In this document: positions 1 to 64,000 of the stretch, in pieces
Layout of the letters: each line of letters begins with the position of its first letter
Numbering within the stretch: position 1 is the stretch's first letter
NCBI GenBank assembly: GCA_963823345.1
Contig: CAWGLE010000004.1
Coordinates: forward strand, 385,166 to 449,165
Source: Candidatus Sulfomarinibacteraceae bacterium
Lineage (GTDB): Bacteria > Acidobacteriota > Thermoanaerobaculia > Thermoanaerobaculales > Sulfomarinibacteraceae
Direction: 5' to 3'
DNA length: 64,000 nucleotides
Translations under genes and position numbers: made by a program
Notes under the pieces: model-generated
The model's database searches: none
Seen by the model: the letters and a program-made list of their open reading frames with translations, nothing else
Told to the model about the DNA's origin: nothing

Positions 1-258
1 ACCATCGGTCAGGTCGGTAACAACGACCACTCGAACCTGTCTCTCGGCAAGGCCGGCCGCGCCCGTTGGTTGGGCGTCCGGCCGCAGACCAGGGGCACCG
101 CGATGAACCCGGTGGATCACCCGCACGGCGGGGGCGAGGGCCGCAACAAGGGGCGTCACCCCGTGTCGCCGTGGGGTTGGCCGACCAAGGGCGCCAAGAC
201 CCGCAGCAAGAAGGCGGCGTCGAATCGGCTCATCGTGGCGCGCCGGAAGAAGAAGTAG
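1..258 (+). CDS. rplB: 50S ribosomal protein L2, C-terminal fragment (5' end upstream of window)
   Basis: Frame 1 is open from base 1 to TAG 256-258. The translation ...[36 protein letters not shown]...WGWPTKG is the conserved L2 C-terminus. rpsS follows, as in S10 operons. Confidence 0.95.
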
Positions 259-267
259 GGGGGCGAG

Positions 268-546
268 ATGGCACGTTCAATCCGCAAGGGACCGTTTGTC
301 GACGAGCACCTGGCCAAGAAGGTCGAGGGCGTCAGCGGAGTCGGCGACCGCCGGGTCATCAAGACCTGGTCGCGCCGATCCACCGTCACCCCGCTCATGG
401 TCGGAATGACAATCGCCGTTCACAACGGTCACAAGTTCGTCCCGGTCTTCATCACCGAGAACATGGTCGGACACAAGCTCGGCGAGTTCGCCCCGACCCG
501 GACCTTCCGCGGCCACTCCGGCCGCAAGGAAAAGGGCGCACGGTAG
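268..546 (+). CDS. rpsS: 30S ribosomal protein S19
   Basis: 92-aa [18 protein letters not shown]...[23 protein letters not shown]. Position between rplB and rplV. Confidence 0.95.
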
Positions 547-552
547 GGGGGA

Positions 553-900
553 ATGATGGAATCACGAGCTCAACTCCGGTATTATCGCTCGTCGCCGCAG
601 AAGGTGCGGTTGGTGGTGGACATGGTGCGGGGCCAGGCGGTCGAGCCGGCTCTCACCACCCTCCAGCTCAGCCCCAAGTATGCGGCCAAAGACGTCGCCA
701 AAGTCGTGAAATCGGCACTTGCCAATCTCGAGCAGGCGCAACCGGGTGTCGACGTCGATCGGGTATTTATCAGCAAGATCACCGTTGACGACGGTCCGCG
801 TCTGCGCCGCGGTCGGCCTGCCTCGAAGTGGGTTCGGATGCACCGGATTCTCAAGAGGATGTGCCACGTCACCGTCGAGTTGTCGGTGCGGGGATCGTAG
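553..900 (+). CDS. rplV: 50S ribosomal protein L22
   Basis: 115-aa [30 protein letters not shown]. Conserved operon position. Confidence 0.93.
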
Positions 901-908
901 GGAGGAAT

Positions 909-1562
909 ATGGGACAGAAAACGCATCCGTACGGTTTCCGCCTCGGGTACAACAATACCTGGCGGTCGCGCTGGTACGCCGATGGCAAGAACTACGCGAA
1001 TCTCCTGCATGAGGACCTGCAGCTGCGCCAGGAGCTGCTGGACCGGCTCGAGAATGCTGCGGTCAGCGCTGTCGACATCGAACGCACGGCGTCGAAACTG
1101 CGTGTCAACATCCTCTCCGGGCGACCGGGCATCATCATCGGCCGCAAGGGCGCCGAGGTGGACAAGCTGCGCGACGATCTCATGCGCCGCTACGGCCAGG
1201 ACATCCACATCAACATCCAGGAGATTCAGCGGCCGGAGATCGACGCCCACCTGATCGCGGCCAACGTCGCCCGTCAGCTCGAGCGCCGGATCGCGTTCCG
1301 CCGTGCCATGCGGCGCGCCATCGAAAACGCGTTGCGCTTCGGCGCCCAGGGCATCAAGATCCGCTGCGCCGGGCGTCTCAACGGCGCCGAGATCGCGCGA
1401 TCCGAGTGGTACCAACAGGGCCGCCTGCCGTTGCACACCTTGAAGGCGGACATCGATTACGGTTTCAAAACCGCCTTCACCACGTTCGGCGTGATCGGGG
1501 TCAAGGTCTGGGTGTATCGCGGCGAGCGCCACCGCGCCCGCGGTCCGCGGCCCCGTCTGTAA
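909..1562 (+). CDS. rpsC: 30S ribosomal protein S3
   Basis: ATG at 909 lies after [29 protein letters not shown] is the canonical S3 N-terminus. The longer track ORF start at 828 overlaps rplV and was not used. Confidence 0.93.
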
Positions 1563-1573
1563 GGAGTGACGCC

Positions 1574-1990
1574 ATGTTAATGCCGAAAAAGGTCAAGTAC
1601 AGAAAGCAGCAGCGGGGCAAGAACCGCGGCGTTGCTGGGCGCGGCGCCAAGGTGTCGTTCGGCGATTACGCCCTGCAGGCCGTCGAGCGTGGTTGGCTCA
1701 CCGCGCGGCAGATCGAGGCCGCCCGTATCGCGATGACCCGCCACGTCAAGCGCGGCGGCAAGATCTGGATCCGCATTTTTCCGGACAAGCCGATCACGAA
1801 AAAGCCCCTCGAAACCCGGATGGGTAAGGGTAAGGGTCCACCGGAGGAGTGGGTGGCGGTGATCAAGCCAGCGAGAATTCTCTACGAAATGGAAGGTGTC
1901 AACGAAACCATCGCCCGCGAGGCGATGCGTCTGGCCGCCCACAAGTTGCCGATCAAGACTCGTTTCGTGACCAGGAAAGAACAGCTATGA
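1574..1990 (+). CDS. rplP: 50S ribosomal protein L16
   Basis: ATG 1574 lies after [25 protein letters not shown]...; operon position. Confidence 0.93.
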
Positions 1991-2187
1991 AGGCGAAGGA
2001 AATCCGTGAGCGGTCGGACGACGAGCTCCGCAAGGCGCTGGGCGACCTCGAAGAGCAGCTCTTCAAGCTTCGCTTCCAGAAGTCCACGGGGCAGATCGAA
2101 AACCCCATCAAGATTCGTGAGGTCCGCAAGGACATCGCTCGGGTGCTGACGGTCATCAACGAGCGTCAGACCGAGGGGGGTGCATGA
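1987..2187 (+). CDS. rpmC: 50S ribosomal protein L29
   Basis: ATGA overlap with the rplP stop. [31 protein letters not shown]. Confidence 0.92.
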
Positions 2188-2453
2188 TGAGCAGCAACAA
2201 AAAGGGCGCGAACAAGACCACCAAGATCGGTCTGGTGACGTCCAACGGCGCCGACAAATCGGTGGTGGTGAGGGTGGAGAACCTGGTCATGCATCCGCTG
2301 TACCAGAAGTTCATGCGAACGACCTCCAAATTCATGGCTCACGACGAAGAAAACACGTGTAACGAGGGCGATCGGGTGCTGATCGAGGAGTGCCGGCCGC
2401 TTTCCAAGCGCAAACGCTGGCGTGTCCGCAAGGTCATCGAGCGGGCGCAGTAG
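2184..2453 (+). CDS. rpsQ: 30S ribosomal protein S17
   Basis: 89-aa ORF overlapping the rpmC stop. ...[30 protein letters not shown]. Confidence 0.92.
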
Positions 2454-2467
2454 CGGGGGGGGTTGCG

Positions 2468-2839
2468 ATGATTCAGATGGGTACACTGCTGACGGTCGCC
2501 GACAACTCCGGCGCTCGAAGGTTGTTTGCGATCCGCCAGCTCGGCGGGTCGTCCGCCCCGCGGTATGCGGGTCTCGGCGATATTATCGTGTGCTCCGTCA
2601 AGGAAGCGGCGCCGGAGTCGGACATCAAAAAAGGCACCGTGGTCAAGGCGGTGATCGTCCGCACCCGTTCGCGCGCCCGCCGCAAGGACGGTACGTACAT
2701 CAAGTTCGATGAAAACGCGGCGGTTCTGGTCAATGCCGAAAAGGACCCGATCGGCACCCGCGTCTTCGGTCCGGTCGCACGGGAGCTTCGTGAGCGGCGT
2801 TTCATGAAGATCGTCTCGCTGGCGCCCGAGGTTCTTTAG
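2468..2839 (+). CDS. rplN: 50S ribosomal protein L14
   Basis: Internal ATG at 2468 gives [18 protein letters not shown] (123 aa), the canonical L14 start. Confidence 0.93.
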
Positions 2840-2846
2840 GAGCGAA

Positions 2847-3167
2847 ATGATGAAGATCAAAAAAGGTGACACCGTCGAGGTCGTGGCCGGCAAGGACAGC
2901 GGCAAGCGCGGCCGCGTGCTGGTGGTCGACAGGGATCGTGAGCGGTTGGTGATCGAGGGCGTCAACATGATCAAGCGCCACACCCGGCCCAACCCGCAGA
3001 AAAACGTCAAAGGTGGGATTGTGGAGCGCGAGGCCCCCATTCACGTGTCGAACGTGATGGTGCTGTCCCCGGACAGCGGCCAGCGGTCCAGAATCGGATA
3101 TCGAATTCTCGACGACGGACGGAAGGTCCGTGTCGCCAAGGTCGACGGCGCGATTCTCGACCGATAG
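2847..3167 (+). CDS. rplX: 50S ribosomal protein L24
   Basis: [25 protein letters not shown] (KOW motif); operon position. Confidence 0.92.
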
Positions 3168-3175
3168 GAGGGACG

Positions 3176-3718
3176 ATGGCGCGCTTACTGAAGAAATACC
3201 GTGACGAGGTCTTCCCGCAGCTCCAGAAGGACTTCGGGCTGACCAACCCCATGCAGGTGCCGAAGATCACCAAGATCACCTGCAACATCGGCGTCGGCGA
3301 AGCCAGCCGCAATGCCAAGCTCGTGGATGTGGCGATGGAGCAGCTCGTCAGCATCACCGGCCAGCAGCCGGAGATCCGGCGGGCCCGCAAGTCGATCGCC
3401 GCATTCAAACTCCGCGAGGGCATGCCGGTGGGGGCTCGAGTGACGCTCCGCAGGGAACGCATGTACGAGTTTCTGGATCGGCTGATTTCGATCGGGCTGC
3501 CCCGGGTGCGCGACTTCAGGGGGATTTCCGCGAATGCCTTCGACGGCCGCGGCAACTACACCCTCGGCATCCGCGACATCCTGGTCTTTCCCGAGGTCGA
3601 CTACCAGAAGCTCGAAAGCACCATGGGTATGAACATCACCATCACCACGACGGCACCCACCGATGACCAGGCGCGCGCGCTTCTGGCCGGGATGGGGATG
3701 CCGTTCAAGAGTCGTTAG
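3176..3718 (+). CDS. rplE: 50S ribosomal protein L5
   Basis: 180-aa [37 protein letters not shown]. Confidence 0.93.
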
Positions 3719-3726
3719 GAGGCACC

Positions 3727-3912
3727 GTGGCACGCAAGGCGATGATCGCAAAGAGCCTGAGGAAGCCGAAGTTCAAGATCCGTCAACGCAATCGATGCCA
3801 GGCGTGCGGTCGTCCGCGAGGCTACATGCGCAAATTCAGATTGTGCCGCCTGTGCTTCCGCAAGCTGGCCCTCGAGGGATTTCTCCCCGGGGTCACCAAG
3901 GCGAGCTGGTGA
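3727..3912 (+). CDS. rpsN: 30S ribosomal protein S14, short zinc-ribbon (type Z) form
   Basis: 61-aa ORF with a GTG start and [20 protein letters not shown] (CxxC...CxxC). Confidence 0.92.
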
Positions 3913-3922
3913 GGTAAAGATC

Positions 3923-4321
3923 ATGAGCATGACTGACCCGATCGCCGATTTGTTGACCCACATCCGGAATGCCACGACGGTCCGTCACGACCGTACCGAC
4001 GTTCCGGCTTCGAAGATGAAGCTCGAGGTCGCCAAGATCCTCAAGCAGGAAGGCTTTATCCGCACCTTCAAGGTGATTGAGGAAGGTCCGCAGGGCACCA
4101 TCCGCATTTACCTGAAGTACGCCGAGGACGGCGAACCCGTGATCCACGGTTTGAAACGGGTGTCGCGGCCGGGCTGCAGGATCTACCGGCGCGTGGGAGA
4201 TCTGCCGAAAGTCCGCAACGGTCTCGGGATCGCGGTGATCTCGACCAATCGGGGCGTCCTCACCGACGAGCAGGCGCGCGGCCTGAGCGTGGGTGGCGAA
4301 ATCCTGTGCGAGATCTGGTAG
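3923..4321 (+). CDS. rpsH: 30S ribosomal protein S8
   Basis: MSMTDPIADLLTHIRNA...; 132 aa; operon position. Confidence 0.93.
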   Translation: MSMTDPIADLLTHIRNATTVRHDRTDVPASKMKLEVAKILKQEGFIRTFKVIEEGPQGTIRIYLKYAEDGEPVIHGLKRVSRPGCRIYRRVGDLPKVRNGLGIAVISTNRGVLTDEQARGLSVGGEILCEIW

Positions 4322-4330
4322 GGAGACGAC

Positions 4331-4876
4331 ATGTCACGGATAGGAAAGATGCCGATTGTGGTGCCGAAAGGCGTCCAGATCACGGTCACCGGTGAGGCGG
4401 TCACGGTCAAAGGTCCCAAGGGCCAGTTGCAGGTGGACCTCTTGCCTGGCGTCACCGCCGCTTTGGAGGACGGAAAACTGAGCGTCAGCCGGGCCGATGA
4501 ATCGGCGCCGACCCGCTCGTACCACGGTCTGGTGCGCTCGCTGCTGGCGAACGCGGCGACCGGCGTGTCCGAAGGCTGGTCAAAAGAGCTCGAAATCGTC
4601 GGTATCGGCTTCCGGGCCGAGAGCAAGGGCGCGAGCGTCGTGTTCAACCTCGGCTATTCGCACCCGATCGATTTTGCGGTTCCCGCCGGCATCCAGATCG
4701 AGGTCGAGCCCAAGACCAACAAGGTGAAGGTCACGGGCTTCGACCGCCAGCAGGTGGGCCAGGTGGCGGCGGATATCCGCTCGTTGCGGCCGCCGGAGCC
4801 GTACAAGGGCAAGGGTATCCGTTACGCGAACGAACGGATTCGCATCAAGGCAGGGAAGCAGGGGGCCTCAGCATGA
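4331..4876 (+). CDS. rplF: 50S ribosomal protein L6
   Basis: [19 protein letters not shown]...; 181 aa. Confidence 0.93.
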
Positions 4877-5241
4877 GCCGGGTAAAAGATCGTAAGCAGC
4901 GTCGGGTCAAGATCAAGCGCCGCTTCCGCGCGGCCGTTCGCGGCACCGCGGATCGTCCCCGTTTGTCGGTGTATCGCAGCCTCCGCCACGTGTACGCCCA
5001 GGTCATCGACGACGAAAAGGGGGTCACCCTGGTGTCGGCGTCGACTCTGGAAAAGGCGGCGGCGGGCGGCCTCAAGACAACCGGCAACTGCGACGCGGGC
5101 ACGTTCCTCGGCAAGCTCATTGCAGAGCGGGCCAGGGAGCGAGGAGTGGAGTCGGTGGTCTTCGATCGCAGTGGTTTTTCTTACCACGGGGTGGTCCAGG
5201 CCATCGCCAACGGCGCCCGCGAAGCGGGTCTGAAGTTCTAG
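4873..5241 (+). CDS. rplR: 50S ribosomal protein L18
   Basis: Overlaps the rplF stop. ...[20 protein letters not shown]...[19 protein letters not shown]. Confidence 0.92.
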
Positions 5242-5244
5242 GGG

Positions 5245-5784
5245 TTGATGAATATGATGAACCGAGAGTCCGAGTTTGCAGAATCAGTCGTCCACATCAA
5301 CCGCGTCGCCAAGGTGGTGAAGGGCGGAAAGAACTTCTCCTTCTCCGCCGTGGTGGTCGCCGGTGACGGTTCGGGGAAGGTCGGCTACGGAACGGGCAAG
5401 GCCCGTGAAGTTCCGCCCGCGATCCAGAAGGCGAGCGAGCAGGCGCGCAAGGAAATGGTGAGCATTCCGATGGTCGGCGGCACGGTTCCCCACCTGGTGT
5501 GGGGTCGTTGGGGCGCCACCAGGGTTCTGCTCCGCCCCGCGTCGCCGGGCACGGGCGTGATCGCCGGCGGCGGCGTGCGTGCGGTGATGGAGTCGGCCGG
5601 TGTGGCCGATGTGCTGACAAAAATCGTCGGGAGCCGCAATCCCTTCAATGTCGTCCGTGCCACGTTCGACGCGATCGACAGGCTGATGACCCAAAGCCAG
5701 GTCCAGCGTCTGCGCGGGTCGAGCGTCGAAGCCGAGGCCGAGATCGAGAAGAAATCGGCGGCGCCCGAGGAGGGTGACAACTGA
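5245..5784 (+). CDS. rpsE: 30S ribosomal protein S5
   Basis: ...[28 protein letters not shown].... The start is ambiguous (TTG 5245 or ATG 5248/5254). Confidence 0.9.
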
Positions 5785-6254
5785 TGACCGCAGAAAAGAA
5801 AGAACCGAAGGCCGCCGGCGAGAAGAAACCGGCGAAGAAGGCGGCCCCGAAAAAAGCCGCAACGGCCAAGACCGCGGCGAAGAAGGCGGCCCCCAAAAAG
5901 GCCGCTGCGGAAAAAGCTGCGCCGAAGAAGCCGGCCGCCAAGAAGGCCGCGCCGAAAAAGGCGACCGTGAAAACGGCCGCGCCCAAGGCGGCGCCGAAAA
6001 AGCCGAAGGCGACCGCGACTGCCGAGAAGCCCGCGGCCGCGAAAATCGCCAAGGAAACGGCGAGCGCCGGCGGGATGCTCAAGATCACCCAGGTCAAGAG
6101 CCAGATCGGTTTTGCCGGAAAACAGAAAAAGGTCCTGATCGGTCTCGGGCTTGGACGCATCGGCCGCACGGTGATCCGCAAGGACGATGCCTGCATCCGC
6201 GGCATGGTGACCAAGGTCATCCACCTGGTGTCGGTCGAGAAATTGGAGGGCTGA
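5784..6254 (+). CDS. rpmD: 50S ribosomal protein L30 with a 97-aa Lys/Ala/Pro-rich N-terminal extension
   Basis: ATG 5784 overlaps the rpsE TGA (TGATG). The frame is continuous through (A/P)KKAA repeats into the canonical L30 core MLKITQVKSQIGFAGKQKKVL starting at 6075. Confidence 0.8.
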   Translation: MTAEKKEPKAAGEKKPAKKAAPKKAATAKTAAKKAAPKKAAAEKAAPKKPAAKKAAPKKATVKTAAPKAAPKKPKATATAEKPAAAKIAKETASAGGMLKITQVKSQIGFAGKQKKVLIGLGLGRIGRTVIRKDDACIRGMVTKVIHLVSVEKLEG

Positions 6255-6257
6255 GTC

Positions 6258-6707
6258 ATGGAACTGCATGATCTGCATCCCGCACCCGGAGCAAAACGTT
6301 CTCGCAAACGCGTGGGACGGGGCCCCGGCTCGGGCAACGGCAAGACCGCAGGCAAGGGCCACAAAGGCCAGAAGTCGCGCAGCGGCTATTCCCGCCGGTT
6401 CGGTTTCGAGGGCGGCCAGATGCCGCTCGTCCGTCGCCTCCCGAAGCGTGGTTTCACCAACATCTTCCGGGTCGAGTTTCAAGTTGTGAATCTCCGCGAC
6501 CTGGAGCGGGTGTTTGCCGACGGCGACACCGTGACTCCCGCAACTCTCGCGGAAAAGGGTCTCTCCAGGGGCGGCAAGCGACCGGTCAAGATCCTCGGCG
6601 ACGGTGAGATCTCCAAGAAGCTCAACGTCCAGGTGCACAAGTTCTCTGAAGCGGCCCGCGCCGGGATCGAAAAGGCCGGTGGCAGCTGTGAAGTGGTGAC
6701 ATCGTGA
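6258..6707 (+). CDS. rplO: 50S ribosomal protein L15
   Basis: [38 protein letters not shown]. Confidence 0.93.
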
Positions 6708-8092
6708 TCGACAGTTTCCGCAACATCTTCGCAATTCCCGACCTGCGCAAACGGGTGTTCTTCACGTTCGCGCTGTTGGCGGTGTACCGGCTTGGTGCAT
6801 TCATCCCGATCCCGGGCATCGATCCGGTGGCAATCGCCGAATTCACCAAGGCTGCAGAAGGCACCGTGCTCGGTTTCCTCAATCTCTTTTCGGGTGGGGC
6901 TCTCGGGCGGATGACGGTGTTTGCGCTGGGCATCATGCCCTACATTTCGGCCTCGATCATCCTGCAGCTGTTGACGGTGGTGTGGCCCTATCTCGAGAAG
7001 CTCTCCAAGGAGGGCGAGCTGGGGCGCCGCAAGATCACGCAGTACACCCGGTACGGCACCGTGGTGCTGTCGGTCATCCAGGCGATGGGTATTTCGTTCT
7101 TCCTCGAACGGACGTCGGCTCCTGGAGGCGCGCCGCTGGTGCCCGAGCACTTCCAGGGTTGGGGTTTCCGGCTCCTGACCGTTCTCACCCTGACGACGGG
7201 GACCGCCTTCGTCATGTGGCTCGGCGAGCAGATCTCCGAACGCGGCATCGGCAACGGCATCTCGCTGATCATTTTTGCCGGGATCGTGGTCGGTCTGCCG
7301 GCGGCGATCTTCAACACCCTGACCGATATCAAGACCGGAGCGCTCAACATCATCACGGTCGTGATCCTGATCGGATTCATGATCCTGGTGGTGGCCGCCA
7401 TCGTCTACATGGAACGCGCACAGCGGCGTATCCCGATCCAGTACGCCAAGCGGGTCGTCGGACGTCGCGTGTACGGCGGCCAGAGCACCTACTTGCCGCT
7501 GCGAATCAACACCGGCGGCGTGATCCCGGTGATTTTCGCCGCCTCCATCATGTCGTTTCCGCAGACCCTCGGCCAGATGATCGACAACCGCTGGCTGCAG
7601 AAGATCACCGAGGCGCTGGCGTGGGGCGAGCCCCTCTACAACCTCGTGTACTTCCTCTCGATCGTGTTCTTCTGCTACTTCTACACGTCGATCATCTTCA
7701 ACCCCGAGGACACGGCCGAGAACATGCGCAAGTACGGCGGCTTCATCCCGGGTATCCGTCCCGGCAAGAGGACCGCCGAGTTCATCGACAAGATCCTCAC
7801 CCGGATCACGCTGGTGGGCGCGGTCTATCTGGCGCTGGTGGCCATCCTGCCGGAGATTCTGATCGCCGGGTTCAAGGTCGCGACCATCCCCTTTATCGGA
7901 CCATCGTTAGACGCGCTTCTGCCGGCGTGGTTCACCCAGGGTCTCGGCGTGAAGTTCTTCTTCGGCGGCACCTCGCTGCTGATCGTGGTCGGGGTGGCGA
8001 TGGACACCGTGAACCAGATCGAATCGCAGCTGGTGATGCGCCACTACGACGGCTTCATGCGCAAGGGGCGCGTGCGTGGGAGGCGTGGTTAG
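6704..8092 (+). CDS. secY: Preprotein translocase subunit SecY
   Basis: 462-aa polytopic membrane ORF. ...[27 protein letters not shown]...[23 protein letters not shown].... Confidence 0.95.
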
Positions 8093-8096
8093 GCCG

Positions 8097-8862
8097 ATGA
8101 TCTGCCTGAAATCCGAACGCGAGCTGGAGACCATGGACAGGGCGAACGCCCTCGTCCATCGGGTGCTCCGTGCGGTCCAGGAGGCCGCCGTTCCGGGCAT
8201 CGCCACCGGCGATCTCGACGCGCTCGCCGAGGAGATGATCGTGGCAGGCGGCGGGACGCCGGCGTTCAAGGGTTATCGGGGGTACCCGGCGACGCTGTGC
8301 ACGTCGGTCAACGACGTGATCGTCCACGGCATCCCGAACGGCAAGAACCGGCTGCGTGAGGGCGACCTGGTGAGCGTGGACTGCGGCGTCCTGCTCGACG
8401 GGTTTCTACGGCGATGCTGCGGTGAGCTTCGGTGTCGGCGAGGTCAGCGAGGAAGCGAACCGCCTCATGGAGGTCACCCGTCTCTGCCTCGAGGACGCCG
8501 TTTCCGCGGTGAGTCCGGACGCTCGTCTGGGTGATGTCGGGGCGGCGGTTCAGGCCCGGGCGGAGGCCGCAGGCTTCGGCGTCGTCCGCGAGTTCGTGGG
8601 TCACGGCATCGGCCGCTCCCTCCACGAAGAGCCACAGGTTCCCAATTATGGAAAGCCCGGCCACGGGCAACGTCTCAAGCCGGGTCTCGTAATCGCGATC
8701 GAGCCCATGATCACTGGTGGGAGTTGGCGGGTGTCCATCGACGATGACGGCTGGACAGCAAGGACCGAAGACGGTAAACTCGCCGCCCATTTTGAATGGT
8801 CGGTGGCCGTCACCGCCGACGGCCATCGTGTGCTCGGTCTCGAGGAGAATATGAATGCCTAA
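8097..8862 (+). CDS. map: Type I methionine aminopeptidase, interrupted by an apparent 1-nt insertion near 8400-8405
   Basis: Frame A (8097 onward) reads [20 protein letters not shown]...[12 protein letters not shown]. Frame B (to 8862) reads ...[18 protein letters not shown]...[18 protein letters not shown].... Removing one base from GACGGGTTTCTAC restores [15 protein letters not shown]. Confidence 0.85.
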
Positions 8863-9073
8863 GGAAGAGGCGATTGAAGTCGTGGCTTCAGTCATTGAGC
8901 CACTGCCCAACGCGATGTTTCGTGTCGAGTTGGAAAACGGCCACGAAGTACTGGCCCACATCTCCGGCAAGATGCGAAAACACTTCATCCGCATTCTTCC
9001 GGGCGACAAGGTTCTGGTGGAGCTCTCTCCGTACGATCTGAAGAGAGGGCGCATCGTGTACCGCTACAAATAG
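8855..9073 (+). CDS. infA: Translation initiation factor IF-1
   Basis: 72 aa [51 protein letters not shown]. Confidence 0.95.
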
Positions 9074-9084
9074 GAGGGACGGCG

Positions 9085-9198
9085 ATGAAAGTTCGACCGT
9101 CGGTCAAGAAAATGTGTACGAAATGCAAGATCATCCGCCGCAAGGGTGTGGTTCGGGTGATCTGCGAAAACCCCAAGCACAAGCAGCGGCAAGGGTGA
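9085..9198 (+). CDS. rpmJ: 50S ribosomal protein L36
   Basis: Hand-translated 37-aa ORF, below the track cut-off: [37 protein letters not shown]. Sits between infA and rpsM. Confidence 0.9.
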
Positions 9199-9210
9199 TC
9201 CTGGAGGTAT

Positions 9211-9597
9211 GTGGTGGCACGCATAGCAGGCGTTGATCTGCCGTCCGGCAAGAGAGTCGAGATCGGCCTGACCTATATCTACGGGATCGGTCGCACCCGT
9301 GCGATGAAAATCCTGTCGAAGGCGAAGGTCGAAGAGGGTATCAGGGTCAAGGACCTCTCCGAAGACGAGGTGCTGCGGATCCAGCAGGTCATCCAGAACG
9401 AGGGCATGGTCGAGGGCGATCTCCGTCGTGAGGTCGCGATGAACATCAAGCGCCTCATCGAGATCGGCAGCTACCGTGGGATGCGCCACCGTCGCGGTCT
9501 TCCCGTGCGCGGGCAGCGGACCCACACCAACGCGCGTGGTCGCAAGGGACCGCGCCGCCAGGCGGTCGCCGGTAAGAAGAAGACGGCCAAGAAATAG
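9211..9597 (+). CDS. rpsM: 30S ribosomal protein S13
   Basis: GTG start (9211 or 9214). (M)[25 protein letters not shown]. Confidence 0.92.
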
Positions 9598-9617
9598 GCA
9601 GCAGGCGGGAGAACTCC

Positions 9618-10013
9618 ATGGCAAAAGAACGCAAAGGTGCGCGCAAACCGCGACGGGAACGGAAGATCGTCCCGCATGCGGTGGCCCATATCCACGCCAC
9701 CTTCAACAATACGATCGTGACCTTCGTGGACCCGAGCGGAGGAGCCCTGTGCTGGTCCTCCGGCGGCCAGATCGGCTACAAGGGATCCCGCAAGGGCACG
9801 CCCTATGCGGCCCAGCTGGCGGCCAAGAATGCCGCCGACCAGGCGCAGGAATACGGTGTCCGCAGCGTGGATGTCCGGGTCAAGGGACCGGGTCCCGGCC
9901 GCGAGTCCGCGATTCGTGCGGTTGCCGCGAGCGGGCTCGACATCAGGAGCATTCGCGACGTCACACCGATTCCGCACAACGGATGCCGCCCGCCGAAACG
10001 GCGCAGAGTGTAG
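9618..10013 (+). CDS. rpsK: 30S ribosomal protein S11
   Basis: ...[28 protein letters not shown]...; 131 aa. Confidence 0.93.
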
Positions 10014-10028
10014 GACAGGGGAGAATCA

Positions 10029-10658
10029 ATGGCTCGTTACAGAGGACCGGTCTGTCGGTTGTGTCGCCGCGAGGGCATGAAGCTCTTTTTAAAAGGCGAG
10101 CGCTGTTACAAGGAAAAGTGTGCGATCGAGCGGCGCAACGCGCCTCCAGGTCAGCACGGAATGGGCCGCCGCCGCAAGGTGCGGGCCTACGGCCTGCAGC
10201 TGCGGGAAAAGCAGAAGCTCCGGCGCATCTACGGCCTGCTCGAGGCCCAGTTCCGGGGCACGTTCGACGAGGCCAACCGCCGCAAAGGTGTCACCGGTGA
10301 CAACCTGCTGCAGCTGCTCGAGACCAGGCTCGACAACGTCGTGTACTCGCTCGGTTTCGCGACCTCCCGCACCCAGGCGCGCCAGCTCGTACGGCACGGG
10401 CACATCGAAGTCGACGGCCGCCGGGTGAACATCCCGTCCTTCAGAGTGGGACCGGCGATGGAAATCGGGGTTCGCGAATCGAGCCTCAAGAACCCTCTCA
10501 TCACCGAAGCGGTGGAGTTCGCCCAGGGCCGCGGCATCCCGGCCTGGTTGGAGCTCGATGCAGGCGCTCTCAAAGGCAAGGTCGTCGAAAAGCCGACCCG
10601 AGAAGATATCCGTTTCCCGATCCAGGAGCAGCTCATCGTCGAGCTCTACTCCCGATAA
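10029..10658 (+). CDS. rpsD: 30S ribosomal protein S4
   Basis: [27 protein letters not shown]...; 209 aa. Confidence 0.93.
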
Positions 10659-10670
10659 TTTGGAGGCCGC

Positions 10671-11633
10671 ATGATCTGGCACGATTTCCAGCGTCCGGCC
10701 CAGGTGGAGCCGGCAAAAGAAGAACACAGCAGCACGTTCGCGCGCTTCCTGGCGCAACCGTTCGAGCGGGGTTGGGGCACGACCGTCGGCAATGCGCTGC
10801 GACGGGCGTTGCTTTCGTCCATCCCGTCGGCCGCCATCACGGCGGTCAAGATCGAGGGCGCCGACCATGAGTTCTCGGCGGTCCCCGGCGTGGTCGAGGA
10901 CGTCACCGACATCATCCTCAACCTCAAGAAGATCCCGCTCAAGATCCACGGCAACGAACCCACCATCCTGACTCTCGAAGCCAAGGGTCCGGGTGAGATC
11001 ACCGCCGGTCAGTTCGCCGGGTCGAGCCAGGTCGAGGTGATCGACCCCGACGTCCACGTGGCGACCCTGTCCGCCGGCGGCAAGCTCAAGATGATGGTGC
11101 GGGTGGCTCCGGGCCGCGGGTACATACCGGCGGAAGAGAACCAGACCGACGATCTCGACTCCGGGTTCATTCCGATCGACTCCGCCCACTCGCCGGTGCG
11201 CAAGGCCAACTTCCGGGTCGAGATGGCGCGGCTGGGCCGCATGACCAACTATGAACGCCTGGTGCTCGAGGTCTGGACCAACGGCACCATCACCCCCGAG
11301 GAGGCCCTCAGTCAGGCTGCGCAGCTGGTTCAGGGCCATCTCGACATCTACACCCGGCTGGCCGCTGTCGAAGACGCGGCACTGCCGCCGGCCGCCGAGG
11401 CCGAACCCGAAGAAGAGGACAGCATCCTCGACGCGTCCATCGAGACTCTCGAGCTCTCGATCCGGTCGATGAACTGTCTCAAGAACGCCAACATCCGGAC
11501 GTTGCGCGATCTCGTGAGCCGTTCCGAAAAGGACATGGTGGAGATCCGCAATTTCGGCGAGAAGTCCCTCAAAGAGGTGCGCTCGAAGCTCGAGGTCCTC
11601 GGCCTCGGCTTCGGCATGAACCTCGATCTCTAG
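10671..11633 (+). CDS. rpoA: DNA-directed RNA polymerase subunit alpha
   Basis: 320 aa. ...FERGWGTTVGNALRRALLSSIPSAAITAVKIEG... and a C-terminal ...LELSIRSMNCLKNANIRTLRDL. Confidence 0.95.
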   Translation: MIWHDFQRPAQVEPAKEEHSSTFARFLAQPFERGWGTTVGNALRRALLSSIPSAAITAVKIEGADHEFSAVPGVVEDVTDIILNLKKIPLKIHGNEPTILTLEAKGPGEITAGQFAGSSQVEVIDPDVHVATLSAGGKLKMMVRVAPGRGYIPAEENQTDDLDSGFIPIDSAHSPVRKANFRVEMARLGRMTNYERLVLEVWTNGTITPEEALSQAAQLVQGHLDIYTRLAAVEDAALPPAAEAEPEEEDSILDASIETLELSIRSMNCLKNANIRTLRDLVSRSEKDMVEIRNFGEKSLKEVRSKLEVLGLGFGMNLDL

Positions 11634-11648
11634 GGGCGGGAGTTTCTG

Positions 11649-12221
11649 ATGCGACATGGAATGAGACACCGCAAGCTGGGCCGGACATCGGCCCACCGCA
11701 AGGCAATGTTCCGCAACCAGCTGACCGCGCTTTTCACCCACGAGCGGATCATCACCACCCTGGCCAAGGCCAAGGAACTGCGGCCCCTGGCCGAACGCAT
11801 GGTGACCGTCGCGGGGACGGGCACGCTGCCGGCGCGCCGCAAGATCCTCACCATGGTGTCCGACAAAGAGGTGGTGCGCCGCCTGTTTGACGACATCGCC
11901 CCTCGTTTTACCGAACGGGCCGGCGGCTACACCCGCATCATGCGGCTCGGGCGTCGTCGCGGCGACGGCGCCGAGCTCGCGATCATCGAGTTCGTCGACT
12001 ACGATCTCGCCGAGCACGAGGACCGTGAAACCTCGACGAAGGGCAAGGCGTCGCTGATGGACCGCGCCAAGGGCATGTTCGGCGGCGGCGCCAAGGCGGC
12101 CGACGCTGACGAATCTGTCGAGGCCGCGTCGGGTTCCGACGCCGCTGCGGAAACGGGCGGGGACGACGAGCCGGAAGCGGCAGGCGCAGACGCCGTCGAG
12201 GACGACAAGAAAGAGACCTGA
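11649..12221 (+). CDS. rplQ: 50S ribosomal protein L17 with an acidic ~70-aa C-terminal tail
   Basis: MRHGMRHRKLGRTSAHRKAMFRNQ..., then a D/E/A-rich tail. Confidence 0.9.
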   Translation: MRHGMRHRKLGRTSAHRKAMFRNQLTALFTHERIITTLAKAKELRPLAERMVTVAGTGTLPARRKILTMVSDKEVVRRLFDDIAPRFTERAGGYTRIMRLGRRRGDGAELAIIEFVDYDLAEHEDRETSTKGKASLMDRAKGMFGGGAKAADADESVEAASGSDAAAETGGDDEPEAAGADAVEDDKKET

Positions 12222-12243
12222 TCCGTTTCCAACTGCTGACTCG

Positions 12244-12271
12244 ACGCCGCAGCGTGCTGCGGCGTTTTTTT
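12244..12271 (+). terminator. Rho-independent terminator of the alpha operon
   Basis: ACGCCGCAG (12244-12252) pairs with CTGCGGCGT (12257-12265), followed by a run of 7 T. Confidence 0.8.
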
Positions 12272-12363
12272 GTGATCTCAGGAGACGATCACCACTCACA
12301 TCCCGCGCCCGGGATCAGCCGGGTTCGGCGGATCGCGGTGTCAGGTCCCGGCCCGGCCCCGGA

Positions 12364-12942
12364 TCACAACCCGGGTCCGACGATTTCGGCGATGGCCACC
12401 ATCTGGTCGAGACGCGGCTGAATCGGGTCGTCGGTGGCCGGAAACTCGGATCGCGCGATCACCAGGCAACCGTCCTCCGGATGGGCGGCGAACAGCACCA
12501 GCTGCTCCATCTCGTGGATCCCGTCGTCGAAACTGCCCAACGACCACATCACCCGCCCGAGGACCTTCGAGTCGACGACCCCCGATTGGAGGTGCTTGCT
12601 GCCTGGAGTCTCGCTGAACTCCCGGCGATGGTTTTCCACCTCTTCCTCGAGGTTCCCACCGGATCTCGACGGAACGATTCCAACGACGAACCACGTGTTT
12701 TCGAGGTGACGATGCACCACCTGGACCCAGTTCGGGCTCGCATAGCTGACATTGAACTCGGTCTCGAGCGTCGACGCATCGAAACCCCGAGCGGGTACGC
12801 TGCGCGTCGGCAACGGCGTCGCGGTCGGGCGTGAACTCGCCCGACGCCATCCCGAACCACGATGAGGCCCGGGTTCGCCGCCGCAGCCGGCGGCCAGAAC
12901 GATGGCGAGCAGGAGGTACGGGAACAACGGACGCTTTGTCAT
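12364..12942 (-). CDS. Hypothetical lipoprotein
   Basis: ATG 12942 gives MTKRPLFPYLLLAIVLAAGC (lipobox). Residues about 25-55 read Arg/Pro/Ser-rich, whereas the adjacent frame reads more protein-like (SSWFGMASGEFTPDRDAVADAQRTRSG). This suggests two compensating indels. Confidence 0.55.
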   Translation of the reverse strand: MTKRPLFPYLLLAIVLAAGCGGEPGPHRGSGWRRASSRPTATPLPTRSVPARGFDASTLETEFNVSYASPNWVQVVHRHLENTWFVVGIVPSRSGGNLEEEVENHRREFSETPGSKHLQSGVVDSKVLGRVMWSLGSFDDGIHEMEQLVLFAAHPEDGCLVIARSEFPATDDPIQPRLDQMVAIAEIVGPGL

Positions 12943-13041
12943 GGTGACTCCGAGTCGAGGGCGCGACCTCCCCAATTATATTCGACCGGTGCCGGTGGGA
13001 GGTCTTCGAGTCGGATCTTCCCGCCTCGCTCCGGCCGCGGG

Positions 13042-14430
13042 TCACACATCGACGGTGTCGCCGAGCTCCGGGATCACCGGGTCCCAGCCATACTCTTCGT
13101 GAAGCCGTTCGGCGAACACCTGTTGCGCCTCGAACTCGCCGTGCACCAGCACGACCTTCTCGGGGTCCCGTTCGCGGCGCCCCAGCCACACCATGAGCTC
13201 ACCCGCGTCGGCGTGCGCCGACAGCCCGGAGACTTTTGAAATGTGTGCTTTCACCGGGATCCACTCGCCGTGGATCTTGACCTCCTCGTCGCCGTCGACC
13301 AGCCGCCGGCCCTTGGTGCCCACCGCCTGATACCCCACGAACAGCACCGTGTTCCGCGGATCGGGCAGACGCAGCTTGAGGTGGTGGAGGATCCGCCCGC
13401 CGGTCGCCATCCCCGAGGCCGAGATGATGATGGCCGGACCGCGCATCGAGTTGAGCTTGCGGGAGTCGGCCGAGGTCGGCGTCACCTGGAGATTCGGCGG
13501 GAAGATCGGGTTTTCCTGATCCGCGACGAATTGGCGCATCTCCGTATCGTGCTCGGCCAGGAACCTGGTGTAGAGCGCCGTCGCCTCGATCCCCATGGGG
13601 CTGTCCAGAAAGACCGGGATCTCGGGCAGATCGCCGTCCACCACCAGCTCGTGCAGCATGTAGAGGATTTCCTGGGTCCGATCGATGGCGAACGCGGGAA
13701 TGATGATCACGCCGCCGCGCTTGAGGCCGGCGCGGATCTCGTCGCCGAGCGCGGTGCGCGGGTCCGTTGCGCCGTGAAAGCGGTCACCGTAGGTCGACTC
13801 GAGGAACAGGACGTCGGAGCCGGGGTACGACTCGGGCTCGCGGAGGATCGGTACGCCGTAGCGTCCGACATCGCCCGAGAAGTACACGGTCTTCCGTTGC
13901 CCGCCGGAGACCTTGGTTTCGAGCTCGACGGCCGCCGCACCGAGGATGTGGCCCTGCCGGTGGAAGCGGAAGCGGATGCCGGGGCGCAGCTCCTGCCACT
14001 GATCGAACGGAACCGCCTTGAGCAGCTTGAGCGCCGCCCGCGCGTCGGCCATCTGAAACAGCGGGAGGGCGGGCTTGTGCTTGGAATAACCTTCCTTGTT
14101 GGCGTAGCGCGCCTCTTCCTCGTTGATGTGGGCGGCGTCGGGCAGCAGCACCCCGAGCAGCGCCCGGGTGGGTGGCGTGCAGTAGACCGGACCTGAGAAC
14201 CCCTGCCGGCACAGCCGCGGCAGGTAGCCCGAGTGGTCGATGTGGGCGTGAGTAAGGATGACGGCGTCGATGTCGCCCGGCGGGTGGGGCAGGGGTTTCC
14301 AGTTGAGCTGCCGGTACTCCGCCGGTCCCTGAAAGAGCCCGCAGTCGAGCAGGGCGTGGCAATCCTTCCACGTCATCAGGTATTTGGATCCGGTGACGCA
14401 GCGTCCGGCGCCGAGAACCTTGATCTGCAT
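13042..14430 (-). CDS. MBL-fold metallo-hydrolase of the beta-CASP (RNA-metabolising, CPSF/RNase J-like) type
   Basis: ATG 14430 gives MQIKVLGAGRCVTGSKYLM...AVILTHAHIDHSGYLP (HxHxDH). The C-terminus ...KVSGLSAHADAGELMVW... is typical of beta-CASP motif C. Confidence 0.75.
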   Translation of the reverse strand: MQIKVLGAGRCVTGSKYLMTWKDCHALLDCGLFQGPAEYRQLNWKPLPHPPGDIDAVILTHAHIDHSGYLPRLCRQGFSGPVYCTPPTRALLGVLLPDAAHINEEEARYANKEGYSKHKPALPLFQMADARAALKLLKAVPFDQWQELRPGIRFRFHRQGHILGAAAVELETKVSGGQRKTVYFSGDVGRYGVPILREPESYPGSDVLFLESTYGDRFHGATDPRTALGDEIRAGLKRGGVIIIPAFAIDRTQEILYMLHELVVDGDLPEIPVFLDSPMGIEATALYTRFLAEHDTEMRQFVADQENPIFPPNLQVTPTSADSRKLNSMRGPAIIISASGMATGGRILHHLKLRLPDPRNTVLFVGYQAVGTKGRRLVDGDEEVKIHGEWIPVKAHISKVSGLSAHADAGELMVWLGRRERDPEKVVLVHGEFEAQQVFAERLHEEYGWDPVIPELGDTVDV

Positions 14431-14457
14431 GTGACCTCCGCCCGCGATCCTACCATC

Positions 14458-14499
14458 GCAATTCCCGATCTTTCGCGGCGGCGAAAGATCGGGAATTGC
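14458..14499. promoter_or_regulatory. Perfect 19-bp inverted repeat (candidate operator) in a divergent promoter region
   Basis: GCAATTCCCGATCTTTCGC (14458-14476), loop GGCG, then GCGAAAGATCGGGAATTGC (14481-14499). Flanked by -10-like TAGAAT (14502-14507, +) and TAGGAT (complement of 14448-14453, -). Confidence 0.5.
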
Positions 14500-14534
14500 A
14501 GTAGAATGGTCGCGTTCCGGACAGGAGGTCGAAG

Positions 14535-15023
14535 ATGGCGGATCAGAAGAAAAGCGTCGACCAGGCCATCGACGAGGTGGCGGCGGAAACATCGGGCGGA
14601 CTGAGCGGCGTCAAGGAGTCCTTGGCGAAGGCGCAGCAGTCGATGGATAACGCGAAGGTCACCATGCAGGAAGCCTACGGCAAGGCCAAGGAAAAAAGCG
14701 GTGTGGCGGCCGCCCGGGCGAGAGACTATCTCGATGATGCCAAGAAGTATCTCGGCGAAGCGCGCGAAAAGATGGGTGCGCTGGCAGCGCGGTCGCGCGA
14801 ACAGGCGGAGATCCTCTACAACACCGTCAAAGAGCAGTACGAGATCCTGGCCGCCAAGGCCAAGGAACTCTACGGCAAGGCGAAGACCCGGATTTCCGAA
14901 GTCGACTTCAAAGCCAAGGGTGACCAGGTCGTGGAGTACGTCCGTGCGAATCCGGGCAAGGCCGTGCTGATCGCGTTGGCCATCGGTTTCGTGGTCGGCT
15001 ACGCGACGCGCCCGCGCGACTGA
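14535..15023 (+). CDS. ElaB/YqjD/DUF883-like membrane-anchored stress protein
   Basis: 162 aa, helical and Lys/Ala/Glu-rich, with a C-terminal NPGKAVLIALAIGFVVGY anchor. Confidence 0.65.
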   Translation: MADQKKSVDQAIDEVAAETSGGLSGVKESLAKAQQSMDNAKVTMQEAYGKAKEKSGVAAARARDYLDDAKKYLGEAREKMGALAARSREQAEILYNTVKEQYEILAAKAKELYGKAKTRISEVDFKAKGDQVVEYVRANPGKAVLIALAIGFVVGYATRPRD

Positions 15024-15034
15024 CGATCGGAGCC

Positions 15035-15343
15035 GTGCCCATGGAAGACCAGATGATCGATGACCTCAATGACATTGACGACGACGATCTGATGGACGAA
15101 GACAACGGATCGCGGCGCATCGACGCCGACTCCATCCTCGATTCCCTCGTGCCGCAGTCGATCGACTGGCGGGAGACCGTGAGCCGGCACCCGTTCGGTT
15201 CCCTCGCGTGTGTCGGCCTGGTGGGGTATCTGGTGGGGCGAACCAAAGGTGCGACCATCATGGCCGGCATCACGGCCGGCCTCTCTTCGGGCATCATGCG
15301 TCAGCTGTCGGATGTGTTCGAAGGGGATTTCTTCGATTTTTGA
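15035..15343 (+). CDS. Hypothetical small membrane protein with an acidic N-terminus
   Basis: 102-aa ORF 12 nt after the previous gene. Has a D-rich N-terminus, then a hydrophobic stretch FGSLACVGLVGYLVG...IMAGITAGL. Confidence 0.45.
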   Translation: MPMEDQMIDDLNDIDDDDLMDEDNGSRRIDADSILDSLVPQSIDWRETVSRHPFGSLACVGLVGYLVGRTKGATIMAGITAGLSSGIMRQLSDVFEGDFFDF

Positions 15344-15374
15344 TGCGCGCCCTGTCCGGCCTCTACGGTGAGCC

Positions 15375-17798
15375 ATGCCGGCAGGAATTTCTGAAACCAC
15401 CCTTCGCGAGAGCCCGATGAGCGGGGCGCCCGCGCCTCCCCCGACCGCCGCGTTGACGCTCGGACGGAGCTTCCTCTTGTGGCTTCTCGGCGTCCTGGTC
15501 GTCACCCTGGTCCTGGTGAGCGCGCTCGTGCTGTGGCACGAGCAACGGATTCTCGAGGGCGAGCTGCGCTCGCGGGCCCAACTTCTCGCCCACGTGCTCG
15601 GATTGGCGGCGGTCGACGGCAGTTCGGGTGAGTACGACGTGATCGTGCCGGCGAGCGATGTCCGGGCCGGTGAGGTCCGGGACGCAGACGGCCGTGTGCT
15701 GTGGGCCTTCGGCCCGTCTCCCGCCGAGTTGGCCGGACTCGACGGTGGGTTGTTGCGGATCGAGCGCCGGGTCGAGCTGGACGACCCGTCCGGCAGCGGC
15801 CGCCGCGTCGTCGACGTCGTGCTCCTCGTCTCGCAGTCGAGGGTGCGTTCACACCTCGCTGCCGCCGCCGTGCGTCTGCTGGCCGGCCTCGGTCTGGCGT
15901 TGGCGCTCGCTCTGGTGGTCGGGCTCGCCCTGGTCGGCGGCGTGGTGAAGCCCCTCCACCAACTTGCGGACTGGGCGGCGACCTTTGATCCCGAGCGGGC
16001 CGTCGAACCGCCGGTGGCGCCCGGCGCCCCGGCCGAGGTCCGTGATCTCGCGACCGCCTTTCGCGATATGGCACGGCGCCTGGCCGACCAGCGAAAGTCG
16101 TTGGTGGCCAGCGAACAGCGGTTCCGGGAGCTGTTTTCGGCGTCGCCGACGCCGCTGATCCGGCTCGACGGTCAGCTGCGGATCCGCGACGCCAACCCGG
16201 CGGCGGAGCCGTTTCTGCACGGCCGGACCGCGCGGGCGATAGGGAATGCTCTCGCCGGGTACCTGGAGAGCCCCGACACCGACCACATCGAAAACGTCCT
16301 CACATCTCTGAGCGGCGGCAACGAGGCCATCATCGAGGCCCACTGGAGAATCGACGCGGACTCGGTTGCCGAGGTCGAGCTGCGGGTCGCCGGGGCGGGC
16401 GACGACCGCGGCCCCGGCTACCTGGTGGCGATCCATGACCTCACCGATCGGCTGCGGCGGATGGGCGAGCACTGGCGGCGGACCTTTGACGCCATGGTGG
16501 ACGGGGTCGCGCTGGTCGATGACGAGGGTCGGATCACCCTCGCCAACCGCGCCCTTGCGCCGCACGAAGCGGCCGTCGCCCACGGTCTCGAGGGGCAGCT
16601 GCGGGAGGGCGCGCCGCGGCGGTGGCGCGTCGACCATGTCGGCCGACTGCTCGACTGCACCCTGAGCCGGCCGGAGGGTCTCGGTCACGCCATTCTGGTG
16701 GTCCGCGACGTCACCGAGGCCGTGGACGCCGAGGAGCGGCTGCGCGCGGCCGAGAAGATGCAGGCGGTCGGCACCCTCGCGAGCGGAGTCGCGCACGACT
16801 TCAACAACCTGCTCGCCGCCATCCTGCTCCACGCCAGGCTGCTGCAACGGCAGCCCGACGCTCTGGCCGAGGCCGCCTCGGCCATCCGCGTGCTTGCCGA
16901 AGAGGGCAGCGAGGTGGTGCGCGAGCTGCTCTTTTTTGCCCGGCGCGAAAGCTCGCCGCCGACCACGTTCGACCTGGTAGAGCTGGTCCGCCAGCAGGAA
17001 AGCGTACTCACCCACCTTCTTTCGGACGGCGTCGAACTGGTCCTCGAACTCGACCGGGAAACGGTGCCGGTGCGGGGCGACGTCATCGGCCTGCGGCGGC
17101 TGCTACTCAACCTGGTCCTCAACGCCAGGGATGCGGTGGCTGAGACCGGGGGCCGCATCGTCGTGAGGGTCGAGCACGCCGCCGGGCGGGCGGTGCTCGA
17201 GGTCGAGGACAACGGCCCGGGGATTCCTCCGGAGATCCGGGAGCGCCTCTTCGAACCGTTCTTCACCCTGCGTCGCCAGGGGCGGGGTTCGGGATTGGGG
17301 CTGGCGGTGGTCTACAGTATCGTGACCGCGCACGGCGGCGAGGTCGATGTCCGGTCGCGCCCCGGCGACCCGACCCGGTTGATCGTCCGCCTGCCGCTCG
17401 GCGAGACTGCGAAGCTCGAATCCGTTGACGCCAGGCGCGCAACGCCGGTCGCCCTGCCGCGAGTGCTCCTGGTTGAAGCCGACGGGCGCGCCGCGACCCG
17501 GATCGTGGAGGCGCTGGCCGACGCCGGTCTCGAGGTGCGGCATGCGCCGACCGTCGGCATCGCGGATGAGTTCATCCAGAGCTGGCCGGCGCAGGTGGTC
17601 GTGGTTTCGGGGGGGCCCGACGCCGGGGGTGCCGGCGGCCGGCTGCGGGCCCTCCGGCTGCCGGTCGTCCTCCTCACCGACGCGGAAGGAGATGCCGTCG
17701 GCTCCTGGGGCCCGCGGGTGGTGCGGCTGCAGTCGTCGACCGGACCCGAGGCCATTCTCGCCGCCCTGCGCGATCTCGGAATCATCAAAAATTCTTAA
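15375..17798 (+). CDS. Sensor histidine kinase (TM sensor, HAMP-like, PAS-like, HisKA, HATPase) with a degenerate receiver-like C-terminus
   Basis: H-box MQAVGTLASGVAHDFNNLL, N-box LLLNLVLNARDA, G-boxes EVEDNGPGIP and GRGSGLGLAVV. The C-terminal RVLLVEADG...QVVVVSGGPD lacks the usual acceptor Asp context. Confidence 0.85.
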   Translation: MPAGISETTLRESPMSGAPAPPPTAALTLGRSFLLWLLGVLVVTLVLVSALVLWHEQRILEGELRSRAQLLAHVLGLAAVDGSSGEYDVIVPASDVRAGEVRDADGRVLWAFGPSPAELAGLDGGLLRIERRVELDDPSGSGRRVVDVVLLVSQSRVRSHLAAAAVRLLAGLGLALALALVVGLALVGGVVKPLHQLADWAATFDPERAVEPPVAPGAPAEVRDLATAFRDMARRLADQRKSLVASEQRFRELFSASPTPLIRLDGQLRIRDANPAAEPFLHGRTARAIGNALAGYLESPDTDHIENVLTSLSGGNEAIIEAHWRIDADSVAEVELRVAGAGDDRGPGYLVAIHDLTDRLRRMGEHWRRTFDAMVDGVALVDDEGRITLANRALAPHEAAVAHGLEGQLREGAPRRWRVDHVGRLLDCTLSRPEGLGHAILVVRDVTEAVDAEERLRAAEKMQAVGTLASGVAHDFNNLLAAILLHARLLQRQPDALAEAASAIRVLAEEGSEVVRELLFFARRESSPPTTFDLVELVRQQESVLTHLLSDGVELVLELDRETVPVRGDVIGLRRLLLNLVLNARDAVAETGGRIVVRVEHAAGRAVLEVEDNGPGIPPEIRERLFEPFFTLRRQGRGSGLGLAVVYSIVTAHGGEVDVRSRPGDPTRLIVRLPLGETAKLESVDARRATPVALPRVLLVEADGRAATRIVEALADAGLEVRHAPTVGIADEFIQSWPAQVVVVSGGPDAGGAGGRLRALRLPVVLLTDAEGDAVGSWGPRVVRLQSSTGPEAILAALRDLGIIKNS

Positions 17799-17807
17799 TT
17801 TTGAATC
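17787..17807 (-). repeat. AT-rich heptamer micro-array (GATTCAA AATTAAG AATTTTT on the - strand), overlapping the kinase stop codon
   Basis: Read directly. Inverted relative to the array at 18265-18299. Confidence 0.5.
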
Positions 17808-17969
17808 AGTGCTGTCCAAGACTGATCCCCATCCGACCTTGCCACACTGAAAACACTGGAGTTGAGGATCGGTCAATGCCATTTTCAGAACGAGGTCCTC
17901 AACGACAGAAAACGGCTGTCCAGGTCTCGTACTGAGACACGGGTGAACCGAGATGCTGGAAACATCTCT

Positions 17970-18045
17970 GAAGGTGGGCCAAGGCCCACCCTACAAACCC
18001 GCTCGAAACCTGGGTCCGAAGTAGGGTGGGCCTTGGCCCACCTTC
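17970..18045. repeat. Perfect 25-nt inverted repeat pair, each arm internally palindromic
   Basis: GAAGGTGGGCCAAGGCCCACCCTAC (17970-17994) and its exact reverse complement GTAGGGTGGGCCTTGGCCCACCTTC (18021-18045). Confidence 0.7.
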
Positions 18046-18129
18046 AGACCCGTCGCGGTCGGGGTGGAGCCTGAATGTGATTTCGAGCAGTCCACGACGC
18101 CGTCTTGGACACGAGTGATTTTGATTTCT

Positions 18130-18269
18130 GAATTCCCAGCCACCCTCCCCCGGCTTCGGTGAAAGTCGCCTTCACCGTGGTTCTCATTCCGAGTCCTCCG
18201 CCGTGGCGGCCCCATCCGATTCAAGGGGCACGGCGACGCCCCCATTCGGGGGAGGGTGGGTGGGAATTC
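18130..18269. repeat. 22-nt inverted repeat (1 mismatch) enclosing a 96-nt segment with further small hairpins
   Basis: GAATTCCCAGCCACCCTCCCCC (18130-18151) versus GGGGGAGGGTGGGTGGGAATTC (18248-18269). Confidence 0.65.
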
Positions 18270-18299
18270 AAAATTGAGAATTCAAAATTCAAAATTGCA
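18265..18299 (+). repeat. Five tandem AT-rich heptamers AATTCAA AATTGAG AATTCAA AATTCAA AATTGCA
   Basis: Read directly. Strikingly AT-rich in a GC-rich genome. A related array lies at 63646-63673. Confidence 0.6.
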
Positions 18300-18335
18300 G
18301 AGGCGGCGACCGGGTTTCCCGGTCGCCGCCTCTGC
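18297..18335. other. Perfect 18-bp stem hairpin 13 nt upstream of the glycosyltransferase start
   Basis: GCAGAGGCGGCGACCGGG, loop TTT, CCCGGTCGCCGCCTCTGC. On the - strand it is followed by a T-rich tract (terminator-like). On the + strand it is a 5' leader hairpin. Confidence 0.55.
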
Positions 18336-18347
18336 TAAGCTTTCCGC

Positions 18348-20724
18348 ATGGTGTTCGGCGTGAGCTGGGTGAAGCGGTGCGCCCCGTGGTTGCTGCTGGT
18401 TGTGGTGTCGTCGACCGCCCATCTGTGGAGCCTCGGCGAGCGCTCGTTCCACCACGACGAGTCCATCCACGGTCACGCCGCGTACCTGCTGGTGACCAAC
18501 GGCACCTACCATTACGACCCCACCTATCACGGGCCCCTGCTCTACTACCTCGTGGCATCGACCTTCGCGATCGCCGGCGACTCGGATTTCACCGCACGGC
18601 TGCCGATCGCCCTCGCCGGTGTGGCGATCATCGCGGTGGCATGGGCATCGCGGCGAATTCTCGGAGCCCGTCCGGCGTGGTGGACCGCGCTGCTGGCCAC
18701 GATCTCGCCGATCTGGCTCTACTACGGGCGCTTCCTCCGCATGGACATTCTCGAGGCCCTGGTGGCCTCGTGCGCCTTCGTCGCCGTGTGGCGGGCGGTC
18801 CACGGGAGCCGCCGCGCCTGGGTGTGGATCGGGGTGTGGACCGGCCTCGCCTTCGCCACCAAGGAAAACGCCTTCGTCACCGCCGCCCTGGTGGGCGGGG
18901 TCGCGGTCGGGTTGCTGGTGTCGAAGGGCGTGGGACAGGCGTGGCGGCTGACGCTCGACTGGATTGTCCGCCACCGCTGGGGAATCGTCGCGTCGATCGC
19001 CGCCGCGGTGCTGGTGACGGTCCCGCTCTTCACCGTCGGCTTCCGCCACAACAGCGACTGGTTCTTCCCCTACAAGGCGATTTCCTACTGGTGGGGCCAG
19101 CACACCGTCCAGCGGGTGGCGGGGCCGCCGTGGTACCACCTGCCGCGGCTGGCGCTTTATGAGTTCCTGCCGATCATCGCCGGGCTGACCTGGGCGATCC
19201 GCCGCGGCCGCCGCATGGGGGTCCTGGAGCGGTCGCTGGCGGCCTTCGCCGTGGCCTCGGTGGCGATGTACGCCTACCTCGGCGAGAAGGTCCCGTGGCT
19301 CGGCGTGCACCAGGTGTGGGCCTTTCTGCCGCTGGCCGGGTTCCAGCTCGCGCGGACCTTCGGCCCCCACGGCGTGTGGTGGAGCCGGACCCTCGCCGCG
19401 ATCGGTCTGGCGGCGACCCTCCTCACGTCCTTCGTAGCCAACTTCGTTCTCGACGAGATCACGCCCAACCGCGATCGGGTCGAGGCGCTGATCTACGTCC
19501 AGACCTGCCCCGAACTGCTGCCGCCGGTCGCCGAGGGGTATGAGCTGGCGGCCGCCGGCGAGGATCCGGTGGCGGCGGTGGGCGGCGAGGTGGCGTGGCC
19601 CTACACCTGGTACTGGCGCGACACTCCGACCTGGTGGGCTGAGCCGGAACGCGGCATGCGGCCGCCGCTCGTCTTCTGCGACACCGAGCGCGAGCGCGAG
19701 GTCCGCCGGATTCTCGGGTCGGGCTACACCGCCGAGACGGGTGCCGCTGCGCGCGTGGTGGGTGATGGAGGACAAGAAACCGAGCCTCGGCGAGATCGTC
19801 CGCTACGTGTTCACCCGCCGTCCGTGGGGCATCATCGGCACGACCGACACGATTCTCCTGCGCGACACCGGCGAGGCGGTCACGAGCCTGCGCGAGGCGC
19901 CGGTCCCGCCCCCCCTGGCAGCGGCGCTCGGCGCCGAATCCGCCGCGGTCATCGGTGAGGACTGGTTGATGGAGCCGCGCGGTCTCTCGGTGGCGCGTGA
20001 CGGCGTGTTGGCGGTGGCCGATGCGGCGGGCGGCGATGTCGGCTTCTTCGCAGCGGATGGTACGGTGCTCGAACAGCGCATCCCGGAGGCGATGAACCAG
20101 CCCGAAAGCCTGGCCTGGACGCCGGACGGTGTGTTGGTGGTGGCCGACACCTGGAACCACCGGGTGCTGCTCTTCAACCCGGCGTCGGGCGCCGCACGGC
20201 CGCTGCCCGCGCCGGAGGACGGCTGGTACGGACCGCGTTCGGTGGCGGTGGCGCCGGACGGCACCGTGGCGGTCGCCGACACCGGCCACAAACGGGTAGC
20301 GCTGATCTCGTTCTCGGGCGGCGAACCGACGGTGGCGACGATCGGGCGCGAGGGATCGGCCCCCGGCGAGTTTGTCGAACCGGTGGGTCTGACCTGGCTT
20401 GACAATCGACGCCTCCTGGTCTGCGACACCGGCAACCACCGGTTGCAGGTGGTCGACCGGGAGGGACGCCCGCTGGCAACCGTGGCCCTGCCCGACGCCT
20501 GGGCCGACTTCTACTCGCGGCCGCAGGTGGTCGCGCTCGACGGCGAACGCTGGCTGGTGACCGACGTGCCGGCGCAGTCGTTGTGGCTGGTCGAAGATGG
20601 CAGCGTGCGCACAATCGACCTCGCGGCGGACGGCATCACCCCGGCGGGGCTCGCCTTCGCCGACGGGACCCTGTATGTGTCCGATCTCGACGGCGGCATC
20701 TGGGCGATCGGGCTTCCCCGGTGA
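18348..20724 (+). CDS. GT39/PMT_2-like (TIGR03663-like) polytopic membrane glycosyltransferase fused to NHL-repeat beta-propeller; apparent 1-nt insertion near 19739-19741
   Basis: Frame A: ...HLWSLGERSFHHDESIHGHAAYLLVTNGTYHYDPTYHGPLLYYL... with many TM segments. From about 19740 the coding signal moves to frame +1: VPLRAWWVMEDKKPSLGEIVRYVF..., then repeated ...VADTWNHRVLLF..., ...VADTGHKRVALI..., ...VCDTGNHRLQVV... (NHL). Dropping one G of ACGGGTG joins the two. Alternatively these are two genes, with the second starting at ATG 19768. Confidence 0.6.
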
Positions 20725-20756
20725 CCGGATCTCGACCGGACGGGATAAACATCGAG

Positions 20757-20816
20757 TGTCAAAGGATTTTTAACGTTGCCTCGAACACCTTGACGGCATC
20801 GGGGGGGGGCCACATG
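20757..20816 (+). promoter_or_regulatory. Candidate promoter block of pilus-tip cluster 1
   Basis: TGTCAAAGG (20757), N24, TTGACGG (20790), N13, CCACATG (20810). The same block with the same first spacing precedes cluster 2 (31123, 31156, 31177). Confidence 0.45.
20801..20809 (+). repeat. G9 homopolymer inside the putative -35/-10 spacer of cluster 1
   Basis: GGGGGGGGG read directly. The equivalent position in cluster 2 is a mixed sequence. Confidence 0.8.
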
Positions 20817-21458
20817 CTAGGAATGATGAAGTGTTCAACGAATGAACCGATGGTCGTGCACGGTGGTTCCGGAAGCCAACGTGGATTCAGTCTCGTCGAG
20901 ATGATGGTGGTGGTGGCCATGATCGCCCTCATCCTCGGCGTGGCCCTTCCCAACCTGTGGCGTGCCGCCGTGCGCGCCGACATGACGAGCCAGGTGGCGA
21001 TGATCCAGCAGTCGATCGGCGTGTCGCGCATTTACGCCATCAAGAACAGCAGCCAGGTGGCTCTCCAATTGCTCCCCGACGATACTCCGATCGCCAAGTA
21101 TGCCATCCACGCATGGGTCGATGCCAACGGCAACGGCGCCTTGGACTCCGGGGAAGAACGGGTGGGACAATGGCCGATGACCGGCGAGATCACGATCGGC
21201 CCCGAGGCTGGCAACTCGAGCCACACCCTGCATCCGCTGGACGGCGATGCCCTGGGCGTGGTGTTCTTCGCCAACGGCACGGCCGTCGTGCACGACAACC
21301 AGGTCGGCACCGGGCAGGGGGCAGTGGTGCTCCAGGACACCTATGAGAACAAGCTGCGGATCGTCATCCAGGGCGGATCGGGGTCGGTTTATTCCGAGAT
21401 GTGGGACTACGAAGAGGAAGCCTGGATCGCCAATCCGAAGAATCTCTGGAGGTACTGA
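20814..21458 (+). CDS. FimT/GspH-like minor (pseudo)pilin, copy 1
   Basis: Prepilin-type N-terminus ...GSQRGFSLVEMMVVVAMIALILGVALPNL, followed by a GspH-like region. The start is ATG 20814 or 20823/20826. The track ORF start at 20583 overlaps the NHL gene and was rejected. Confidence 0.75.
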   Translation: MLGMMKCSTNEPMVVHGGSGSQRGFSLVEMMVVVAMIALILGVALPNLWRAAVRADMTSQVAMIQQSIGVSRIYAIKNSSQVALQLLPDDTPIAKYAIHAWVDANGNGALDSGEERVGQWPMTGEITIGPEAGNSSHTLHPLDGDALGVVFFANGTAVVHDNQVGTGQGAVVLQDTYENKLRIVIQGGSGSVYSEMWDYEEEAWIANPKNLWRY

Positions 21459-21919
21459 TGGCAGGCAGCGATACACCGTCGGCAAGGAACTCGGCCGGCT
21501 TTACCCTGATTGAGATCCTGGTGGCCCTGGTCATTCTCTCCTTTGTCGCCCTCGGCATCGCCGGTCTGTTCACCCACGCCGTCAAGACCAACGCATCGGG
21601 CCACGACTACGCCCTCCTCGCCACCGAGGCCCGGTTCGCGCTGGAGACCCTGCAGGCGCTGCCGTTCGACCACGCCGATCTCACGATGGCCGGGTCGCCC
21701 CACACGATGGCCCCGGTCAACCCCAACTTCACCATCACCTACACGATTGTCGACTACGACATCGACAACTGGCAGCAGGCCTCAGCCGGCTCGTGGACGC
21801 AGGCGGCGACGACCACCGACGCCAACGTCAAGCGGATCTCGATGACGGTGGCGTCCACCAACCAGGTCCTCGATGGACGGCGCGTCTTCACCGTCTCGAG
21901 CCTCAAGATTCCGGGGTAA
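21458..21919 (+). CDS. pilV: PilV-like minor pilin (only in cluster 1)
   Basis: TGATG overlap with the previous stop. MAGSDTPSARNSAGFTLIEILVALVILSFVALGIAGLF. Confidence 0.7.
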   Translation: MAGSDTPSARNSAGFTLIEILVALVILSFVALGIAGLFTHAVKTNASGHDYALLATEARFALETLQALPFDHADLTMAGSPHTMAPVNPNFTITYTIVDYDIDNWQQASAGSWTQAATTTDANVKRISMTVASTNQVLDGRRVFTVSSLKIPG

Positions 21920-21923
21920 GGTC

Positions 21924-22995
21924 ATGCGCAGAACTCAACGCGGTTTCACCCTGATCGAGCTCCTGGTCGCATCGGCCGTGTTCGCGATCTTCATGATCGG
22001 CATCCTCAACCTCCTCGACTCCTCGACCAAGGTCGCGAAGATCGAGTCCTCGCTCGCCGACACCCAGGAAAACGTCCGCTTCGCCGCCTACCACATCATG
22101 CGGACCGCCCGGATGATGGGCGGCGCGACCATGCCGGTCGCGGCCGATCCGTGGCCGGCACCGATCAGTGGGTGTCCGGAGAGCTCATCTCCAACGCCTC
22201 CGGCACGGTCCAGATACCGGGTTTCGGCGGGGTGACGGTGATGCCGGGCTCGGACGTCTTGACCCTGCGCGGCTTTTTCGAGATCTCGCCCTTCTTCACC
22301 AACCCCACGAGCGTCATCGTCGACTCGGACACGGTTACGATCGCCCAATTCAAAGGGATGAAGCGTTCGACCCCGCCGAAGACCTCATCAACAACATCAC
22401 GAGCTTCACGCCCGCCGCCCTCGAGGGCCGCGGCATCGTCTTCATGGGTGAAGGCAGCTATTGCGTCGGCAGGGTCGATTCCGGCGCACAGTATTTCGAT
22501 GCCGGCACGGCGACGAGCAGGATTCACATCCACCACATGGAGGACACCTCGTTCTGGGGCACCCTGAACACGGACTGGACCTACCCACCGGGCTTCCAGG
22601 TCTACCGGGTCGGCATTCTCGAGTCCTACACCTACTTCGTGAGCCCCGACAACGTCCTGCGGCGGGTGCGGATCTCCGGGGGCAGCCCGGAGGCCGAGCC
22701 GGTGGCGATCAACATCGGCGGCCTGCAGGTGGCGTTCGGGTTCGACGCCGATGCGAACGGCGCCATCGAGGGCGCCGAGTGGATCGAAAACCCCGCCGGG
22801 CCGACCGCGCTGGTCGGCCTCGAGGACCTCACCCTGCGGCTCGCCGTCCTCGGACGGACGGACGTCACGGTGCCCGATTGGATCGAACCCGAGTCCACCT
22901 TCACGGTCTTCGACGGCGACGCGCAGAACAAGGACAGGACCGCCAAGTGGCGTCGCGTCGACGTCGAGGTCAACCTGCGCAACTACAAGTTCTGA
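21924..22995 (+). pseudogene. pilW: PilW-like minor pilin, copy 1, with two frame changes (about 22149 and 22347)
   Basis: [34 protein letters not shown].... It continues in a second frame (GTDQWVSGELISNASG...RGFFEISPFF...) and a third (FDPAEDL...LEGRGIVFMGEG...WRRVDVEVNLRNYKF). It is colinear with the intact paralog at 31854-32945. Both shifts fit one missing base in a C or G run. Confidence 0.7.
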
Positions 22996-23002
22996 GGGAG
23001 CG

Positions 23003-23537
23003 ATGATGCAACCGAACACCCTGCCGATCACAGGATGCCGCCGGAAAAGTCTCCGGCGAGCGCGGCGCGGCGCTGATTCTGGCCCTGATGGTGTCGCTGG
23101 TGCTGGTCTTTCTCGGCCTCGGCGTGCTGTTGCAGACCTCGCTCGGGCTGCAGGCCTCGGGCACCGACCGCTGGGTGACCAAGGCGCTGTACGCCGCCGA
23201 CGCCGGCGCCATGATGCAGATCAGCATGATCCAGGGGGGCGTGTTGGGCTCGACCGGCTCGTTCGTCCTGGTCGACGACCCGAACCTCGGCGGCCTGCTC
23301 AAGACCGAGTTCACCGTCACCGTCGACCGATTCTGCACCACCGAGCCCGACCAGCCGGTGCAGGGGTACGAGGCGGGCGACGAGGAAGGCTACAGCCGGC
23401 GCTTCTTCCACCTGCGCTCGCAGGCGGTGCGCAACGTCGGTGATCTCGCGGGTCTGACCCAGGCGGCGGTCGAGGCGGACGTCGCGTCCCAGCCTTTCAA
23501 GAACGATCAGTTCGTCCCTGTGGTCCAGTGCTACTGA
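23003..23537 (+). pseudogene. pilX: PilX-like protein, copy 1, with a frame change near 23036
   Basis: ATG 23003 (MMQPNTLPITG) is in a different frame from the conserved body ...[54 protein letters not shown].... There is no in-frame start for the body. Confidence 0.6.
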
Positions 23538-23557
23538 TGCGGAGCGGGAGAACAGCT

Positions 23558-25559
23558 ATGAGACACCAGCGATTGATCACTGCGGCGGCCCTGGTCGCGG
23601 CCCTCGCGACGGCCGGGTCGATGACGGCGGACGACCGCAACTTCATGACCGCGGCGGCGGCGCCGCCCAACCTGATCTTCATCCTCGACACGTCGAGCTC
23701 GATGGTGCTCAGCCCGGAGGTGACGACCGAAGGTGACCCGCCGGTCCCGGCGGCCCTCGAGGGCGCTCTCCTGTCATCGGGCAACGTACCGGGGGCGGGG
23801 GACGACCCCTACTCGCGGATGGGGATCGCGAAGAGGGTGCTCAAGGACTTCCTCGACGACGTCGGCGTGGCCAACGTGGTCCTCGCCGGCTACGCCCAGG
23901 CGGAGCCCGCCGACGGCTCCAACGGCGTGCCGCTCAAGCACTGGGTGTACGAGGCCAGGGCGCAGGACCGCTTCCACATGCTGGAGGCGAGCTACGCCTA
24001 CCGTTTCGGCTATGCCGAGAACCACGCCGGCATCCTGCTCGACAACCCGGGCGAGATCTACAGCGCAGAAGATGATCGGCTACAAGCTCTACTTCGACCC
24101 GGCGACGACCGCGGTCACCGAACGCTTCGGTTATGTCAACGCCTACGACACCGGCTACACCGAAGACGCTGCCTGACGGCTCCACGGTGCGTCTGCCCTA
24201 CGATCTGATGCCGGTCTACTTCGGCAACTGCTTCATGGACGACGGGGGCACACCGGCGGACGACACCGACGACACGCCCCGCTGCTGGGACACCACGGGC
24301 GAACCCGCCACCACCATGGTCTTCCCGTTTTACGCCTCAGGTTCCTACGACATCGTGGACGGCCACATGGTGTCGGAACGGTGGTACTACGGCGACCCGG
24401 GATCCCTGACCTTCCCCGACTGCGAACCCTCGATCACGCCCACCGCCGACAACCCCGATGACGGCTGTCTGGCGGAGTGGGAGGAAGTCTCAGGCGCCAG
24501 CATTCTCCAGCACAAGCGCCGGGTCCACCTCGAGATCCCTGAGACCGTCAACAGCCAGCCCAACCACTTCCTCGCGGTCGACTCCGGGGGCAACCGGGTC
24601 GGCAACGCGGTGGAGAGCGACACCCCCGGCAACGAGAACTACGACGGGCTCGGCGGCGCCGACGCCGACTACGACGGCGACGACTCGAACGACTGGGTGC
24701 TGTATGTCGCCTCGGTCGAACAGCGGAACTACAAGACGCTGTGCGCCGCCGTCGGGTCGTCGCTTCCTGGACGCCGACCCCGACCAAGACCGAAGAGGAG
24801 TACTGCGGCGGGTTCACGATCCCGACGTTTTCCTCCCAATTGAACGCCAGCTACCTCTATACGATGTATGCGGACGTCACCAATCAGACCGGGTACACCG
24901 CGGAGCTCGTGTCGCAGCTGGTTCGACTGGGGTCAGGGCCACGCCGCGACGGACTACGTCAACTACCAGTGTTTCGGTGGTCTGTCGGGTTTCGCAAACG
25001 CTCCGGCGAACTGCTCGAGCACGCCCGCGTCGTACATGTACTGGAATGACGACACAGGCACCTCGGGCGCCGCCGACGGCCGGTATGCGCGGCCTCTGGA
25101 CACTGCCAAGGTCTTCCCCTGCACCCCGGGCAACTGCGACCGGTTTCCAACTCGCTCACCAATAACTCCACGAGGCGGTGGCTCGGCGTGCTCAACTCGT
25201 CGGCCACGACGTCCACAACGGCATCTACCAGGTGTGCTTCGGGTTCAATCTCGTAGGCGCGGCGCCGGACGGCAGCGACTACTCTGTGTCCCGACATCTG
25301 CGCCGTGACCACCGGCGGCAGCTCCGCGACCCCGACCAACACGCCGGTCGCGACCTCGACGCCGACCCGGACACCGACCCCCGGCGGGCCGACAGTCGAC
25401 GCCGACAGCACAACGACCCCGTCGGGTGGAGGAACGGCCACCCCCACACCGACCGTCGGGTTCGCGGCGACCTCGACGCCGACGCCGAGCAAGACCCCGA
25501 CCCCGCGTCCGCCGACACCGACGCAGACGCCGAGCCGCACCGCGACCCCGGTCGGTTGA
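23558..25559 (+). pseudogene. E1: secreted MIDAS (DxSxS) protein with a Thr/Pro-rich tail, about 7 frame changes
   Basis: MRHQRLITAAALVAALATAGSMTA..., ILDTSSSMV (23687-23701), [19 protein letters not shown]. Pieces in alternating frames are colinear with E2: QKMIGYKLYFDP, LPYDLMPVYFGNCF, NPDDGCLAEW, NHFLAVDSGG, DADYDGDDSNDWVL, VHNGIYQVCFGF. Ends ...TPTPSKTPTPRPPTPTQTPSRTATPVG. Confidence 0.6.
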
Positions 25560-25577
25560 TTGGAAGAGGAGACAGCC

Positions 25578-28500
25578 ATGATGAACACTGAATTACAGCA
25601 ACAAGCGACTCTCTCGATCGTCCGGTGGGGGTTGACCCGCTCGGAGGCTTTCTGCGCCTGGGGGCCGTCGGGCTCCTGTCCTCGTCGCGGCCGGGACGGT
25701 GCAGGCGGGCGTCTTCCCGGACCAGGCGGCGTTGACCCTTCAGATCTCCGACAACATCGATGACAGACGTCACCAACCCGTACGGCGGCACCTTTCCCTC
25801 GTGTGCGACGTGCCCGTACGTCCACTGGACGGACGGAGGCTCTGTCACCACGTGCATTCAGGATGCAATATGTGGCACGACCATCACCAGCGATGCCCGG
25901 GGGGCGTGGGGAGTCAACTATTTGCAGGGAATGGCGAGCGCCACGAACTGGTCGCTATCTCATTCCCAAGATCTCCCGGCCCTCCGACCCGGGTTTGTTG
26001 CAACCCAGTGGACCAACATCCAGATCGAGTACGATTTCGAGGTCGAGCAGCTCAGCAAGGACGGCATCATCTGGGCCGCCCAGGACGCGGACAACAACGC
26101 CTCCCCCGAGGCGGGGTACCTCTTCCGGATCCGGGGGTCGTCGCCGTTCAACTCGAGCCAGGACAATCACCCCAGCGCCGAGGCCTCCACGGTCGACCCC
26201 TCCTTGTATAGCCGAAACTGTTCAGCCTGGGATCGATCTGATGCAAGATCACCGGCGAGGACACCTACCAGCTGATCGGCACCAGCTTCATCAACTCGAA
26301 CTGTCCTGAATCCTTCCAATGCCGACCACCACCTACGATGTCGCCGACACCACCGACGTCAAGACCAAGTACATGCTTCGAAAACGTCCCGTTTCGGATG
26401 CGCCTCTCCTGGTTCTGCGGCAACCTGCGGGTTCAGATCGTCCGCATCGTCCACCCGACGACCGCGACCGAGGCCACCTACAAGGGCTGCGGCGCGGCGT
26501 GCGGATCCACCGGCTTCGACGAACATCGAGGACTGCTGGTGCACCGTGGTCGAGTGGTCGCCGTTGCCGCTCGAGACACCGCTCGGGCCGGGCGCGGCCG
26601 GCCTCTGGGTGAGTTCGGGGAGTACAACCAACTACATTTCCAACAAGTACGACAACTTCAAGTTCAGCTACTGGGACCCCAACTGCGGCCTGGTGTGCGG
26701 GCCGTGGGTCGGCTGGGGCAACGCCCGCACCGACCTCATCCCGTTCAAGTTCCTCTACGAGGGCTCGCTGCTTGACATCTCGGCCGGCCGCAACTTCGAC
26801 GTCGCGGCCGACCGCGGCAAGATCGACGTCAAGACCGAGGCGCCGGCGTCGGCCTCGTCCTACAACCACTCCGCCGACTCGAACCCCTACTGCAACGGCT
26901 GGAAACTGTACGAAGACCTGCCCGACCCGACCGATACGACCGGCAACGTCGATGACATCCTGGCCTTCCTCGAACCGATGTACAGCGCGGTCGACTTCGA
27001 GAGCAATGGTGGCAGCCCCCCCGCCTTTTCGTGGGTGGATACGGCCGCAGAGGTTGTCGAAGACAACCCGCATCCCGTGGTTGCCGACGGCTCGACCCCC
27101 ATCAACTCGTCGCTGCTCCAGGCCTTCGACTGGTACGTCGACAAGAAGACCAACTCCTCGTGGTCGTCGGACGCCTTCGACTCCTGCCGCCAGTGGTACG
27201 TGATCCTCATCACCGACGGTGAGGAGGCGTGCGAGCCCGGCAACCCCAACGCCGTCTGCGACACCGGCGGGGCGGCCGAGAAGTTCGCCAACCCGAGCGT
27301 GACCGGGGTTCCCCCGCTGCCGGTCTACACCATCGGTTTTTCGCAGTCGGTGGATGCGGACTCGCCGCTCAAGTGCATCGCCGACCAGACCGGCGGCTCC
27401 TTCATGACGGCGGAGAGCCAGGAGGAGCTCAAGAACGCCCTCTACGAGGTGTTCTACGACATCGAGGACCAGGCGCGGTCGTTCGCCCCCTTCAAGGTCG
27501 CGCCGCCGCCATCGAGCGCCGGCGGCAGCGCGACCCGCGACTACCTCGCGGTCTTCCCGCTGTTCCAGCCGCTCGAAGGCAAGAGCCTGTGGGCGGGCAA
27601 CCTCTGGGCCTTCCCGCTGAACAGCGGCCAGCCCGTCCTGCCGACGATCGGCGACTGCGAGGTGGACACCACGCAGATGGTGTGGAACGCCGCCGACGCC
27701 CTCCAGGCGCAGGTCGACGCCCACAGCGAGGCCGACCCGAAGCGGTTCGTCTACATGGGCAGCGATCTCAGCGGGTCGTGGCAGCGTTATGACCTGGCGA
27801 CCATGCCCGATGACACCGACCTGCAGACCGAGTTCCGATCGAAGCTCAGCCTGCCCGCCGGAATCACCGATCTCGACGAGCAGAAGGTGATCGCGCAACA
27901 GATCGTGAACTTCCTCCGCCTGGCCTACATGGACAACGATTTCGACGGCTCGAACGCGGGCCCACCGCTCGATCCGCGTCCGGACGGCTACCCGGTGCTG
28001 GGCGAGTTCTTCCACTCGCAGCCGGTGGTCGTCAACCCGCCCAACAACCTGCAGTACTTCTACGACTGGGGGTTCGGCGCCTCGGGCGAGGTCGGGGTCC
28101 ACAACTACGGTGATTTCATCACCCGCCAGGCGAAACGGCGGCGGTTGGTGCTCGCCGGTTCGAACGACGGCATGCTGCACGCCTTCGACGGCGGGTTCTG
28201 GGACCGCGAGCGATCGACGGTCGGGGAGACCTACGACGAGATCCACGACCTCGGCAACGGCACCGAGCTCTTCGCCTGGGTGCCGCAGGCGGTGATGCCG
28301 ACCCTCTACGACATCACCTCCGGCGGGTCCCTCGATCATGCACTTACCCAAGTATCTGGTCGACGGGCCCATCACCAAGGGCGACGCCTTTATCGACCAC
28401 GACCGTGAAAGCGGCACCCCTCGCGAGTGGCGCACGCTGGCCCTGGTCTCCATGCGGCGCGGCGGCCGCGGCATCGCCGCCCTCGATATCACCCAGGCCG

Positions 28501-29714
28501 ACCCCACCAGCGGCTCCGACTACATCCCGACGGATTCGGTCTTCCCCGGCTGCCGGGTCGGCAGCACGTCCGGTTGCGACGGCGAGTTCCCCAAGGTCCT
28601 GTGGGAGCTGGCCGACACCGGCGACAGCGACTCCAACGGGAAGCCCGACCTCGGCTGGACCTGGTCCAAACCGGCGATCGCCCGGATCGCGGTGTACAAC
28701 TCCTCCGATCCGCAGCAGCCGGACGACCTCTTCGTGGCCTTCTTCGGCGGCGGCTGGGACCAGAACGAGGCCGACGAAACCGGCACCTTCCTCTACTGCG
28801 TCGACCTCGCGACCGGGACGGTGCTGTTCAGGGAAAAGGTGCTGTTCGCGGAAAACGTCCCCGTGGATGTGCCCGGCGGGGTGACCGCTCTCGACTCCGA
28901 CATCGACGGTTTCCACGACCGCATCTACTTCGCCGACTCCTACGGCGGCGTGTGGCGCCTGCAATATCCGGCGCCGACCAGCTCGAGCGCCACCGGCGCC
29001 ACCGCCGGCACGTTCACCAAGATCTTCGCCTTCAACGCCGGCTCGCCGAGCTTCCCCGACCGCCAGGAGTTCTTCACCCGTCCGGTGCCGGTGCCGGCGC
29101 GGTTCAACGGCTCGAACTACACCTGGGGTCTCGCCCTCGGCAGCGGCGATCGCGCCAATCTCGAGCGTGAGGACTCCGGCTTCGACCACTTCTACTTCCT
29201 GATCGACGCCGAGGACGGAGACACGCGCGGCATCTCGGACCTCGTCGAAATCGACTACACCGAGCTCAACGGCGGCTTCGACTGCTCGGGCCTCACCGAC
29301 CAACCGCTCGATCCCCCCAAGTACGGGTGGTACCTGAGCCTGCGGGAGAACGAAAAGGTCATGTTCGACGCCTCGGTGCTCGATGGCTACATCTTCTTCC
29401 CCACCTTCGATCCCAGCACCGCGACCGCGACCAACCCGCCGAACACCTGTGAGACGGCGAGCGGCCCCGAAACCCGGGGCGACCGGGCCGTCGAGTGCCG
29501 GGCGGCGGGCATCGGCCGCACCTACAGGTTGTGGTACGAGTGCGGCCTCGGTGAGTACACGGAGCACAATGATATTATTACGGGGCAGGAGGTTGTCGAC
29601 ATCGACGGTGAATCCTCGGTGTGGTCGGCGACCTCGGATCCGACGACCGTTCCTCACAAAGACCCGGTACTGTTGAATCGGCAGCACACGGTGACGAACT
29701 GGCGACAGGAGTGA
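25578..29714 (+). pseudogene. pilY1: F1: PilY1-like tip adhesin, copy 1, about 9 frame changes (8 within 25.6-26.55 kb, one near 28326)
   Basis: SD GAAGAGGAG precedes ATG 25578. Long intact stretches 26546-28330 and 28338-29714 contain ITDGEEAC, VYTIGFS, LGEFFHSQPVVVNPP, LAGSNDGMLHAFDGG, ALDITQADP and the DSDIDGFHD Ca-loop (28893-28919). It is colinear with F2. Confidence 0.7.
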
Positions 29715-29716
29715 AC

Positions 29717-30565
29717 ATGAGACCTGGGCTCTGGGTCCTCGGCATCACGATCGCGGCGGCCGCCCTGGCCACCGCGATGGATATCCCGATGCGCGACGGG
29801 ACGGTCGTCACGGCCGACAGCTACAAGGTCACCGGGTCGTACGTGATGATCGTCCTGGCCGACGGGTCCCAGGTGGCATTCGATGTGGCGGATGTGGACC
29901 TTGCGGCTCTGCGCGAGGCGGAGGCCGCGGCCGCCGCCGCATCCGGCGACGAGCCCGCGCCGGAAGCGGAAGCACAGTCGAGCGACACGATCTCCAGCGG
30001 ACGTTCGTTGAAGCACGCCGGCGCCGCAGCCGACGACGCGGCGGACGGGCTCGCCATCACCGATCGCGACGTCAAGCACATGCGCGGCAGCGGCGTGCGC
30101 GGCGAGGACGAGCAGCAGGAGGCCGACGCCTCGGGGACCGAAACAGGTCCCGAGGGGGACTACCAGGTGGGCGGCAGCGTGGTGCTCAACAACGTCCGGG
30201 TCGAACCGGCCGGGGAGGGCCGCTGGCAGATTCAGGGCGAGGTGGTCAACCGCAGCCCGCGGCCGGTCCTCAACGTGACCGTCAAGCTCGAGACCCTGGG
30301 CGGCGGCGAGCCGTGGAGCGGCGAGGTCCGGGCCGCCGGCGTCCTCGGACCCGACGAGAAGGCGGCCTTCACCCACAGCTTCATGGCCGAGGTGCCCGAG
30401 GGCAAGGCGCAGCCGAGCATCCGGGCGAGCGTGTTGTGGATGCAGGAGGAGTCGCGGCGCGAGCCGGACTACACCAAGGCCGGCGGGGTTCCCCACCCCA
30501 GCAACCTGCCGCTGCAGTTCGGCGGCGTCACCGGCGCCGACGTGCGGCCGACGCCCGTCCAGTAG
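29717..30565 (+). CDS. H1: hypothetical secreted protein (cluster 1 only)
   Basis: ATG lies 3 nt after the F1 stop. MRPGLWVLGITIAAAALATA signal-like N-terminus, an Ala/Glu/Asp-rich linker, and a beta-rich C-domain. Ends ...DVRPTPVQ. Confidence 0.55.
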   Translation: MRPGLWVLGITIAAAALATAMDIPMRDGTVVTADSYKVTGSYVMIVLADGSQVAFDVADVDLAALREAEAAAAAASGDEPAPEAEAQSSDTISSGRSLKHAGAAADDAADGLAITDRDVKHMRGSGVRGEDEQQEADASGTETGPEGDYQVGGSVVLNNVRVEPAGEGRWQIQGEVVNRSPRPVLNVTVKLETLGGGEPWSGEVRAAGVLGPDEKAAFTHSFMAEVPEGKAQPSIRASVLWMQEESRREPDYTKAGGVPHPSNLPLQFGGVTGADVRPTPVQ

Positions 30566-30571
30566 CGGTCG

Positions 30572-31033
30572 ATGCCGCTGAACTTCCGCAAGTCAGCGGT
30601 CGCGATCGGGCTGGTCGCGATCGTTGCGCTGGCTCTGCTGTGGCGGGCCTGCCGCTCCCGCGATGACTCTCCGCCGCCGCCTCCGACGGACTTCGCTACC
30701 GAAAAGGTGCGCCTGGTCTCTCCCGACCTCGACCTCGAGCTCCTCGAGGTGCGAGGCATCGTCAACCCCGGCTACACCGACTGGGCCTGCGTCTTTTCGT
30801 GCCGCGAAAACGGCGGGTGCCGGGCGGAGACCCGGGTACGGATTCTCTACACAACGGGGGGCGAGAAGCGCACCCTCACCCTGAGCGGCCACTTCGACGC
30901 CGACCGCGGCCAGAATATCCGCGTCGGGCGGATGCAGCGTCCGCCGGTCGCGGTGGATCGGGTCGTGGAAGTCACCGTCGAGGTGGAGGCGCCCTTCGTT
31001 CCCGGTGCGCCGCGACCCACCCCGGTGCAGTGA
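30572..31033 (+). CDS. G1: small single-pass membrane protein with a YTDWAC-x4-C-x5-C motif
   Basis: MPLNFRKSAVAIGLVAIVALALLW TM segment. ...PGYTDWACVFSCRENGGCRAE...VGRMQRPPVAVDRVVEV...GAPRPTPVQ. Paralog of G2 (39793-40257). Confidence 0.6.
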   Translation: MPLNFRKSAVAIGLVAIVALALLWRACRSRDDSPPPPPTDFATEKVRLVSPDLDLELLEVRGIVNPGYTDWACVFSCRENGGCRAETRVRILYTTGGEKRTLTLSGHFDADRGQNIRVGRMQRPPVAVDRVVEVTVEVEAPFVPGAPRPTPVQ

Positions 31034-31122
31034 CGCCGCCCGGCGCGCCCGGCTCCGGATGTGACGACCGTCACCCTTCAGGACAGATATCACCCGTGAT
31101 TTCTGGTCCATAATCCCTTTTA

Positions 31123-31183
31123 TGTCAAAGGTTTTTGAATGACGGTGGCGACCTGTTGACGGTCCGCCCGCGGGTGCCACATG
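31123..31183 (+). promoter_or_regulatory. Candidate promoter block of pilus-tip cluster 2
   Basis: TGTCAAAGG (31123), N24, TTGACGG (31156), N14, CCACATGATAGTAC (31177). Paralogous to 20757-20816. Confidence 0.45.
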
Positions 31184-31227
31184 ATAGTACTGACCTACCG
31201 GTCGGGAACGGAGCCCATCGTGATGAG

Positions 31228-31854
31228 ATGCCGCCAACACCGTCGACAGCCGACCGCCGCCGGCGCCGGAAAGTGCAGCGGGGTTTCACCCTCAACGAGA
31301 TGATGGTGGTGGTGGCGATCGTCGGCCTCCTCGCGGTGATCGGGATGCCCAACCTCCATCGGGCGGCGATCCGGGCGGATCTCCTGGAAGAGGTGAAGGC
31401 GGTCCGCCAGGCCCTGGCGGTGGCCCGGATGAAGGCGCTCAAGAGCGGCCGCAGGGTGGCGGTTGCGCTGATCCCCGGTGCAACGGCCCAACCCGGCCAC
31501 TCGGTGGTGGCCTGGGTCGACGACGCGGCGGACAAGAGCCTCGACCCGACCGACGAGGTGGTCGGCCGGTGGAACATGGGGGTCAAGACCCTGATCGGTC
31601 CGGACGACACCGCCGAGGACTGGTCGTTGGCGAGTCTGTCGGGGTCGCAGAAGGGCGTCATCTTCCTCCCCGCCGGGAACGCCATCGCCCACGGAACGGA
31701 CATCGGCATCGGGTTCGGTTCGGTGGTGCTCTCGGATCTGAAGGGCAACCGGATCCGGTTGTTGATCGCCGCCGGCGCGGGCACGGTGCGTGAGCAGATG
31801 TGGGACCCCGACCTCGGCGTGTGGTCTGACGAGATCAGGTTCTGGAGGTACTGA
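31228..31854 (+). CDS. FimT/GspH-like minor (pseudo)pilin, copy 2
   Basis: MPPTPSTADRRRRRKVQRGFTLNEMMVVVAIVGLLAVIGMPNL.... Ends ...FWRY, like copy 1 (...LWRY). Confidence 0.75.
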   Translation: MPPTPSTADRRRRRKVQRGFTLNEMMVVVAIVGLLAVIGMPNLHRAAIRADLLEEVKAVRQALAVARMKALKSGRRVAVALIPGATAQPGHSVVAWVDDAADKSLDPTDEVVGRWNMGVKTLIGPDDTAEDWSLASLSGSQKGVIFLPAGNAIAHGTDIGIGFGSVVLSDLKGNRIRLLIAAGAGTVREQMWDPDLGVWSDEIRFWRY

Positions 31855-32945
31855 TGATCGGCATTCGATCCCTGAAATCAGGCCGCAGAGCGGGTTTCAC
31901 CCTGATCGAGGTGGTGGTGGCGATGGCCGTGTTCGCCATCTTCATGATCGGCATCCTCAACCTGCTCGACTCCTCGACCAGGATCTCGGAGATCGAGAAG
32001 GCGTTGTCCGACACCCAGGAAAACGTGCGCTTCGCCGCCTACCACATGACGCGCACCGCGCGGATGATGGGCGGCGCCGGGATGCCGTTTGCGGGCACGG
32101 TCGCCGGCGGCCCCAGCTGGATCGCCGGCGAGCTGCTGTCGAGCCAGTCCGGCAGTCTCACGACTCCCTATCCGCTCGGCGCCATCAACGTGCTGGACGG
32201 AACGGACGTCGTGACGATCCGGGGGTTCTTCGAGGTCCCGCCGTTTTTCGTCGACAAGACCGACGTCAATCTGTCGCTCGACCGGATCGAGGTCACGGAG
32301 TCCATCGGCACACATGTGATCAACAGGGATTTCGACGCCATCGATGTCAATCAACTGGAGGGCCGCGGCCTGGTGTTCATGGGCGAGTTGGACCGCAGCC
32401 AGTACGCCGTGGGCCAGCTCGGGCCGTCCTCGACCATGGACGGTACGGGTCCCGACCGGACGCTGACCCTGATGATCAGCGACGCGCCGGCCGCCTGGTG
32501 GGCGGGGCTGAATGAGACCGGCGCGGCGACCACGCCTTCGTTCGAGGTCTACCAGGTGGGCGTGCTCGACGCCTACACCTACTTCGTCGACCCCGAGTTC
32601 CGCCTGATGCGGTTGCGGGCCGACAAGTCGGCCCAGGGCGCCACGCTGCAGCCGGTGGCGGTCAACATCGGCGGTCTGCAGGTGGCGCTGGGGGTCGATG
32701 TCGACAACGACGGTCAGGTGGACGTCTGGCAGGGGGAACCTACGGAAGCCGGCGTCAGCGGCAATCGGGTGATCTCGATGCGCATCACGGTGCTCGGGCG
32801 GACGCCGGTCGAGATTCCCGGCTGGGAGGAGCCGGCGGCCACCTTTGGCGTCGGCCAGGAGGCCCAGACGGTCGACGCCGCCGGCCGCAGCGCCAAGTGG
32901 CGCCGGGTCCAGGTCGTGGCGACGCTGCGGAACTACCTGTTCTGA
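31854..32945 (+). CDS. pilW: PilW-like minor pilin, copy 2 (intact)
   Basis: TGATG overlap. ...[56 protein letters not shown]...; 363 aa. Confidence 0.8.
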
Positions 32946-32952
32946 CGGGGGG

Positions 32953-33502
32953 ATGATGATGATCGAGCCCACTTCGACCGCGCGCACCGGCAGCCGCGAC
33001 AACGAGCGCGGCGTGGCGCTGATCATGGCCCTCCTGGTGTCGGTGATTCTGGTGTTTCTCGGCATGGGGCTGTCTGTTGCAGACCTCTCTCGGGCTGCAG
33101 GCCGCGGGGACCGACCGCTGGGTGGCCAAGGCGATGTACGCGGCCGATGCCGGCGTCATGATGCAGATCCAGATGATCCAGGCCGGCGCCATCGGCTCTG
33201 CGGGCAGCTTCGTGTTCCAGGACGACCCCGATCTCGACGGTTTTCTCAAGGGCGATTACACGGTCTCCATCTCCGAATTCTGCGAGACCCGCCCGATGAC
33301 CACCGTGTGGGCCGACGACTCGGCGTGGTCCTCGGAGTTCAAGGTGCGCCACTTTCACTTTCGAAGCGATGCGGTGCGGACCATCGGCGGGCTCGGCGGC
33401 CTGAGCCGGGCGGCGGTCGCGGTGGACGTCTCGGCGTGGCCGTTCGTCGAAGACCAGCTGGTGCCGGTGACCCAGTGCCGCGGCGCCGAGTGGGGGGGCT
33501 GA
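32953..33502 (+). CDS. pilX: PilX-like protein, copy 2, apparent 1-nt insertion in a G4 run at 33066-33069
   Basis: [39 protein letters not shown], then frame +1 ...[30 protein letters not shown].... Confidence 0.7.
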
Positions 33503-33504
33503 AC

Positions 33505-35592
33505 ATGAAACGACTCCGATGCTCGACATCGCTCGCCCTGGTCGTGGCGCTCCTCGCGGCATATCCGTTGACCGCGGACGACAAGGACTTCCTGCGCAAA
33601 CGCGCGGCGGCGCCGGTGCTGGTCTTCATTCTCGACACGTCGGGCTCGATGGTCGGGTCTCCGGAAGAGCCGGGGATGATGCGCGGCTCCCGCGTCGGTT
33701 ACGGCATGGTGCCCGGCGCCGGCGATGATCCCTACTCGCGGATGGGTATCGCCAAACGGGTGCTCCGGGACTTCCTCACCAGCGCCAGTGATGCCACCTA
33801 TGCCCTGGCGGGCTACGCCCAGGAACTGCCCTCCGACGGCTCCAACGCGGTCCCGCAAAAACACTGGGTCTACGAGGCCCGCGACGGCGACCGCTTCAGA
33901 ATGGTGGAGCCCAACTACGCCTACCGCCTCGGCTACGCCGAGACCTTTGCCGGGGTCCTGCTCGACAACCCGGCCGACATCCTCAAGGGGAGGATGATCG
34001 GCTACACGCCGTACTTCGACCCCTCCGCCCCCATCCTCGACCGCTACGGCCCCACCAACGCCTGGGCCACCGGAATCGTGGAGGGCGACAGTGAGCTCGA
34101 GCTGCCCTACGATCTCCTGCCGATGTATTTCGGCACCTGTTTCGTCGACAACAAGGAGACCCCGCTCGACACCACCGACGATGTGACCGTCTGCCGCGAC
34201 GACGTCTTCCCGTTCTATGCCACGGGCCAACGCGACGTCAACGGCGACATGATGACCGACGAGTTCTACTATGGCGACCCGGCGTCCGGGAGGTTCCCGG
34301 ACTGCACGCCCAACCGGACGCCCGATGCGACGAATCCGGACGATGGATGTCTGTCGAGATGGTGGACCATCGGCAGCGGCACCTCGACCGACAACCGGCG
34401 CCGGGTGCAGGTGCGGATCCCGTCGACCGGTCCCGAGGGCAAACCGAACCACTTTCTGGCGGTCGACGATACCGGCGCCTATGTCGGCAACGAGCTCGCG
34501 GCGGACCCCGGCAACGACGAGGACTATGACCTCGACCTGACGCCCGACGCCGACTACGACGGGTCCAAGGACAACGACTGGGTGCTCTGGGTCGAGGTGG
34601 TGGAAGAACAGCGCAGCCGGACCTGCAATTACGTGATCTCCCCGACTCCGACGACGACGCCGACCGAGACCCCCACGCCCACTCCGACCATCACCGCGAC
34701 GCCCACCCAGACCCCGACGGTGACGACCACTCCGACGGTGTCGCCCACAATGACCCCGCCGCCGGTGAATTGCAGCGACATCACCCTGGAGATGCGTCCA
34801 CCGGCGAGCGGCATCCTGCAGGCCTGGATCAACAACGGCACCACCTCCCCGATCGAGATCACCCGCACGGTGGTGAGCTGGGATCCGCCGGACTCGTCCT
34901 ACTACCTGGATTGGATGGGCGTGTACTCCGGCTCCTATTCCCACAACATCGGGACCCACTATTGGGGTGACGGCCAGCCGTCCGTCGACTACGGACCGAT
35001 CACCGACGTCGACACCGAGGACCCGTCGCTGGCGCGGATCCCGGCCGGCTACAGATTCGGTTGGTACGCCGACATCGACAGCAACTTCACCCACAACGCC
35101 TTCCATGAGGTGTGTGTCGACGTCGACGTGATGAACGAGGGTCTGACCTGCAGCGGCATCTGCGACAGCTACGAGCTCATCCAGCCGCCGACGCCCACCC
35201 GGACCCCGACCCGCACCAACACGCCGTACGCCGGCACTCCGACCCGGACGCCGACAATTACTCCGACCCGGACGCCGACGATCACGCAGACCCCGTCGCA
35301 GACGCCGACCATCACGAGGACACCGACCAGGACCCTGTCCCCGACCATCACGCAGACGCCGACCATCACGAGGACACCGACCAGGACCCTGTCCCCGACC
35401 ATCACGCAGACCCCGTCGCGGACGCCGACGAGGACCGCGACACGGACCCCGTCCAACACGCCGACCCGGACGGCAACCCCGACCATCACGCAGACCCCGA
35501 CGCGGACGCCGACCAGGACTTCGACTTCGACTCCGCCCCCGGTACCCACGGCGACCAGGACACCGCTGCCGACGGCGACGGAGATCCAGTGA
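33505..35592 (+). CDS. E2: secreted MIDAS (DxSxS) protein with two Thr/Pro repeat tracts (intact, 695 aa)
   Basis: ATG lies 3 nt after the pilX-2 stop. [37 protein letters not shown] (33634-33648), [21 protein letters not shown] linker at about 34630-34770. C-terminal TP tail at about 35183-35589. Confidence 0.75.
35301..35408 (+). repeat. Two perfect tandem 54-bp copies inside the Thr/Pro-coding tail of E2
   Basis: GACGCCGACCATCACGAGGACACCGACCAGGACCCTGTCCCCGACCATCACGCA occurs at 35301-35354 and again at 35355-35408. Flanked by degenerate copies. Confidence 0.85.
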
Positions 35593-35612
35593 TGAGCCGG
35601 CAGGAGGCAGCC

Positions 35613-38600
35613 ATGAGTCGTCAGAAGCGGCCCGCCAGACACCTTCCAGCGGCGTTCGGGGCCTTCGCCTGCGGACTGCTCACCATCGTGGTGGGCGGGT
35701 CGGCCGCATGGGCGCAGAGCTTTCCCACAGCCCCGCCCGTCGAGGTGATGTTCGACGATTTCGAGACGACCACCCCGCCGCGGCCGCCGGACGACCCGCT
35801 CGACGGCAGCGGCGCGATCTGGGACGAGTGGAGCTACAGCTCGACCGATTTCGAGTACAACCCGTCGGCGGTGCCGGCGCAGATCCGTGGCGGGATCTGG
35901 GGCGTGCGGTGTCTCCAGGAGAACTCGACCCGGAGGACGGAACCACGAGGGCTACCTGGTGGTCAAACAGTCGATGCCGGGCAACCCCGGGTACGACCCG
36001 GCGGAGTGGACCAACTTCCGGCTGGACGTCGATCTGACGGTGACCCGCAACGGCATCCCGGGCATCGCCTGGGGCGTCCGCGACCCCGACAACGACGGCA
36101 TTCCCGATCAGGGGTATCTGTTCACGCTGCAGGGCTTCCCCACCGAGGGCCAGGCCGCCCGGGGCATCAGGGCGACCTGGCAGGTCAACCGCATCGACGG
36201 CGAAGGCAGCTCGACCGTGGTCGAGCAGGGGACCGTCAACCTGCCGTCACCTGACGACTACACCAGGTTCCTGGTCGACTACAAGGCCTTCCGCCTCCGC
36301 CTCGAGTGGTACTGCAACGACCTCCAGGTGCGCATCCAGCGGGTCTACAACACGTCGGTGATCCCGCAGAGGTTCTACGGGTGCGGGTGCGGAACCGAGA
36401 GCCTCGACCCCGAAGCCTGCTGGTGCACCCTCGCCGAGTGGAGTGACCCGGGCGCCAGCCTGACGCCCGGCATCACGGGTCTCTACCACAGCGGCCGGCG
36501 CAACGACCCGCCCGCTGACAGTCTGAACGAGACCATGTGGGACAACTTCAGAGTCTCGGCGTGGAACCCGGGCTGCGGTGAATCCTGCGATCCCTGGACC
36601 GTCTGGAGCACGACCTCGACCACCCAGATCCCGTTCAAGCTGTTGTACGAGGCCGGCCTGTTCGACTACTCGGCCGGGCGCAACGCCGAGGGTCGCAAGA
36701 TCGACGTCAACTCGTTTGCACCGTCCACCACGTCGGCCAACAACTCGACCACCACCAACTACTGCAACGGCTGGAACCTGTTGGTCGATCTGCCGGCGCC
36801 GCTGGCGCCGACCGAGATCGACGACATCAGGTCCTTCCTCCAGCCCATGGCCACCGCGGTGGACTATGTCGCCGACGGCGGCGGCTCGTTCAGCTGGCAG
36901 GACACCTTCGACAACGATCCTTCAAGCCCCGCCTACAACCCGGTGCCGATGATCGCCAACGGTTCGACCCCCATCAACAACTCGCTGCTCGACGCCTTCG
37001 ACTGGTACGTCGATCAGGTGACCATCGGCGACTGGGCCACCGACCCGCTCAAGGCGTGCCGCGAGTGGTACGTGGTGTTGATCACCGACGGCGCCGAGAG
37101 CTGCGCCGGACCGGGCCAGTTCGCCTGCGACCCGGGCCAGGCGGCCTCCAAGTTCGCCGATCCCGGCATCGAGGGGGTGGAGGCGGTCCCGGTCTACACG
37201 ATCGGGTTCTCGGAGTCCCTGAGCGGCAGCGCCACGGATACGGGGCCGGGTGCGCCGGAGGACCTCACGTGCATCTCCGAGCAGACCGGAGGGATCTACT
37301 ACAGCGCTCGCAATGCGGCCGAGCTCAGCCAGGCCCTCCAGGATGTGTTCTATTCGTTGCAGACCGAATCCCGCACCTTCACCCCCTTCCGGGTGTCGCC
37401 GCCGCCGTCCGCAGCCGGTCCGGACAACCAGACCCAGGACGCGCTGGTGGTGTATCCGCTCTTCAACGCCGCCAAGGAGACGTCGCTGTGGCGGGGCACC
37501 CTGTACGGTTTCCGCTTCAACGGCAGCAACGCCTCGATTCCGAACACCGGCAACTGCGAGATCGACCTCTCCCAGGTGGTGTTCGAAGAGGTGAGCCAGA
37601 GAAGCTGGGACGCCAATGCGCGGCTGGCTGAGCAGCTCGCCGCGCCCACCCCGGAACGGCACGTCTTCATGGGCAGCGATATCACGGGCAACTGGGCCAG
37701 GCACGATCTCGCGACCATCCCCACCAACGACACCCTGCGGACCGAGTTCATGGACCTGATCGGCACGACGGATCGGGTGAAGGCCCAGGAAGTGGTCAAC
37801 TTCGTGCGCGGTCTGTGGATGGACGACGATCCGACCGCCTCGCCCGACCCCAAACCCGACGCACGTCCGGACGACAGCTCGTCGCTCGGCGACATCTACC
37901 ATTCGCAGCCGGTGATCGTGAGCCCGCCCAGCCGGTCCCTGTACTTCTTCGATTACGGCTTCAGCGCCGCCGGCGACGAGGGTGCTCACGACTATGCCGA
38001 TTTCATGCGCAAACACGCCAAGCGGCGGCGGGTGGTGCTCGCCGGCGCCAACGACGGGATGTTGCACGCCTTCGACGGCGGCGTCTGGGATCGCGACCGC
38101 GCCGGAGCCGGTGAGACCTATGACCGGATCCACGATCTGGGGAACGGCTCCGAGCTCTTCGCGTACGTGCCCCAGGCGGTGATGCCGAAGCTCATGAACC
38201 TGACCTATATCGCCGACCAGCAGTGGATGGTGGACGGCCAGATCGAGGTGAGTGACGCCTTTATCGACCACGACCGCGACAGCGGCACCCCTCGCGAGTG
38301 GCGCACCGTAGCCATCACCACCATGCGGGAGGGCGGCCGCGGCCTCGTCGCCCTCGACATCACCCAACCGGACCCGATCTCGTCGTCGCCGGATTTCGAG
38401 CCCGTGATCTCCGCACTTCCGGGGTGTACCGACGGGACCACCGCCGGGTGCGACGGCGAGTATCCGAAGGTGTTGTGGGAGTTTTCCGACACCGAGGACG
38501 CCGACTCCAACTGCGCCGAGGATCTTTCGGGCGACGACTGCTGGCCGTGGTGGGACCTCGGGTGGACCTGGTCCAAACCGGTGATCGCCAGAATCGCGAT

Positions 38601-39648
38601 CTACAACCCGTCGGAGGCCAACGAGCCCGACGACCTCTTTGTCGCCTTCTTCGGCGGCGGCATCGGCGACGAGTTCGCGCCGGACAGGACGGGCCGCCAC
38701 TTCTACGGCGTCAACGTCGAGACCGGCGACGTGATCTTCAAGCACCCGATCGGCGCCCCGGTGCCGGGCGCCCCGACCGCCCTCGACACCGACGACGACG
38801 GCTTCCACGACCGGATCTACTTCGCCGACTCCGACGGCAGCGTGTGGCGCATCCAGTACCCGAAACCGAACGCAGCCGAGGCGACCGGAGCGGAAGCCGC
38901 CGAAGATGGTTCCGCGCCGGGCCAGATCGTCAGGATCTGGGACTTCCGCTCGAGCTTCGCGGACCGCCAGATGTTCTTCCACCGGCCGGTGACGGTCTCG
39001 ACGGTGGCCGAAAACGGCACGAATTACTGGGCGCTCACCCTGGGCAGCGGCAACCGCCAGAACCTCGGCGAGACATTGGACCGTGTCAGTCACTTCTTCT
39101 TCCTTCTCGATGTGGGTGACAACACGATGCGGGACGCCAGCTACCTGACCTCCGTCGACTACACCGAGCTCGACGCTTCGTTCACCTGTGCCGACGGGAG
39201 CGCCCTCGACCCCGAGAACCCCGAGGCCGAGGCGCAGAGCTTCGGCTGGTACCTGACCCTGCGGCCCAACGAAAAGGTCATGTGGGAGGCGCCGGTGATC
39301 GACGGCTACATCGAGTTCCCCACCTTCGACTCCACGGAAGGCGTGGTGGCGGTGCACAACGCCCCCAACCAGTGCGGCAGCGAGCCGCTCCCGGACGAGG
39401 GGGATGGTGAGGACGAACCGGACGTCCTGTGCGCGACCTCCGGCATCGGTCGGGTCTACAAGCTGTGGTACCAGTGCGGGATGGGGGATTACACCGAGAC
39501 CAACACCCCCGTCGTCGGGGGCGCGGTCTACACCGAAGGCAACACCACCAGGACCTACTACCCGACGATCGACCCCGACGAGGAGCCCGAAGAGCACGAG
39601 TACCAGCACCCGCCCAACCACGTGGTGACCAACTGGAGACAATTCTGA
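35613..39648 (+). CDS. pilY1: F2: PilY1-like tip adhesin, copy 2 (signal peptide, jelly-roll/lectin-like N-domain, vWA-like domain, PilC/PilY1-type beta-propeller); one apparent 1-nt insertion near 35939
   Basis: AGGAGG precedes ATG 35613 (an alternative ATG 35592 overlaps the E2 stop). MSRQKRPARHLPAAFGAFACGLLTIVVGGSAAWA. After ...CLQENSTRRT the frame shifts +1 into the 1253-aa ORF. Motifs: WYVVLITDGAES, VPVYTIGFS, LGDIYHSQPVIVSPP, LAGANDGMLHAFDGG, ALDITQPDP, DTDDDGFHD (38785-38811), IYFADSDGSVWR. Confidence 0.8.
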
Positions 39649-39666
39649 GGAACGCATTCTGAAACG

Positions 39667-39697
39667 GCCGGCGGGGCGGACCTACCGCCCCGCCGGC
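39667..39697 (+). terminator. GC-rich 13-bp stem hairpin after pilY1-2 (terminator-like, no T tract)
   Basis: GCCGGCGGGGCGG (39667-39679), loop ACCTA, CCGCCCCGCCGGC (39685-39697). Confidence 0.35.
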
Positions 39698-39792
39698 GTG
39701 ATCCACAGAGCAGACCGTGGAGCCGGGTCGATCCCCACTCCTGCGATGGCGCGTCGTGCGCGAGCCTCGAAAAAACTGGTAGAGTGCAATCC

Positions 39793-40257
39793 ATGTTCAG
39801 ACGTTACCGCTGGTTGCTGTTGACTGCCGTCGTCGTCCTCGGAATTGTCGCGGCGTTCGTCGTCTGGCGCGGGCGCGGGCTGGCACCGACCGCCGCTCCC
39901 GGTCTGCAGGAAACCTTCACCGTCAGCGATGTGCCCGTCGAGTCACCCGGGCTGAACATCGACGTCGGTACGGTGAAATGGACGCACCACCCGGAATACA
40001 CCGACTGGGCGTGCCTGATGCGGTGTCGCGAGAGCGAGGGCTGTCACGCCGAGATCCAGTTGGTCGTCGCGTACATCTCGGACGGCGCCGAAAAGCGCCT
40101 CACCATCGGCGGCCAGATCGACTCCGGGTTCGGCGAGACCGTGCGCATCGGCAGGGCGCAGCGCCCCGCCGTCAAGGTCGACCGGGTCGTGGGCGTCAGG
40201 GTCAAGGTTCTCGAGGCCTTTCACCGCGGCGCTCCCACCCCCACACCCATGGAGTGA
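39793..40257 (+). CDS. G2: small single-pass membrane protein with a YTDWAC-x4-C-x5-C motif
   Basis: MFRRYRWLLLTAVVVLGIVAAFVVW TM segment. ...PEYTDWACLMRCRESEGCHAE...IGRAQRPAVKVDRVVGV...GAPTPTPME. Confidence 0.6.
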   Translation: MFRRYRWLLLTAVVVLGIVAAFVVWRGRGLAPTAAPGLQETFTVSDVPVESPGLNIDVGTVKWTHHPEYTDWACLMRCRESEGCHAEIQLVVAYISDGAEKRLTIGGQIDSGFGETVRIGRAQRPAVKVDRVVGVRVKVLEAFHRGAPTPTPME

Positions 40258-40320
40258 CGCTTTTCCCGGCCCCCTCCGCCCCGCAACACGACATGCTACC
40301 GTGCCGTCGATGGAGGGTGG

Positions 40321-42948
40321 ATGACCACTGACTTCGAGGCGGTCGCGACTGTCGGCCGCGTCAGCGAATGGCGGCACCGCGGCAACGGCTTGACGGTGCT
40401 GGTGTGCCCGACCCCGGTGGCCCCGGTGGTCGGCTTCGGGGTGGTGTACCGGGTGGGTTCGCGCCACGAGGCTCCCGGCCACAGCGGCGCCACCCACATG
40501 CTCGAGCACCTGATGTTCAAAGGGACCGAACGCTACAACCGCGACCGCGGGAGCGAGATCGCGCGCGAGCTGCACCGGGTCGGTGCGATGTTCAACGCCT
40601 CGACCTGGCTCGACCGCACCAACTACTACGAAGTGCTGCCACCGGAACGGCTGGCGTTGGCGGTCGACATCGAGTCGGATCGCATGCGCGGCGCACTGGT
40701 CCGCGATGCCGACCTCGAAAGCGAACGCACCGTCGTCCTCAACGAGCTCGATTCGGGGGAGAACGAGCCCTTCGATCTCCTGCTCAAATCGTCCTTCGCC
40801 CACGCCTATCTCGAACACCCCTACCACCATCCGACCATCGGCTGGCGCAGCGATGTCGAGCAGATGACGGGTGCGGTGCTGCGCGGTTTCTATGACACCT
40901 TCTACCACCCCGACAACGCGACCGTGATCGTCGTCGGCGACGTGGACGAACCGACCGCTCTTCGTGAGGTGGAGAAGGGATTCGGCGCCGTGCCGCCCTC
41001 GAGCCGGGGCTTCCCCGAGGTCACGATCCGCGAGGGGGCCCAACGCGGTGAGCGCCGGTTCAACGTCCACCGGGCGGGAGAATTGGCGTGCCTGGCCATG
41101 ACCTGGCACATTCCCCGCGGTCTCGACGCCGACCTGCCGGCGTTGTCAGTCCTGACCCAGGTCCTCGGCGACGGCGTCACCTCGCGGCTCCACCAGCGGT
41201 TGGTGGAGACCAACCGGTGTCTCGGCGTCCAGGCCTACGCCATGGAGTTGCACGACCCCGGGGTCTTCCAGATCTTCGCCACGGTGGCGCCGGGGGTCGA
41301 CCGGGACGAAGTTGAGGCGGCCATCCGCACCGAGGTCGCGACGCTCGCGGCCCAACCGCCGTCCGAAGACGAGATGGCGCGGGCGCTGGTGCAGACCCGG
41401 ACCGATCTCGCCTTTCATCACGAGTCGCCGGCCCAGATTCTGGGTGGGCTGACCGAGGCCGTGGCGATGGGGGACTGGCGGCGCTTCGTTCGCGAGCTGG
41501 AGCTGGTGGAGGGGGTGACCGCCGCCGATCTCAGCCGGGTGGCGGCCACCTACCTGCACAGCCGCAACCTCACCGTCGGGTGGTTCATCCCCGACAGCGG
41601 CAACGGGTCGTCGGGCGGCGGTCGTCCCGCGGCCGGGCCCGCTCCGAGACCGTGCTTTCTGCGGAAGCCGTTCGCCGACCGCGTCGAGACCTGCGCCCTG
41701 CCCGGCGGTGCCCGCCTGGCCCTGCTCGACAATCCTCACGCCCCCACCATGACCATCGCGGGGACCCTGTTGGCCGGCCCGGCCCTGGCGGTCGACGGGC
41801 GGTTCTCCGTGCCCGGAATCACCGCCGCGATGCTGGATCGCGGGACGGACGCTCACGATCGCATGCAGCTCGCGCGCGAACTCGAGGACCACGGACTCCA
41901 ACTCAGTATCCGCGCGTCCGCAGCGATGCCGGCCGTGATCTCATTTTCGGCCCAGGGTCTGGCCGAAGAGCTCGAACGGATGGTGACGTTGCTGATGGAG
42001 GTGCTGCGGACCCCGTCGTTCCCCGCCGACGAGCTCGAAAAGCTCCGGCAACAGGTGTTGGGCAGCCTGGTTCGCGAACGGGAGGACACCCACGCGTGCG
42101 CCTATTCGGCGTTGACCAGGACCCTCTATCCGGAGGGGTACGTCCTGCGGCGGCGGCCGATAGCCGACCGCGAACACGAGGTGGCGGGGCTGACCGCCGC
42201 GGACCTCGCGGCGTTCCACAGCGCGGTCTACGGGCCCGCGGGAATGGTGGTAGCGGTGGTGGGCCAGGTGGAGAGCGCGCGGGTCAGGTCCCTGTTGGAA
42301 GGGGCGATGACCCAATGGGTCGGTCCGGGGCGGGTCGAAATACCGGCGGCGGATCTGGGAGAGGACCCAGCTCCCTCCCAGGAGAGGATCCAAATTGAGG
42401 ACCGGCCCAACCTCGACGTTTTTCTCGGCCACCGCAGCGATCTGCGCCGCGGGGCGGAGGATTATGCGGCAGCGGTCGTCGCCAACTCGTGCCTCGGCCA
42501 GTCCACCCTGACCTCGCGGCTCGGTCTGGCGGTTCGCGACGACGCAGGGCTGACCTACGGGATCCACAGCCGGTTCTACGGCACCCTCCAGATGCCGGGT
42601 CCATGGGCAACCTCGCTCGGGGTGTCGGCAGCCAACCTCGACCGCGCGGTGGAGCTCAGCCGCTCGGTGATCGCCCGGTTTGCCGGCGACGGCCCGGGGG
42701 CGGACGAGCTTGCCGACGAGCGGACGGCGTTGGCCGGTTCCTACAGCGTCGGTCTGGCGACCAACGCCGGCGTCGCGCGGGAATTGGTGACGGCCCTGAC
42801 TGCGGGCGAGGAGGTGAGCCGCCTCGACGCCTTCCCGGAGGAGCTGCTGGCGGTCACCCGCGACCAGGTCATGGACGCCATCCGGCGCTACCTCCACCCC
42901 GAACGGCTGGTCGTCACCGCCGCCGGAGACTTCCGCGAAGAGGTTTGA
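40321..42948 (+). CDS. M16 (pitrilysin) family zinc peptidase, fused double-module form
   Basis: 875 aa. Inverted zinc motif GATHMLEHLMFKGTE (HxxEH) in the first half. The second half is M16-like and inactive. Confidence 0.85.
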   Translation: MTTDFEAVATVGRVSEWRHRGNGLTVLVCPTPVAPVVGFGVVYRVGSRHEAPGHSGATHMLEHLMFKGTERYNRDRGSEIARELHRVGAMFNASTWLDRTNYYEVLPPERLALAVDIESDRMRGALVRDADLESERTVVLNELDSGENEPFDLLLKSSFAHAYLEHPYHHPTIGWRSDVEQMTGAVLRGFYDTFYHPDNATVIVVGDVDEPTALREVEKGFGAVPPSSRGFPEVTIREGAQRGERRFNVHRAGELACLAMTWHIPRGLDADLPALSVLTQVLGDGVTSRLHQRLVETNRCLGVQAYAMELHDPGVFQIFATVAPGVDRDEVEAAIRTEVATLAAQPPSEDEMARALVQTRTDLAFHHESPAQILGGLTEAVAMGDWRRFVRELELVEGVTAADLSRVAATYLHSRNLTVGWFIPDSGNGSSGGGRPAAGPAPRPCFLRKPFADRVETCALPGGARLALLDNPHAPTMTIAGTLLAGPALAVDGRFSVPGITAAMLDRGTDAHDRMQLARELEDHGLQLSIRASAAMPAVISFSAQGLAEELERMVTLLMEVLRTPSFPADELEKLRQQVLGSLVREREDTHACAYSALTRTLYPEGYVLRRRPIADREHEVAGLTAADLAAFHSAVYGPAGMVVAVVGQVESARVRSLLEGAMTQWVGPGRVEIPAADLGEDPAPSQERIQIEDRPNLDVFLGHRSDLRRGAEDYAAAVVANSCLGQSTLTSRLGLAVRDDAGLTYGIHSRFYGTLQMPGPWATSLGVSAANLDRAVELSRSVIARFAGDGPGADELADERTALAGSYSVGLATNAGVARELVTALTAGEEVSRLDAFPEELLAVTRDQVMDAIRRYLHPERLVVTAAGDFREEV

Positions 42949-42992
42949 TCGTTACTGAAGGTTGGTTGAGAAGCGACTCAGGTCTCTCAAAC

Positions 42993-43258
42993 TGTCATCC
43001 CGAGCGAGCGCAGCGAGCCGAGGGATCTGGGGGGTGGCTCCAGTTGGGTCCTCCCTCAAGCCACCCCCCAGACCCTGCTGGCTTCGCTCGCTCGGTCGGG
43101 ATGACAAGGGCGTGGCATGGCTTCGCTCGCTCGGTCGGGATGACAAGGGCGTGGCATGGCTTCGCTCGCTCGGTCGGGATGACAAGGGCGTGGCATGGCT
43201 TCGCTCGCTCGGTCGGGATGACAAGGACGTGGCATGGCTTCGCTCCCTCGGTCGGGAT
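42993..43258. repeat. Composite repeat: inverted partial copy, 13-bp stem hairpin, then a 39-bp tandem repeat x4.5
   Basis: The unit GCTTCGCTCGCTCGGTCGGGATGACAAGGGCGTGGCATG starts at 43081, 43120, 43159, 43198 (one substitution) and 43237 (truncated). GTCATCCCGAGCGAGCG at 42994 is the unit core in reverse orientation. Hairpin TCTGGGGGGTGGC (43026-43038) pairs with GCCACCCCCCAGA (43060-43072). Confidence 0.85.
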
Positions 43259-43338
43259 TAAAATTTCCTGGCGGTGCCGGCGGACCGGCGAAGACTGGAG
43301 ACACAGGTCCCACCCTTTACCGGATGAGGCGAACGTAT

Positions 43339-44187
43339 TCACTCCCAGTCCACCATGAGGTGGTGGAGCGAGCACGAGAGGGCCGGAGCGAGCCGTTCGG
43401 CGAGAATCTCCTCGACCTCACGCAAACGATGGCGTCGCGAAGCGTGCAGCACGACCAGGTGCCGGCAGCGAAGGCCCGCGGTTCGCATGAGGATGTCGTC
43501 GAGGTGGAGGTGGCCGTAGCGCACCGCGCGCTCGCGGTCGCGCCGCCTGAAAAACGAGCACTCCAGGAGCAGCACCTCGGCGCCAAGAGCGGGCGACCCA
43601 GCCTCCAGGACGGCGGGGCCGGAGTCGGCGCAGTAGGCGAGGAGGTCGGTCTCGATCTCCTCGGTGACCTTCTCGCCGTCGTGGCGGCGGCGGGCGATCT
43701 CCTCGCCCGGCAGGCCGACCAGCCCGGGCAGGAGGTGGTGACGCTGCCACACCAGCCGCGAACCCAGGGTCGGAACCCAATGGTCGGTGGCAAAGAACTC
43801 CACCCGCATGTCCTTGCGGAGGGACACCGACTGGCCGGCCGCCACTCCCATCACCTCGACGTCGTACGGCGCGCCGCCTTCGAGGCGGGCGTGGGTCGCG
43901 AGCAATTCTCCGACCCCCGCGGCGATCTCGTGGGGCACTGCAAGGCGGGCCCGGCCCATCGCCTGCAGCTGTCGTTGGCTGGCCCAGTAGCCGACCCCGC
44001 CGATGTGGTCCATGTGGCCGTGGCTGACGAGGACCATCGTCATCGGCGGGAGGGCGCGGTGTGGACGGCCGGCGTCGAGGGCCAGGTGGAGCTGGGGCAG
44101 GAGGATGAGGGTGCCCTCGCCGGCCCGCGAGCCGCCGGCGATCGCCAACGGACCCCACGATGTCTCGAGCCGGAGCTGGCGAATCAC
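43339..44187 (-). CDS. MBL-fold metallo-hydrolase (RNase Z/BN-like)
   Basis: GTG 44187 overlaps the kinase TGA (GTGA). ...LILLPQLHLALDAGR...MVLVSHGHMDHIGG...LLLECSFF...HLHLDD.... Confidence 0.7.
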   Translation of the reverse strand: MIRQLRLETSWGPLAIAGGSRAGEGTLILLPQLHLALDAGRPHRALPPMTMVLVSHGHMDHIGGVGYWASQRQLQAMGRARLAVPHEIAAGVGELLATHARLEGGAPYDVEVMGVAAGQSVSLRKDMRVEFFATDHWVPTLGSRLVWQRHHLLPGLVGLPGEEIARRRHDGEKVTEEIETDLLAYCADSGPAVLEAGSPALGAEVLLLECSFFRRRDRERAVRYGHLHLDDILMRTAGLRCRHLVVLHASRRHRLREVEEILAERLAPALSCSLHHLMVDWE

Positions 44188-46091
44188 CGCGCGGACTTCA
44201 CGAGAAAGAAGTTCGGTTGTGCCTTTTCCCCGGGCAGGTCGACCCGCAAGGTCCATTCGCTGTCGGGTTCGAGCTCGCGGACGAATTCCGAAGAGCCGAG
44301 GACGCCCCGTCTGCCCGCCTCCAGCGCCACACCGACGGTGTGGCTCCCGGACGGCGTCAGGATCACCCTGCGAACGGTGCCGCGGCCCTTCTTCTTGATG
44401 CCGAGGAAGGCGTCGGTCGCGAAGTCGAACGGCACGTCGGCCAGCAGCTCGCCATCGAGGGTCACCGCGATCGAACCTTCGCTGATGGGCGAGTCGAAGG
44501 TCACGGTGATCCGCGACACCCCGCTTTTTGCCGGCGCGCGCGGCGGCGGTCGGGCGGGCGCCGGATTCGGGCTCGTGGTCGAGCCGGCGGCCGCGGCCTG
44601 AGGGGTGGGGAGGCTCCTCGCTCGCTCCTCGGCGAGCTCCAGGTATGAAGCGGCGATCTCGTGCATCGGGTCGAGATCGAGGGCCTGGCGGAACAGCTCC
44701 CCGGCGGCCGCGTAGTCGCCGCGCCGGTAGGCGCTCCGGCCATCGCCCACCAACTCGCTCACCCGCCGCTGGTTCTCGGCGCCGGTTCGCTCCCGCTCGA
44801 GACCGTCTCTGATGGCCGCGGCCAGGCGGCGCGCCGCGGGCGAGGTCGGCGCCTGGTCGAGGGCGGCGAGGACCGCGGTCTCGGCGGCCGCCAGGTCGTT
44901 CTGCCGCATCCGGGACTGGGCCGTGCGCAGCGACGCCACCACGCCGTTGAGGTTCCTTGTGACGCCCGGGGTCGGGCCCGGGAAGGGCCCGCGGTCGATC
45001 CAGGACCTGAGGACGAGGATCGGAACCAGCGCCAGCACCACGGCCGCAGCGATCACCGCCACGACCCACCGCGGTTCGACCTCCCGTCGCATCGCATCGG
45101 GGAGACGCGGGGCTCCAGCCCGAGGCAGCCTCTCGAGCACCCACCGCCGCACCCGTGACACCGGACCGGCGGGCGGCGTCGGCCGATCGTCGCCGGCGTG
45201 GATCCTGGTCTCGAGATCGGGCTGGAAGACCCCCGTGCTGAGGTCGTCCGTCGGCTCGCGCTCGACCAGCGACCGGGCGAGCGCGGCCAGGACCCGCGCC
45301 ACCTCGGCGCCGGTCTGGAACCGCCGGTCGGGGTTTTTCTCGAGGCACTTGAGGATGATCGGGTTGAAGGCCGGCGGGATGTGGTCGCTGAGGGTCGACG
45401 GGATCGGGCAGGGCTCCTGCACGATCCGCAGGGTGACCTCGTGCATGGTGCCGCCGTTGAAGGGCCTCTTTTCGGTCAACAGGTTGAACAGCACCACCCC
45501 GAGCGAAAAGAGGTCGGAGCGGCCGTCCACCGGCTTGCCGGTGATCTGCTCGGGCGACATGAAGTTCGGCGTGCCGATGAACTGTCCGTCCACCGTCAGG
45601 TTCGAGGTCTCGAGGCGGGCGATCCCGAAGTCGGTGATCTTGGCCGTTCCGTCCGGCGTCAGGATGATGTTGGCCGGTTTGATGTCGCGGTGGACCACAC
45701 CGAGAGAGTGCGCGTAGTCGAGGGCCGTCGCGACGTCGGCGGCGATGCGGGCGGCCTCGGAGGGGCGGAATCGGCGACCGCTCGCGAGCACCTGTTTGAG
45801 GTCCCGGCCCTCGACGTACTCCATGGCGATGTAGACGAGGCCCGACTCGGGGTCCTCGCCGACGTCGTGGACGGTGACGATGCCGGGGTGGTTGAGCCGG
45901 CCTGCGGCCTGGGCTTCGCGCACGAAGCGCGCCCGGAACTCGTCGGCGTGCTCGGCGTCGAGGTCGAGGCGCAGGGTCTTCAGCGCCACCTGACGGTCGA
46001 TGATCGGGTCGCGGGCCCGATACACCACCCCCACGGCGCCCCGACCCAGCGTCTCTTCGATCTGATAGCGTCCGATCCGCTGCACCGACAT
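44184..46091 (-). CDS. Ser/Thr protein kinase with TM segment, TPR-like region and C-terminal beta domain
   Basis: MSVQRIGRYQIEETLGRGAVGVVYRA...VALK...HRDIKPANIIL...DFGIA...GTPNFMSPEQ. An alternative GTG start lies at 46115. Confidence 0.88.
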   Translation of the reverse strand: MSVQRIGRYQIEETLGRGAVGVVYRARDPIIDRQVALKTLRLDLDAEHADEFRARFVREAQAAGRLNHPGIVTVHDVGEDPESGLVYIAMEYVEGRDLKQVLASGRRFRPSEAARIAADVATALDYAHSLGVVHRDIKPANIILTPDGTAKITDFGIARLETSNLTVDGQFIGTPNFMSPEQITGKPVDGRSDLFSLGVVLFNLLTEKRPFNGGTMHEVTLRIVQEPCPIPSTLSDHIPPAFNPIILKCLEKNPDRRFQTGAEVARVLAALARSLVEREPTDDLSTGVFQPDLETRIHAGDDRPTPPAGPVSRVRRWVLERLPRAGAPRLPDAMRREVEPRWVVAVIAAAVVLALVPILVLRSWIDRGPFPGPTPGVTRNLNGVVASLRTAQSRMRQNDLAAAETAVLAALDQAPTSPAARRLAAAIRDGLERERTGAENQRRVSELVGDGRSAYRRGDYAAAGELFRQALDLDPMHEIAASYLELAEERARSLPTPQAAAAGSTTSPNPAPARPPPRAPAKSGVSRITVTFDSPISEGSIAVTLDGELLADVPFDFATDAFLGIKKKGRGTVRRVILTPSGSHTVGVALEAGRRGVLGSSEFVRELEPDSEWTLRVDLPGEKAQPNFFLVKSAR

Positions 46092-46262
46092 TGAGTTATT
46101 GTAACGGACCCGCACCCCCCGCAGACCCCGAAAACCGGTTTCGACATGCCGATCTGGCGCCTTCCGGTCGATTCGGCGCAGTGGCTGCGCCGTCGGCAGC
46201 CTCGGTAGACGGGCACGATCCTTGCTTCGTCATCCCCGGGCCATTCGGCCTCCGGGGGAACT

Positions 46263-47246
<984 letters not shown>

Positions 47247-47275
47247 TCCGGCGCGGAACCCCGGCGGTGTGAGGT

Positions 47276-48166
47276 ATGGGTTTTCGCCTTTCCTCCTACC
47301 TCGGCCGGCCGCGGCCGGTGGCGCCGGTTCGCGAAGCCGGTGCGGAGCTGCGCGCCCAGGTGCGCCGCCTCGAGATCCGCGCCCGGCAGGCGATGGAGTC
47401 GGGTCTCACGGGTCAGTATCAGAGCGCGTTCCGGGGTCTCGGGCTCGAGTTCGAGGAGGTCCGCGAGTACCGGGCGGGGGATGACGTTCGCACCATCGAC
47501 TGGAACGTCACCGCGCGCACCGGCTTTCTGCACGTCAAACGCTACCGCGAGGAGCGCGACCTCAACGTGCTGCTGCTCGTCGATCTTTCCGCCTCCACGC
47601 GGTTCGGTTCGGGAGTGATGACCGTCCACGACCTCATCACCGAGGTGGCGGGTCTCTTCGCCCTCGCCGCCGCCCGCCGCGACCGCATCGGGGCGGTGCT
47701 GTTCGACGACGAGGTGCGCAGGGTGATCCCGCCGCGCCTCGGCTGGAGACACGGCCTGCGGGTGGTGCGCGAGGTGCTGGCCTCCGAACCCGGGGGGACG
47801 AGCACCGCAATCGGAGATGCCATCCGCGCCGCGGGCCGCCTCCTGCGGCGGCGGGGCGTGGTGATCGCCCTGGTCGACCAGACGTGCGCCGTACCGCGCC
47901 GCGAGCTGATCGCTCTGTCCGGGCGCCACGAGGTGGTCGTGGTGAGGGTCGGCGACAACCTCCTCGAGACCGGGTTGGCCGGCGCGGACCTGCCGGTCGT
48001 GGACCCGGAGGGAAAGGCCCGGGGCCTCATCGGCGGGCCGGGGGCGGCCCGCCGGGAGCCGGTCGCCTCGGGGATCGACGTCGTCGAGCTCCACACCGGT
48101 GAGGACTACCTGCCGACGGTGCGGGCGATGCTCGAAAAGAGGGAGCGGCGCCGTGCGCTCCGTTGA
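47276..48166 (+). CDS. DUF58 (vWA-fold) protein, MoxR partner
   Basis: ...EFEEVREYRAGDDVRTIDWNVTARTGFLHVKRYREERDLNVLLLVDLSAS.... Confidence 0.85.
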   Translation: MGFRLSSYLGRPRPVAPVREAGAELRAQVRRLEIRARQAMESGLTGQYQSAFRGLGLEFEEVREYRAGDDVRTIDWNVTARTGFLHVKRYREERDLNVLLLVDLSASTRFGSGVMTVHDLITEVAGLFALAAARRDRIGAVLFDDEVRRVIPPRLGWRHGLRVVREVLASEPGGTSTAIGDAIRAAGRLLRRRGVVIALVDQTCAVPRRELIALSGRHEVVVVRVGDNLLETGLAGADLPVVDPEGKARGLIGGPGAARREPVASGIDVVELHTGEDYLPTVRAMLEKRERRRALR

Positions 48167-48170
48167 CGTG

Positions 48171-49097
48171 ATGCTGGCGATCGGGCTGCTGGCCTTCGCA
48201 GCTGCCGTGGCCGGCGCCGCGGTCCCCGCCACCCTGGAGGTGACGGCGCCCGACCATCCGGTTCGGGTCGGCGACCGGGTGCCGGTTCGCGTGACGGCGC
48301 GGGGTGGTGAGGATCTTCTGTGGGGCGAGCTGCGGGTGGGAGTCGAACCGGACGGGCCCTGGACCGTCGTCGACGGCCCGCGTGAACTCGAGGGAACGCG
48401 GCCGCCGGTGTGGGAGGTCGTCCTGGCGCCGATGAAGCTCGCCGATCTCGACCTGCCCGAGTTCATGGTGACGGTGCGGGACACCGAGGGCTCCGTCAGC
48501 GAGATCACGGCTGCTGATCCGCAGAAGGTCGAGGTGAGTTCGGTGCTCCCGGAGGGCGACGAGGTCGAGCCCGTTCCGCTGCGCGACCCGGTCGGGGTCA
48601 GCGGTTTTCCGTGGGAGTGGGTGCTGCCGTTGGCGGTGCCGGTGCTGGCGGTGGCGGCCGCTGTCGCCCTCTGGAGACGTCGCCGGCGAACGCCGGGAGG
48701 TCAGCGTGGAGTTCCGGAACTGGCTCCGCTCGACGAGTTCGAGGCGCTGCTCGACCAGATCCGGGAACGGCTGGGCCGCGAGCCTGCGGAGGGCGTGTGC
48801 GATCGCCTGGCGGCGGCGATGCGCCGCTACCTGGAGCGGCAGAGCGGCCGACCCGCCGAAGACATGACCTCGTTCGAGCTGCGCCTCATGGCGCGGCAGC
48901 TCGGTTGGCCTGACAACGTCCGGCGCGGCCTTCAGGAGGTGATGGCGGTGGCCGACAGCGTGCGTTTCGGCAGGCTTCCCGCCGCCGAGGCGCGGCTGCG
49001 GGGGGTGGTGGATCTCGCCCGTGAAATCGCCCGCGATCTCGACCGCCAGCTGGCGCTGCAGGCCGAGGCCGACGCGGCCGCGGAGGCTGCAGGATGA
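48171..49097 (+). CDS. DUF4381-like membrane protein of the Bat operon
   Basis: Signal/TM MLAIGLLAFAAAVAG, an internal TM WVLPLAVPVLAVAAAVALW, then ...LDEFEALLDQI...RRYLERQSGRPAEDMTSFEL.... The start is uncertain (GTG 48153 or ATG 48171). Confidence 0.5.
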   Translation: MLAIGLLAFAAAVAGAAVPATLEVTAPDHPVRVGDRVPVRVTARGGEDLLWGELRVGVEPDGPWTVVDGPRELEGTRPPVWEVVLAPMKLADLDLPEFMVTVRDTEGSVSEITAADPQKVEVSSVLPEGDEVEPVPLRDPVGVSGFPWEWVLPLAVPVLAVAAAVALWRRRRRTPGGQRGVPELAPLDEFEALLDQIRERLGREPAEGVCDRLAAAMRRYLERQSGRPAEDMTSFELRLMARQLGWPDNVRRGLQEVMAVADSVRFGRLPAAEARLRGVVDLAREIARDLDRQLALQAEADAAAEAAG

Positions 49098-50092
49098 TCC
49101 GGCTGGCGGCCCCCTGGTGGCTCGTCCTGGCCGGCGTGGGCGTGCTGGCCGTGACGCTGTGGGTGCTCCGCCGGCGTTGGCAACGCTATCCCTTTCCTCT
49201 CGGTGCGCGGGTGGCGGCGAACGCGCGCCGCCTGCCGTCGTGGACGGCGATCTCGGGTGTCCTCGCCGCGCTCGTCTTCCTGCCCTTGTCGGTGTCCCTG
49301 GCGCGCCCGCAGGAGGTCCTGTCGCGGAATCTGGAGCACGCCGAAGGCGTCGACATGGTGATCGCCCTCGACGTTTCGGGCTCGATGGCGGCCCTCGATT
49401 TTCAACCGACCGACCGGCTCGGCGTCGCCAAGGAGATGATCGCCGAGTTCATCGCCGGCCGTCCGCACGATCGCATCGGTCTGGTGGTTTTCGCGGGGGC
49501 GGCGGTGACGATCTGTCCCGTGACCCTCGATCACGATGTGGCCCTCCACCTCCTCGAGCAGGTGCAGCTCCACACCCTCCCCGACGGGACCGCCATCGGT
49601 CTCGGGTTGGGCACCGCCGTCAACCGGCTGCGGACTTCGACCGCCGATTCCAAGGTCGCGGTGTTGGTCACCGACGGGTCCAACAACGCCGGTCAGCTCG
49701 ACCCGGCGACCGCCGCCGAGCTGGCGGCCGCCGAAGGCATCACGGTCCACACGGTGCTGGTGGGTCAGGGCGGCAAGGTGCCGATCCCGGTCCGCCTCCG
49801 CGATCCGCGCAGCGGACGCGAATACTCGCAGGTCCAGAACGTCGAGGTCGAGATCAACCCCGAGCTGCTGGCGGAGATCGCCCGCACCACCGGCGGCAGC
49901 TCGTTCAGGGCGCGCGACGCCGAGGCGCTGGAGGAGGTGTTCTCGGAGATCGACCGCATGGAGACGACGGTCTTCACATCGACCCGCCTGGTGCGCTACC
50001 GCGAGGAGTTCGAACCGTGGGCGTGGGCGGCTCTCGTGCTGCTCCTGGCGGGGACCGTGCTCGAAGGGGCGGCGGGGAGGATGCCGTGGTGA
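49094..50092 (+). CDS. batA: BatA-like vWA domain membrane protein
   Basis: N-terminal TMs. VDMVIALDVSGSMAALDF (MIDAS)...VAVLVTDGSNNAG.... Confidence 0.8.
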   Translation: MIRLAAPWWLVLAGVGVLAVTLWVLRRRWQRYPFPLGARVAANARRLPSWTAISGVLAALVFLPLSVSLARPQEVLSRNLEHAEGVDMVIALDVSGSMAALDFQPTDRLGVAKEMIAEFIAGRPHDRIGLVVFAGAAVTICPVTLDHDVALHLLEQVQLHTLPDGTAIGLGLGTAVNRLRTSTADSKVAVLVTDGSNNAGQLDPATAAELAAAEGITVHTVLVGQGGKVPIPVRLRDPRSGREYSQVQNVEVEINPELLAEIARTTGGSSFRARDAEALEEVFSEIDRMETTVFTSTRLVRYREEFEPWAWAALVLLLAGTVLEGAAGRMPW

Positions 50093-51862
50093 CGTTTGCC
50101 GAACCCTCCCGTCTGGCGCTGCTGGCGCTCCCGGCCCTCGCCGCCATGCTCGCCGTGTACCGGCACCGGCGGCGCCGGGCGCAGCAGCGGCGGCTGGCGT
50201 CGCCGGGCGTCTGGGTCCGGTTGCTCGGCGGACGTTCCGGCAACCGGGCTGGCGCGTCTCCTCTTGTGGTGCGGCGCCGCGGCGTTGATCGCGCTGGCCC
50301 TTGCCAGACCGCAGTGGGGCGAGCAACCGAACGAGGAATCGGTGCGGACGCGGGACCTGGTGGTGGCCCTGGACGTCTCCGATTCCATGCGCTGCGAAGA
50401 CGTGCGGCCGTCGCGGTTGAACCGCAGCATCGAGACCCTCCAGCGGTTGCTGCCGCAGCTCGAGGGCAACCGGCTGGCCGTCGTCATTTTTTCCGGTGAC
50501 GCCTACCCGCTGTTGCCGTTGACGACCGATCTCAGCGCAGTGGGGGTCTTTCTCGACGGCGTCGAGGCCGGGATGGTGGCTCTGCCCGGCTCCAATCTGG
50601 AGCGCGCCGTCGCGGCTTCGCTCGAGCTGTTGCCGGACGAGGGCGAAGGACGGGTCCTGATGCTGTTCTCCGACGGAGAGAACCTGCAGGGAGACGTGGA
50701 CGCGGCCACCGCGGCCCTCGAGAATGCAGGCGTCGGCCTGGTGGGTCTGGTGGCGGGAACCGAACGCGGAGGCCCGATCCCCGAGGCGGACCGGGACGGC
50801 GGCGTCCACTACAAACGGGACAGCGGCGGCCAACCGGTCGTGACCAGGGCCCACCCCGAGGTCCTGCAGGCGATCGCCGATGAACTGGACGGCGAGGTGG
50901 TGAGCCTGTCCGACGCCGACGTGGTGCGCGAGGTCGCGGCCGCCATCGAGCGGGTCCGCACCCGCGAGGTGACCGCGACGCAGACCGTCCGGCGCATCGA
51001 ACGGTTCCCCGTCTTCCTGGCGGCGGCGGCGGTTCTCCTGTTCCTCGGCTTCGCCCTGTCGCCCTGGCGGCGGCTGGCGGTCGCGGCGCTCGTACTCGTG
51101 ATAGCGGCCCCGGGAGTCGCCACGGCGCAGTCCGCGGCGCCGGCAAAGGCGGCCCCCGCCGTGCAGGCGCCGGCAGCGGCCGACGCCGCGGAGGAGGCGC
51201 CGCTGCCGGAGGCCTCGTGGTGGCAACGGCTGATTCCGGGCGGCAGCCGGCGCCTGGCGCGCAGCGGCGTCGCACACTGGAGCGTCGGTGATCTGGAGGG
51301 GGCGACGGCCGCGTTTTCCGGCGCCGCCGATCTCGAACCCGAGGCGCCCGACCGCTTGTACGACCTCGGCACGTCGCTCGCAGCCGCCGGGCGGCTCGAC
51401 ACCGCCCAACCGCTGCTTGAAAAGGCGGCCGGGGGCGGCGCCCGCGACGCCGCCTTCAACTCGGGCACGGCGGCCCTCGAACAGTCCCAGGTCGAATCGG
51501 CGCTCGAGTGGCTCGGTCGGGCGATGATCGCCAACCCGGACGACCTCGGGGCCAAACACAACTACGAGTTGGCGTTGAGGATGCTCGAGGAGCAGCAGAA
51601 ACAACAGCAGCAGGACCAACAGCAGGAGCAGGAAAAGCAGGAAGACCAGGACCAGGAGAACGAGAACGACCAGCAGGAGAAGGGCGACCAGCAGCCGACC
51701 CCGACCCCGAGCCCGTCTCCCGGTCAGCAGGGCGCGGCGCCGACGCCGACGCCGAACCCCAACCAGCCCCTGTTTGCCGCCCTCGACCGTGCCGAGGCCG
51801 ATGCCCGCGAGGCGATGCAGTCGCCGACCCCGCAGGCGGGCAAGGTGGAAAAAGACTGGTGA
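50089..51862 (+). CDS. batB: BatB-like vWA protein fused to a BatC-like TPR/Gln-rich region; apparent 1-nt insertion at G run 50246-50248
   Basis: GTG 50089 overlaps the batA TGA. VTFAEPSRLALLALPALAAMLAVY... is in one frame. From about 50247 the +1 frame reads LARLLLWCGAAALIALALARPQWG...LVVALDVSDSMRCED...MLFSDGENLQG.... This is followed by TPR-like, Q/E/D-rich and PTPTPSPSP tracts. Confidence 0.7.
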
Positions 51863-53544
51863 ACGCGGAGGTTCATGCACTGCGAAGGGCGAGCCGGTGG
51901 GCACTGGCGCTGGTAGCCGCGGCAGCCGGGGTGGTCTCGGCCGCTGACCCGAGCCTCGAGGTGACGCTCGAGCCCCGACGTTTCGGTATCGAGGATGCGG
52001 CCCGTCTGGAGGTCCGTGTGCTCGAGCCGAGCGGCACCCCGGTGGTGGATCTCGGCGCCCTCACCAATCTCCAGGTCGCGGGCGGGCCGTCGACCGGCAC
52101 CGAGTTCTCGTGGATCAACGGCGCCGCCACCCGGGCGACCACCTTCACCTACGTCGTGCAGGGAGTCGAGGTCGGCGCGGCCTCCGTCGGTCCGGTGACG
52201 GTGCGTCTCGAGGGTGTGGAGCTGCGCTCCGAGGTGATCTCGGCGGAGGTGGTTCCGGGCAGCGTGGTGCCGCAGCAGCCGGCTCCAGGAAGGCGATCGG
52301 GTTTTCCCCTGGATCCTTTCGGTGACCTCATGCAGAGGCGGCAGCAGCCGACGCGGTCGGCGCGGGTCGAGCTGCGACAGCTGCTCGACCGCAACCGGAT
52401 CGTCCTCGGTCAGCCGGTGGTGGCTCGGGTGGTGTTGGACACCACCGCCGGCGGGGTCGACGGGTTCGAGTGGATCGACGCACCGTCCTACCCCGGTTGG
52501 TGGGCGCAGCGGGTGGACCCGCCGGAGAGGATCACGGGCGAGGTCGTCGAGGTCGACGGCGTCCGCTACAACCGGTTCGTGGTCGCGGAGCACGTTCTGG
52601 TGCCCTTGAAGACGGGGCCGCTGACGATGCCGGCGGTCGGAGCGCGGATCGGGTTCCGATCCGCGAGCGTGTTCGCCCCGCAGCAGGTGGTGGAGAGGAC
52701 CAGCAGCCAGCAGTCGGTGGAGGTGACGCCGCGGCCGCAGGCGCCGGAGGGCTTTTCGGGCGCCGTCGGCGATCTCCGCTACCGGGCCAGCCTGCATCCC
52801 GAACGGGTTGCGTACGGCGAGTCGGCGGTGCTCTCGATCGAGCTCAAAGGCAGCGGCAATCTGCCCCTGGTCGAGGCGCCGGCGTTGTGGCCGACCTGCG
52901 CGGAGTGCGAGAGCTATCCACCCGAGGAGGAGAGCTCGGTCACGGTCGACGCGCGCGGCATCCACGGGACGCGGGTGTGGCGAACGACCCTGGTGCCGCG
53001 CGGCGCCGGTGAGCTCGAGTTGGCGCCGGTCGAGCTCGCGGTCTTCGACCCGGCGGCCGGGGCCTATCGCACGCAGGTTCTGGGTCCGATGAGGTTGGTC
53101 GTGGAGGCGCCGCCGGCGACGCCGATCCCCGCTGCCGAGCCCGTGCTGGAAGCAGGTGACGGGGAACGCCCGCAAGCGCCGAACCCATCCGCGGACGGTA
53201 CGGAGGCGGGGCCGCCGCAGTTCGTGTTGCTCATCGGCGCTTTGACCGTGGGTCTGCTGGTGGGTGGAGTGGTGACCTTCCTCGTGGCGCGGCGCCGCCG
53301 CGTGGCGCTGCCGCCACGGCGGGACGGAGAGAGCCCGGCTGAACGAGCACGCCAGCTGCAGGTGGCCCTGGAGCGGTGGTGGCTCGATGCGCGGTCGAAG
53401 ACCCGGGGCGCGGCCCTCGAGGACGAGATGCAGGCGCTGCGGCAGGAGCTCGAGGCGGTGCGGTTCGCGCCCGGCCGCGCCGACCACTCGGAGACCGTGC
53501 TCGACCTCGAAGATCGTGTGCGGGGCCTGATGCGACGTGCGTGA
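51859..53544 (+). CDS. batD: BatD-like (oxygen tolerance) protein
   Basis: GTGA overlap with the batB stop. Signal-like ...RWALALVAAAAGVVSA. Repeated beta-sandwich-like segments. A C-terminal TM FVLLIGALTVGLLVGGVVTFLV. Confidence 0.6.
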   Translation: MNAEVHALRRASRWALALVAAAAGVVSAADPSLEVTLEPRRFGIEDAARLEVRVLEPSGTPVVDLGALTNLQVAGGPSTGTEFSWINGAATRATTFTYVVQGVEVGAASVGPVTVRLEGVELRSEVISAEVVPGSVVPQQPAPGRRSGFPLDPFGDLMQRRQQPTRSARVELRQLLDRNRIVLGQPVVARVVLDTTAGGVDGFEWIDAPSYPGWWAQRVDPPERITGEVVEVDGVRYNRFVVAEHVLVPLKTGPLTMPAVGARIGFRSASVFAPQQVVERTSSQQSVEVTPRPQAPEGFSGAVGDLRYRASLHPERVAYGESAVLSIELKGSGNLPLVEAPALWPTCAECESYPPEEESSVTVDARGIHGTRVWRTTLVPRGAGELELAPVELAVFDPAAGAYRTQVLGPMRLVVEAPPATPIPAAEPVLEAGDGERPQAPNPSADGTEAGPPQFVLLIGALTVGLLVGGVVTFLVARRRRVALPPRRDGESPAERARQLQVALERWWLDARSKTRGAALEDEMQALRQELEAVRFAPGRADHSETVLDLEDRVRGLMRRA

Positions 53545-53556
53545 TACCATAATTTG

Positions 53557-54669
53557 ATGGGCCCACCAGAGGTCTTCAGCCTGCCTGTCGGCGATCTCGA
53601 ACCCTTTCTCGATCGCAAACGCTACTCCGCTTTTGCAATGTCGCAGCTGCAGCTGCCGTCCTTTCTCGCCGAGGTCCTGAGAAAGGCCAACGATTTCGTG
53701 CCGTCGGTGGCGGGTTCGATCCTCATGGACCGACCGGTCGAGCGCGGGGACACGCCGTCCCAGACCAATCTCTACTTCGTGGCGGCGTTCGGCCCGTCGG
53801 CGTCCGCCCTGCTCGGCAAGAACCTGCGCGCCGACCGCGGCGTGGTGGGTCATGTCTACCGGACCGGCGAGCCCTATCTGATGGCCGACCCCGAGTCGGA
53901 TCCCAACTTCTATCCCAAGTTCGACGAAGATCACGAGTTCCGGACCACCGGGGTGGTCGCGGTACCGGTGCGGATCGAAAGAGCGGTGTGCGGTGTGCTG
54001 GAACTGCTCAACCGGTCGGATGGTGAGTCCTACACCTCGCGCAACATGCAGATGCTCGAGATCTTCGCACGCTACACCTCGATCTCGATCGAGAACCTGC
54101 TCGACGCGCAGCGTGCGACCGAGATGGCGCGGCGCGACGATCTCACCGGGCTGTACAACGATCGCTTCTTCCACCATCGCCTGAGCGAGGACCTGATCCG
54201 CGCCGACGTCACCCGTTCGACGGTGGCACTGCTCTTTCTCGACATCGACAACTTCAAGAGCGTCAACGACACCCACGGCCACCTCGCCGGTTCGCAGGTG
54301 CTCAAGGAATTCGGCTACCTGTTGGCCACCACCGTGACCGCCGAGGGAGCGACCCTGGCCCGCTACGGAGGCGACGAGTTCGTGATCATCCTCCCCGACC
54401 ACGACCTCGAGATGGCGTGTGCAGTGGGCACCGCGATTCAGAAGGCACTGTCCGAGACGCGGTTCCTGCAGGGCAACTTCTCGTGGTCGGAGGGGCCGGT
54501 GTACTGGCGGCAGCCGCTCACCACGTCGATCGGGGTTGCCGTGTATCCGCACCACCTGCCGCGTCAGGGCACGACGGACATGAAGAAGAACCTGCTCCTT
54601 CGCGCCGCCGACCTCGCCATGTACCGCGGCAAGGAGAACGGCAAGGACCAGATCCGCATCGCCGACTGA
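53557..54669 (+). CDS. GAF domain diguanylate cyclase (GGDEF)
   Basis: ...RDDLTGLYNDRFF...LLFLDIDNFKSVNDTHGHLAGS...ARYGGDEFVIIL.... ATG 53557 (TTG 53554 in the track). Confidence 0.85.
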   Translation: MGPPEVFSLPVGDLEPFLDRKRYSAFAMSQLQLPSFLAEVLRKANDFVPSVAGSILMDRPVERGDTPSQTNLYFVAAFGPSASALLGKNLRADRGVVGHVYRTGEPYLMADPESDPNFYPKFDEDHEFRTTGVVAVPVRIERAVCGVLELLNRSDGESYTSRNMQMLEIFARYTSISIENLLDAQRATEMARRDDLTGLYNDRFFHHRLSEDLIRADVTRSTVALLFLDIDNFKSVNDTHGHLAGSQVLKEFGYLLATTVTAEGATLARYGGDEFVIILPDHDLEMACAVGTAIQKALSETRFLQGNFSWSEGPVYWRQPLTTSIGVAVYPHHLPRQGTTDMKKNLLLRAADLAMYRGKENGKDQIRIAD

Positions 54670-54882
54670 AAAACTGCCAATTTGGCAGGCGCGGATGGGT
54701 GGTGCACAGGGTTCTGCGTTCGCGAATCGCAACCTCCTGCAATAAACTCGCGCACATCGAGATTGAATGGTGTGGTACGCGGCGGCGATACCGGGCCGGG
54801 GCGGTCGTGGGTTGGCAAGCTTCTTGCTTTTCCCACCACGCACGGTCGGCGTGCACCGCGTGCCGATTCTGGAGGTTGCAAC

Positions 54883-56379
54883 ATGAAGAGCGATGCCCAC
54901 AAGATCTTTTCCCTCGCGGCCGTGATCGTGGCCGCGACCCTGTTCGGGATGATGCTGTCGGGAGGCATGAACGTCACGCAGCGGGCTGACGCCGATCTGC
55001 CGGCGCCGGCGGCCGCGGCGACTCAGGGCGAGATCGTGCTCCCGGATTTCGTCGCCCTGGCGGACCATGTGGTGCCGTCGGTGGTTTCGGTGTACTCCGA
55101 CGAGGTCCAGGACCCGTCCGAGCGGAATCGGCAGATGCCGAACGATCCGTTCCATTTCTTCTTCGGCCCGCGCGATGACGGGTCGGAGCGCGAGCCGCAG
55201 GTGCGGCGGTCGTCGGGTTCCGGTTTCTTTATCAGCACCGAGGGTGAGATCCTCACCAACAACCACGTGGTCGAGGACGCGGACAGCATCAAGGTGCGGC
55301 TCAGCGACGACACCGAGTACCGCGCGGAAGTCGTCGGTGTCGACCCGGCCACCGATGTTGCATTGTTGAAGATTGTCGATCCCGATCGCGAGTTCTCGGC
55401 GTTGACGCTGGGCGACTCGTCCGTTGTCCGGGTCGGCCAGTGGGTGATGGCGGCGGGCAACCCGCTTGACATGGCCAACTCCGTCACCGTCGGTGTGGTA
55501 TCGGCCAAGGGGAGATCGCTCGGTCTGTCGGCGGCGTCGTCGTCGTTCGAGAACTTCATCCAGACCGACGCGGCCATCAACTTCGGCAACTCCGGCGGTC
55601 CGCTGGTCAACCTGAAGGGCAACGTGATCGGCATCAACACGGCGATCAACGCGGCCGGACAGAACATCGGGTTTGCGGTTCCGATCGACGTGGCGAAGCG
55701 GATTCTGCCCCAGCTTCGCGAAAACGGCCGCGTGGTGCGCGGATATCTCGGGGTCTCCATCGGCAACATCAACAAGGACGACGCGGAGGCTTTCGGGCTG
55801 GACAACTCGGACGGTGCGCTGGTCGAAGAGGTCGTTGAGGGCCACGCTGCAGCCAAAGCGGGGATCCGCCACGGCGATGTCATCGTGTCGGTTGACGGCA
55901 CGACCCTCTCCGATACTCGCGAACTCATCGACACCATCTCGGCGATGCCGCCGGGGACCGAGGTCAAACTCGGTGTGATCCGCAACGGCAAGAAGATCTC
56001 CGTCGACGTGACCCTCGAAGAGCGGGAAACCGATGCCGCGCCGGAGGCGCCGGGTGACGGCCCGAGCGACGAGGGAGACGTGTTCGAACGGGTCGGGATC
56101 ACGGTTACCGAGCTGACACCGATGGTCCGCCAGAACTTCCGCATCGAAAGCGAGATCGAGGGCGTGGTCGTGACCAGGGTGCGGCCGTTGTCGCCGGCAA
56201 GCGAGGAAAATGTGGCGCCTGGTCTGGTGATCACCGAAGCCAACGGCAACCCGGTCGATTCTCCGGCGGATCTGCGGGCGGTCGTCGAGGACGTGGCCGC
56301 CGGCGGCTACCTGAGGCTCTACGTCTACATTCCGCGCGCCGATTCCTACCGGTTCGTGATTCTCAAGCTGGAGGAATGA
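54883..56379 (+). CDS. htrA: HtrA/DegP-family periplasmic serine protease with two PDZ domains
   Basis: GGAGG precedes ATG 54883. ...GSGFFISTEGEILTNNHVV...DVALLKI...GNSGGPLVNLKGNVIGINTA.... Confidence 0.88.
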   Translation: MKSDAHKIFSLAAVIVAATLFGMMLSGGMNVTQRADADLPAPAAAATQGEIVLPDFVALADHVVPSVVSVYSDEVQDPSERNRQMPNDPFHFFFGPRDDGSEREPQVRRSSGSGFFISTEGEILTNNHVVEDADSIKVRLSDDTEYRAEVVGVDPATDVALLKIVDPDREFSALTLGDSSVVRVGQWVMAAGNPLDMANSVTVGVVSAKGRSLGLSAASSSFENFIQTDAAINFGNSGGPLVNLKGNVIGINTAINAAGQNIGFAVPIDVAKRILPQLRENGRVVRGYLGVSIGNINKDDAEAFGLDNSDGALVEEVVEGHAAAKAGIRHGDVIVSVDGTTLSDTRELIDTISAMPPGTEVKLGVIRNGKKISVDVTLEERETDAAPEAPGDGPSDEGDVFERVGITVTELTPMVRQNFRIESEIEGVVVTRVRPLSPASEENVAPGLVITEANGNPVDSPADLRAVVEDVAAGGYLRLYVYIPRADSYRFVILKLEE

Positions 56380-56402
56380 CGACCGCCCGAACTCAATCCA
56401 CG

Positions 56403-56430
56403 AGGCGCACCTTCGGGTGCGCCTTTTTTT
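56403..56430 (+). terminator. Rho-independent terminator after htrA
   Basis: AGGCGCACC, loop TTCG, GGTGCGCCT, followed by T7. Confidence 0.8.
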
Positions 56431-56668
56431 GTGCGCCAGGCAGGGCGCGAAGAGACATGGCTGGCGCGGTCATACCGGCCGCAGTCGAAACCTGGTGAGA
56501 AAGGCGGGCGAAGTGGCGGTAAGGGGGCCCGGGATTGGAGTCTGAAAGCCCTCTGCTCGGGCAACGCCCACCATCTGCCGGCGCCCGCCTTTCAGAGAGG
56601 GCGTTCGCCACGCACCGCGTTTCGAAAAACGTCCCTCGACGCCGTGCCGGCTTGAAGTCGAACGAATA

Positions 56669-58807
56669 ATGCTCTCTGTCTTCAGGCGCCGCAGGCGTAT
56701 GATCGAGACCATGCCGCAAAACCGCATATCGTTCCCGGCCGCCGAGGAACCGCGTCGCGCCGGAGCGCGGGCGCGGCTGCAGATGGCGCGCCAGGTGGGT
56801 GCGGTGGCGGCGGCGCTGCTCGCCCAGTTCGCGGTTTCGATGCCGGAAGGCTACTTCGGACCCGCCGACGAAGTGACGCCGTTCGGCATCACGTACTCGG
56901 CGGGCATCCTCGCCCTGCTGATCCTGACGATCGTGGCGCAGGCCCGCCGCAGCCGGTGGGGTCCCTTCGGTGCGATGGCGATCTTCGCGGTCAACGTCGG
57001 TCTGTTCATTCCGCCGTTGATCGCCAACCCGGTGATCGCGGGCTTCGTCGTGCTGTGGAACTTCTACCTGCTGAGCCGTATCGTCCTCTCAGCCAGGACC
57101 CGCTTTTCGCTCCTCGGCCGGGAGCCGTCCGGTCCGCACGACGAGATCGCCGCCTGGCTGGCGCTGAACGGCCCCGCGGCGCGCCACCTGGTGACGGTCG
57201 CGCTGGTCGCCACCGTCGCGGTGGTCGGCTACGGAATCGGCTGGAGAGCGCCCGCTCATTCGGTCTGCATCGCGCTGCAGGCGCTCGCGGTCGGGGCCGC
57301 CGCCGGATTCCTGCACCGGCTGGCCAGACCCGGGCGGTGGTTCGCCTACGCGCCCTTCATCCTCGTCGCAGCCGCCCTTGCGGCGGCCGCCCGCCCCGAG
57401 GTCTCGCTCGCGCTGATGGCCGCCTTCGACGCCGCCGTCCTGGTGATTCTCGCGACCCGCAGCAGCCTCATCTCGGAGGTGCTGCAGACCTTCTACGGCC
57501 GACCGGCACTGCTCATTCTGGTCAGCTTCGTGCTCCTCATCAGCCTCGGGACCCTGCTCTTGACCTTTCCCGCCGCCTCCGCCCACGCGGAGCCGCTGCG
57601 GCCGGTCGACGCCCTTTTCACGGCGACCAGCGCCGCCTGCGTCACCGGTTTGATCGTGCTCGACACGCCGCGTGACCTGAGCTTCTTCGGCCAGCTCGTG
57701 GTCCTGCTCCTGATCCAAACCGGCGGCCTCAACATCATGGTCCTGTCGGCCTTTGCCGCTCTCCTGCTCGGACGCGGCCTCGGCCTGCGCGGCGAGCAGG
57801 CGCTGGGGGCCATGCTCGACCTGCCGTCGGTGGCCGCGGCCTACCGCCTCATCACCTTCATCGTGGTCGTCACCCTGACGATCGAGGCCGTCGGCGCATC
57901 GATCCTGGCGGCCGTCGAGCTCGAGCGCGGCGCGCGGCCACTGACAGCGGCGTGGCGCGGTATTTTCCATTCGGTGTCGGCCTTCTGCAACGCCGGCTTC
58001 GCCCTCTACTCCGATTCGATGGTGGGATTCCGCGAGCAGCCCGTGGTGCTGCTGACCATCGCGGTGTTGATCACCCTCGGGGGCCTCGGCTTCGCGGTGC
58101 TCGCCTTCGCGTCGTTGCGTATGAAGGGCGGTTCGAAAGTCGGGCTCGCGACCCAGGTGCGGATCGTGCTCCTGGCCTCCGCAGCTTTGACCGCTCTGGG
58201 TTTCGTGAGCATCTCGGCTGTCGAATGGCACCACGGGCTCGCCGGCCTCGGGACGGCGGACAAGATCACGAATGCGCTCTTCCAGAGCGTGACCTGCCGC
58301 ACCGCCGGCTTCAACTCGGTGGGGTTCGACGCTCTGCAACCGGCAACGCTGATGCTGATGATGGCGCTGATGTTCGTCGGCGCCTCGCCCGGCGGCACCG
58401 GCGGCGGCATCAAGACGACGACCCTGGTGGTGCTGCTCAGCGCGATCCCGGCGATCGCCAGCGGGCGTGGGCAGGTGGTGCTGCTCAAGCGCACGATCAG
58501 CCTCGAAACCGTTTTCCGCTGCGCGGCGATCGCCGTGGTCGCCATGTTGGTCGTGGTCGGCGGCGCAACGTTGCTGCTGCTCCTCGAAAACCAGAGTTTC
58601 CTGTCCCTGGTGTTCGAGATCGTGAGCGCGTTCGGCACCGTCGGCCTCTCCCTCGGTGCGACCGCGACCCTCGGGGTTTTCGGCAAGCTGGTCGTCATCG
58701 CCGTCATGCTCATCGGCCGCGTCGGGCCGCTGAGCCTCGCATTGCTGTTCGGCAGGAAGCGGCAGCCTGCCGTCGGCCATCCCGAAGCCAGAATCATGGT
58801 CGGGTGA
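56669..58807 (+). CDS. trkH: TrkH/KtrB-family potassium transporter with a ~260-aa extra N-terminal membrane region
   Basis: The C-terminal ~450 aa have TrkH/KtrB repeats (...TATSAACVTGL..., ...SAFCNAGF..., ...CRTAGFN..., ...GGTGGGIKT..., ...FGTVGLS...). The start is uncertain (ATG 56669, 56699 or 56711). Confidence 0.8.
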   Translation: MLSVFRRRRRMIETMPQNRISFPAAEEPRRAGARARLQMARQVGAVAAALLAQFAVSMPEGYFGPADEVTPFGITYSAGILALLILTIVAQARRSRWGPFGAMAIFAVNVGLFIPPLIANPVIAGFVVLWNFYLLSRIVLSARTRFSLLGREPSGPHDEIAAWLALNGPAARHLVTVALVATVAVVGYGIGWRAPAHSVCIALQALAVGAAAGFLHRLARPGRWFAYAPFILVAAALAAAARPEVSLALMAAFDAAVLVILATRSSLISEVLQTFYGRPALLILVSFVLLISLGTLLLTFPAASAHAEPLRPVDALFTATSAACVTGLIVLDTPRDLSFFGQLVVLLLIQTGGLNIMVLSAFAALLLGRGLGLRGEQALGAMLDLPSVAAAYRLITFIVVVTLTIEAVGASILAAVELERGARPLTAAWRGIFHSVSAFCNAGFALYSDSMVGFREQPVVLLTIAVLITLGGLGFAVLAFASLRMKGGSKVGLATQVRIVLLASAALTALGFVSISAVEWHHGLAGLGTADKITNALFQSVTCRTAGFNSVGFDALQPATLMLMMALMFVGASPGGTGGGIKTTTLVVLLSAIPAIASGRGQVVLLKRTISLETVFRCAAIAVVAMLVVVGGATLLLLLENQSFLSLVFEIVSAFGTVGLSLGATATLGVFGKLVVIAVMLIGRVGPLSLALLFGRKRQPAVGHPEARIMVG

Positions 58808-58820
58808 AGGGGGGGTTCCA

Positions 58821-59477
58821 GTGGTAGGAGAGTTTGCAGTCATCGGTCTCGGCATCTTCGGGAGGATGGTCGCCGCGAGCCTCGCTCGCGAGGGCCAGGC
58901 CGTGCTCGCCATCGACATCAACGAGGACGAGGTCAACCGCATGGCCGCCGAGCTCGACGCCGTGGTCCGTGCCGACGCGACCGACGAGGCGGCGCTGCGC
59001 GAACTCCGGCTCGACCGGGTGTCCTGCGCCGTGGTCGCCATCGGCGCCGAATCGATGGAAGCATCGATCCTCGCGACCGCGCTCCTGCGCCAGATCGGAG
59101 TGCCTCGGATCGTCGCCCGTTCGCTCAGCGAGCTTCACGCCCGCGTGCTGAGGGCGGTGGGGGCGCACGAGGTGGTGAGCCCCGAGGTGGAGATGGGTCA
59201 GCGGCTGGCCTACCGACTCTCGCACCCCAACGTGCTCGACCGCGTGGACCTCGGCGACAACGCCGAGCTGGTCGAGCTCGAGGTCCCGGCCCAGTACGTC
59301 GGCAAGACCCTGGTCGAGATCGATGTCCGCCGCCGCTTCGACGTCACCGTGGTCGCGATCCATCGCGGAGGCAGGATCGTCGCCAACCCGAGCCGGGATG
59401 AGGTGTTCCAGGCCGGAGAGATCCTGGTGGTCATCGGATCGACCGGCGCGGTTTCCAGGTTTGCGGCCAAGGTCTGA
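58821..59477 (+). CDS. trkA: TrkA/KtrA-type RCK (NAD-binding plus TrkA-C) regulatory subunit
   Basis: GTG start. FAVIGLGIFGRMVAASLAREGQAVLAIDINED (GxGxxG); 218 aa. Confidence 0.85.
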   Translation: MVGEFAVIGLGIFGRMVAASLAREGQAVLAIDINEDEVNRMAAELDAVVRADATDEAALRELRLDRVSCAVVAIGAESMEASILATALLRQIGVPRIVARSLSELHARVLRAVGAHEVVSPEVEMGQRLAYRLSHPNVLDRVDLGDNAELVELEVPAQYVGKTLVEIDVRRRFDVTVVAIHRGGRIVANPSRDEVFQAGEILVVIGSTGAVSRFAAKV

Positions 59478-59479
59478 CC

Positions 59480-60520
59480 ATGAGGCTGGCCACACGCATC
59501 CTGCTCGGCTACTGGTACCTGGTGCTTCTTCTCGTCATCATCGCCGCCGGTGCGGCCCTCGGCTTCCACACCCTCGGCAGCAACATCGGCCGTGTGCTGA
59601 CGGAGAACTTCGACAGCGTGCGAGCCTCCACCGCCATGATCGAGTCCCTGGAACGTCAGGACAGCGCGGTCCTCGCTCTGCTCCTCGGCAAGAACGAGGC
59701 TCGCCGCGCCCTCGAGGCGTCGGAAGAGTCCTTCCGTCAGGGGTTGGGGCGCGCGCGAGCCAACATCACCCTCCCGGAGGAAGGACCGGTCATCGAGGAC
59801 ATCGAGCAGCGGTTCGCCGCCTTCGTCACAGCCCGCGACCAGCTGTTGGAGGCGACTCCCGAGCACCCCCTGCGAGCCTACGACGAGGAGACCTTTCCGG
59901 CGTTCGAGGCGGTCAAGGCGGGCGTCATCAATCTCCTGGAGATCAACCACCAGGCCATGGTCGAGGCCGACCGGCGGGCGCAGGCGACGGCGTCGCAGCG
60001 TGCGACGATCCTCGCCCTCCTGGTGCTGCTGGCGCTGTTCTCGCTGGCCTTCCTGTCGCGCGCGTTGAACCGGACCCTCCTCGAACGGCTCGACGAGCTG
60101 GCCGAGGTCGCGGAAGCCATCGCCGGCGGCAGCTTCGATCGCCGGGCCGCGACTCAGCACACGGACGAGCTCGGCGCGGTCGCCCGCCAGCTCAACGCCG
60201 TGCTCGATCGCCAGCAGGAGGTCGAAAGCGCCATGGAGGGTCGGACAGCGCTCTACCGGGATCTGCTGGTGGGGCTCCTCGGAGCCCTGCCGCGGCCCGC
60301 CGCCATCGTCGGGTTCGACGGCCGGGTTCTGGGGTCGACCTTCGACGCAGCCATCGATGCCGGGCTCGAACGGGCGGCGCCGAGGATCGCCGAGCTCGAC
60401 CGGAGCTCCGCCGAGGCCACGCTCGAGATTCAAGGGGGCACCCTCGGCCTGAGGCTGCTGCGCGTCGGGACCGAGCGCCCCCTGGCGTGGCTCATCTCGG
60501 AAGGTGGGGCTCGTCGATAG
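59480..60520 (+). CDS. Membrane protein with a four-helix-bundle-like periplasmic region and HAMP domain, with no recognisable output domain
   Basis: TM1 ILLGYWYLVLLLVIIAAGAAL and TM2 ILALLVLLALFSLAFL, followed by a HAMP-like RALNRTLLERLDELAEVAEAIAGGSFDRR. Begins 3 nt after trkA. Confidence 0.5.
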   Translation: MRLATRILLGYWYLVLLLVIIAAGAALGFHTLGSNIGRVLTENFDSVRASTAMIESLERQDSAVLALLLGKNEARRALEASEESFRQGLGRARANITLPEEGPVIEDIEQRFAAFVTARDQLLEATPEHPLRAYDEETFPAFEAVKAGVINLLEINHQAMVEADRRAQATASQRATILALLVLLALFSLAFLSRALNRTLLERLDELAEVAEAIAGGSFDRRAATQHTDELGAVARQLNAVLDRQQEVESAMEGRTALYRDLLVGLLGALPRPAAIVGFDGRVLGSTFDAAIDAGLERAAPRIAELDRSSAEATLEIQGGTLGLRLLRVGTERPLAWLISEGGARR

Positions 60521-60651
60521 AGCGCGCAGCGCACGGTGTGTCGGTACCGGGAGAAGCTCGTTGATTTCCTGGCGCCAGGATCTCCGCGCGGACACGACGT
60601 TGCCGCGGCGGCGCCGAATCGGCCCTGAGGGTGGGATCTACCGCGTCGCGA

Positions 60652-62097
60652 TCACTTCGCGAGAACCGAGTGGCGCCGCCCGTAGAGGAAGTAGATCAGC
60701 AACCCCAACCCGAGCCAGCCGGCGAAGCGCAGCCAGGTGACCCAGGGCAATCCGGCAGCCAGGAAGAGGCAGGCCGCCATCGACAGCAGCGGCAGGAACG
60801 GCACGAACGGCACCCGGAACGGGCGGGGGGCGTCGGGTTCGGAGGCCCGCAGGAAGATGACGCCCGCCGAGACGATGGCGAAGGCGAAGAGGGTGCCGAT
60901 GTTGGTGAGGTCCACCATCTCCTCGATGTTGGCGAAGCTTGCGAAGGCGGCCACCGCCAGACCGGTGATGATCGTCGCCACGTGCGGCGTGCGGTGCTTC
61001 GGGTGGACCTTCGCAAACACGGGTGGCAGCAGGCCGTCCCGCGACATCGAGAAGAAGATCCGCGGCTGGCCGAGCTGGAACACCAGCAGCACCGCCGTGT
61101 TCGCGGCCACCGATCCGATGGCCACGATCCCCGCCGCCCACCCGAGGTTGAAGCGGTTCATCGCCACCGCCAACGGCTCGGCCGTGTGCAGGTCGAACCA
61201 CGGCACCATGCCGGTGAGCACGACCGCCACCGCCACGTAGACCGCGGTCGAGATGGCGAGCGAGCCGATGATGCCGCGCGGCATGTTGCGGCCCGGGTCG
61301 CGGGTCTCCTCCGCGGCGGTCGACACGGCGTCGAAGCCGATGTAGGCGAAGAACACGATCGCCGCGCCCGCCCACACCCCGTGGAAGCCGTTCGGGAGGA
61401 AGGGCGTCCAGTTGGCGGTCTGGACGTAGAAGCACCCGACCACCACGAAGAACACGAGCACCGCGAGCTTCACGATCACCATCGCGATGTTGAGGCGCGA
61501 CGACTCTCGGATACCGTAGACGAGCACCCAGGTGAGGAGCAGCACGATCCCCGCCGCCGGCAGGTTGAAGACGATGGGGATGCCGCCGAGGTGCGGCGCG
61601 CCGGCGAGGATCTCGGGGGACGACAGCGCCGTCCGCAGGTCGGTCGCCAGCCAGCGCGGCACCTCGAGCCCGAGCCCGCGCAGCAGCTCGCAGAAGTAGC
61701 CCGACCACGAGATCGCCACCGCGACGTTGCCGACCGCATACTCGATGATGAGGTCCCAGCCGATGATCCATGCCACCAGCTCGCCGAGGCCGACGTAGGC
61801 GTAGGTGTAGGCCGAACCCGAGATCGGCACCATCGCGGCGAGCTCGGCGTAGCAGAGCGCCGCGAGGCTGCACACCGCCGCAGTCAGGATGAAGGACAGG
61901 ATGATCCCGGGGCCGGCTCCCGGCCGAGCCGCGTCGCCGGCGGCGGCGGTGCCGACCGTGGCGAAGATGCCGGCGCCGATGATGGCGCCGATGCCGAGAG
62001 CCGTCAGCTCCCAGGCCCCGAGGGTCCGGCGCAGCCCGCTGCGCGCACCTTCGGCCTGCAGGTCGGCGAAGGGCTTTCGGCGGAACAGGGAGTGCAC
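60652..62097 (-). CDS. APC-superfamily amino acid permease
   Basis: 481 aa. ...LRRTLGAWELTALGIGAIIGAGIFATVG... with about 12 hydrophobic segments. Confidence 0.85.
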   Translation of the reverse strand: MHSLFRRKPFADLQAEGARSGLRRTLGAWELTALGIGAIIGAGIFATVGTAAAGDAARPGAGPGIILSFILTAAVCSLAALCYAELAAMVPISGSAYTYAYVGLGELVAWIIGWDLIIEYAVGNVAVAISWSGYFCELLRGLGLEVPRWLATDLRTALSSPEILAGAPHLGGIPIVFNLPAAGIVLLLTWVLVYGIRESSRLNIAMVIVKLAVLVFFVVVGCFYVQTANWTPFLPNGFHGVWAGAAIVFFAYIGFDAVSTAAEETRDPGRNMPRGIIGSLAISTAVYVAVAVVLTGMVPWFDLHTAEPLAVAMNRFNLGWAAGIVAIGSVAANTAVLLVFQLGQPRIFFSMSRDGLLPPVFAKVHPKHRTPHVATIITGLAVAAFASFANIEEMVDLTNIGTLFAFAIVSAGVIFLRASEPDAPRPFRVPFVPFLPLLSMAACLFLAAGLPWVTWLRFAGWLGLGLLIYFLYGRRHSVLAK

Positions 62098-62201
62098 CGC
62101 GTCACACTACGCTCGGCCGCCCCAGCGCGCAAGGGGCACTGAGGTCGGCGGCGACCGTCTCGGGCTGTGCTTCTGCTAGAATCCGCCGTCCGGGCTGAGC
62201 C

Positions 62202-62468
62202 TTGAGCCCGCACGTCAGCCTCTTCCCCATCACCGAGTACTGGCCCTTCTACCTGGGCTTTCTGCTGCTCGTGTTTCTCCTGCTCGCGCTGGATCTCGGG
62301 CTCGTCCACCGCAAGGCCCACGCCGTTTCGATCCGCGAGGCCGCGACCTGGAGCGTCGTCTGGGTGAGCCTCGCCCATCCAACCTGGCCGGAATGTTTTC
62401 ACTCGCCCCCGCCGGCTGCAACCCCGCGCTCGCCGGAGCGCGGTTTATTCGGCGGAGACGGGGATTGA
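62202..62468 (+). pseudogene. TerC-family membrane protein remnant (only the first ~58 codons are TerC-like)
   Basis: TTG start. ...EYWPFYLGFLLLVFLLLALDLGLVHRKAHAVSIREAATWSVVWVSLA matches TerC/Alx N-termini. The sequence then degenerates, and no continuation is seen in any frame. Confidence 0.5.
62424..62450 (+). terminator. Terminator-like hairpin at the end of the TerC remnant
   Basis: CCGCGCTC, loop GCCG, GAGCGCGG, followed by TTTATTC. Confidence 0.45.
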
Positions 62469-62469
62469 G

Positions 62470-62775
62470 TCAGTTCGTCTCGGAGGTCCCGGGCGCCGCG
62501 ACCTGGGGCGGTTCCGCGATCGGTCCGAAGCTCCTCTCGTACATCTGGACGTTGTGGGTCAACGCGCGCAGGAGCTGTTTGGCCTGGAAGGGGTTCATGA
62601 TGATGCGCGCCACCACCGGGATGTCGTCGCGGCCGGGCAGCGTGCGGCCGAAGTCGAGCAGCACCTCGGAGTAGTTGTGCGCGATGCTCACGAAGTTGGA
62701 GTACTCGCCCATCCCGACCTCAGCGCCGATGGTCAACCGGGGGGGTTTGACGGTCTTGGCAGGTTGATCGCTCAT
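62470..62775 (-). CDS. DUF3467-like small protein
   Basis: GGAGG precedes ATG 62775. MSDQPAKTVKPPRLTIGAEVGMGEYSNFVSIAHNYSEVLLDFGRTLPG...ARIIMNPFQAKQLLRAL.... Confidence 0.65.
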   Translation of the reverse strand: MSDQPAKTVKPPRLTIGAEVGMGEYSNFVSIAHNYSEVLLDFGRTLPGRDDIPVVARIIMNPFQAKQLLRALTHNVQMYERSFGPIAEPPQVAAPGTSETN

Positions 62776-62874
62776 GGTTCCTCCCGCCCGCCGGAGAGCG
62801 GCGGGCTGTGGGGAGACGGTATCACGGCGATTTCCCGTTCCTGCGGTCGGCCGGGTTCGTGGCACAATCAGCCG

Positions 62875-63651
62875 GTGACCGATGACGCTCTCGTGGAGGT
62901 CTTTCGCCGTTGGGCGAACGACCGGGACCGCGGCGCCGCCGAGATCGAAGAGCAGTTGTTGGCGGGTCTGCTCGCGCTGCGTTCGCAGTGGACGCCGCAC
63001 GCTTTCGAGGTCGGGGCCCTTCTGCTCGCCGGCGGACAGACCGCGATGGCGCCGTTGCTCTCGCTTGCCCGGCGTATCGCCGAAAGCGGCCCCGGCGAAC
63101 TGGAGTCGTTCTTCGAGCAGCGGTTGGCCGTTCTACGGGCCGCCCCTGAGGCGTTGGCCGCCAACGCCCTACCGTGGATCGAACCCGCCGCTCGCGTCGT
63201 CACGATCTCTCGTTCGTCGGCCGTGGCGGCGGCCGTCGAGGGGGCGTGGCGGCACGGGTGGGCCGGCGAGGTCGTGGTTCTCGACGGGACCAGCGCAGGC
63301 CGGGGCGCCGAGCAGACGGAGCGGCTCGGCCGCCACGGTCCGGCGCTGTCGCAACCGGATGCGGCTGCGCCGCGGTGGCTCGATCTTCCCGATACACTCG
63401 TAGCGGTGGGCGCTGATGCCGTCGGACCCGACCGTTTCGTCAACTGCCTCGGGACCCGTATGCTCCTGGAGCTGGCGAACCCCCGGAATGTGCCAGCGAT
63501 TCTGGTCGCCGATCGCGGCAAGGACGTATCTGAGGAGAAACTGGAGTCGATTGCCGAGGCATTGCCACTGCACCGGGACGGCCCCGGCCGTGAGTGGGCT
63601 CTCTTCGAGGTGGTCCCGATGCATCTCGTGGCAGCGCGAATCCTCGATTGA
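62875..63651 (+). CDS. eIF-2B alpha/beta/delta-like (IF-2B family) protein
   Basis: GTG 62875. ...VVTISRSSAVAAAVEGA...VVVLDGTSAGRGAEQ...LVAVGADAVGPDRFVNCLGTRMLLELA...PAILVADRGKD.... Confidence 0.55.
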   Translation: MTDDALVEVFRRWANDRDRGAAEIEEQLLAGLLALRSQWTPHAFEVGALLLAGGQTAMAPLLSLARRIAESGPGELESFFEQRLAVLRAAPEALAANALPWIEPAARVVTISRSSAVAAAVEGAWRHGWAGEVVVLDGTSAGRGAEQTERLGRHGPALSQPDAAAPRWLDLPDTLVAVGADAVGPDRFVNCLGTRMLLELANPRNVPAILVADRGKDVSEEKLESIAEALPLHRDGPGREWALFEVVPMHLVAARILD

Positions 63652-63673
63652 GAATTGAGAATTGAATATTGAC
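63646..63673 (+). repeat. Four tandem AT-rich heptamers GATTGAG AATTGAG AATTGAA TATTGAC, overlapping the preceding stop codon
   Basis: Read directly. Same heptamer family as 18265-18299. Confidence 0.6.
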
Positions 63674-63700
63674 CCCTGCCGGTGTGCTAGAGTTCACCCC

Positions 63701-64000
63701 GTGCGAAAACTGAAACCGGTGTTGATGCTGTCCCTGGCCGGGTGTCTGGTCTCCATCGTGGGAGCCGGGCCGCCGCCCAGCGACTCCATCGACACCCTCA
63801 ACGGGAGCGCCAAGCTCGACGCCCTGATCGCGAGGGTGGTGGAGCAGCAACACGCGCTGCGCTCGCTGAGCGCTGATTTCGTGCAGCTCAAGAGGAGCGA
63901 GATGCTCCTCGAGGATGTCGAATCGTCGGGGGAGTTCCTGTTCCAGGCGCCGGACAAGGTGCGGTGGGACTACCGGAGACCGGACCCGATGGTGGTGGTT
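63701..64000 (+). CDS. LolA-like outer-membrane lipoprotein carrier family protein, N-terminal part (runs off the window)
   Basis: GTG 63701. VRKLKPVLMLSLAGCLVSIVGA signal...LRSLSADFVQLKRSEMLLEDVESSGEFLFQAPDKVRWDYRRPDP. Open to base 64000. Confidence 0.5.
   Translation, partial: MRKLKPVLMLSLAGCLVSIVGAGPPPSDSIDTLNGSAKLDALIARVVEQQHALRSLSADFVQLKRSEMLLEDVESSGEFLFQAPDKVRWDYRRPDPMVVV

Follow-up and report, generated by a model that had tools for sequence, protein, structure and literature searches.

What kind of pilus equipment is encoded by two neighboring gene clusters of a Candidatus Sulfomarinibacteraceae bacterium, each with minor pilins, a PilY1-like protein (F) and a large secreted protein (E) inserted between PilX and F? 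The earlier note on this 64-kb stretch of DNA (hereafter the window) had regarded E as an extra secreted part to which no role could be assigned. Its N-terminal segment, however, turned out to be the N-terminal vWA segment of PilY1 that F lacks.

Organization and conservation of the two modules

A type IV pilus (T4P) tip operon is present twice in tandem in the window, and both gene order and homologies were borne out (Table 1). The order is FimT-PilV-PilW-PilX-E-F-H-G in module 1 and FimT-PilW-PilX-E-F-G in module 2. As described in the earlier note, all genes lie on the plus strand in this order; the TGATG stop/start overlaps at 21456–21460, 31852–31856, and 35590–35594 were seen in the sequence, and the PilW N-termini and common F motifs quoted in that note were found in the translations. 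Pfam matches and cluster-to-cluster homology support two paralogous minor-pilin and PilY1 modules, the proteins of module 2 matching those of module 1 at 36–66% amino acid identity per matched segment (39% for FimT1 and FimT2). The pilins, the N-domain of E, G, and most of F do align end to end with their paralogs, but the C-terminal domains of E do not, being unlike each other in the two modules. The designation as a self-contained cassette goes beyond what was shown, module 2 being without PilV and H.

Table 1. Features of the two modules and their direct neighbors in the window. L003, L005, L009, and L010 are short-read contigs from other samples, 96–99% identical to the window
Feature	Position	Strand	Evidence
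PMT_2 (GT-C glycosyltransferase) and NHL-repeat gene, directly 5' of module	18348..20724	+	conserved position
FimT1, FimT/GspH-like minor pilin, module 1	20814..21458	+	N_methyl E = 1.2e-6
PilV1, PilV/GspI-like minor pilin, module 1 only	21458..21919	+	N_methyl E = 7e-9
PilW1	21924..22995	+	three frames match PilW2; intact 356 aa in L009
PilX1	23003..23537	+	PilX_N E = 0.007, below cut-off; 177 aa in L009
E1, PilY1 N-fragment, module 1	23558..25559	+	intact 670-aa ORF in L009, L010
F1, PilY1 C-fragment, module 1	25578..29714	+	intact 1373-aa ORF in L009
H1, secreted 282-aa protein, module 1 only	29717..30565	+	no Pfam/NCBIfam match
G1, 153 aa	30572..31033	+	alignment of homologs; 39% identical to G2
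FimT2/GspH-like minor pilin, module 2	31228..31854	+	N_methyl E = 1.2e-6, GspH E = 5e-5
PilW2, intact, 363 aa	31854..32945	+	N_methyl; PilW PF16074 28.5 bits
PilX2	32953..33502	+	intact 180-aa ORF in L003, L009
E2, PilY1 N-fragment, module 2, intact, 695 aa	33505..35592	+	homology to PilY1 N-termini
F2, PilY1 C-fragment, module 2	35592..39648	+	T4P_PilY1 E = 1.6e-15
G2, 154 aa	39793..40257	+	G homolog; no H gene in module 2
M16 peptidase, directly 3' of module	40321..42948	+	conserved position

The window has exactly five N-termini of prepilin type (GF[TS]L.E), and none lies outside the two clusters; that of FimT1 reads QRG/FSLVE at 20883. The prepilin and PilY1 family matches that the earlier note had anticipated were obtained above threshold for N_methyl (FimT1, PilV1, PilW2, and FimT2), GspH (FimT2, 24.2 bits, cut-off 21), PilW (PilW2, cut-off 26), and T4P_PilY1 (PF05567; F2, 57.4 bits). 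The PilX_N match was weak and below threshold (16.8 bits, cut-off 25.5); position and size of PilX are kept in 39 of 39 loci. PilV1 matches the NCBIfam models PilV and GspI weakly and at its N-terminus only, and is 72% identical to the PilV of the related locus L008. Counting its PilX-like protein, module 1 has the full set of four core minor pilins; module 2 is without PilV, also in L011, L013, L015, and L027. In accordance with the earlier note, no pilE-like gene, major pilin, PilB, PilT, PilC, PilMNOPQ, or prepilin peptidase was found within the 64 kb, either among the neighbors tested or by the prepilin motif. T4aP machinery genes normally lie elsewhere in the genome, and minor-pilin loci without them within 64 kb are ordinary (P. 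aeruginosa, M. xanthus).

The eight-gene module is a conserved operon of Thermoanaerobaculia/Ca. Sulfomarinibacteraceae MAGs (39 loci). PilX comes before E in all 39, F comes after E in all 31 cases that could be tested, and H follows F in 25 of 29; the tandem duplication is confined to a subclade. In related genomes, homologs of E, H, and G always accompany pilY1. A single hypervariable stretch separates near-identical strains, namely the 2.4 kb from 24400 to 26800 (E-tail/F-head). A literature search found no account of this split-PilY1 module, in line with the assumption that the architecture had not already been named.

H1 is composed of a small N-terminal domain, an acidic/Ala linker, a beta-rich domain, and a C-terminal RPTPVQ. 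The alignment of G homologs displayed a membrane anchor at the N-terminus, PTPVQ at the C-terminus, and three invariant Cys, but no CxxCH motif, and the His after the last Cys is not conserved. Only 36 homologs of G were found, the named ones from Acidobacteriota; their contigs include the 414,582-bp contig of L001.

Relationship of E and F to PilY1

Over its first ~106 residues, mature E shares homology with the N-terminus of single-chain PilY1 proteins. The profile of the E N-domain recognized residues ~25–136 in many proteins of 1300–1750 aa, and PF05567 was present in 36 of the 37 that were scanned; a PDB sequence search with this domain gave no match. D44, S46, and S48, the DxSxS of the MIDAS, are invariant in 42 E homologs, and an E fragment matches positions 1–46 of the VWA_2 model (E = 0.014, below cut-off). 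In E1, the signal peptide and the vWA start with DxSxS are followed by an E-specific domain, a Pro/Thr linker, a payload domain of ~200 aa, and a Pro/Thr tail. E2 comprises the N-domain (22–385), a Pro/Thr linker, an Ig-like sandwich (420–556), and a 130-aa Pro/Thr tail; its AF2 model is confident for residues 420–556 only, and the PDB matches of this sandwich are generic and adhesin-like.

F provides the complementary elements. The MIDAS residues T307 and D347 are invariant, whereas the DxSxS and any counterpart of the PilY1 N-terminal segment are missing, so that the complete MIDAS (DxSxS...T...D) of the P. aeruginosa type is not present in this polypeptide and the DxSxS resides in E. F1 consists of a signal peptide, a beta-sandwich, a CNGW region, the rest of the vWA (GSTPI, LITDG), and a beta-propeller with DSDIDGFHD. 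The latter is a putative EF-hand-like calcium site, Dx[DN]xDGxxD, which reads DTDDDGFHD in F2 and whose D913, D917, G918, and D921 are invariant in 37 F sequences. The best PDB match of the F2 AF2 model is 3hx6, the PilY1 C-terminal domain (E = 9e-18, TM 0.60); the F1 ortholog in L009 matches T4P_PilY1 weakly. An F fragment matches positions 106–170 of the VWA model (E = 0.05–0.19, below cut-off), and the F profile matches the C-terminal part of PDB entry 4rck (E = 0.003). With Pfam VWA at default settings, neither E nor F fragments gave a match. A conserved LLVDLPxP is located ~100 residues before the TDG of F. The AF2 confidence was low (pLDDT 52.7 for E and 65.5 for F), which proves nothing because the models are poor in the relevant regions.

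Seven single-chain PilY1s were scored against both profiles. E positions 1–106 align to their residues 26–136 (probability 98–98.6%, E = 1e-13 to 1e-15), and the F profile aligns only from position ~295 ("NPVPM.ADGSTPI") onwards to residues ~394–1277 (E = 1e-56 to 1e-70); the matches are colinear and do not overlap. A fused ortholog was identified in a related genome (P0230, 1316 aa; GCA_964438135.1, contig CAYTJW010000050.1); its gene lies at the syntenic locus L050, flanked by PilX and H. It contains the E N-domain at 22–367 and directly thereafter F, with vWA and propeller, at 374–1316 (40% identity, E = 6e-156), ending in VVTNWRQE as F does. Its locus resembles that of the window (ribosomal operon, beta-CASP, HK, FimT-like, PilW, PilX, then PilY1 and H), but is devoid of the PMT_2/NHL gene upstream. 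Unlike E and F, P0230 is one polypeptide; the Pro/Thr linkers and the payload domain known from E are missing, as are the F signal peptide and sandwich. With DTSTA, and TGS in place of TDG, it has a degenerate MIDAS, and it could have originated secondarily by deletion and fusion instead of reflecting the ancestral state.

Since the start of mature E is homologous to the N-terminus of PilY1 and F to the remainder, and one fused 1316-aa PilY1 exists at the same locus of a related genome, E and F represent a split PilY1. Judged by sequence, PilY1 is encoded here as two proteins, E (N-part) and F (C-part), and its vWA/MIDAS is probably rebuilt from both chains. The homologies with their colinearity, the fused ortholog, and the conserved gene order form the demonstrated part of the explanation that we consider likely for the whole: a lineage-specific T4aP priming/tip operon in two tandem copies with PilY1 as two polypeptides.

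Frameshifts and alternative explanations

Six of the 14 reading frames, which the earlier note had treated as continuous after splicing frames without saying so, are broken in the window by indels of 1–2 nt. Compared with L009, PilW1 has gained 2 nt at 22146-7 and lost 1 nt at 22356, and PilX1 has gained 1 nt at 23032. E1 contains at least six frame changes (switches at 24065, 24167, 24738, 24757, and ~24900–25300), F1 changes frame at ~26200–26520 and 28346, and 1-nt insertions are located in PilX2 (33074) and F2 (35938), the latter absent from L003 and L005. These frameshifts could be real mutations of the strain, in which case module 1 and partly module 2 would be a decaying pseudogene cluster. 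This would fit the uneven distribution, at least 12 frame-breaking indels in ~10 kb of module 1 versus two in module 2; furthermore, the reference contigs do not come from the same strain, being 1–4% divergent overall and >12% across 24400–26800. However, every module gene is intact, without the indels, in the four independent short-read contigs, which stem from three samples, and frameshifts also affect the essential map gene (~8400) and the PMT_2/NHL gene (19737). Because of these two observations, the frameshifts are most likely assembly errors. Third-position GC is 0.85–0.95 in every fragment, no large deletion was seen in the modules, single-base insertions account for most differences, and the window's relatives come from long-read "contig_N" MAGs, all of which makes decay highly improbable.

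Two other explanations concern the function of the modules. A PilY1 N-terminus might have been partially duplicated to give E, which would be an accessory adhesin in its own right that sits on the tip complex via another contact; F would be a complete, self-sufficient PilY1 whose first vWA strand (LLVDLPxP) has degenerated and whose MIDAS does not work. The distance of ~100 residues between LLVDLP and LITDG is typical for a vWA, the F sub-alignment shows no variation at D88, L89, and P90, and the fused P0230 has an E-type strand 1 in addition to the LLVDLP element. On the other hand, the F profile aligned to the N-terminal vWA segment in none of the seven single-chain PilY1s, and the F fragment from CNGW onward gave no VWA match. 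E and F lack mutual homology, and the invariant MIDAS T and D in F are hard to explain if the site is dead. These single-chain PilY1s carry a CxGW (consensus) in the vWA insertion, like F before LLVDLP, which indicates that LLVDLP belongs to this insertion. Overall, an accessory adhesin is unlikely. There is even less reason to assume that the modules serve another type IV filament (a T2SS-like pseudopilus, secretion or uptake device) instead of a motile/adhesive T4aP: the missing major pilin, ATPase, platform, secretin, and prepilin peptidase within 64 kb and the match of FimT2 to the T2SS-derived GspH model would be compatible with it, but the PilW match and a PilY1 propeller that has the calcium motif and folds like 3hx6 are characteristic of T4aP tip complexes, and the gene order is that of fimU-pilVWXY1. 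We consider such a device very unlikely.

Comparison with known systems and the proposed two-chain tip

The P. aeruginosa operon fimU-pilV-pilW-pilX-pilY1(-pilY2-pilE) displays the same order of GspH-like, PilV, PilW, and PilX pilins, followed by PilY1, which combines an N-terminal vWA with DxSxS...T...D MIDAS and a C-terminal calcium-binding propeller (PMC8806160). In contrast, the PilY1 vWA is divided here between two genes, each with its own signal peptide, pilE is absent, H and G are two extra conserved genes, and the whole module is duplicated in tandem. For M. xanthus, three minor-pilin/PilY1 clusters with conserved C-termini and divergent N-terminal parts of PilY1 are reported, cluster_1 encoding the lineage-specific accessory protein TfcP (PMC7541494, PMC8833165, PMC13190605). 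Several paralogous tip modules per genome and a lineage-specific accessory protein in the module are shared features. Here, however, the modules lie next to each other with a single PilV and a single H for both, PilY1 is divided, and none of the accessory proteins is related to a cytochrome (G is without CxxCH). S. sanguinis PilB is reported to be a modular type IV pilin with a grafted vWA adhesin module (10.1101/2021.01.27.428410), and a vWA/MIDAS module is thus likewise presented by a type IV pilus as adhesin; there it is fused to a pilin, whereas in the present case two chains share it and the tip protein of which it is part is no pilin.

In the proposed mechanism, E would carry a Sec signal peptide and supply the initial third of the vWA, namely strand 1 with DxSxS, helix 1, and strands 2–3. 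Behind this third lie a family-specific domain and a Pro/Thr linker, then a "payload" domain (beta-sandwich or PA14) that can be exchanged, and finally a Pro/Thr tail. F would add a signal peptide of its own, a beta-sandwich, those parts of the vWA that hold the MIDAS Thr and Asp, and, at its C-terminus, the beta-propeller with the putative DxDxDGxxD calcium site. Both chains would be exported and one vWA/MIDAS domain reassembled in the periplasm; the F propeller may then dock on the FimT-PilV-PilW-PilX complex and prime pilus assembly, with the E/F complex finally sitting on the tip of the pilus, as is the case in P. aeruginosa and M. xanthus. The payload domain of E and the N-terminal sandwich of F, both at the old vWA insertion site, might form a variable adhesive face, and modules 1 and 2 may represent alternative tips. 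H (periplasmic) and G (membrane-anchored) are candidate conserved helpers, perhaps assembling the two-chain adhesin.

It is a tentative idea, which we would not yet favor, that two secreted chains build the MIDAS adhesion site of the tip in trans and thereby make the tip combinatorial. If this is true, two E and two F genes, each with a different variable domain at the fission site, would allow up to four tips per cell, and strains could swap only the E-tail/F-head segment. H and G would then have the dedicated task of joining or holding the two chains ahead of their loading onto the minor pilins.

Gene content and reading frames of the modules

The G+C content of the window is 64–72%, and its start is occupied by a ribosomal-protein/secY/map/infA/rpsM-K-D operon. 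The coding signal at 20.8–40.3 kb lies entirely on the + strand and comprises two type IV pilus modules, in which F is a PilY1-like protein, E the protein encoded between PilX and F, and H and G are small proteins encoded after F. A Pfam scan of the products confirmed the pilin and PilY1 identities assigned in the earlier note: four pilins matched N_methyl, FimT2 matched GspH, PilW2 matched PilW, and F2 matched T4P_PilY1 (E = 1.6e-15), while the PilX_N match stayed below the threshold. No Pfam or NCBIfam family was found for E, H, and G, the N-terminal sandwich of F, or the payload domains of E1 and E2 (the variable domain in the C-terminal half of E). All five prepilin motifs of the whole window are located inside module 1 or 2, and the proteins of module 2 found module 1 at 36–66% identity per matched segment. 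Three TGATG overlaps reported earlier are present in the sequence. Promoter and terminator scans remained at chance level, and exact-sequence look-ups with E2 and PilV1 gave no match.

Genes and shared C-terminal motif of the two pilus modules (window positions; suffixes 1 and 2 denote the module)
Feature	Position	Strand	Remark
FimT1	20814-21458	+	module 1
PilV1	21458-21919	+	module 1
PilW1	21924-22995	+	module 1
PilX1	23003-23537	+	module 1
E1	23558-25559	+	module 1
F1	25578-29714	+	module 1
H1	29717-30565	+	module 1
G1	30572-31033	+	module 1
FimT2	31228-31854	+	module 2
PilW2	31854-32945	+	module 2
PilX2	32953-33502	+	module 2
E2	33505-35592	+	module 2
F2	35592-39648	+	module 2
G2	39793-40257	+	module 2
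Shared C-terminal motif	E 35560-35589; H1 30545-30562; G1 31010-31030; G2 40234-40254	+	PTPTPME, RPTPVQ, PTATEIQ

The tandem modules described in the earlier note are real, but six genes taken there as continuous have broken reading frames. Frame plots and tblastn revealed two frame switches within PilW1, one in PilX1, at least six in E1, three in F1, and one each in PilX2 and F2. The region is covered by four short-read contigs from three other samples (L003 and L005, 98.6–99.1% identical to the window; L009 and L010, 96.5–98%), in all of which every gene is an intact ORF. Compared with these contigs, the window carries 1–2-nt indels, mostly single-base insertions, which coincide exactly with the frame switches (22146-7, 22356, 23032, 24065, 24167, 24738, 24757, 28346, 33074, and 35938). 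The essential map gene (8075-8850) is frameshifted near 8400 and a PMT_2/NHL gene at 19737, the GC content at third positions stays at 0.85–0.95 in every fragment, and many of the related genome records are long-read 'contig_N' MAGs. Because of the intact short-read copies, the two frameshifted genes outside the modules, the retained third-position GC, and the long-read origin of the relatives, the frame breaks in the window are most likely assembly errors. The many frame switches had raised the suspicion that module 1 is a pseudogene cluster, which was rejected in view of its intact copies in L009 and L010 and of the frameshifted map and PMT_2/NHL genes. Intact L009 proteins were substituted for broken ORFs where needed. 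In an assembly with many indel errors, housekeeping genes included, ORF-based annotation of the contig will be fragmented and the pilus genes will be missed.

Gene order and neighboring genes in related loci

A scan with the E profile, using one genome per species, returned 39 loci. The labels of the E homologs and related loci put the window in Acidobacteriota, class Thermoanaerobaculia; they are mostly 'Candidatus Sulfomarinibacteraceae', with some MAGs labeled as Holophagae. Almost all of the loci share the order s162, s100, histidine kinase, PMT_2/NHL, FimT, PilV, PilW, PilX, E, F, H, G, M16 peptidase. PilX precedes E in 39 of 39 loci and F follows in all 31 cases having room downstream. 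The gene after F was H in 25 of 29 cases, 24 of them with G next, and G itself in three. The neighborhood search suggested in the earlier note for E and G found these two, and H as well, recurring alongside the PilY1-like F across these loci. The module is a conserved operon, and its duplication is local: tandem pairs are present only in the window and in L011, L012, L013, L015, L017, and L027. PilV and H are usually missing from the second module; L017/L008 differs in that FimT and PilV are absent from the first.

The PMT_2 (GT-C glycosyltransferase) and NHL-repeat gene (18348-20724; 5671-8091 in L008) immediately precedes the module at nearly every related locus and itself follows a gene for a PAS/HisKA histidine kinase (15372-17798) and a pair of small conserved ORFs. 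The Pro/Thr linkers of E could be O-glycosylation substrates of PMT_2/NHL. A strict association of the two was rejected, since L050, with neither the gene nor the linkers, fits, but in L047 the linkers are present and PMT_2 is absent from that position. Downstream of the module, an M16 peptidase with two M16 domains (40321-42948; two genes in some relatives) is encoded in almost every locus, which suggests either a functional link or a very stable synteny. A Ser/Thr kinase with TPR repeats is encoded just past it on the − strand (44187-46229), with a metallo-beta-lactamase gene between the two in L001 and L002. According to Pfam, a MoxR AAA ATPase is encoded in the region 46209-53500 together with a DUF58/VWA_2 protein; judged by eye, the ORFs after them resemble a BatA/BatB/BatD-type aerotolerance operon. 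A 220-nt overlap between the ORFs 47273-48166 and 47946-49097 may reflect a further indel. A GAF-GGDEF diguanylate cyclase is encoded at 53545-54669, also downstream of the modules. The cyclase and the Ser/Thr kinase are possible candidates for regulators of surface behavior.

Relationship of E and F to single-chain PilY1

About 57 close relatives of F (at least 39% identity) are separated by a gap from ordinary PilY1 proteins. The best PDB match of the F2 AF2 model (pLDDT 65.5) was the C-terminal domain of Pseudomonas aeruginosa PilY1 (3hx6; E = 9e-18, TM 0.60). The propeller motif, DSDIDGFHD in F1 and DTDDDGFHD in F2, fits the PilY1 calcium motif, whose Asp and Gly positions show no or almost no variation in F. 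N-terminal to the propeller, F contains the invariant sequences 'GSTPI' and 'LITDG' and a 'VYTIGFS' strand, and the profile of this region matched a vWA structure, 4rck, over its C-terminal part (E = 0.003).

E consists of a signal peptide, a 360-residue N-domain, a Pro/Thr linker, the payload domain, and a Pro/Thr tail. The N-domain is highly conserved among 42 homologs, with D44, S46, S48, and PGxGDDxxSRxGxAK among its invariant residues. With AF2, E alone was modeled poorly outside the Ig-like sandwich forming the E2 payload (pLDDT about 85–95), for which the PDB matches were only generic adhesin-type sandwiches. The E1 payload is an unrelated domain of approximately 200 amino acids. PA14, a carbohydrate-binding/adhesin domain, takes this place in more distant homologs (L047 7420-7836; P0075, P0078, P0080, P0083-P0085), which shows the C-terminal module of E to be exchangeable.

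Profile searches of the PDB with full-length E yielded Pro/Thr low-complexity matches only and with the N-domain none, and E did not match two distant PilY1 proteins (P0216 and P0217). A test for E as a duplicate of the F vWA domain by profile–profile comparison gave no similarity. An exhaustive profile search among 1.8 billion representatives, in which alone the link became visible, matched positions 1-106 of mature E to residues ~25-136 of dozens of proteins outside the E family (1300–1750 amino acids); the PilY1 propeller was present in 36 of the 37 scanned. Seven such single-chain PilY1-type proteins were aligned with both profiles. E positions 1-106 aligned to residues 26-136 (probability 98–98.6%, E = 1e-13 to 1e-15), whereas the F alignment started only at 'NPVPM.ADGSTPI' and covered residues ~394-1277 (E = 1e-56 to 1e-70), so that both matches are colinear and non-overlapping. 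The earlier note had regarded E as an extra part without a known role; its N-terminus is instead the counterpart of the PilY1 N-terminal segment, and no such counterpart was found in F in these alignments. In the single-chain proteins, the MIDAS (the vWA metal site, DxSxS...T...D) is distributed accordingly, with DxSxS in the E-like part, T and D in the F-like part, and a variable insertion of ~260–450 residues between them, which, like F, contains a CxGW element. Sub-threshold Pfam matches were complementary and weakly favor a vWA domain divided between E and F: the match of the E fragment fell on positions 1-46 of the VWA_2 model, that of the F fragment on positions 106-170 of the VWA model.

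In the fused ortholog P0230 (1316 aa, locus L050), a complete E N-domain (22-367) is immediately followed by F (374-1316; 40% identity, E = 6e-156), ending with VVTNWRQE as in F. Its contig displays the same neighborhood as the window (map, infA, rpmJ, rpsM-K-D, rpoA, rplQ, beta-CASP, s162, a small ORF, and the histidine kinase), followed by a FimT-like gene, PilW, PilX, the fused PilY1, and an H-like ORF. Given this ortholog at a syntenic locus, E and F are, by sequence, one PilY1 unit. Since single-chain PilY1 proteins of this layout are widespread, we infer a gene fission within the vWA insertion; a secondary fusion in the P0230 lineage is a possible alternative. After fission, the linker, payload, and tail would have been added to E, and a new signal peptide and the sandwich to F. 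The region 24400-26800, which takes in the payload and tail of E1 together with the signal peptide and N-terminal sandwich of F1, is 86–88% identical to L009/L010 or unalignable, whereas the rest of both modules is 97–100% identical. This hypervariable region is exactly the proposed PilY1 fission site.

Proposed tip architecture and its implications

PilY1 is the mechanosensing, adhesive tip protein of type IVa pili with the vWA domain as the surface-touching part (PMC8806160). In P. aeruginosa-type PilY1, the complete MIDAS is carried by one chain, in contrast to F alone; together, E and F have all of its residues at the sequence level. Both proteins would be exported by Sec, E supplying vWA strand 1 with DxSxS, helix 1, and strands 2–3, and F the remaining helices and strands 4–6 with T and D, so that a single vWA domain with a complete MIDAS would be assembled in trans. 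The main argument for a functional site is that all five MIDAS residues are invariant despite their location on two proteins. The main rival explanation, in which F is self-sufficient and its 'LLVDLPxP' sequence represents a degenerate first vWA strand, is considered unlikely. In the favored two-chain arrangement, docking of the F propeller on the minor-pilin complex would prime pilus assembly and place the vWA domain at the apex, as reported for P. aeruginosa and Myxococcus xanthus (PMC8806160; PMC7541494). The E payload and the F sandwich would project from the insertion site as a distal, ligand-facing surface, with which the strain-level divergence at 24400-26800 is consistent.

In H, the signal peptide is followed by a small N-terminal domain, which an acidic linker connects to a beta-rich domain. 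G is anchored in the membrane at its N-terminus and carries the motif SP..P.Y.DW.C...C.E..GC with three invariant Cys residues. Both are restricted to this lineage and might, as a guess, serve the two-chain adhesin as assembly or holding factors. A TfcP-like cytochrome was ruled out for G, which has no CxxCH motif and no conserved His. The extreme C-termini of E, H, and G are alike, PTP..(Q/E), that is, Pro/Thr followed by a hydrophobic residue and Q/E, and are kept across homologs. A CTERM sorting signal was ruled out, as no transmembrane helix follows the motif, and other known sorting signals fit none of the proteins.

The system is known in kind: judged from their genes, the modules work in the same mode as the fimU-pilVWXY1 priming/tip module, and multiple paralogous modules also exist in M. 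xanthus. They are set apart by the split PilY1, the H and G genes, the lack of pilE, and their tandem arrangement, in which PilV and H are shared. The literature search turned up no paper on a split PilY1 or on the E, H, and G families. Purification and structure determination of the PilY1 vWA domain have so far been unsuccessful (PMC8806160); if the proposed arrangement is true, a two-fragment system would be at hand in which the N-terminal region of PilY1 could be expressed and studied, and the large vWA insertion would be a structurally tolerant site for plugging in adhesin modules. A role is thereby assigned to more than 80 "hypothetical" proteins of uncultured sediment and soil Acidobacteriota, and with H and G, two further conserved families are tied to pilus tips.

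Follow-up and report, generated by a model that had tools for sequence, protein, structure and literature searches.

A stretch of 64,000 nucleotides (the window) from an acidobacterium of Candidatus Sulfomarinibacteraceae type, assembled as 27 contigs of 4.98 Mb in all, carries type IV pilus tip-protein genes in the order fimT-pilV-pilW-pilX-E-PilY1-G-H at 20.9-31.0 kb (cluster 1). The coding sequence of four of these genes is repeatedly thrown out of frame. Is the cluster decaying, or is the consensus sequence wrong? Taken at face value, the frame changes would imply that one pilus tip module out of two is being lost, and annotation pipelines will report four pseudogenes at this locus. The answer reached below prevents that misreading: the frame breaks very probably reflect a faulty consensus in a noisy metagenome assembly from long reads, not gene decay.

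Gene content of cluster 1 and map of the frame changes

All genes of the window described here lie on the + strand. Upstream of cluster 1, a PMT_2/GT39-like glycosyltransferase-NHL gene (18348..20724; Pfam PMT_2 and NHL detected on the intact Logan and JGI products) forms a single ORF of 796 aa in the sister genome G001; in the window, a single extra A near 19737 (GCCGAG[A]CGGGTG) splits it. The cluster begins with two intact genes: fimT-1 (20904..21458), encoding a GspH-like minor pilin identical at 184/184 residues to its counterpart on the Logan contig L035, and pilV-1 (21458..21919), whose product carries the N-terminal methylation motif and matches L035 at 152/153 residues. A look-up of the window's exact PilV protein found no record. 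They are followed by pilW-1 (21924..22995), which is spread over three frames, and by pilX-1 (23003..23537). Gene E (23558..25559) corresponds to a protein of about 670 aa with a DTSSS motif in its N-terminal part and a C-terminus rich in Thr and Pro; its Pfam search gave zero matches. Gene F (25578..29714; 1373 aa in L035) is PilY1-like, the beta-propeller PF05567 scoring 50.5 bits against a cut-off of 28.1. Two intact genes belonging to no family close the cluster, G (29717..30565; 282 aa), whose exact product was found only on a 1.2-kb JGI contig, and H (30572..31033; 153 aa), whose exact protein is present on two Logan contigs from runs SRR25510171 and SRR25510183. PF07963 was above cut-off on pilV and pilW of cluster 1; PF12019, PF16074 and PF14341 stayed below it on the cluster 1 products, and the first two exceeded it on the paralogues of cluster 2. 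The methylation motif, the GspH/FimT, PilW and PilX_N domains and the beta-propeller characterize the priming and tip modules of type IVa pilus systems that are built from minor pilins and PilY1, and the gene set agrees with this profile. Cluster 1 is most likely such a module, predicted from its sequence to comprise four minor pilins, the E protein and a PilY1-like adhesin.

Frame changes were traced by GC3 frame plot, by tblastn with the intact G001 orthologues and by frameshift-aware protein-to-DNA alignments. All three methods revealed many frame changes within otherwise continuous, conserved coding sequence, about 24-25 in total between 22146 and 28346. Two affect pilW (+2 nt at 22146-7 and -1 nt at 22356) and one pilX (an inserted A, +1, at 23032). 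Gene E contains about ten, at 24065, 24167, 24738, 24752-8, 24912-5, ~25142 (-1), ~25210 (+2), 25283, ~25395 and ~25412 (+2). In gene F, ten lie within 25645-26515 (~25645 (+2), ~25677 (-1), 25765, 25955, ~25990-6 (-1), 26235 (+2), 26305, 26320, 26380 and 26515) and one further at 28343-6, the stretches 26516-28342 and 28344-29711 being free of them. The hot zone is statistically real because its density, about 40 per 10 kb, far exceeds the genome-wide rate of about 1-2 per 10 kb.

A preliminary description of this DNA had counted about 19 frame changes; the hot zone is confirmed, and the number proved too low. Nearly all of the positions proposed then agree with the present map to within about 30 nt or less. 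Two of them (26205 and 26242) fall near one single change at 26235, and the list overlooked the distinction of 24738 from 24752 as well as the changes at 25395, 25412, 25955, 25990 and 26305. It was correct that the reconstructed frames of cluster 1 contain no in-frame stop (zero were found) and that fimT, pilV, G, H and the part of F at 26516-29711, except 28343, are clean. The placing of many shifts at short G or C runs did not hold, since 13 of the 15 precisely placed single-base events lie in no homopolymer and the two others make a run of 2 bases. The paralogous cluster 2 (31156..40257; fimT-2, pilW-2, pilX-2, E2, pilY1-2, H2), credited earlier with only two shifts, in fact shows four, all private, at 31176 (+1), 31260-1 (+2), 33074 (+1) and ~35937.

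Intact copies in independent assemblies and breaks across the genome

Comparison of the same locus in close relatives, which had been proposed as a check, revealed intact ORFs in every case. The Logan contigs L035 and L036, from different sequencing runs, are mutually identical across 12,624 nt, their flanks match the window at about 99% identity, and all their ORFs are unbroken (184, 153, 356, 177, 670, 1373, 282 and 153 aa). On the JGI contig L044 (97.8% identical), pilW (356 aa) and pilX (177 aa) are unbroken and the same three indels are private to the window; the genes of the JGI contig L038, with a pilX of 177 aa, are likewise unbroken. The more distant G001 (86-88% identical) retains the entire cluster 1 unbroken, including a pilW of 356 aa and an E of 668 aa, and E is also continuous in JGI P0002 (684 aa). 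Eighteen frame-changing indels of 1-2 nt could be placed in near-identical context. All are private to the window, where 16 are insertions and 2 are deletions. For the window's own allele at 24.75-25.3 kb, protein, metagenome and DNA-pattern searches gave no intact copy: nothing above 78% identity was obtained by protein search with the read-through E, the metagenome scan with this protein found no relative, and the exact DNA pattern over the 25283 junction (gap of 0-2 nt allowed) had zero matches. For about 8-10 breaks, the reading as artefact draws on analogy with the other breaks and on dN/dS.

The same type of lesion was found in essential genes. In rpoC, present once and recognized by its NADFDGDQMAVH motif, a single extra A interrupts the frame after residue 232. 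On contig C4, 23 of 165 G001 ORFs match in more than one frame, which is about one gene in seven. Twelve background junctions were inspected: nine are lone +1 insertions in the window genome, two are lone 1-base deletions, and one, in a gene of 976 aa, is compound, combining an insertion with two 1-base deletions; the sequence context of nearly all of them is free of repeats. Across the genome, a codon-model Viterbi scan flagged 486 candidate frame breaks and revealed several further hot zones. The highest break rates belong to strain-variant contigs, C17 (7.6 per 10 kb; 90% identical to part of C18) and C14 (6.3 per 10 kb; 95.6% identical to part of C2), and the hot zone at 677-683 kb of C13 consists of DNA without counterpart in G001. 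Frameshifts were measured by ORF-based tests and the codon-model scan in place of raw blastn gap counts against G001, which were too noisy: of the 639 non-triplet gaps over 332 kb, many fell into divergent or intergenic sequence. When the direction is reversed and ORFs of the present genome (G000) are searched against G001, a break produces multi-frame matches both ways whichever genome it lies in, and the broken genome is told apart only by the longer intact ORF in the other. The present genome, which stands for its species in the reference set of this analysis, is accordingly flagged as carrying several hundred artificial frameshifts, one of them in rpoC.

Long-read consensus indels are known to produce frameshifted gene calls, and metagenome-assembled genomes below 40-fold coverage require polishing (PMC9262707); frameshift-correction tools exist, for instance proovframe (bioRxiv 10.1101/2021.08.23.457338). 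The present case resembles these assembly errors in that single-base indels fragment genes genome-wide, essential ones too, while accurate independent assemblies are unbroken and poorly supported contigs fare worse. The classical Nanopore pattern, however, consists of homopolymer length errors, whereas here most events are insertions outside homopolymers, and the homopolymer errors invoked in the preliminary description are not supported. As most of the placed events lack the homopolymer signature, the artefact would belong to another class of error or stem from a consensus that was unpolished or had little support. Inspection of the insertion sites by eye revealed no common sequence motif.

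Strain-variable segment and candidate cause of the hot zone

About two thirds of the frame changes of cluster 1 are contained in a strain-variable allele segment (24750..26600, + strand) that covers the E C-terminus and the PilY1 N-terminus. Nucleotide mismatches to L035 reach 45% in this segment, as against flanks that are nearly identical, and about 17 of 26 non-triplet indels relative to L035 fall in the 2.5 kb of greatest strain divergence. Five breaks (22146-24167) lie in sequence just 1-3% divergent from L035.

The earlier idea of cross-mapping between the two paralogous clusters during polishing is unlikely. Clusters 1 and 2 share just 65-67% DNA identity, nucleotide similarity to cluster 2 was undetectable where the breaks are densest (24.7-26.7 kb), and hot zones elsewhere in the genome lack any paralogue; the zone coincides instead with the strongly strain-divergent segment. 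We infer that low or mixed read support caused the local concentration of breaks. Sporadic extra bases, mostly single-base insertions outside homopolymers, occur throughout the assembly, with roughly 1-2 indels per 10 kb that break a frame, and this rate rises 20-40-fold in places where the sampled population would have different alleles or accessory DNA. There, few reads would back the particular allele built into the contig, or reads from other alleles would align onto it, and polishing would fail. The E/PilY1 N-terminal region of cluster 1 is one such strain-variable stretch. Mis-aligned alleles are a candidate cause only: compared with random nearby positions, the indels are not significantly nearer to strain SNPs (P ~0.06 and 0.5).

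The collapse of divergent alleles is known to generate indel errors and apparent frameshifts (PMC8445201). In Trypanosoma brucei Lister 427, as here, indel errors and truncated ORFs cluster where alleles differ, and the ORFs are restored by phased or independent sequences. That organism is, however, a diploid eukaryote with two known haplotypes, whereas the strains of the present metagenome are deduced from the strain-variant contigs of the bin. In the present genome, the errors accumulate in strain-variable regions, which are exactly those drawing attention.

Selection on the broken genes and rival explanations

Substitutions assigned to the window lineage within 22140-26520 comprise 11 nonsynonymous and 31 synonymous changes, giving a dN/dS of about 0.11 (p for neutrality 2e-11), as compared with 0.09 for the intact L035 lineage. 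The skew is weaker within 25578-26515, where the ratio is 7:6, although these counts are small. The comparisons show indels that are private to this assembly, breaks of essential genes by indels of the same type, and purifying selection on the coding sequence. The locally bad consensus put forward earlier as one of two explanations is supported by the near-identical independent assemblies that are intact, by the same error in rpoC and by the low dN/dS. The other explanation, that a redundant copy has recently begun to decay, is not supported, the lineage dN/dS being like that of the intact copy.

Such a real and recent pseudogenisation, in which cluster 1, redundant with cluster 2, decays by small indels, would account for the facts that every break is private to this genome and that cluster 1 has about 25 breaks, six times the four of cluster 2; one loss would moreover be tolerable because the paralogous cluster adjoins. 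We nevertheless consider it very improbable, given that dN/dS shows no drift towards 1, that in-frame stops are absent and that insertions far outnumber deletions among the placed events (16 of 18). In bacterial pseudogenes, two dozen indels are expected to come with roughly at least 100 neutral substitutions and with a deletion bias. The same insertion type also breaks rpoC and about one-seventh of the genes on the contig. Furthermore, the paralogues are old, not freshly redundant, because they are about 65% identical and both clusters are kept as a pair in G001. A related view takes the indels as real, the trace of a hypermutation that favors insertions and is confined, in one strain, to the region of the pilus tip adhesin. 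It has a very slim chance of being right; if true, such hypermutation would be a new way to switch off or diversify one of two PilY1 modules, the coding signal being still fresh.

Pilus and adhesin genes are classically phase-variable in other bacteria, and the frame changes might accordingly be programmed, by slipped-strand phase variation or by translational recoding of the pilus tip genes. The likelihood of this is close to nil. Phase variation is effectively refuted because the shift sites contain neither repeat tract nor homopolymer; a shared motif was not detectable by eye; recoding would need about 25 events at about 25 sites in four genes; and the same lesions occur in rpoC and in housekeeping genes. 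Improbable as well is a mixture in which most breaks are consensus errors and a few are real differences of a minor strain in the hypervariable E/PilY1 region, for example an inactivated allele. The window allele at 24.75-25.3 kb was found nowhere else in the searches made, and the less skewed ratio in 25578-26515 would fit with it. However, the breaks in this region do not differ in kind from the private errors demonstrated elsewhere, the counts are small, and a read-through of E guided by JGI P0002 yields a coherent, stop-free protein whose last 140 residues are 91-92% identical. If the breaks are consensus errors, as we favor, the cluster 1 of the organism itself is most likely intact and expressed, judging from the sequence.

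The underlying biology, a duplicated minor-pilin/PilY1 module, is ordinary but usable. As in clusters 1-3 of Myxococcus xanthus (PMC7541494; PMC8833165), several minor-pilin/PilY1 sets coexist and the adhesin N-terminus is variable; there are two tandem sets of GspH/FimT-like, PilV, PilW and PilX proteins, followed by a large PilY1 beta-propeller. Unlike the M. xanthus clusters, the acidobacterial version, known from its genes alone, has an extra 670-aa E between pilX and pilY1, and the small genes G and H after pilY1. Within this duplicated module, even very close strains differ sharply in the C-terminal part of E and in the N-terminal part of PilY1.

Frame changes in the cluster 1 pilus module

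Cluster 1 (window 20.9-31.0 kb) is a type IVa pilus minor-pilin/PilY1 module comprising the minor pilins fimT (GspH-like), pilV, pilW and pilX, the unassigned gene E (23558-25559, about 670 aa), gene F encoding a PilY1 beta-propeller protein of about 1373 aa, and two small genes, G and H, without assigned family. Cluster 2 (31.1-40.3 kb) is a paralogous module with 65-67% DNA identity to it. The genome analyzed (G000; 4.98 Mb, 27 contigs, 65% G+C), in which the window occupies C4:385166-449165, was compared with its closest relative in this study, G001, a MAG labelled Candidatus Sulfomarinibacteraceae (MFD04716.bin.1.4).

A GC3 frame plot revealed repeated frame changes at 22.1-26.5 kb within expected single genes, and the cluster 1 proteins of G001 matched the window in alternating frames. 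The breaks were mapped with a custom frameshift-tolerant protein-to-DNA aligner, for which G001, L035 (a Logan contig) and P0002 (a JGI protein) served as the three guides. Two breaks were found in pilW, one in pilX, around 10 in E and around 11 in F, giving a total of about 24-25 for cluster 1. The frame breaks as such are real. Their positions in the preliminary description were right to about 30 nt, although its list was somewhat incomplete. As it had also claimed, fimT, pilV, G and H are free of breaks, and no in-frame stop was seen across the reconstructed frames of cluster 1. However, cluster 2, which had been credited with only two breaks, carries four private frame-changing insertions, at 31176 and 31260-1 in fimT-2, at 33074 in pilX-2, and at about 35937 in pilY1-2. 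The break rate over the entire 20-36 kb stretch exceeds the genome background.

E and its homologues (P0001-P0068) make up a conserved family whose members measure about 640-750 aa, lack a Pfam match and have a DTSSSM (MIDAS-like) motif close to the N-terminus. One homologue bears the NCBI name 'VWA domain-containing', and E may be a detached form of the vWA module found N-terminally in other PilY1 proteins. Directly upstream of cluster 1 lies a gene that joins a PMT_2/GT39-like glycosyltransferase to NHL repeats (18348-20724) and whose position is kept in L035, in the JGI contig L038 and in G001; in the window, one inserted base at about 19737 splits its ORF. The tails of E and E2, which neighbour it, are long and rich in Thr and Pro.

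Intact copies and selection

Two Logan contigs (runs SRR25510171 and SRR25510183) encode an H protein identical to that of the window. The contigs do not differ from each other over 12.6 kb and show about 99% identity to the window in the flanks. All their cluster 1 genes are intact (184, 153, 356, 177, 670, 1373, 282 and 153 aa), and those of G001 are single ORFs of 213, 376, 322, 762, 1358, 316 and 155 codons, stop to stop. Alignment with the Logan contig shows that the breaks in near-identical sequence are 1-2-nt window indels in an unchanged context, as in window GATCTACAGC[G]CAGAAGATGA versus Logan GATCTACAGC-CAGAAGATGA. Insertions account for 16 of the 18 indels placed in near-identical context. 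The earlier remark that many shifts sit at short G or C runs is not borne out, 13 of the 15 single-base events lying outside homopolymers. Insertion-biased and non-homopolymer, the breaks are unlike the textbook Nanopore error pattern.

A third source, the JGI contig L044, is 97.8% identical to the window and covers both pilW junctions; its PilW has the variant residues particular to the window throughout the first 143 aa. The same three indels are private to the window in this comparison. In L038, E is intact with a C-terminal allele near that of the window. Protein, metagenome and exact DNA-pattern searches did not turn up the window's own 24.75-25.3 kb allele in intact form.

Codons that differ by a single nucleotide between the window and L035 were polarised by the outgroup G001. 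The window lineage at 22140-26520 gave N=11 and S=31, a dN/dS of about 0.11 (p = 2e-11 versus neutrality), as against 0.09 in the intact L035 lineage. A long-dead copy with two dozen indels is expected to show neutral substitutions and stops, but cluster 1 shows neither.

Lesions elsewhere in the genome and rival explanations

When 400 kb of G001 was compared against G000 contig C4, 23 of 165 G001 ORFs matched more than one frame. Twelve junctions inspected outside the pilus clusters, nearly all in non-repeat context, comprised nine lone +1 insertions in G000, two lone 1-base deletions and one compound site, located in a 976-aa gene. Among the twelve is a junction in rpoC (C4:373945-378175, ending about 7 kb and starting about 11 kb before the window), a gene with no second copy in the assembly. 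A single extra A at C4:374654 (GCCCTGC[A]GGCGTT) interrupts its frame behind residue 232 and upstream of the NADFDGDQMAVH catalytic motif. Because a cell is unable to live with its sole rpoC broken, a lesion of this type is artefactual, and the split is a clear sign that the consensus of this genome, which represents its species, contains errors.

A genome-wide Viterbi scan based on codon usage, counting only same-strand frame switches with widely overlapping ORFs, gave 486 candidates, around 1 per 10 kb, with a sensitivity of about half of the window's known isolated breaks and 6 of about 25 in the hot zone. Further hot zones were detected at C13:677-683 kb, C12:84 kb, C5:76 kb and C21:15 kb. 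The C13 zone (677440-682632; L040:940-6130), which has no DNA counterpart in G001, holds 11 candidates within about 5 kb of one long plus-strand coding stretch. At L040:685-825 (C13:677185-677325), an element of about 40-140 nt has dozens of G001 matches on both strands at 80-100% identity and thereby behaves like a REP-like dispersed repeat. G001 has breaks of its own: its pilY1-2, for example, lies in three frames (L011/L012, C10 at about 1,152,040 and 1,153,734), unlike that of G000, a single 1253-aa ORF. Both long-read MAGs therefore carry pilus-cluster breaks, at different sites.

The hot zone (22146-28346) is very probably an assembly artefact. The locally bad consensus proposed at the outset is supported by the intact near-identical contigs, the similarly split rpoC and the low dN/dS. 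The other early proposal, decay of a redundant copy, is very unlikely, given a dN/dS close to that of the intact lineage and the lack of neutral substitutions and stops on the window lineage. A mixture of consensus errors and real differences is likewise very unlikely, and programmed frame shifts are extremely unlikely. Paralogue cross-mapping during polishing, suggested as an aggravating factor, is also unlikely, since the clusters are 65% identical, cluster 2 contains nothing similar to the densest zone, and other hot zones lack a paralogue.

Strain variation at the densest breaks

Against L035, the flanks show 0-8 mismatches per 250 nt, compared with 60-113 per 250 nt at 24.75-25.5 kb; the count stays raised to about 27.0 kb except in one quiet 250-nt bin. 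As judged from the alignments, the allele at window 24750-26600, where the E C-terminus and the PilY1 N-terminus are encoded, varies between strains. This segment differs by up to 45% from the Logan contig, with sharp boundaries to about 99% identity on both sides, and about two thirds of the breaks fall within it. The allele is mosaic, E residues 549-684 being nearer P0002 and the PilY1 N-terminus nearer L035; such a pattern suggests that alleles have been exchanged by recombination or that the pilus tip is under diversifying selection.

The highest break rates of the genome (7.6 and 6.3 per 10 kb) belong to two strain-variant contigs, C17, 90% identical to C18:179-206 kb, and C14, 95.6% identical to the C2 end. 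Together, the strain divergence of the segment, these break-rich contigs and the absence of the C13 zone from G001 point to low or mixed read support. Breaks would accumulate where the contig allele has few supporting reads or, alternatively, where it was polished by reads from other alleles. Low-coverage MAGs require polishing (PMC9262707), and collapsed alleles yield indel errors and apparent frameshifts (PMC8445201). The indels were not significantly nearer to strain SNPs than random positions in the vicinity (P about 0.06 and 0.5), and five breaks lie in sequence only 1-3% divergent.

Strain-variant duplicates in the bin pair C17, C14, C25, C26 and C11 with C18, C2, C13, C21 and C18, respectively, and the ends of several contigs overlap with 94-96% identity, which is evidence that the source population held multiple strains.

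Follow-up and report, generated by a model that had tools for sequence, protein, structure and literature searches.

Evidence for a two-chain PilY1 divided within its vWA domain in Thermoanaerobaculia pilus loci

Organization of the locus

We analysed a 64,000-nt stretch of a Candidatus Sulfomarinibacteraceae genome (GCA_963823345.1, contig CAWGLE010000004.1, positions 385,166 to 449,165; hereafter, the window), which carries two tandem cassettes of minor-pilin and PilY1-type genes (Table 1). The gene of interest, E2, has a GspH/FimU-like pilin and PilW as upstream neighbours; downstream it is followed by F2, which carries the PilY1 domain PF05567. E is positioned directly 3′ of the minor pilins fimU-pilV-pilW-pilX, the position that marks a PilY1/PilC gene. 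The E2 stop, TGATGA, is followed by GGAGG and by an F start codon that opens its own signal peptide, indicating that E and F are separate genes here. F2 consists of the signal peptide, an N-terminal domain of about 300 aa, a second insertion part, a vWA C-half with the motifs ANGSTP... and WYVVLITDG, and the PilY1 β-propeller; in this assembly its reading frame is shifted once, near 35900-35940. A homologue search with the F region returned only 15 proteins, mostly fragmentary.

Table 1 Features of the window discussed in the text (coordinates are window positions).
Feature	Residues	Position	Strand	Remarks
PMT_2-NHL fusion, GT-C glycosyltransferase		18348..20724	+	Frameshifted; candidate O-glycosyltransferase for TP tracts
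E1		23558..25559	+	Paralogue of E2, first tandem cassette; at least 4 frameshifts in this assembly
F1		25760..29714	+	Putative PilY1 C-terminal chain of cassette 1; frameshifted
GspH/FimU-like minor pilin, cassette 2		31135-31854	+	Pfam N_methyl, GspH
PilW, cassette 2		31854-32945	+	Pfam PilW
PilX-like, cassette 2		about 32953-33502	+	Frameshifted; ORF reading
E2	695 aa plus stop	33505..35592	+	Uninterrupted ORF; putative N-terminal chain of split PilY1
E2 Sec-type signal peptide	1-24	33505..33576	+	Predicted cleavage ...LTA/DD; sequence reading
E2 vWA N-half	~24-128	33574..33888	+	Strand 1 with DxSxS (33634-33648), helix 1, strands 2-3
E2 vWA insertion, first part	~129-376	33889..34632	+	Clade-specific, β-rich
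E2 Thr/Pro linker	~377-420, about 44 aa	34633..34764	+	pLDDT below 50
E2 Cys-flanked β-sandwich module	~421-560	34765..35184	+	Fast-evolving; family-wide E C-domain
E2 (T/S/R)-P-T tail	~561-695, about 135 aa	35185..35589	+	C-terminal
F2		35613..39648	+	Putative C-terminal chain of split PilY1; PF05567 1.6e-15

Architecture of E2

Translation of E2 gave the intact 695-residue protein that the original prediction had read from the DNA, with every motif it had quoted, among them DTSGS (the DxSxS motif), NPDDGCL and NHFLAVD, and with the signal-like N terminus of a secreted-type protein. The segment that directly follows the signal peptide, ADD(R/K)DFL, is common to E and to single-chain PilY1 N termini in the alignment. 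The proposed Thr/Pro (TP) linker, Cys-containing domain and (T/S/R)-P-T tail were all found as described, as was the lack of a recognized sorting signal: neither LPXTG nor PEP-CTERM is present at the E2 C terminus on sequence reading or as a family match. The tail is encoded by degenerate 12/18/54/84-nt tandem repeats. Homologues of E have a similar TP tail at their C terminus, and short acidic ends such as DIDD, VIND and TEIQ occur among them.

The insertion part that follows the vWA N-half contains four conserved cysteines and D-rich DYDLD..DYDG loops, and closes with the junction cysteine (R-T-C374). In an AF2 model of E2 (residues 1-570), residues 1-210 are of low confidence, with a strand-helix-strand arrangement seen within aa ~24-128, pLDDT is roughly 52-87 over residues 211-375 (10-residue block means), and the β-sandwich module reaches about 85-93. 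Foldseek searches with this C-domain gave weak, generic β-sandwich/CBM3-like matches (E=1e-3 to 1e-2, target-normalised TM 0.3-0.43), and the C-domain matched none of the sequence families searched. PA14 is in place among the extra modules of some E variants.

E belongs to no curated family in Pfam, NCBIfam or PDB sequence searches, consistent with the original prediction. The sole line returned for E2 by Pfam/NCBIfam, its TP tract against an S-layer glycoprotein, is low-complexity noise, and a profile of the E N-domain found zero PDB sequences even at E<=10. The prepilin methylation motif (GFxxxE, PF07963/TIGR02532) is not matched in E2 and is matched in the upstream genes; a minor-pilin identity for E was rejected on the lack of this motif. 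PF05567, the PilY1 propeller family, is likewise not matched in E2. E alone is therefore not a PilY1; with PF05567 present in the neighbour F2, the E+F pair is.

Distribution and conservation of the E family

All 56 E homologues come from Thermoanaerobaculia/Holophagae metagenome-assembled genomes (MAGs). At least 36 loci keep E between pilX and pilY1; save for one weak match, they derive from MAGs of Thermoanaerobaculia and Ca. Sulfomarinibacteraceae. In the loci found, the family is restricted to minor-pilin/pilY1 operons, and E is followed by PilY1 wherever enough downstream DNA is available. Current database labels for these proteins are ‘hypothetical’ or ‘VWA domain-containing’. Across 12 E sequences, which are 46-62% identical overall, 66 alignment columns are invariant, including DxSxS and GDDPYSRMG; D44, S46 and S48 are identical in all 12 of these diverse proteins. 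DxSxS is thus strictly conserved, and the distal part of E evolves fastest, in line with the original prediction of a variable distal part.

E1 changes frame at about 24062, 24165 and 25110-25290, as located by tblastn with three homologues (P0013, P0034 and P0024), and its first fragment corresponds to a database protein (P0052). The C-terminal domain of E1 had been thought different from that of E2. An iterative profile seeded with the E2 C-domain instead found one shared domain family across 44 E proteins, among them P0013, a close homologue of E1 (65-76% identity over aligned segments), showing that the two domains are divergent homologues. A separate homologue search with the E2 C-domain returned nothing, whereas local searches found dozens; we attribute this to a word-index limitation.

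Homology of E and F to single-chain PilY1

The E N-domain profile matches the first ~130 residues of many proteins of 1100-1850 aa (E 1e-14 to 2e-7). Members of this set that were tested have the PilY1 propeller; of their vWA domain, Pfam VWA recognizes the second half alone, far downstream. Single-chain PilY1s have a vWA domain broken by an insertion of 370-780 aa; in those in which both motifs could be located, DxSxS is at about aa 35-70 and TDG at aa 409-830. When E and F were aligned with these proteins, the first vWA block corresponded to E and the second, placed by L-INS-i alignment of trimmed sequences, to F.

Profile hidden Markov models (HMMs) of the two vWA halves of single-chain PilY1s divide cleanly between the chains. 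The N-half HMM, built solely from 29 single-chain PilY1 N termini, matched E2 over residues 24-128 (E=5.7e-23) and all of the 16 E proteins searched (7.5e-20 to 3.7e-24), and gave no match to F proteins (E at least 0.48). Conversely, the C-half HMM matched residues 354-499 of the F2 ORF (E=1.4e-21) and each of four F proteins (7.7e-18 to 1.4e-21), with no match to E proteins (E above 1). Pfam VWA finds nothing above its curated thresholds in E or F, and whole E2 has no match; on E2 residues 34-133, VWA_2 scores 16.2 bits against a 27-bit cut-off, the match covering its profile positions 1-46 (E=0.016). A profile of E and F spliced together matches the vWA structure 4rck_A (E=9.8e-4) in two colinear stretches, one per chain.

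The metal-ion-binding MIDAS residues follow the same division. All five are conserved, with D44, S46 and S48 in E and the G-x-T-P and TDG motifs in F; the MIDAS Thr/Asp (TDG after strand 4) and strands 4-6 are not in the E polypeptide and were located in F. The break falls inside the vWA insertion, which accounts for the presence of MIDAS residues on two chains. E had been presented as a MIDAS-motif protein; its DxSxS motif holds, but the site in E is partial, and F carries the Thr and Asp that complete it.

A fused relative and the nature of the split

We identified one fused orthologue, P0072, a more distantly related single-chain PilY1 of 1316 aa (GCA_964438135.1, contig CAYTJW010000050.1) encoded at a syntenic locus (rpoA-rplQ-betaCASP-...-pilW-pilX). 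Residues 23-364 of this protein match E2 23-375 (3e-48) and residues 400-1315 match F2 250-1252 (6e-166), at 37-38% identity and with a gap of about 35 residues between the E-like and F-like blocks; the E2 insertion part is colinear with its residues 124-364. Both the N-half and the C-half HMM match it. In contrast to E+F, P0072 is one ORF lacking the TP linkers, the β-sandwich and the F N-terminal domain, and its locus has no PMT_2 gene. The MIDAS of P0072 is degenerate (DTSTA, VTGSEE), suggesting that metal binding may not be essential in this lineage. An AF2 model (residues 1-760, mixed alignment) had a mean pLDDT of 55, and vWA proteins ranked first in its Foldseek search without reaching significance (E at least 0.057). 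With a single fused orthologue to go by, P0072 could conceivably be a secondary fusion rather than the ancestral state. The fused protein contains both a true DxSxS strand and the segment FKLLYE..DYSAG, which led us to reject this segment of F as a degenerate first strand with DxSxS.

In all loci with sufficient downstream DNA, the split genes have the same order: the E N-domain, about 1-1.3 kb, the F N-domain, the F vWA half and the propeller. E and F are neighbours in every locus, separated by 0-15 nt in the clean assemblies read. Contigs that are short-read assemblies (k141-named, MEGAHIT-style) show the same boundary: a stop, GGAGG or GGGGG, an ATG and a signal peptide.

A pair of cysteines flanks the junction. 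Both are present in the roughly 30 E/F pairs that we read; in the fused protein their spacing is 12 residues, and in one lineage (P0033/L045) both are lost. As read from these sequences, the junction cysteines co-vary, and essentially one evolutionary contrast lies behind the pattern.

The PMT_2–NHL gene

The PMT_2–NHL gene was recognized by tblastn matches at 18372-20715 and by Pfam PMT_2 and NHL domains on an orthologue (L006). It lies upstream of the split cassettes in 31 fetched loci as well as in the window. The fused locus (L003) has no such gene, and its protein is also without TP linkers; this association of PMT_2 with the split is essentially a single evolutionary contrast. GT-C O-glycosyltransferases act on Thr/Pro-rich regions or pilins, as exemplified by actinobacterial Pmt and Pseudomonas aeruginosa TfpW. 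Like these, the enzyme is a PMT_2-family membrane glycosyltransferase encoded beside likely periplasmic substrates. Unlike them, it is fused to an NHL propeller, and its presumed substrates would be linkers of a tip adhesin and not the major pilin.

Model for the origin and assembly of E and F

The HMM halves on separate chains and the colinear fused relative indicate that E and F jointly make up a PilY1 that was split within the vWA insertion. We consider it highly probable that E and F are homologous to PilY1 and arose by gene fission within this insertion. That the two chains also reassemble physically is a likely extension, drawn from sequence comparison. For the reading as a whole, a two-chain PilY1 that reassembles as one vWA domain, we estimate a probability of about 0.72. 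The location of E between pilX and pilY1, as originally proposed, holds; on the evidence of the HMMs and P0072, however, E is not an extra component of the operon and instead represents a detached N-terminal piece of PilY1.

We suggest the following course of events. The starting point would be an ordinary PilY1, in whose N-terminal vWA domain a large insertion follows the third strand, and the gene would have been cut inside this insertion in the ancestor of this Thermoanaerobaculia clade. E would have retained the signal peptide, strand 1 with DxSxS, helix 1, strands 2-3 and the beginning of the insertion, and acquired its TP linker, β-sandwich module and TP tail. F would have kept what remained of the insertion, together with the PilY1 β-propeller and the vWA second half that bears the MIDAS Thr and Asp, and acquired a signal peptide and the ~300-aa N-terminal domain. 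Both chains would be exported by Sec, and periplasmic complementation would rebuild the vWA fold with a composite metal site, probably secured by a disulfide between the cysteine that closes the E N-domain and the C-x-x-W cysteine of F. The F propeller would dock, in the manner of PilY1 elsewhere, on the FimU-PilV-PilW-PilX complex of minor pilins, such that the composite vWA domain, the E β-sandwich and the F N-terminal domain would act as binding modules at the type IVa pilus tip. The TP tracts would probably be O-glycosylated by the co-encoded PMT_2–NHL enzyme, and the fission point would give fast-evolving binding modules, carried on Thr/Pro linkers, a place to dock. Taken with all of its details (one vWA/MIDAS domain over two Sec-exported chains, complemented in the periplasm, disulfide-stapled, with a metal-dependent tip site and modules on glycosylated linkers), this mechanism has, in our judgement, an even chance of being correct.

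The strongest competing explanation is that E, derived from the PilY1 N terminus, has become an independent secreted or surface adhesin (for example, soluble or in the matrix) that functions through its β-sandwich and TP tail, leaving the new N-terminal domain of F as the tip module. The signal peptide and extra modules of E, with PA14 in some variants, fit such a role, the F N-terminal domain could substitute for vWA function, and no confident AF2 fold joins the E-like and F-like parts. Nevertheless, E has only the strand-helix-strand start of the vWA domain and F only the remainder, and as each holds one part, neither half would be expected to form a stable fold by itself. Both chains still conserve their MIDAS residues, E and F stay adjacent throughout at close spacing, and their junction cysteines co-vary. 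We therefore regard an independent adhesin as unlikely. Much less probable is the possibility that E is a functionless, decaying remnant of the fission, retained through polarity or translational coupling with pilY1: the heavy frameshifting of E1 in the window and the fast evolution of the E C-terminal parts could be read as decay, but the E N-domain is strongly conserved, with its invariant columns, DxSxS and GDDPYSRMG, intact E ORFs occur in many MAGs, and the window frameshifts look technical, as obviously essential genes are also hit. Finally, the thought that assembly or sequencing error, or pseudogenization, created the E/F boundary in what is really a single pilY1 gains some footing from the many frameshifts in the window (E1, F1, F2, pilX and the PMT_2 gene) and from the many related MAGs with MFD isolate names and ‘contig_N’ contigs, which we take to be long-read assemblies, but it can be set aside, given that the boundary shows no frameshift and instead has a pair of stop codons followed by a Shine-Dalgarno sequence, an ATG and a signal peptide that is new to F, that the homologous blocks are separated by about 2 kb of additional coding sequence, and that intact E (619-653 aa) and F (1301-1334 aa) occur in short-read, k141-named contigs from other samples. 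The earlier concern that E and F were one ORF artificially split is thus answered in two parts: the split is no artefact, and the two were ancestrally one gene.

Comparison with known systems

In type IVa pili, PilY1 is the key adhesin of the tip and also senses surfaces. An N-terminal vWA domain is present in about one third of studied PilY1s (PMC13190605), and this region of PilY1 is described as not crystallized (PMC11331964). The two-chain PilY1 proposed here shares several features with vWA-type PilY1/PilC proteins (P. aeruginosa PilY1, Legionella pneumophila PilY1 and Myxococcus xanthus PilY1.3): the operon slot after fimU-pilV-pilW-pilX, the PF05567 propeller in F, the interrupted vWA layout and, in the E N terminus, ADDRDLL, DxSxS, GDDP.SK..AK and KHWxY. 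In contrast to these proteins, E+F comprises two polypeptides, each with a signal peptide, and has modules added at the break, namely TP linkers, a β-sandwich or PA14, and the F N-terminal domain.

Our literature search found no report of a split PilY1, nor of two gene products that share the metal site of one vWA domain. Among type IV filament components, the Tad pilus platform proteins TadB and TadC arose by fission of a two-domain ancestor (PMC10191384). That fission parted two complete repeated domains, whereas the E/F cut runs through one domain. Streptococcus sanguinis PilB presents a vWA/MIDAS adhesion module on a type IV pilus, as we propose for E+F; the PilB vWA is, however, intact and fused to a pilin, whereas E has no prepilin motif. 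The DxSxS strand of PilB (7b7p) is a weak match to the spliced E+F profile.

E/F marks where the vWA insertion can open, and provides two smaller proteins that can be expressed separately. It would represent an apparent first case of a vWA metal site divided between gene products, and suggests that evolution has used the vWA insertion as a site for adding binding modules. The association with PMT_2–NHL further suggests that glycosylation targets the pilus tip and not the major pilin. E proteins labelled ‘hypothetical’ or ‘VWA domain-containing’ can now be named as the N-terminal chain of PilY1, and surface attachment may matter to the Ca. Sulfomarinibacteraceae and other Thermoanaerobaculia that carry E/F.

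Operon and protein architecture

E2, the copy of the secreted DxSxS protein gene in the second of two cassettes, is an intact ORF containing all the motifs quoted in the original prediction, and its genomic setting is a type IVa minor-pilin operon. The translation begins with a Sec-type signal peptide, and the N-domain is followed by a TP linker (~44 aa), a Cys-flanked domain (~140 aa) and a (T/S/R)-P-T tail (~135 aa), the DNA of which consists of degenerate tandem repeats with units of 12, 18, 54 and 84 nt. At the boundary with F, the next gene, E ends in TGATGA with GGAGG after it, and a second signal peptide begins at the ATG in position 35613; E and F are therefore separate genes.

Features of the duplicated pilus locus (window coordinates)
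Feature	Position	Strand	Remark
PMT_2 (GT-C) glycosyltransferase fused to NHL-repeat propeller	18348–20724		Just upstream of first cassette; frameshifted near 19730–19950
Cassette 1	20583–30565		Carries E1 and F1
Protein of ~265–340-aa type	29621–30565		Directly after F in cassette 1; no family match
~155-aa protein, first copy	30572–31033		After PilY1 gene
Cassette 2	31135–39648		Tandem duplicate of minor-pilin/E/F cassette
GspH/FimU-like pilin	31135–31854		Operon of E2
PilW	31854–32945		Operon of E2
PilX-like gene			Operon of E2; after PilW, before E
E2	33505–35592	+	Unbroken ORF, 695 aa
ADD(R/K)D(F/L)L(R) motif	33574–33597		E2 residues 24–31
DTSGS motif	33634–33648		In E2
F2, PF05567 PilY1-propeller protein			Operon of E2; after E
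~155-aa protein, second copy	39784–40257		After PilY1 gene
Fused double M16 peptidase	40321–42948		875 aa; after pilus locus
39-nt tandem array	43079–43258		4.6 copies, 98% identity
Frameshifted regions	23558–29714, 32953–33100, 35900–35940, 19730–19950		Genes otherwise conserved

Searches of Pfam, NCBIfam and PDB sequences gave no match to E. A word-indexed search retrieved 56 homologues, all unnamed and all from Thermoanaerobaculales, Holophagae or Ca. Sulfomarinibacteraceae MAGs. Scanning GTDB species representatives gave 36 E loci, 35 of them in the same taxa and the other, in a Woeseiaceae MAG, a weak match over 49 residues. The family is conserved and clade-restricted. Its usual architecture comprises a signal peptide, an N-domain of ~375 aa, a TP linker, a beta-sandwich and a TP tail, with an extra PA14 domain in some members and a second beta-sandwich copy in some. 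The N-domain has 66 invariant columns, D44, S46 and S48 among them (12 sequences, 46–62% identical). The C-domain is fast-evolving yet forms a single family: an iterative profile from E2 finds it in 44 E proteins, including those resembling the cassette 1 paralogue E1, which shows the earlier claim of a different C-terminal domain in E1 to be wrong. Directly after the predicted signal-peptide cleavage site, E shares the ADD(R/K)D(F/L)L(R) motif with the N termini of diverse single-chain PilY1 proteins retrieved (P0095–P0190), a conservation suggesting that the mature N terminus has a function; we found no description of such a role.

E and F as two halves of the PilY1 vWA domain

Searched against 1.8 billion representative proteins, the E N-domain profile matched its own family, and its positions ~5–130 alone matched the extreme N termini of many 1100–1850-aa proteins which, where tested, are PilY1. 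On these tested proteins the Pfam VWA model aligns through its second half alone, at a site hundreds of residues further along the chain. Single-chain PilY1s in which both motifs were found carry DxSxS at about residues 35–70 but TDG at 409–830, so their vWA domain is interrupted by an insertion of roughly 370–780 aa. E and the aligned single-chain N termini have in common ADDRDLLR..GDDPxSK..AK.AL...FGFATYNQD...KHWxY, and F aligns with the downstream PilY1 block (GSTPL..., CRKxYxIxLTDGxETC, VVGFG, CMAxxGG).

For a reciprocal test, HMMs of the vWA N-half and C-half were built from 29 single-chain PilY1 proteins only. The N-half HMM matched 16/16 E proteins (7.5e-20 to 3.7e-24) and none of the F proteins (E >=0.48); the C-half HMM matched all F proteins (7.7e-18 to 1.4e-21) and none of the E proteins (E >1). 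Both matched P0072, a fused single-chain PilY1 from a more distant relative. A spliced E2+F2 profile matched the solved vWA domain 4rck_A (E=9.8e-4) in two colinear stretches, E supplying the DxSxS strand and F the segment from strand 4 to helix 6, and Pfam gave an agreeing pattern on E and F, below threshold. E alone lacks both the propeller that defines the PilY1 family and a complete vWA; the E+F pair is a PilY1.

Origin of the split

P0072 (1316 aa) aligns at residues 23–364 with E2 23–375 (38% identity, 3e-48) and at 400–1315 with F2 250–1252 (37% identity, 6e-166), with a Gly-rich stretch of only ~35 residues between the blocks. Its gene occupies the chromosomal position matching the window cassettes, in synteny with rpoA, rplQ, a beta-CASP nuclease, a 162-aa protein, a histidine kinase, fimU, pilW and pilX, and the protein has no TP linkers, beta-sandwich, second signal peptide or F N-terminal domain. 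Other lineages as a rule have PilY1 as a single chain, and P0072 is the relative that has diverged furthest. The most economical interpretation is that a PilY1 gene underwent fission in the organism ancestral to the Sulfomarinibacteraceae-like clade. The fission would also have inserted, at the cut, the linker, beta-sandwich, tail, stop, RBS, signal peptide and N-terminal domain.

The split is neither an artefact nor a product of pseudogene decay, since it occurs wherever the DNA of a locus extends far enough downstream and is clean in short-read (k141-named) contigs, where E (619–653 aa) and an intact F (1301–1334 aa) are separated by a 10–15-nt spacer.

TP linkers are not exclusive to E: in the P0033 lineage (L045 3658–7239, L046 3783–7025) a TP linker of ~55 aa joins the N-terminal domain of F to its part of the vWA insertion, and in L022–L024 the C-x-x-W motif of F has a TP stretch ahead of it.

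Duplicated cassettes and neighbouring genes

At least six related MAGs share the two-cassette layout, their E genes lying ~10 kb from each other (paired loci L008/L018, L009/L021, L010/L039, L012/L019, L014/L016 and L026/L038). Cassette 2 of the window, downstream of the cassette with E1 and F1, has neither a separate pilV ORF nor the ~280-aa gene found after F1. E1 is interrupted by at least four frameshifts, and others lie in F1, F2, cassette 2 pilX and the PMT_2 gene. As orthologues of these genes are intact in short-read contigs, and many of the closest MAGs have isolates named MFD and contigs called 'contig_N', a style we take as a sign of long-read assembly, the frameshifts are probably assembly indel errors rather than pseudogenes.

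Paralogous ~155-aa proteins, encoded after each PilY1 gene and kept there in many related loci, have an N-terminal hydrophobic segment and a Cys-rich motif, DW(A/T/S)CL..CRE..GC.A; they match no Pfam family and are possibly a PilY1 accessory factor. Most related loci likewise have the ~265–340-aa gene after F (L005 9424–10269 and L006 15796–16593, among others); nothing equivalent follows F2 in the window. At the position of the fused M16 gene, the related loci L002 and L005 have a pair of separate M16 genes and L006 has a fused one; just downstream of the fused gene in the window lies the near-perfect array of TGGCTTCGCTCGCTCGGTCGGGATGACAAGGGCGTGGCA.

Proposed assembly at the pilus tip

Both chains carry a signal peptide, E always adjoins F, and the five conserved MIDAS residues are divided between them, with E carrying three and F the other two. 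We infer that E and F would complement each other in the periplasm, rebuilding the vWA fold. An AF2 model of E2 alone leaves residues 1–210 unresolved, which is compatible with a missing partner and also with a shallow alignment. For fused P0072, whose MIDAS is degenerate, the AF2 model has a mean pLDDT of 55, and its PDB vWA matches fall short of significance.

E has a junction Cys at the end of its N-domain (R-T-C374) and F has one in C-x-x-W; in the fused protein they are 12 residues apart. Both are present in the ~30 E/F pairs read and are lost together in one lineage (E reads LRDAG, F reads NDGWSPF), an association that is essentially one phylogenetic contrast and suggests an inter-chain disulfide. 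The PilY1 propeller is seated on PilX and the minor pilins, with the N-terminal domain at the extreme tip (PMC13190605); the composite vWA, E beta-sandwich and F N-terminal domain would thus be displayed at the pilus tip. The PMT_2–NHL gene lies upstream of split cassettes in 31 of the fetched loci and in the window; the fused locus L003, which encodes a protein free of TP tracts, does not have it. This association, again essentially one phylogenetic contrast, suggests that the TP linkers may be O-glycosylated, with PMT_2–NHL as candidate O-glycosyltransferase.

In the literature we found neither a split PilY1 nor a split vWA domain described; among type IV filaments, the nearest parallel in concept is the TadB/TadC fission (PMC10191384), which separates whole domains. 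Although the case as a whole is built on sequence inference in uncultured organisms, the E/F split should interest type IV pilus and vWA specialists.
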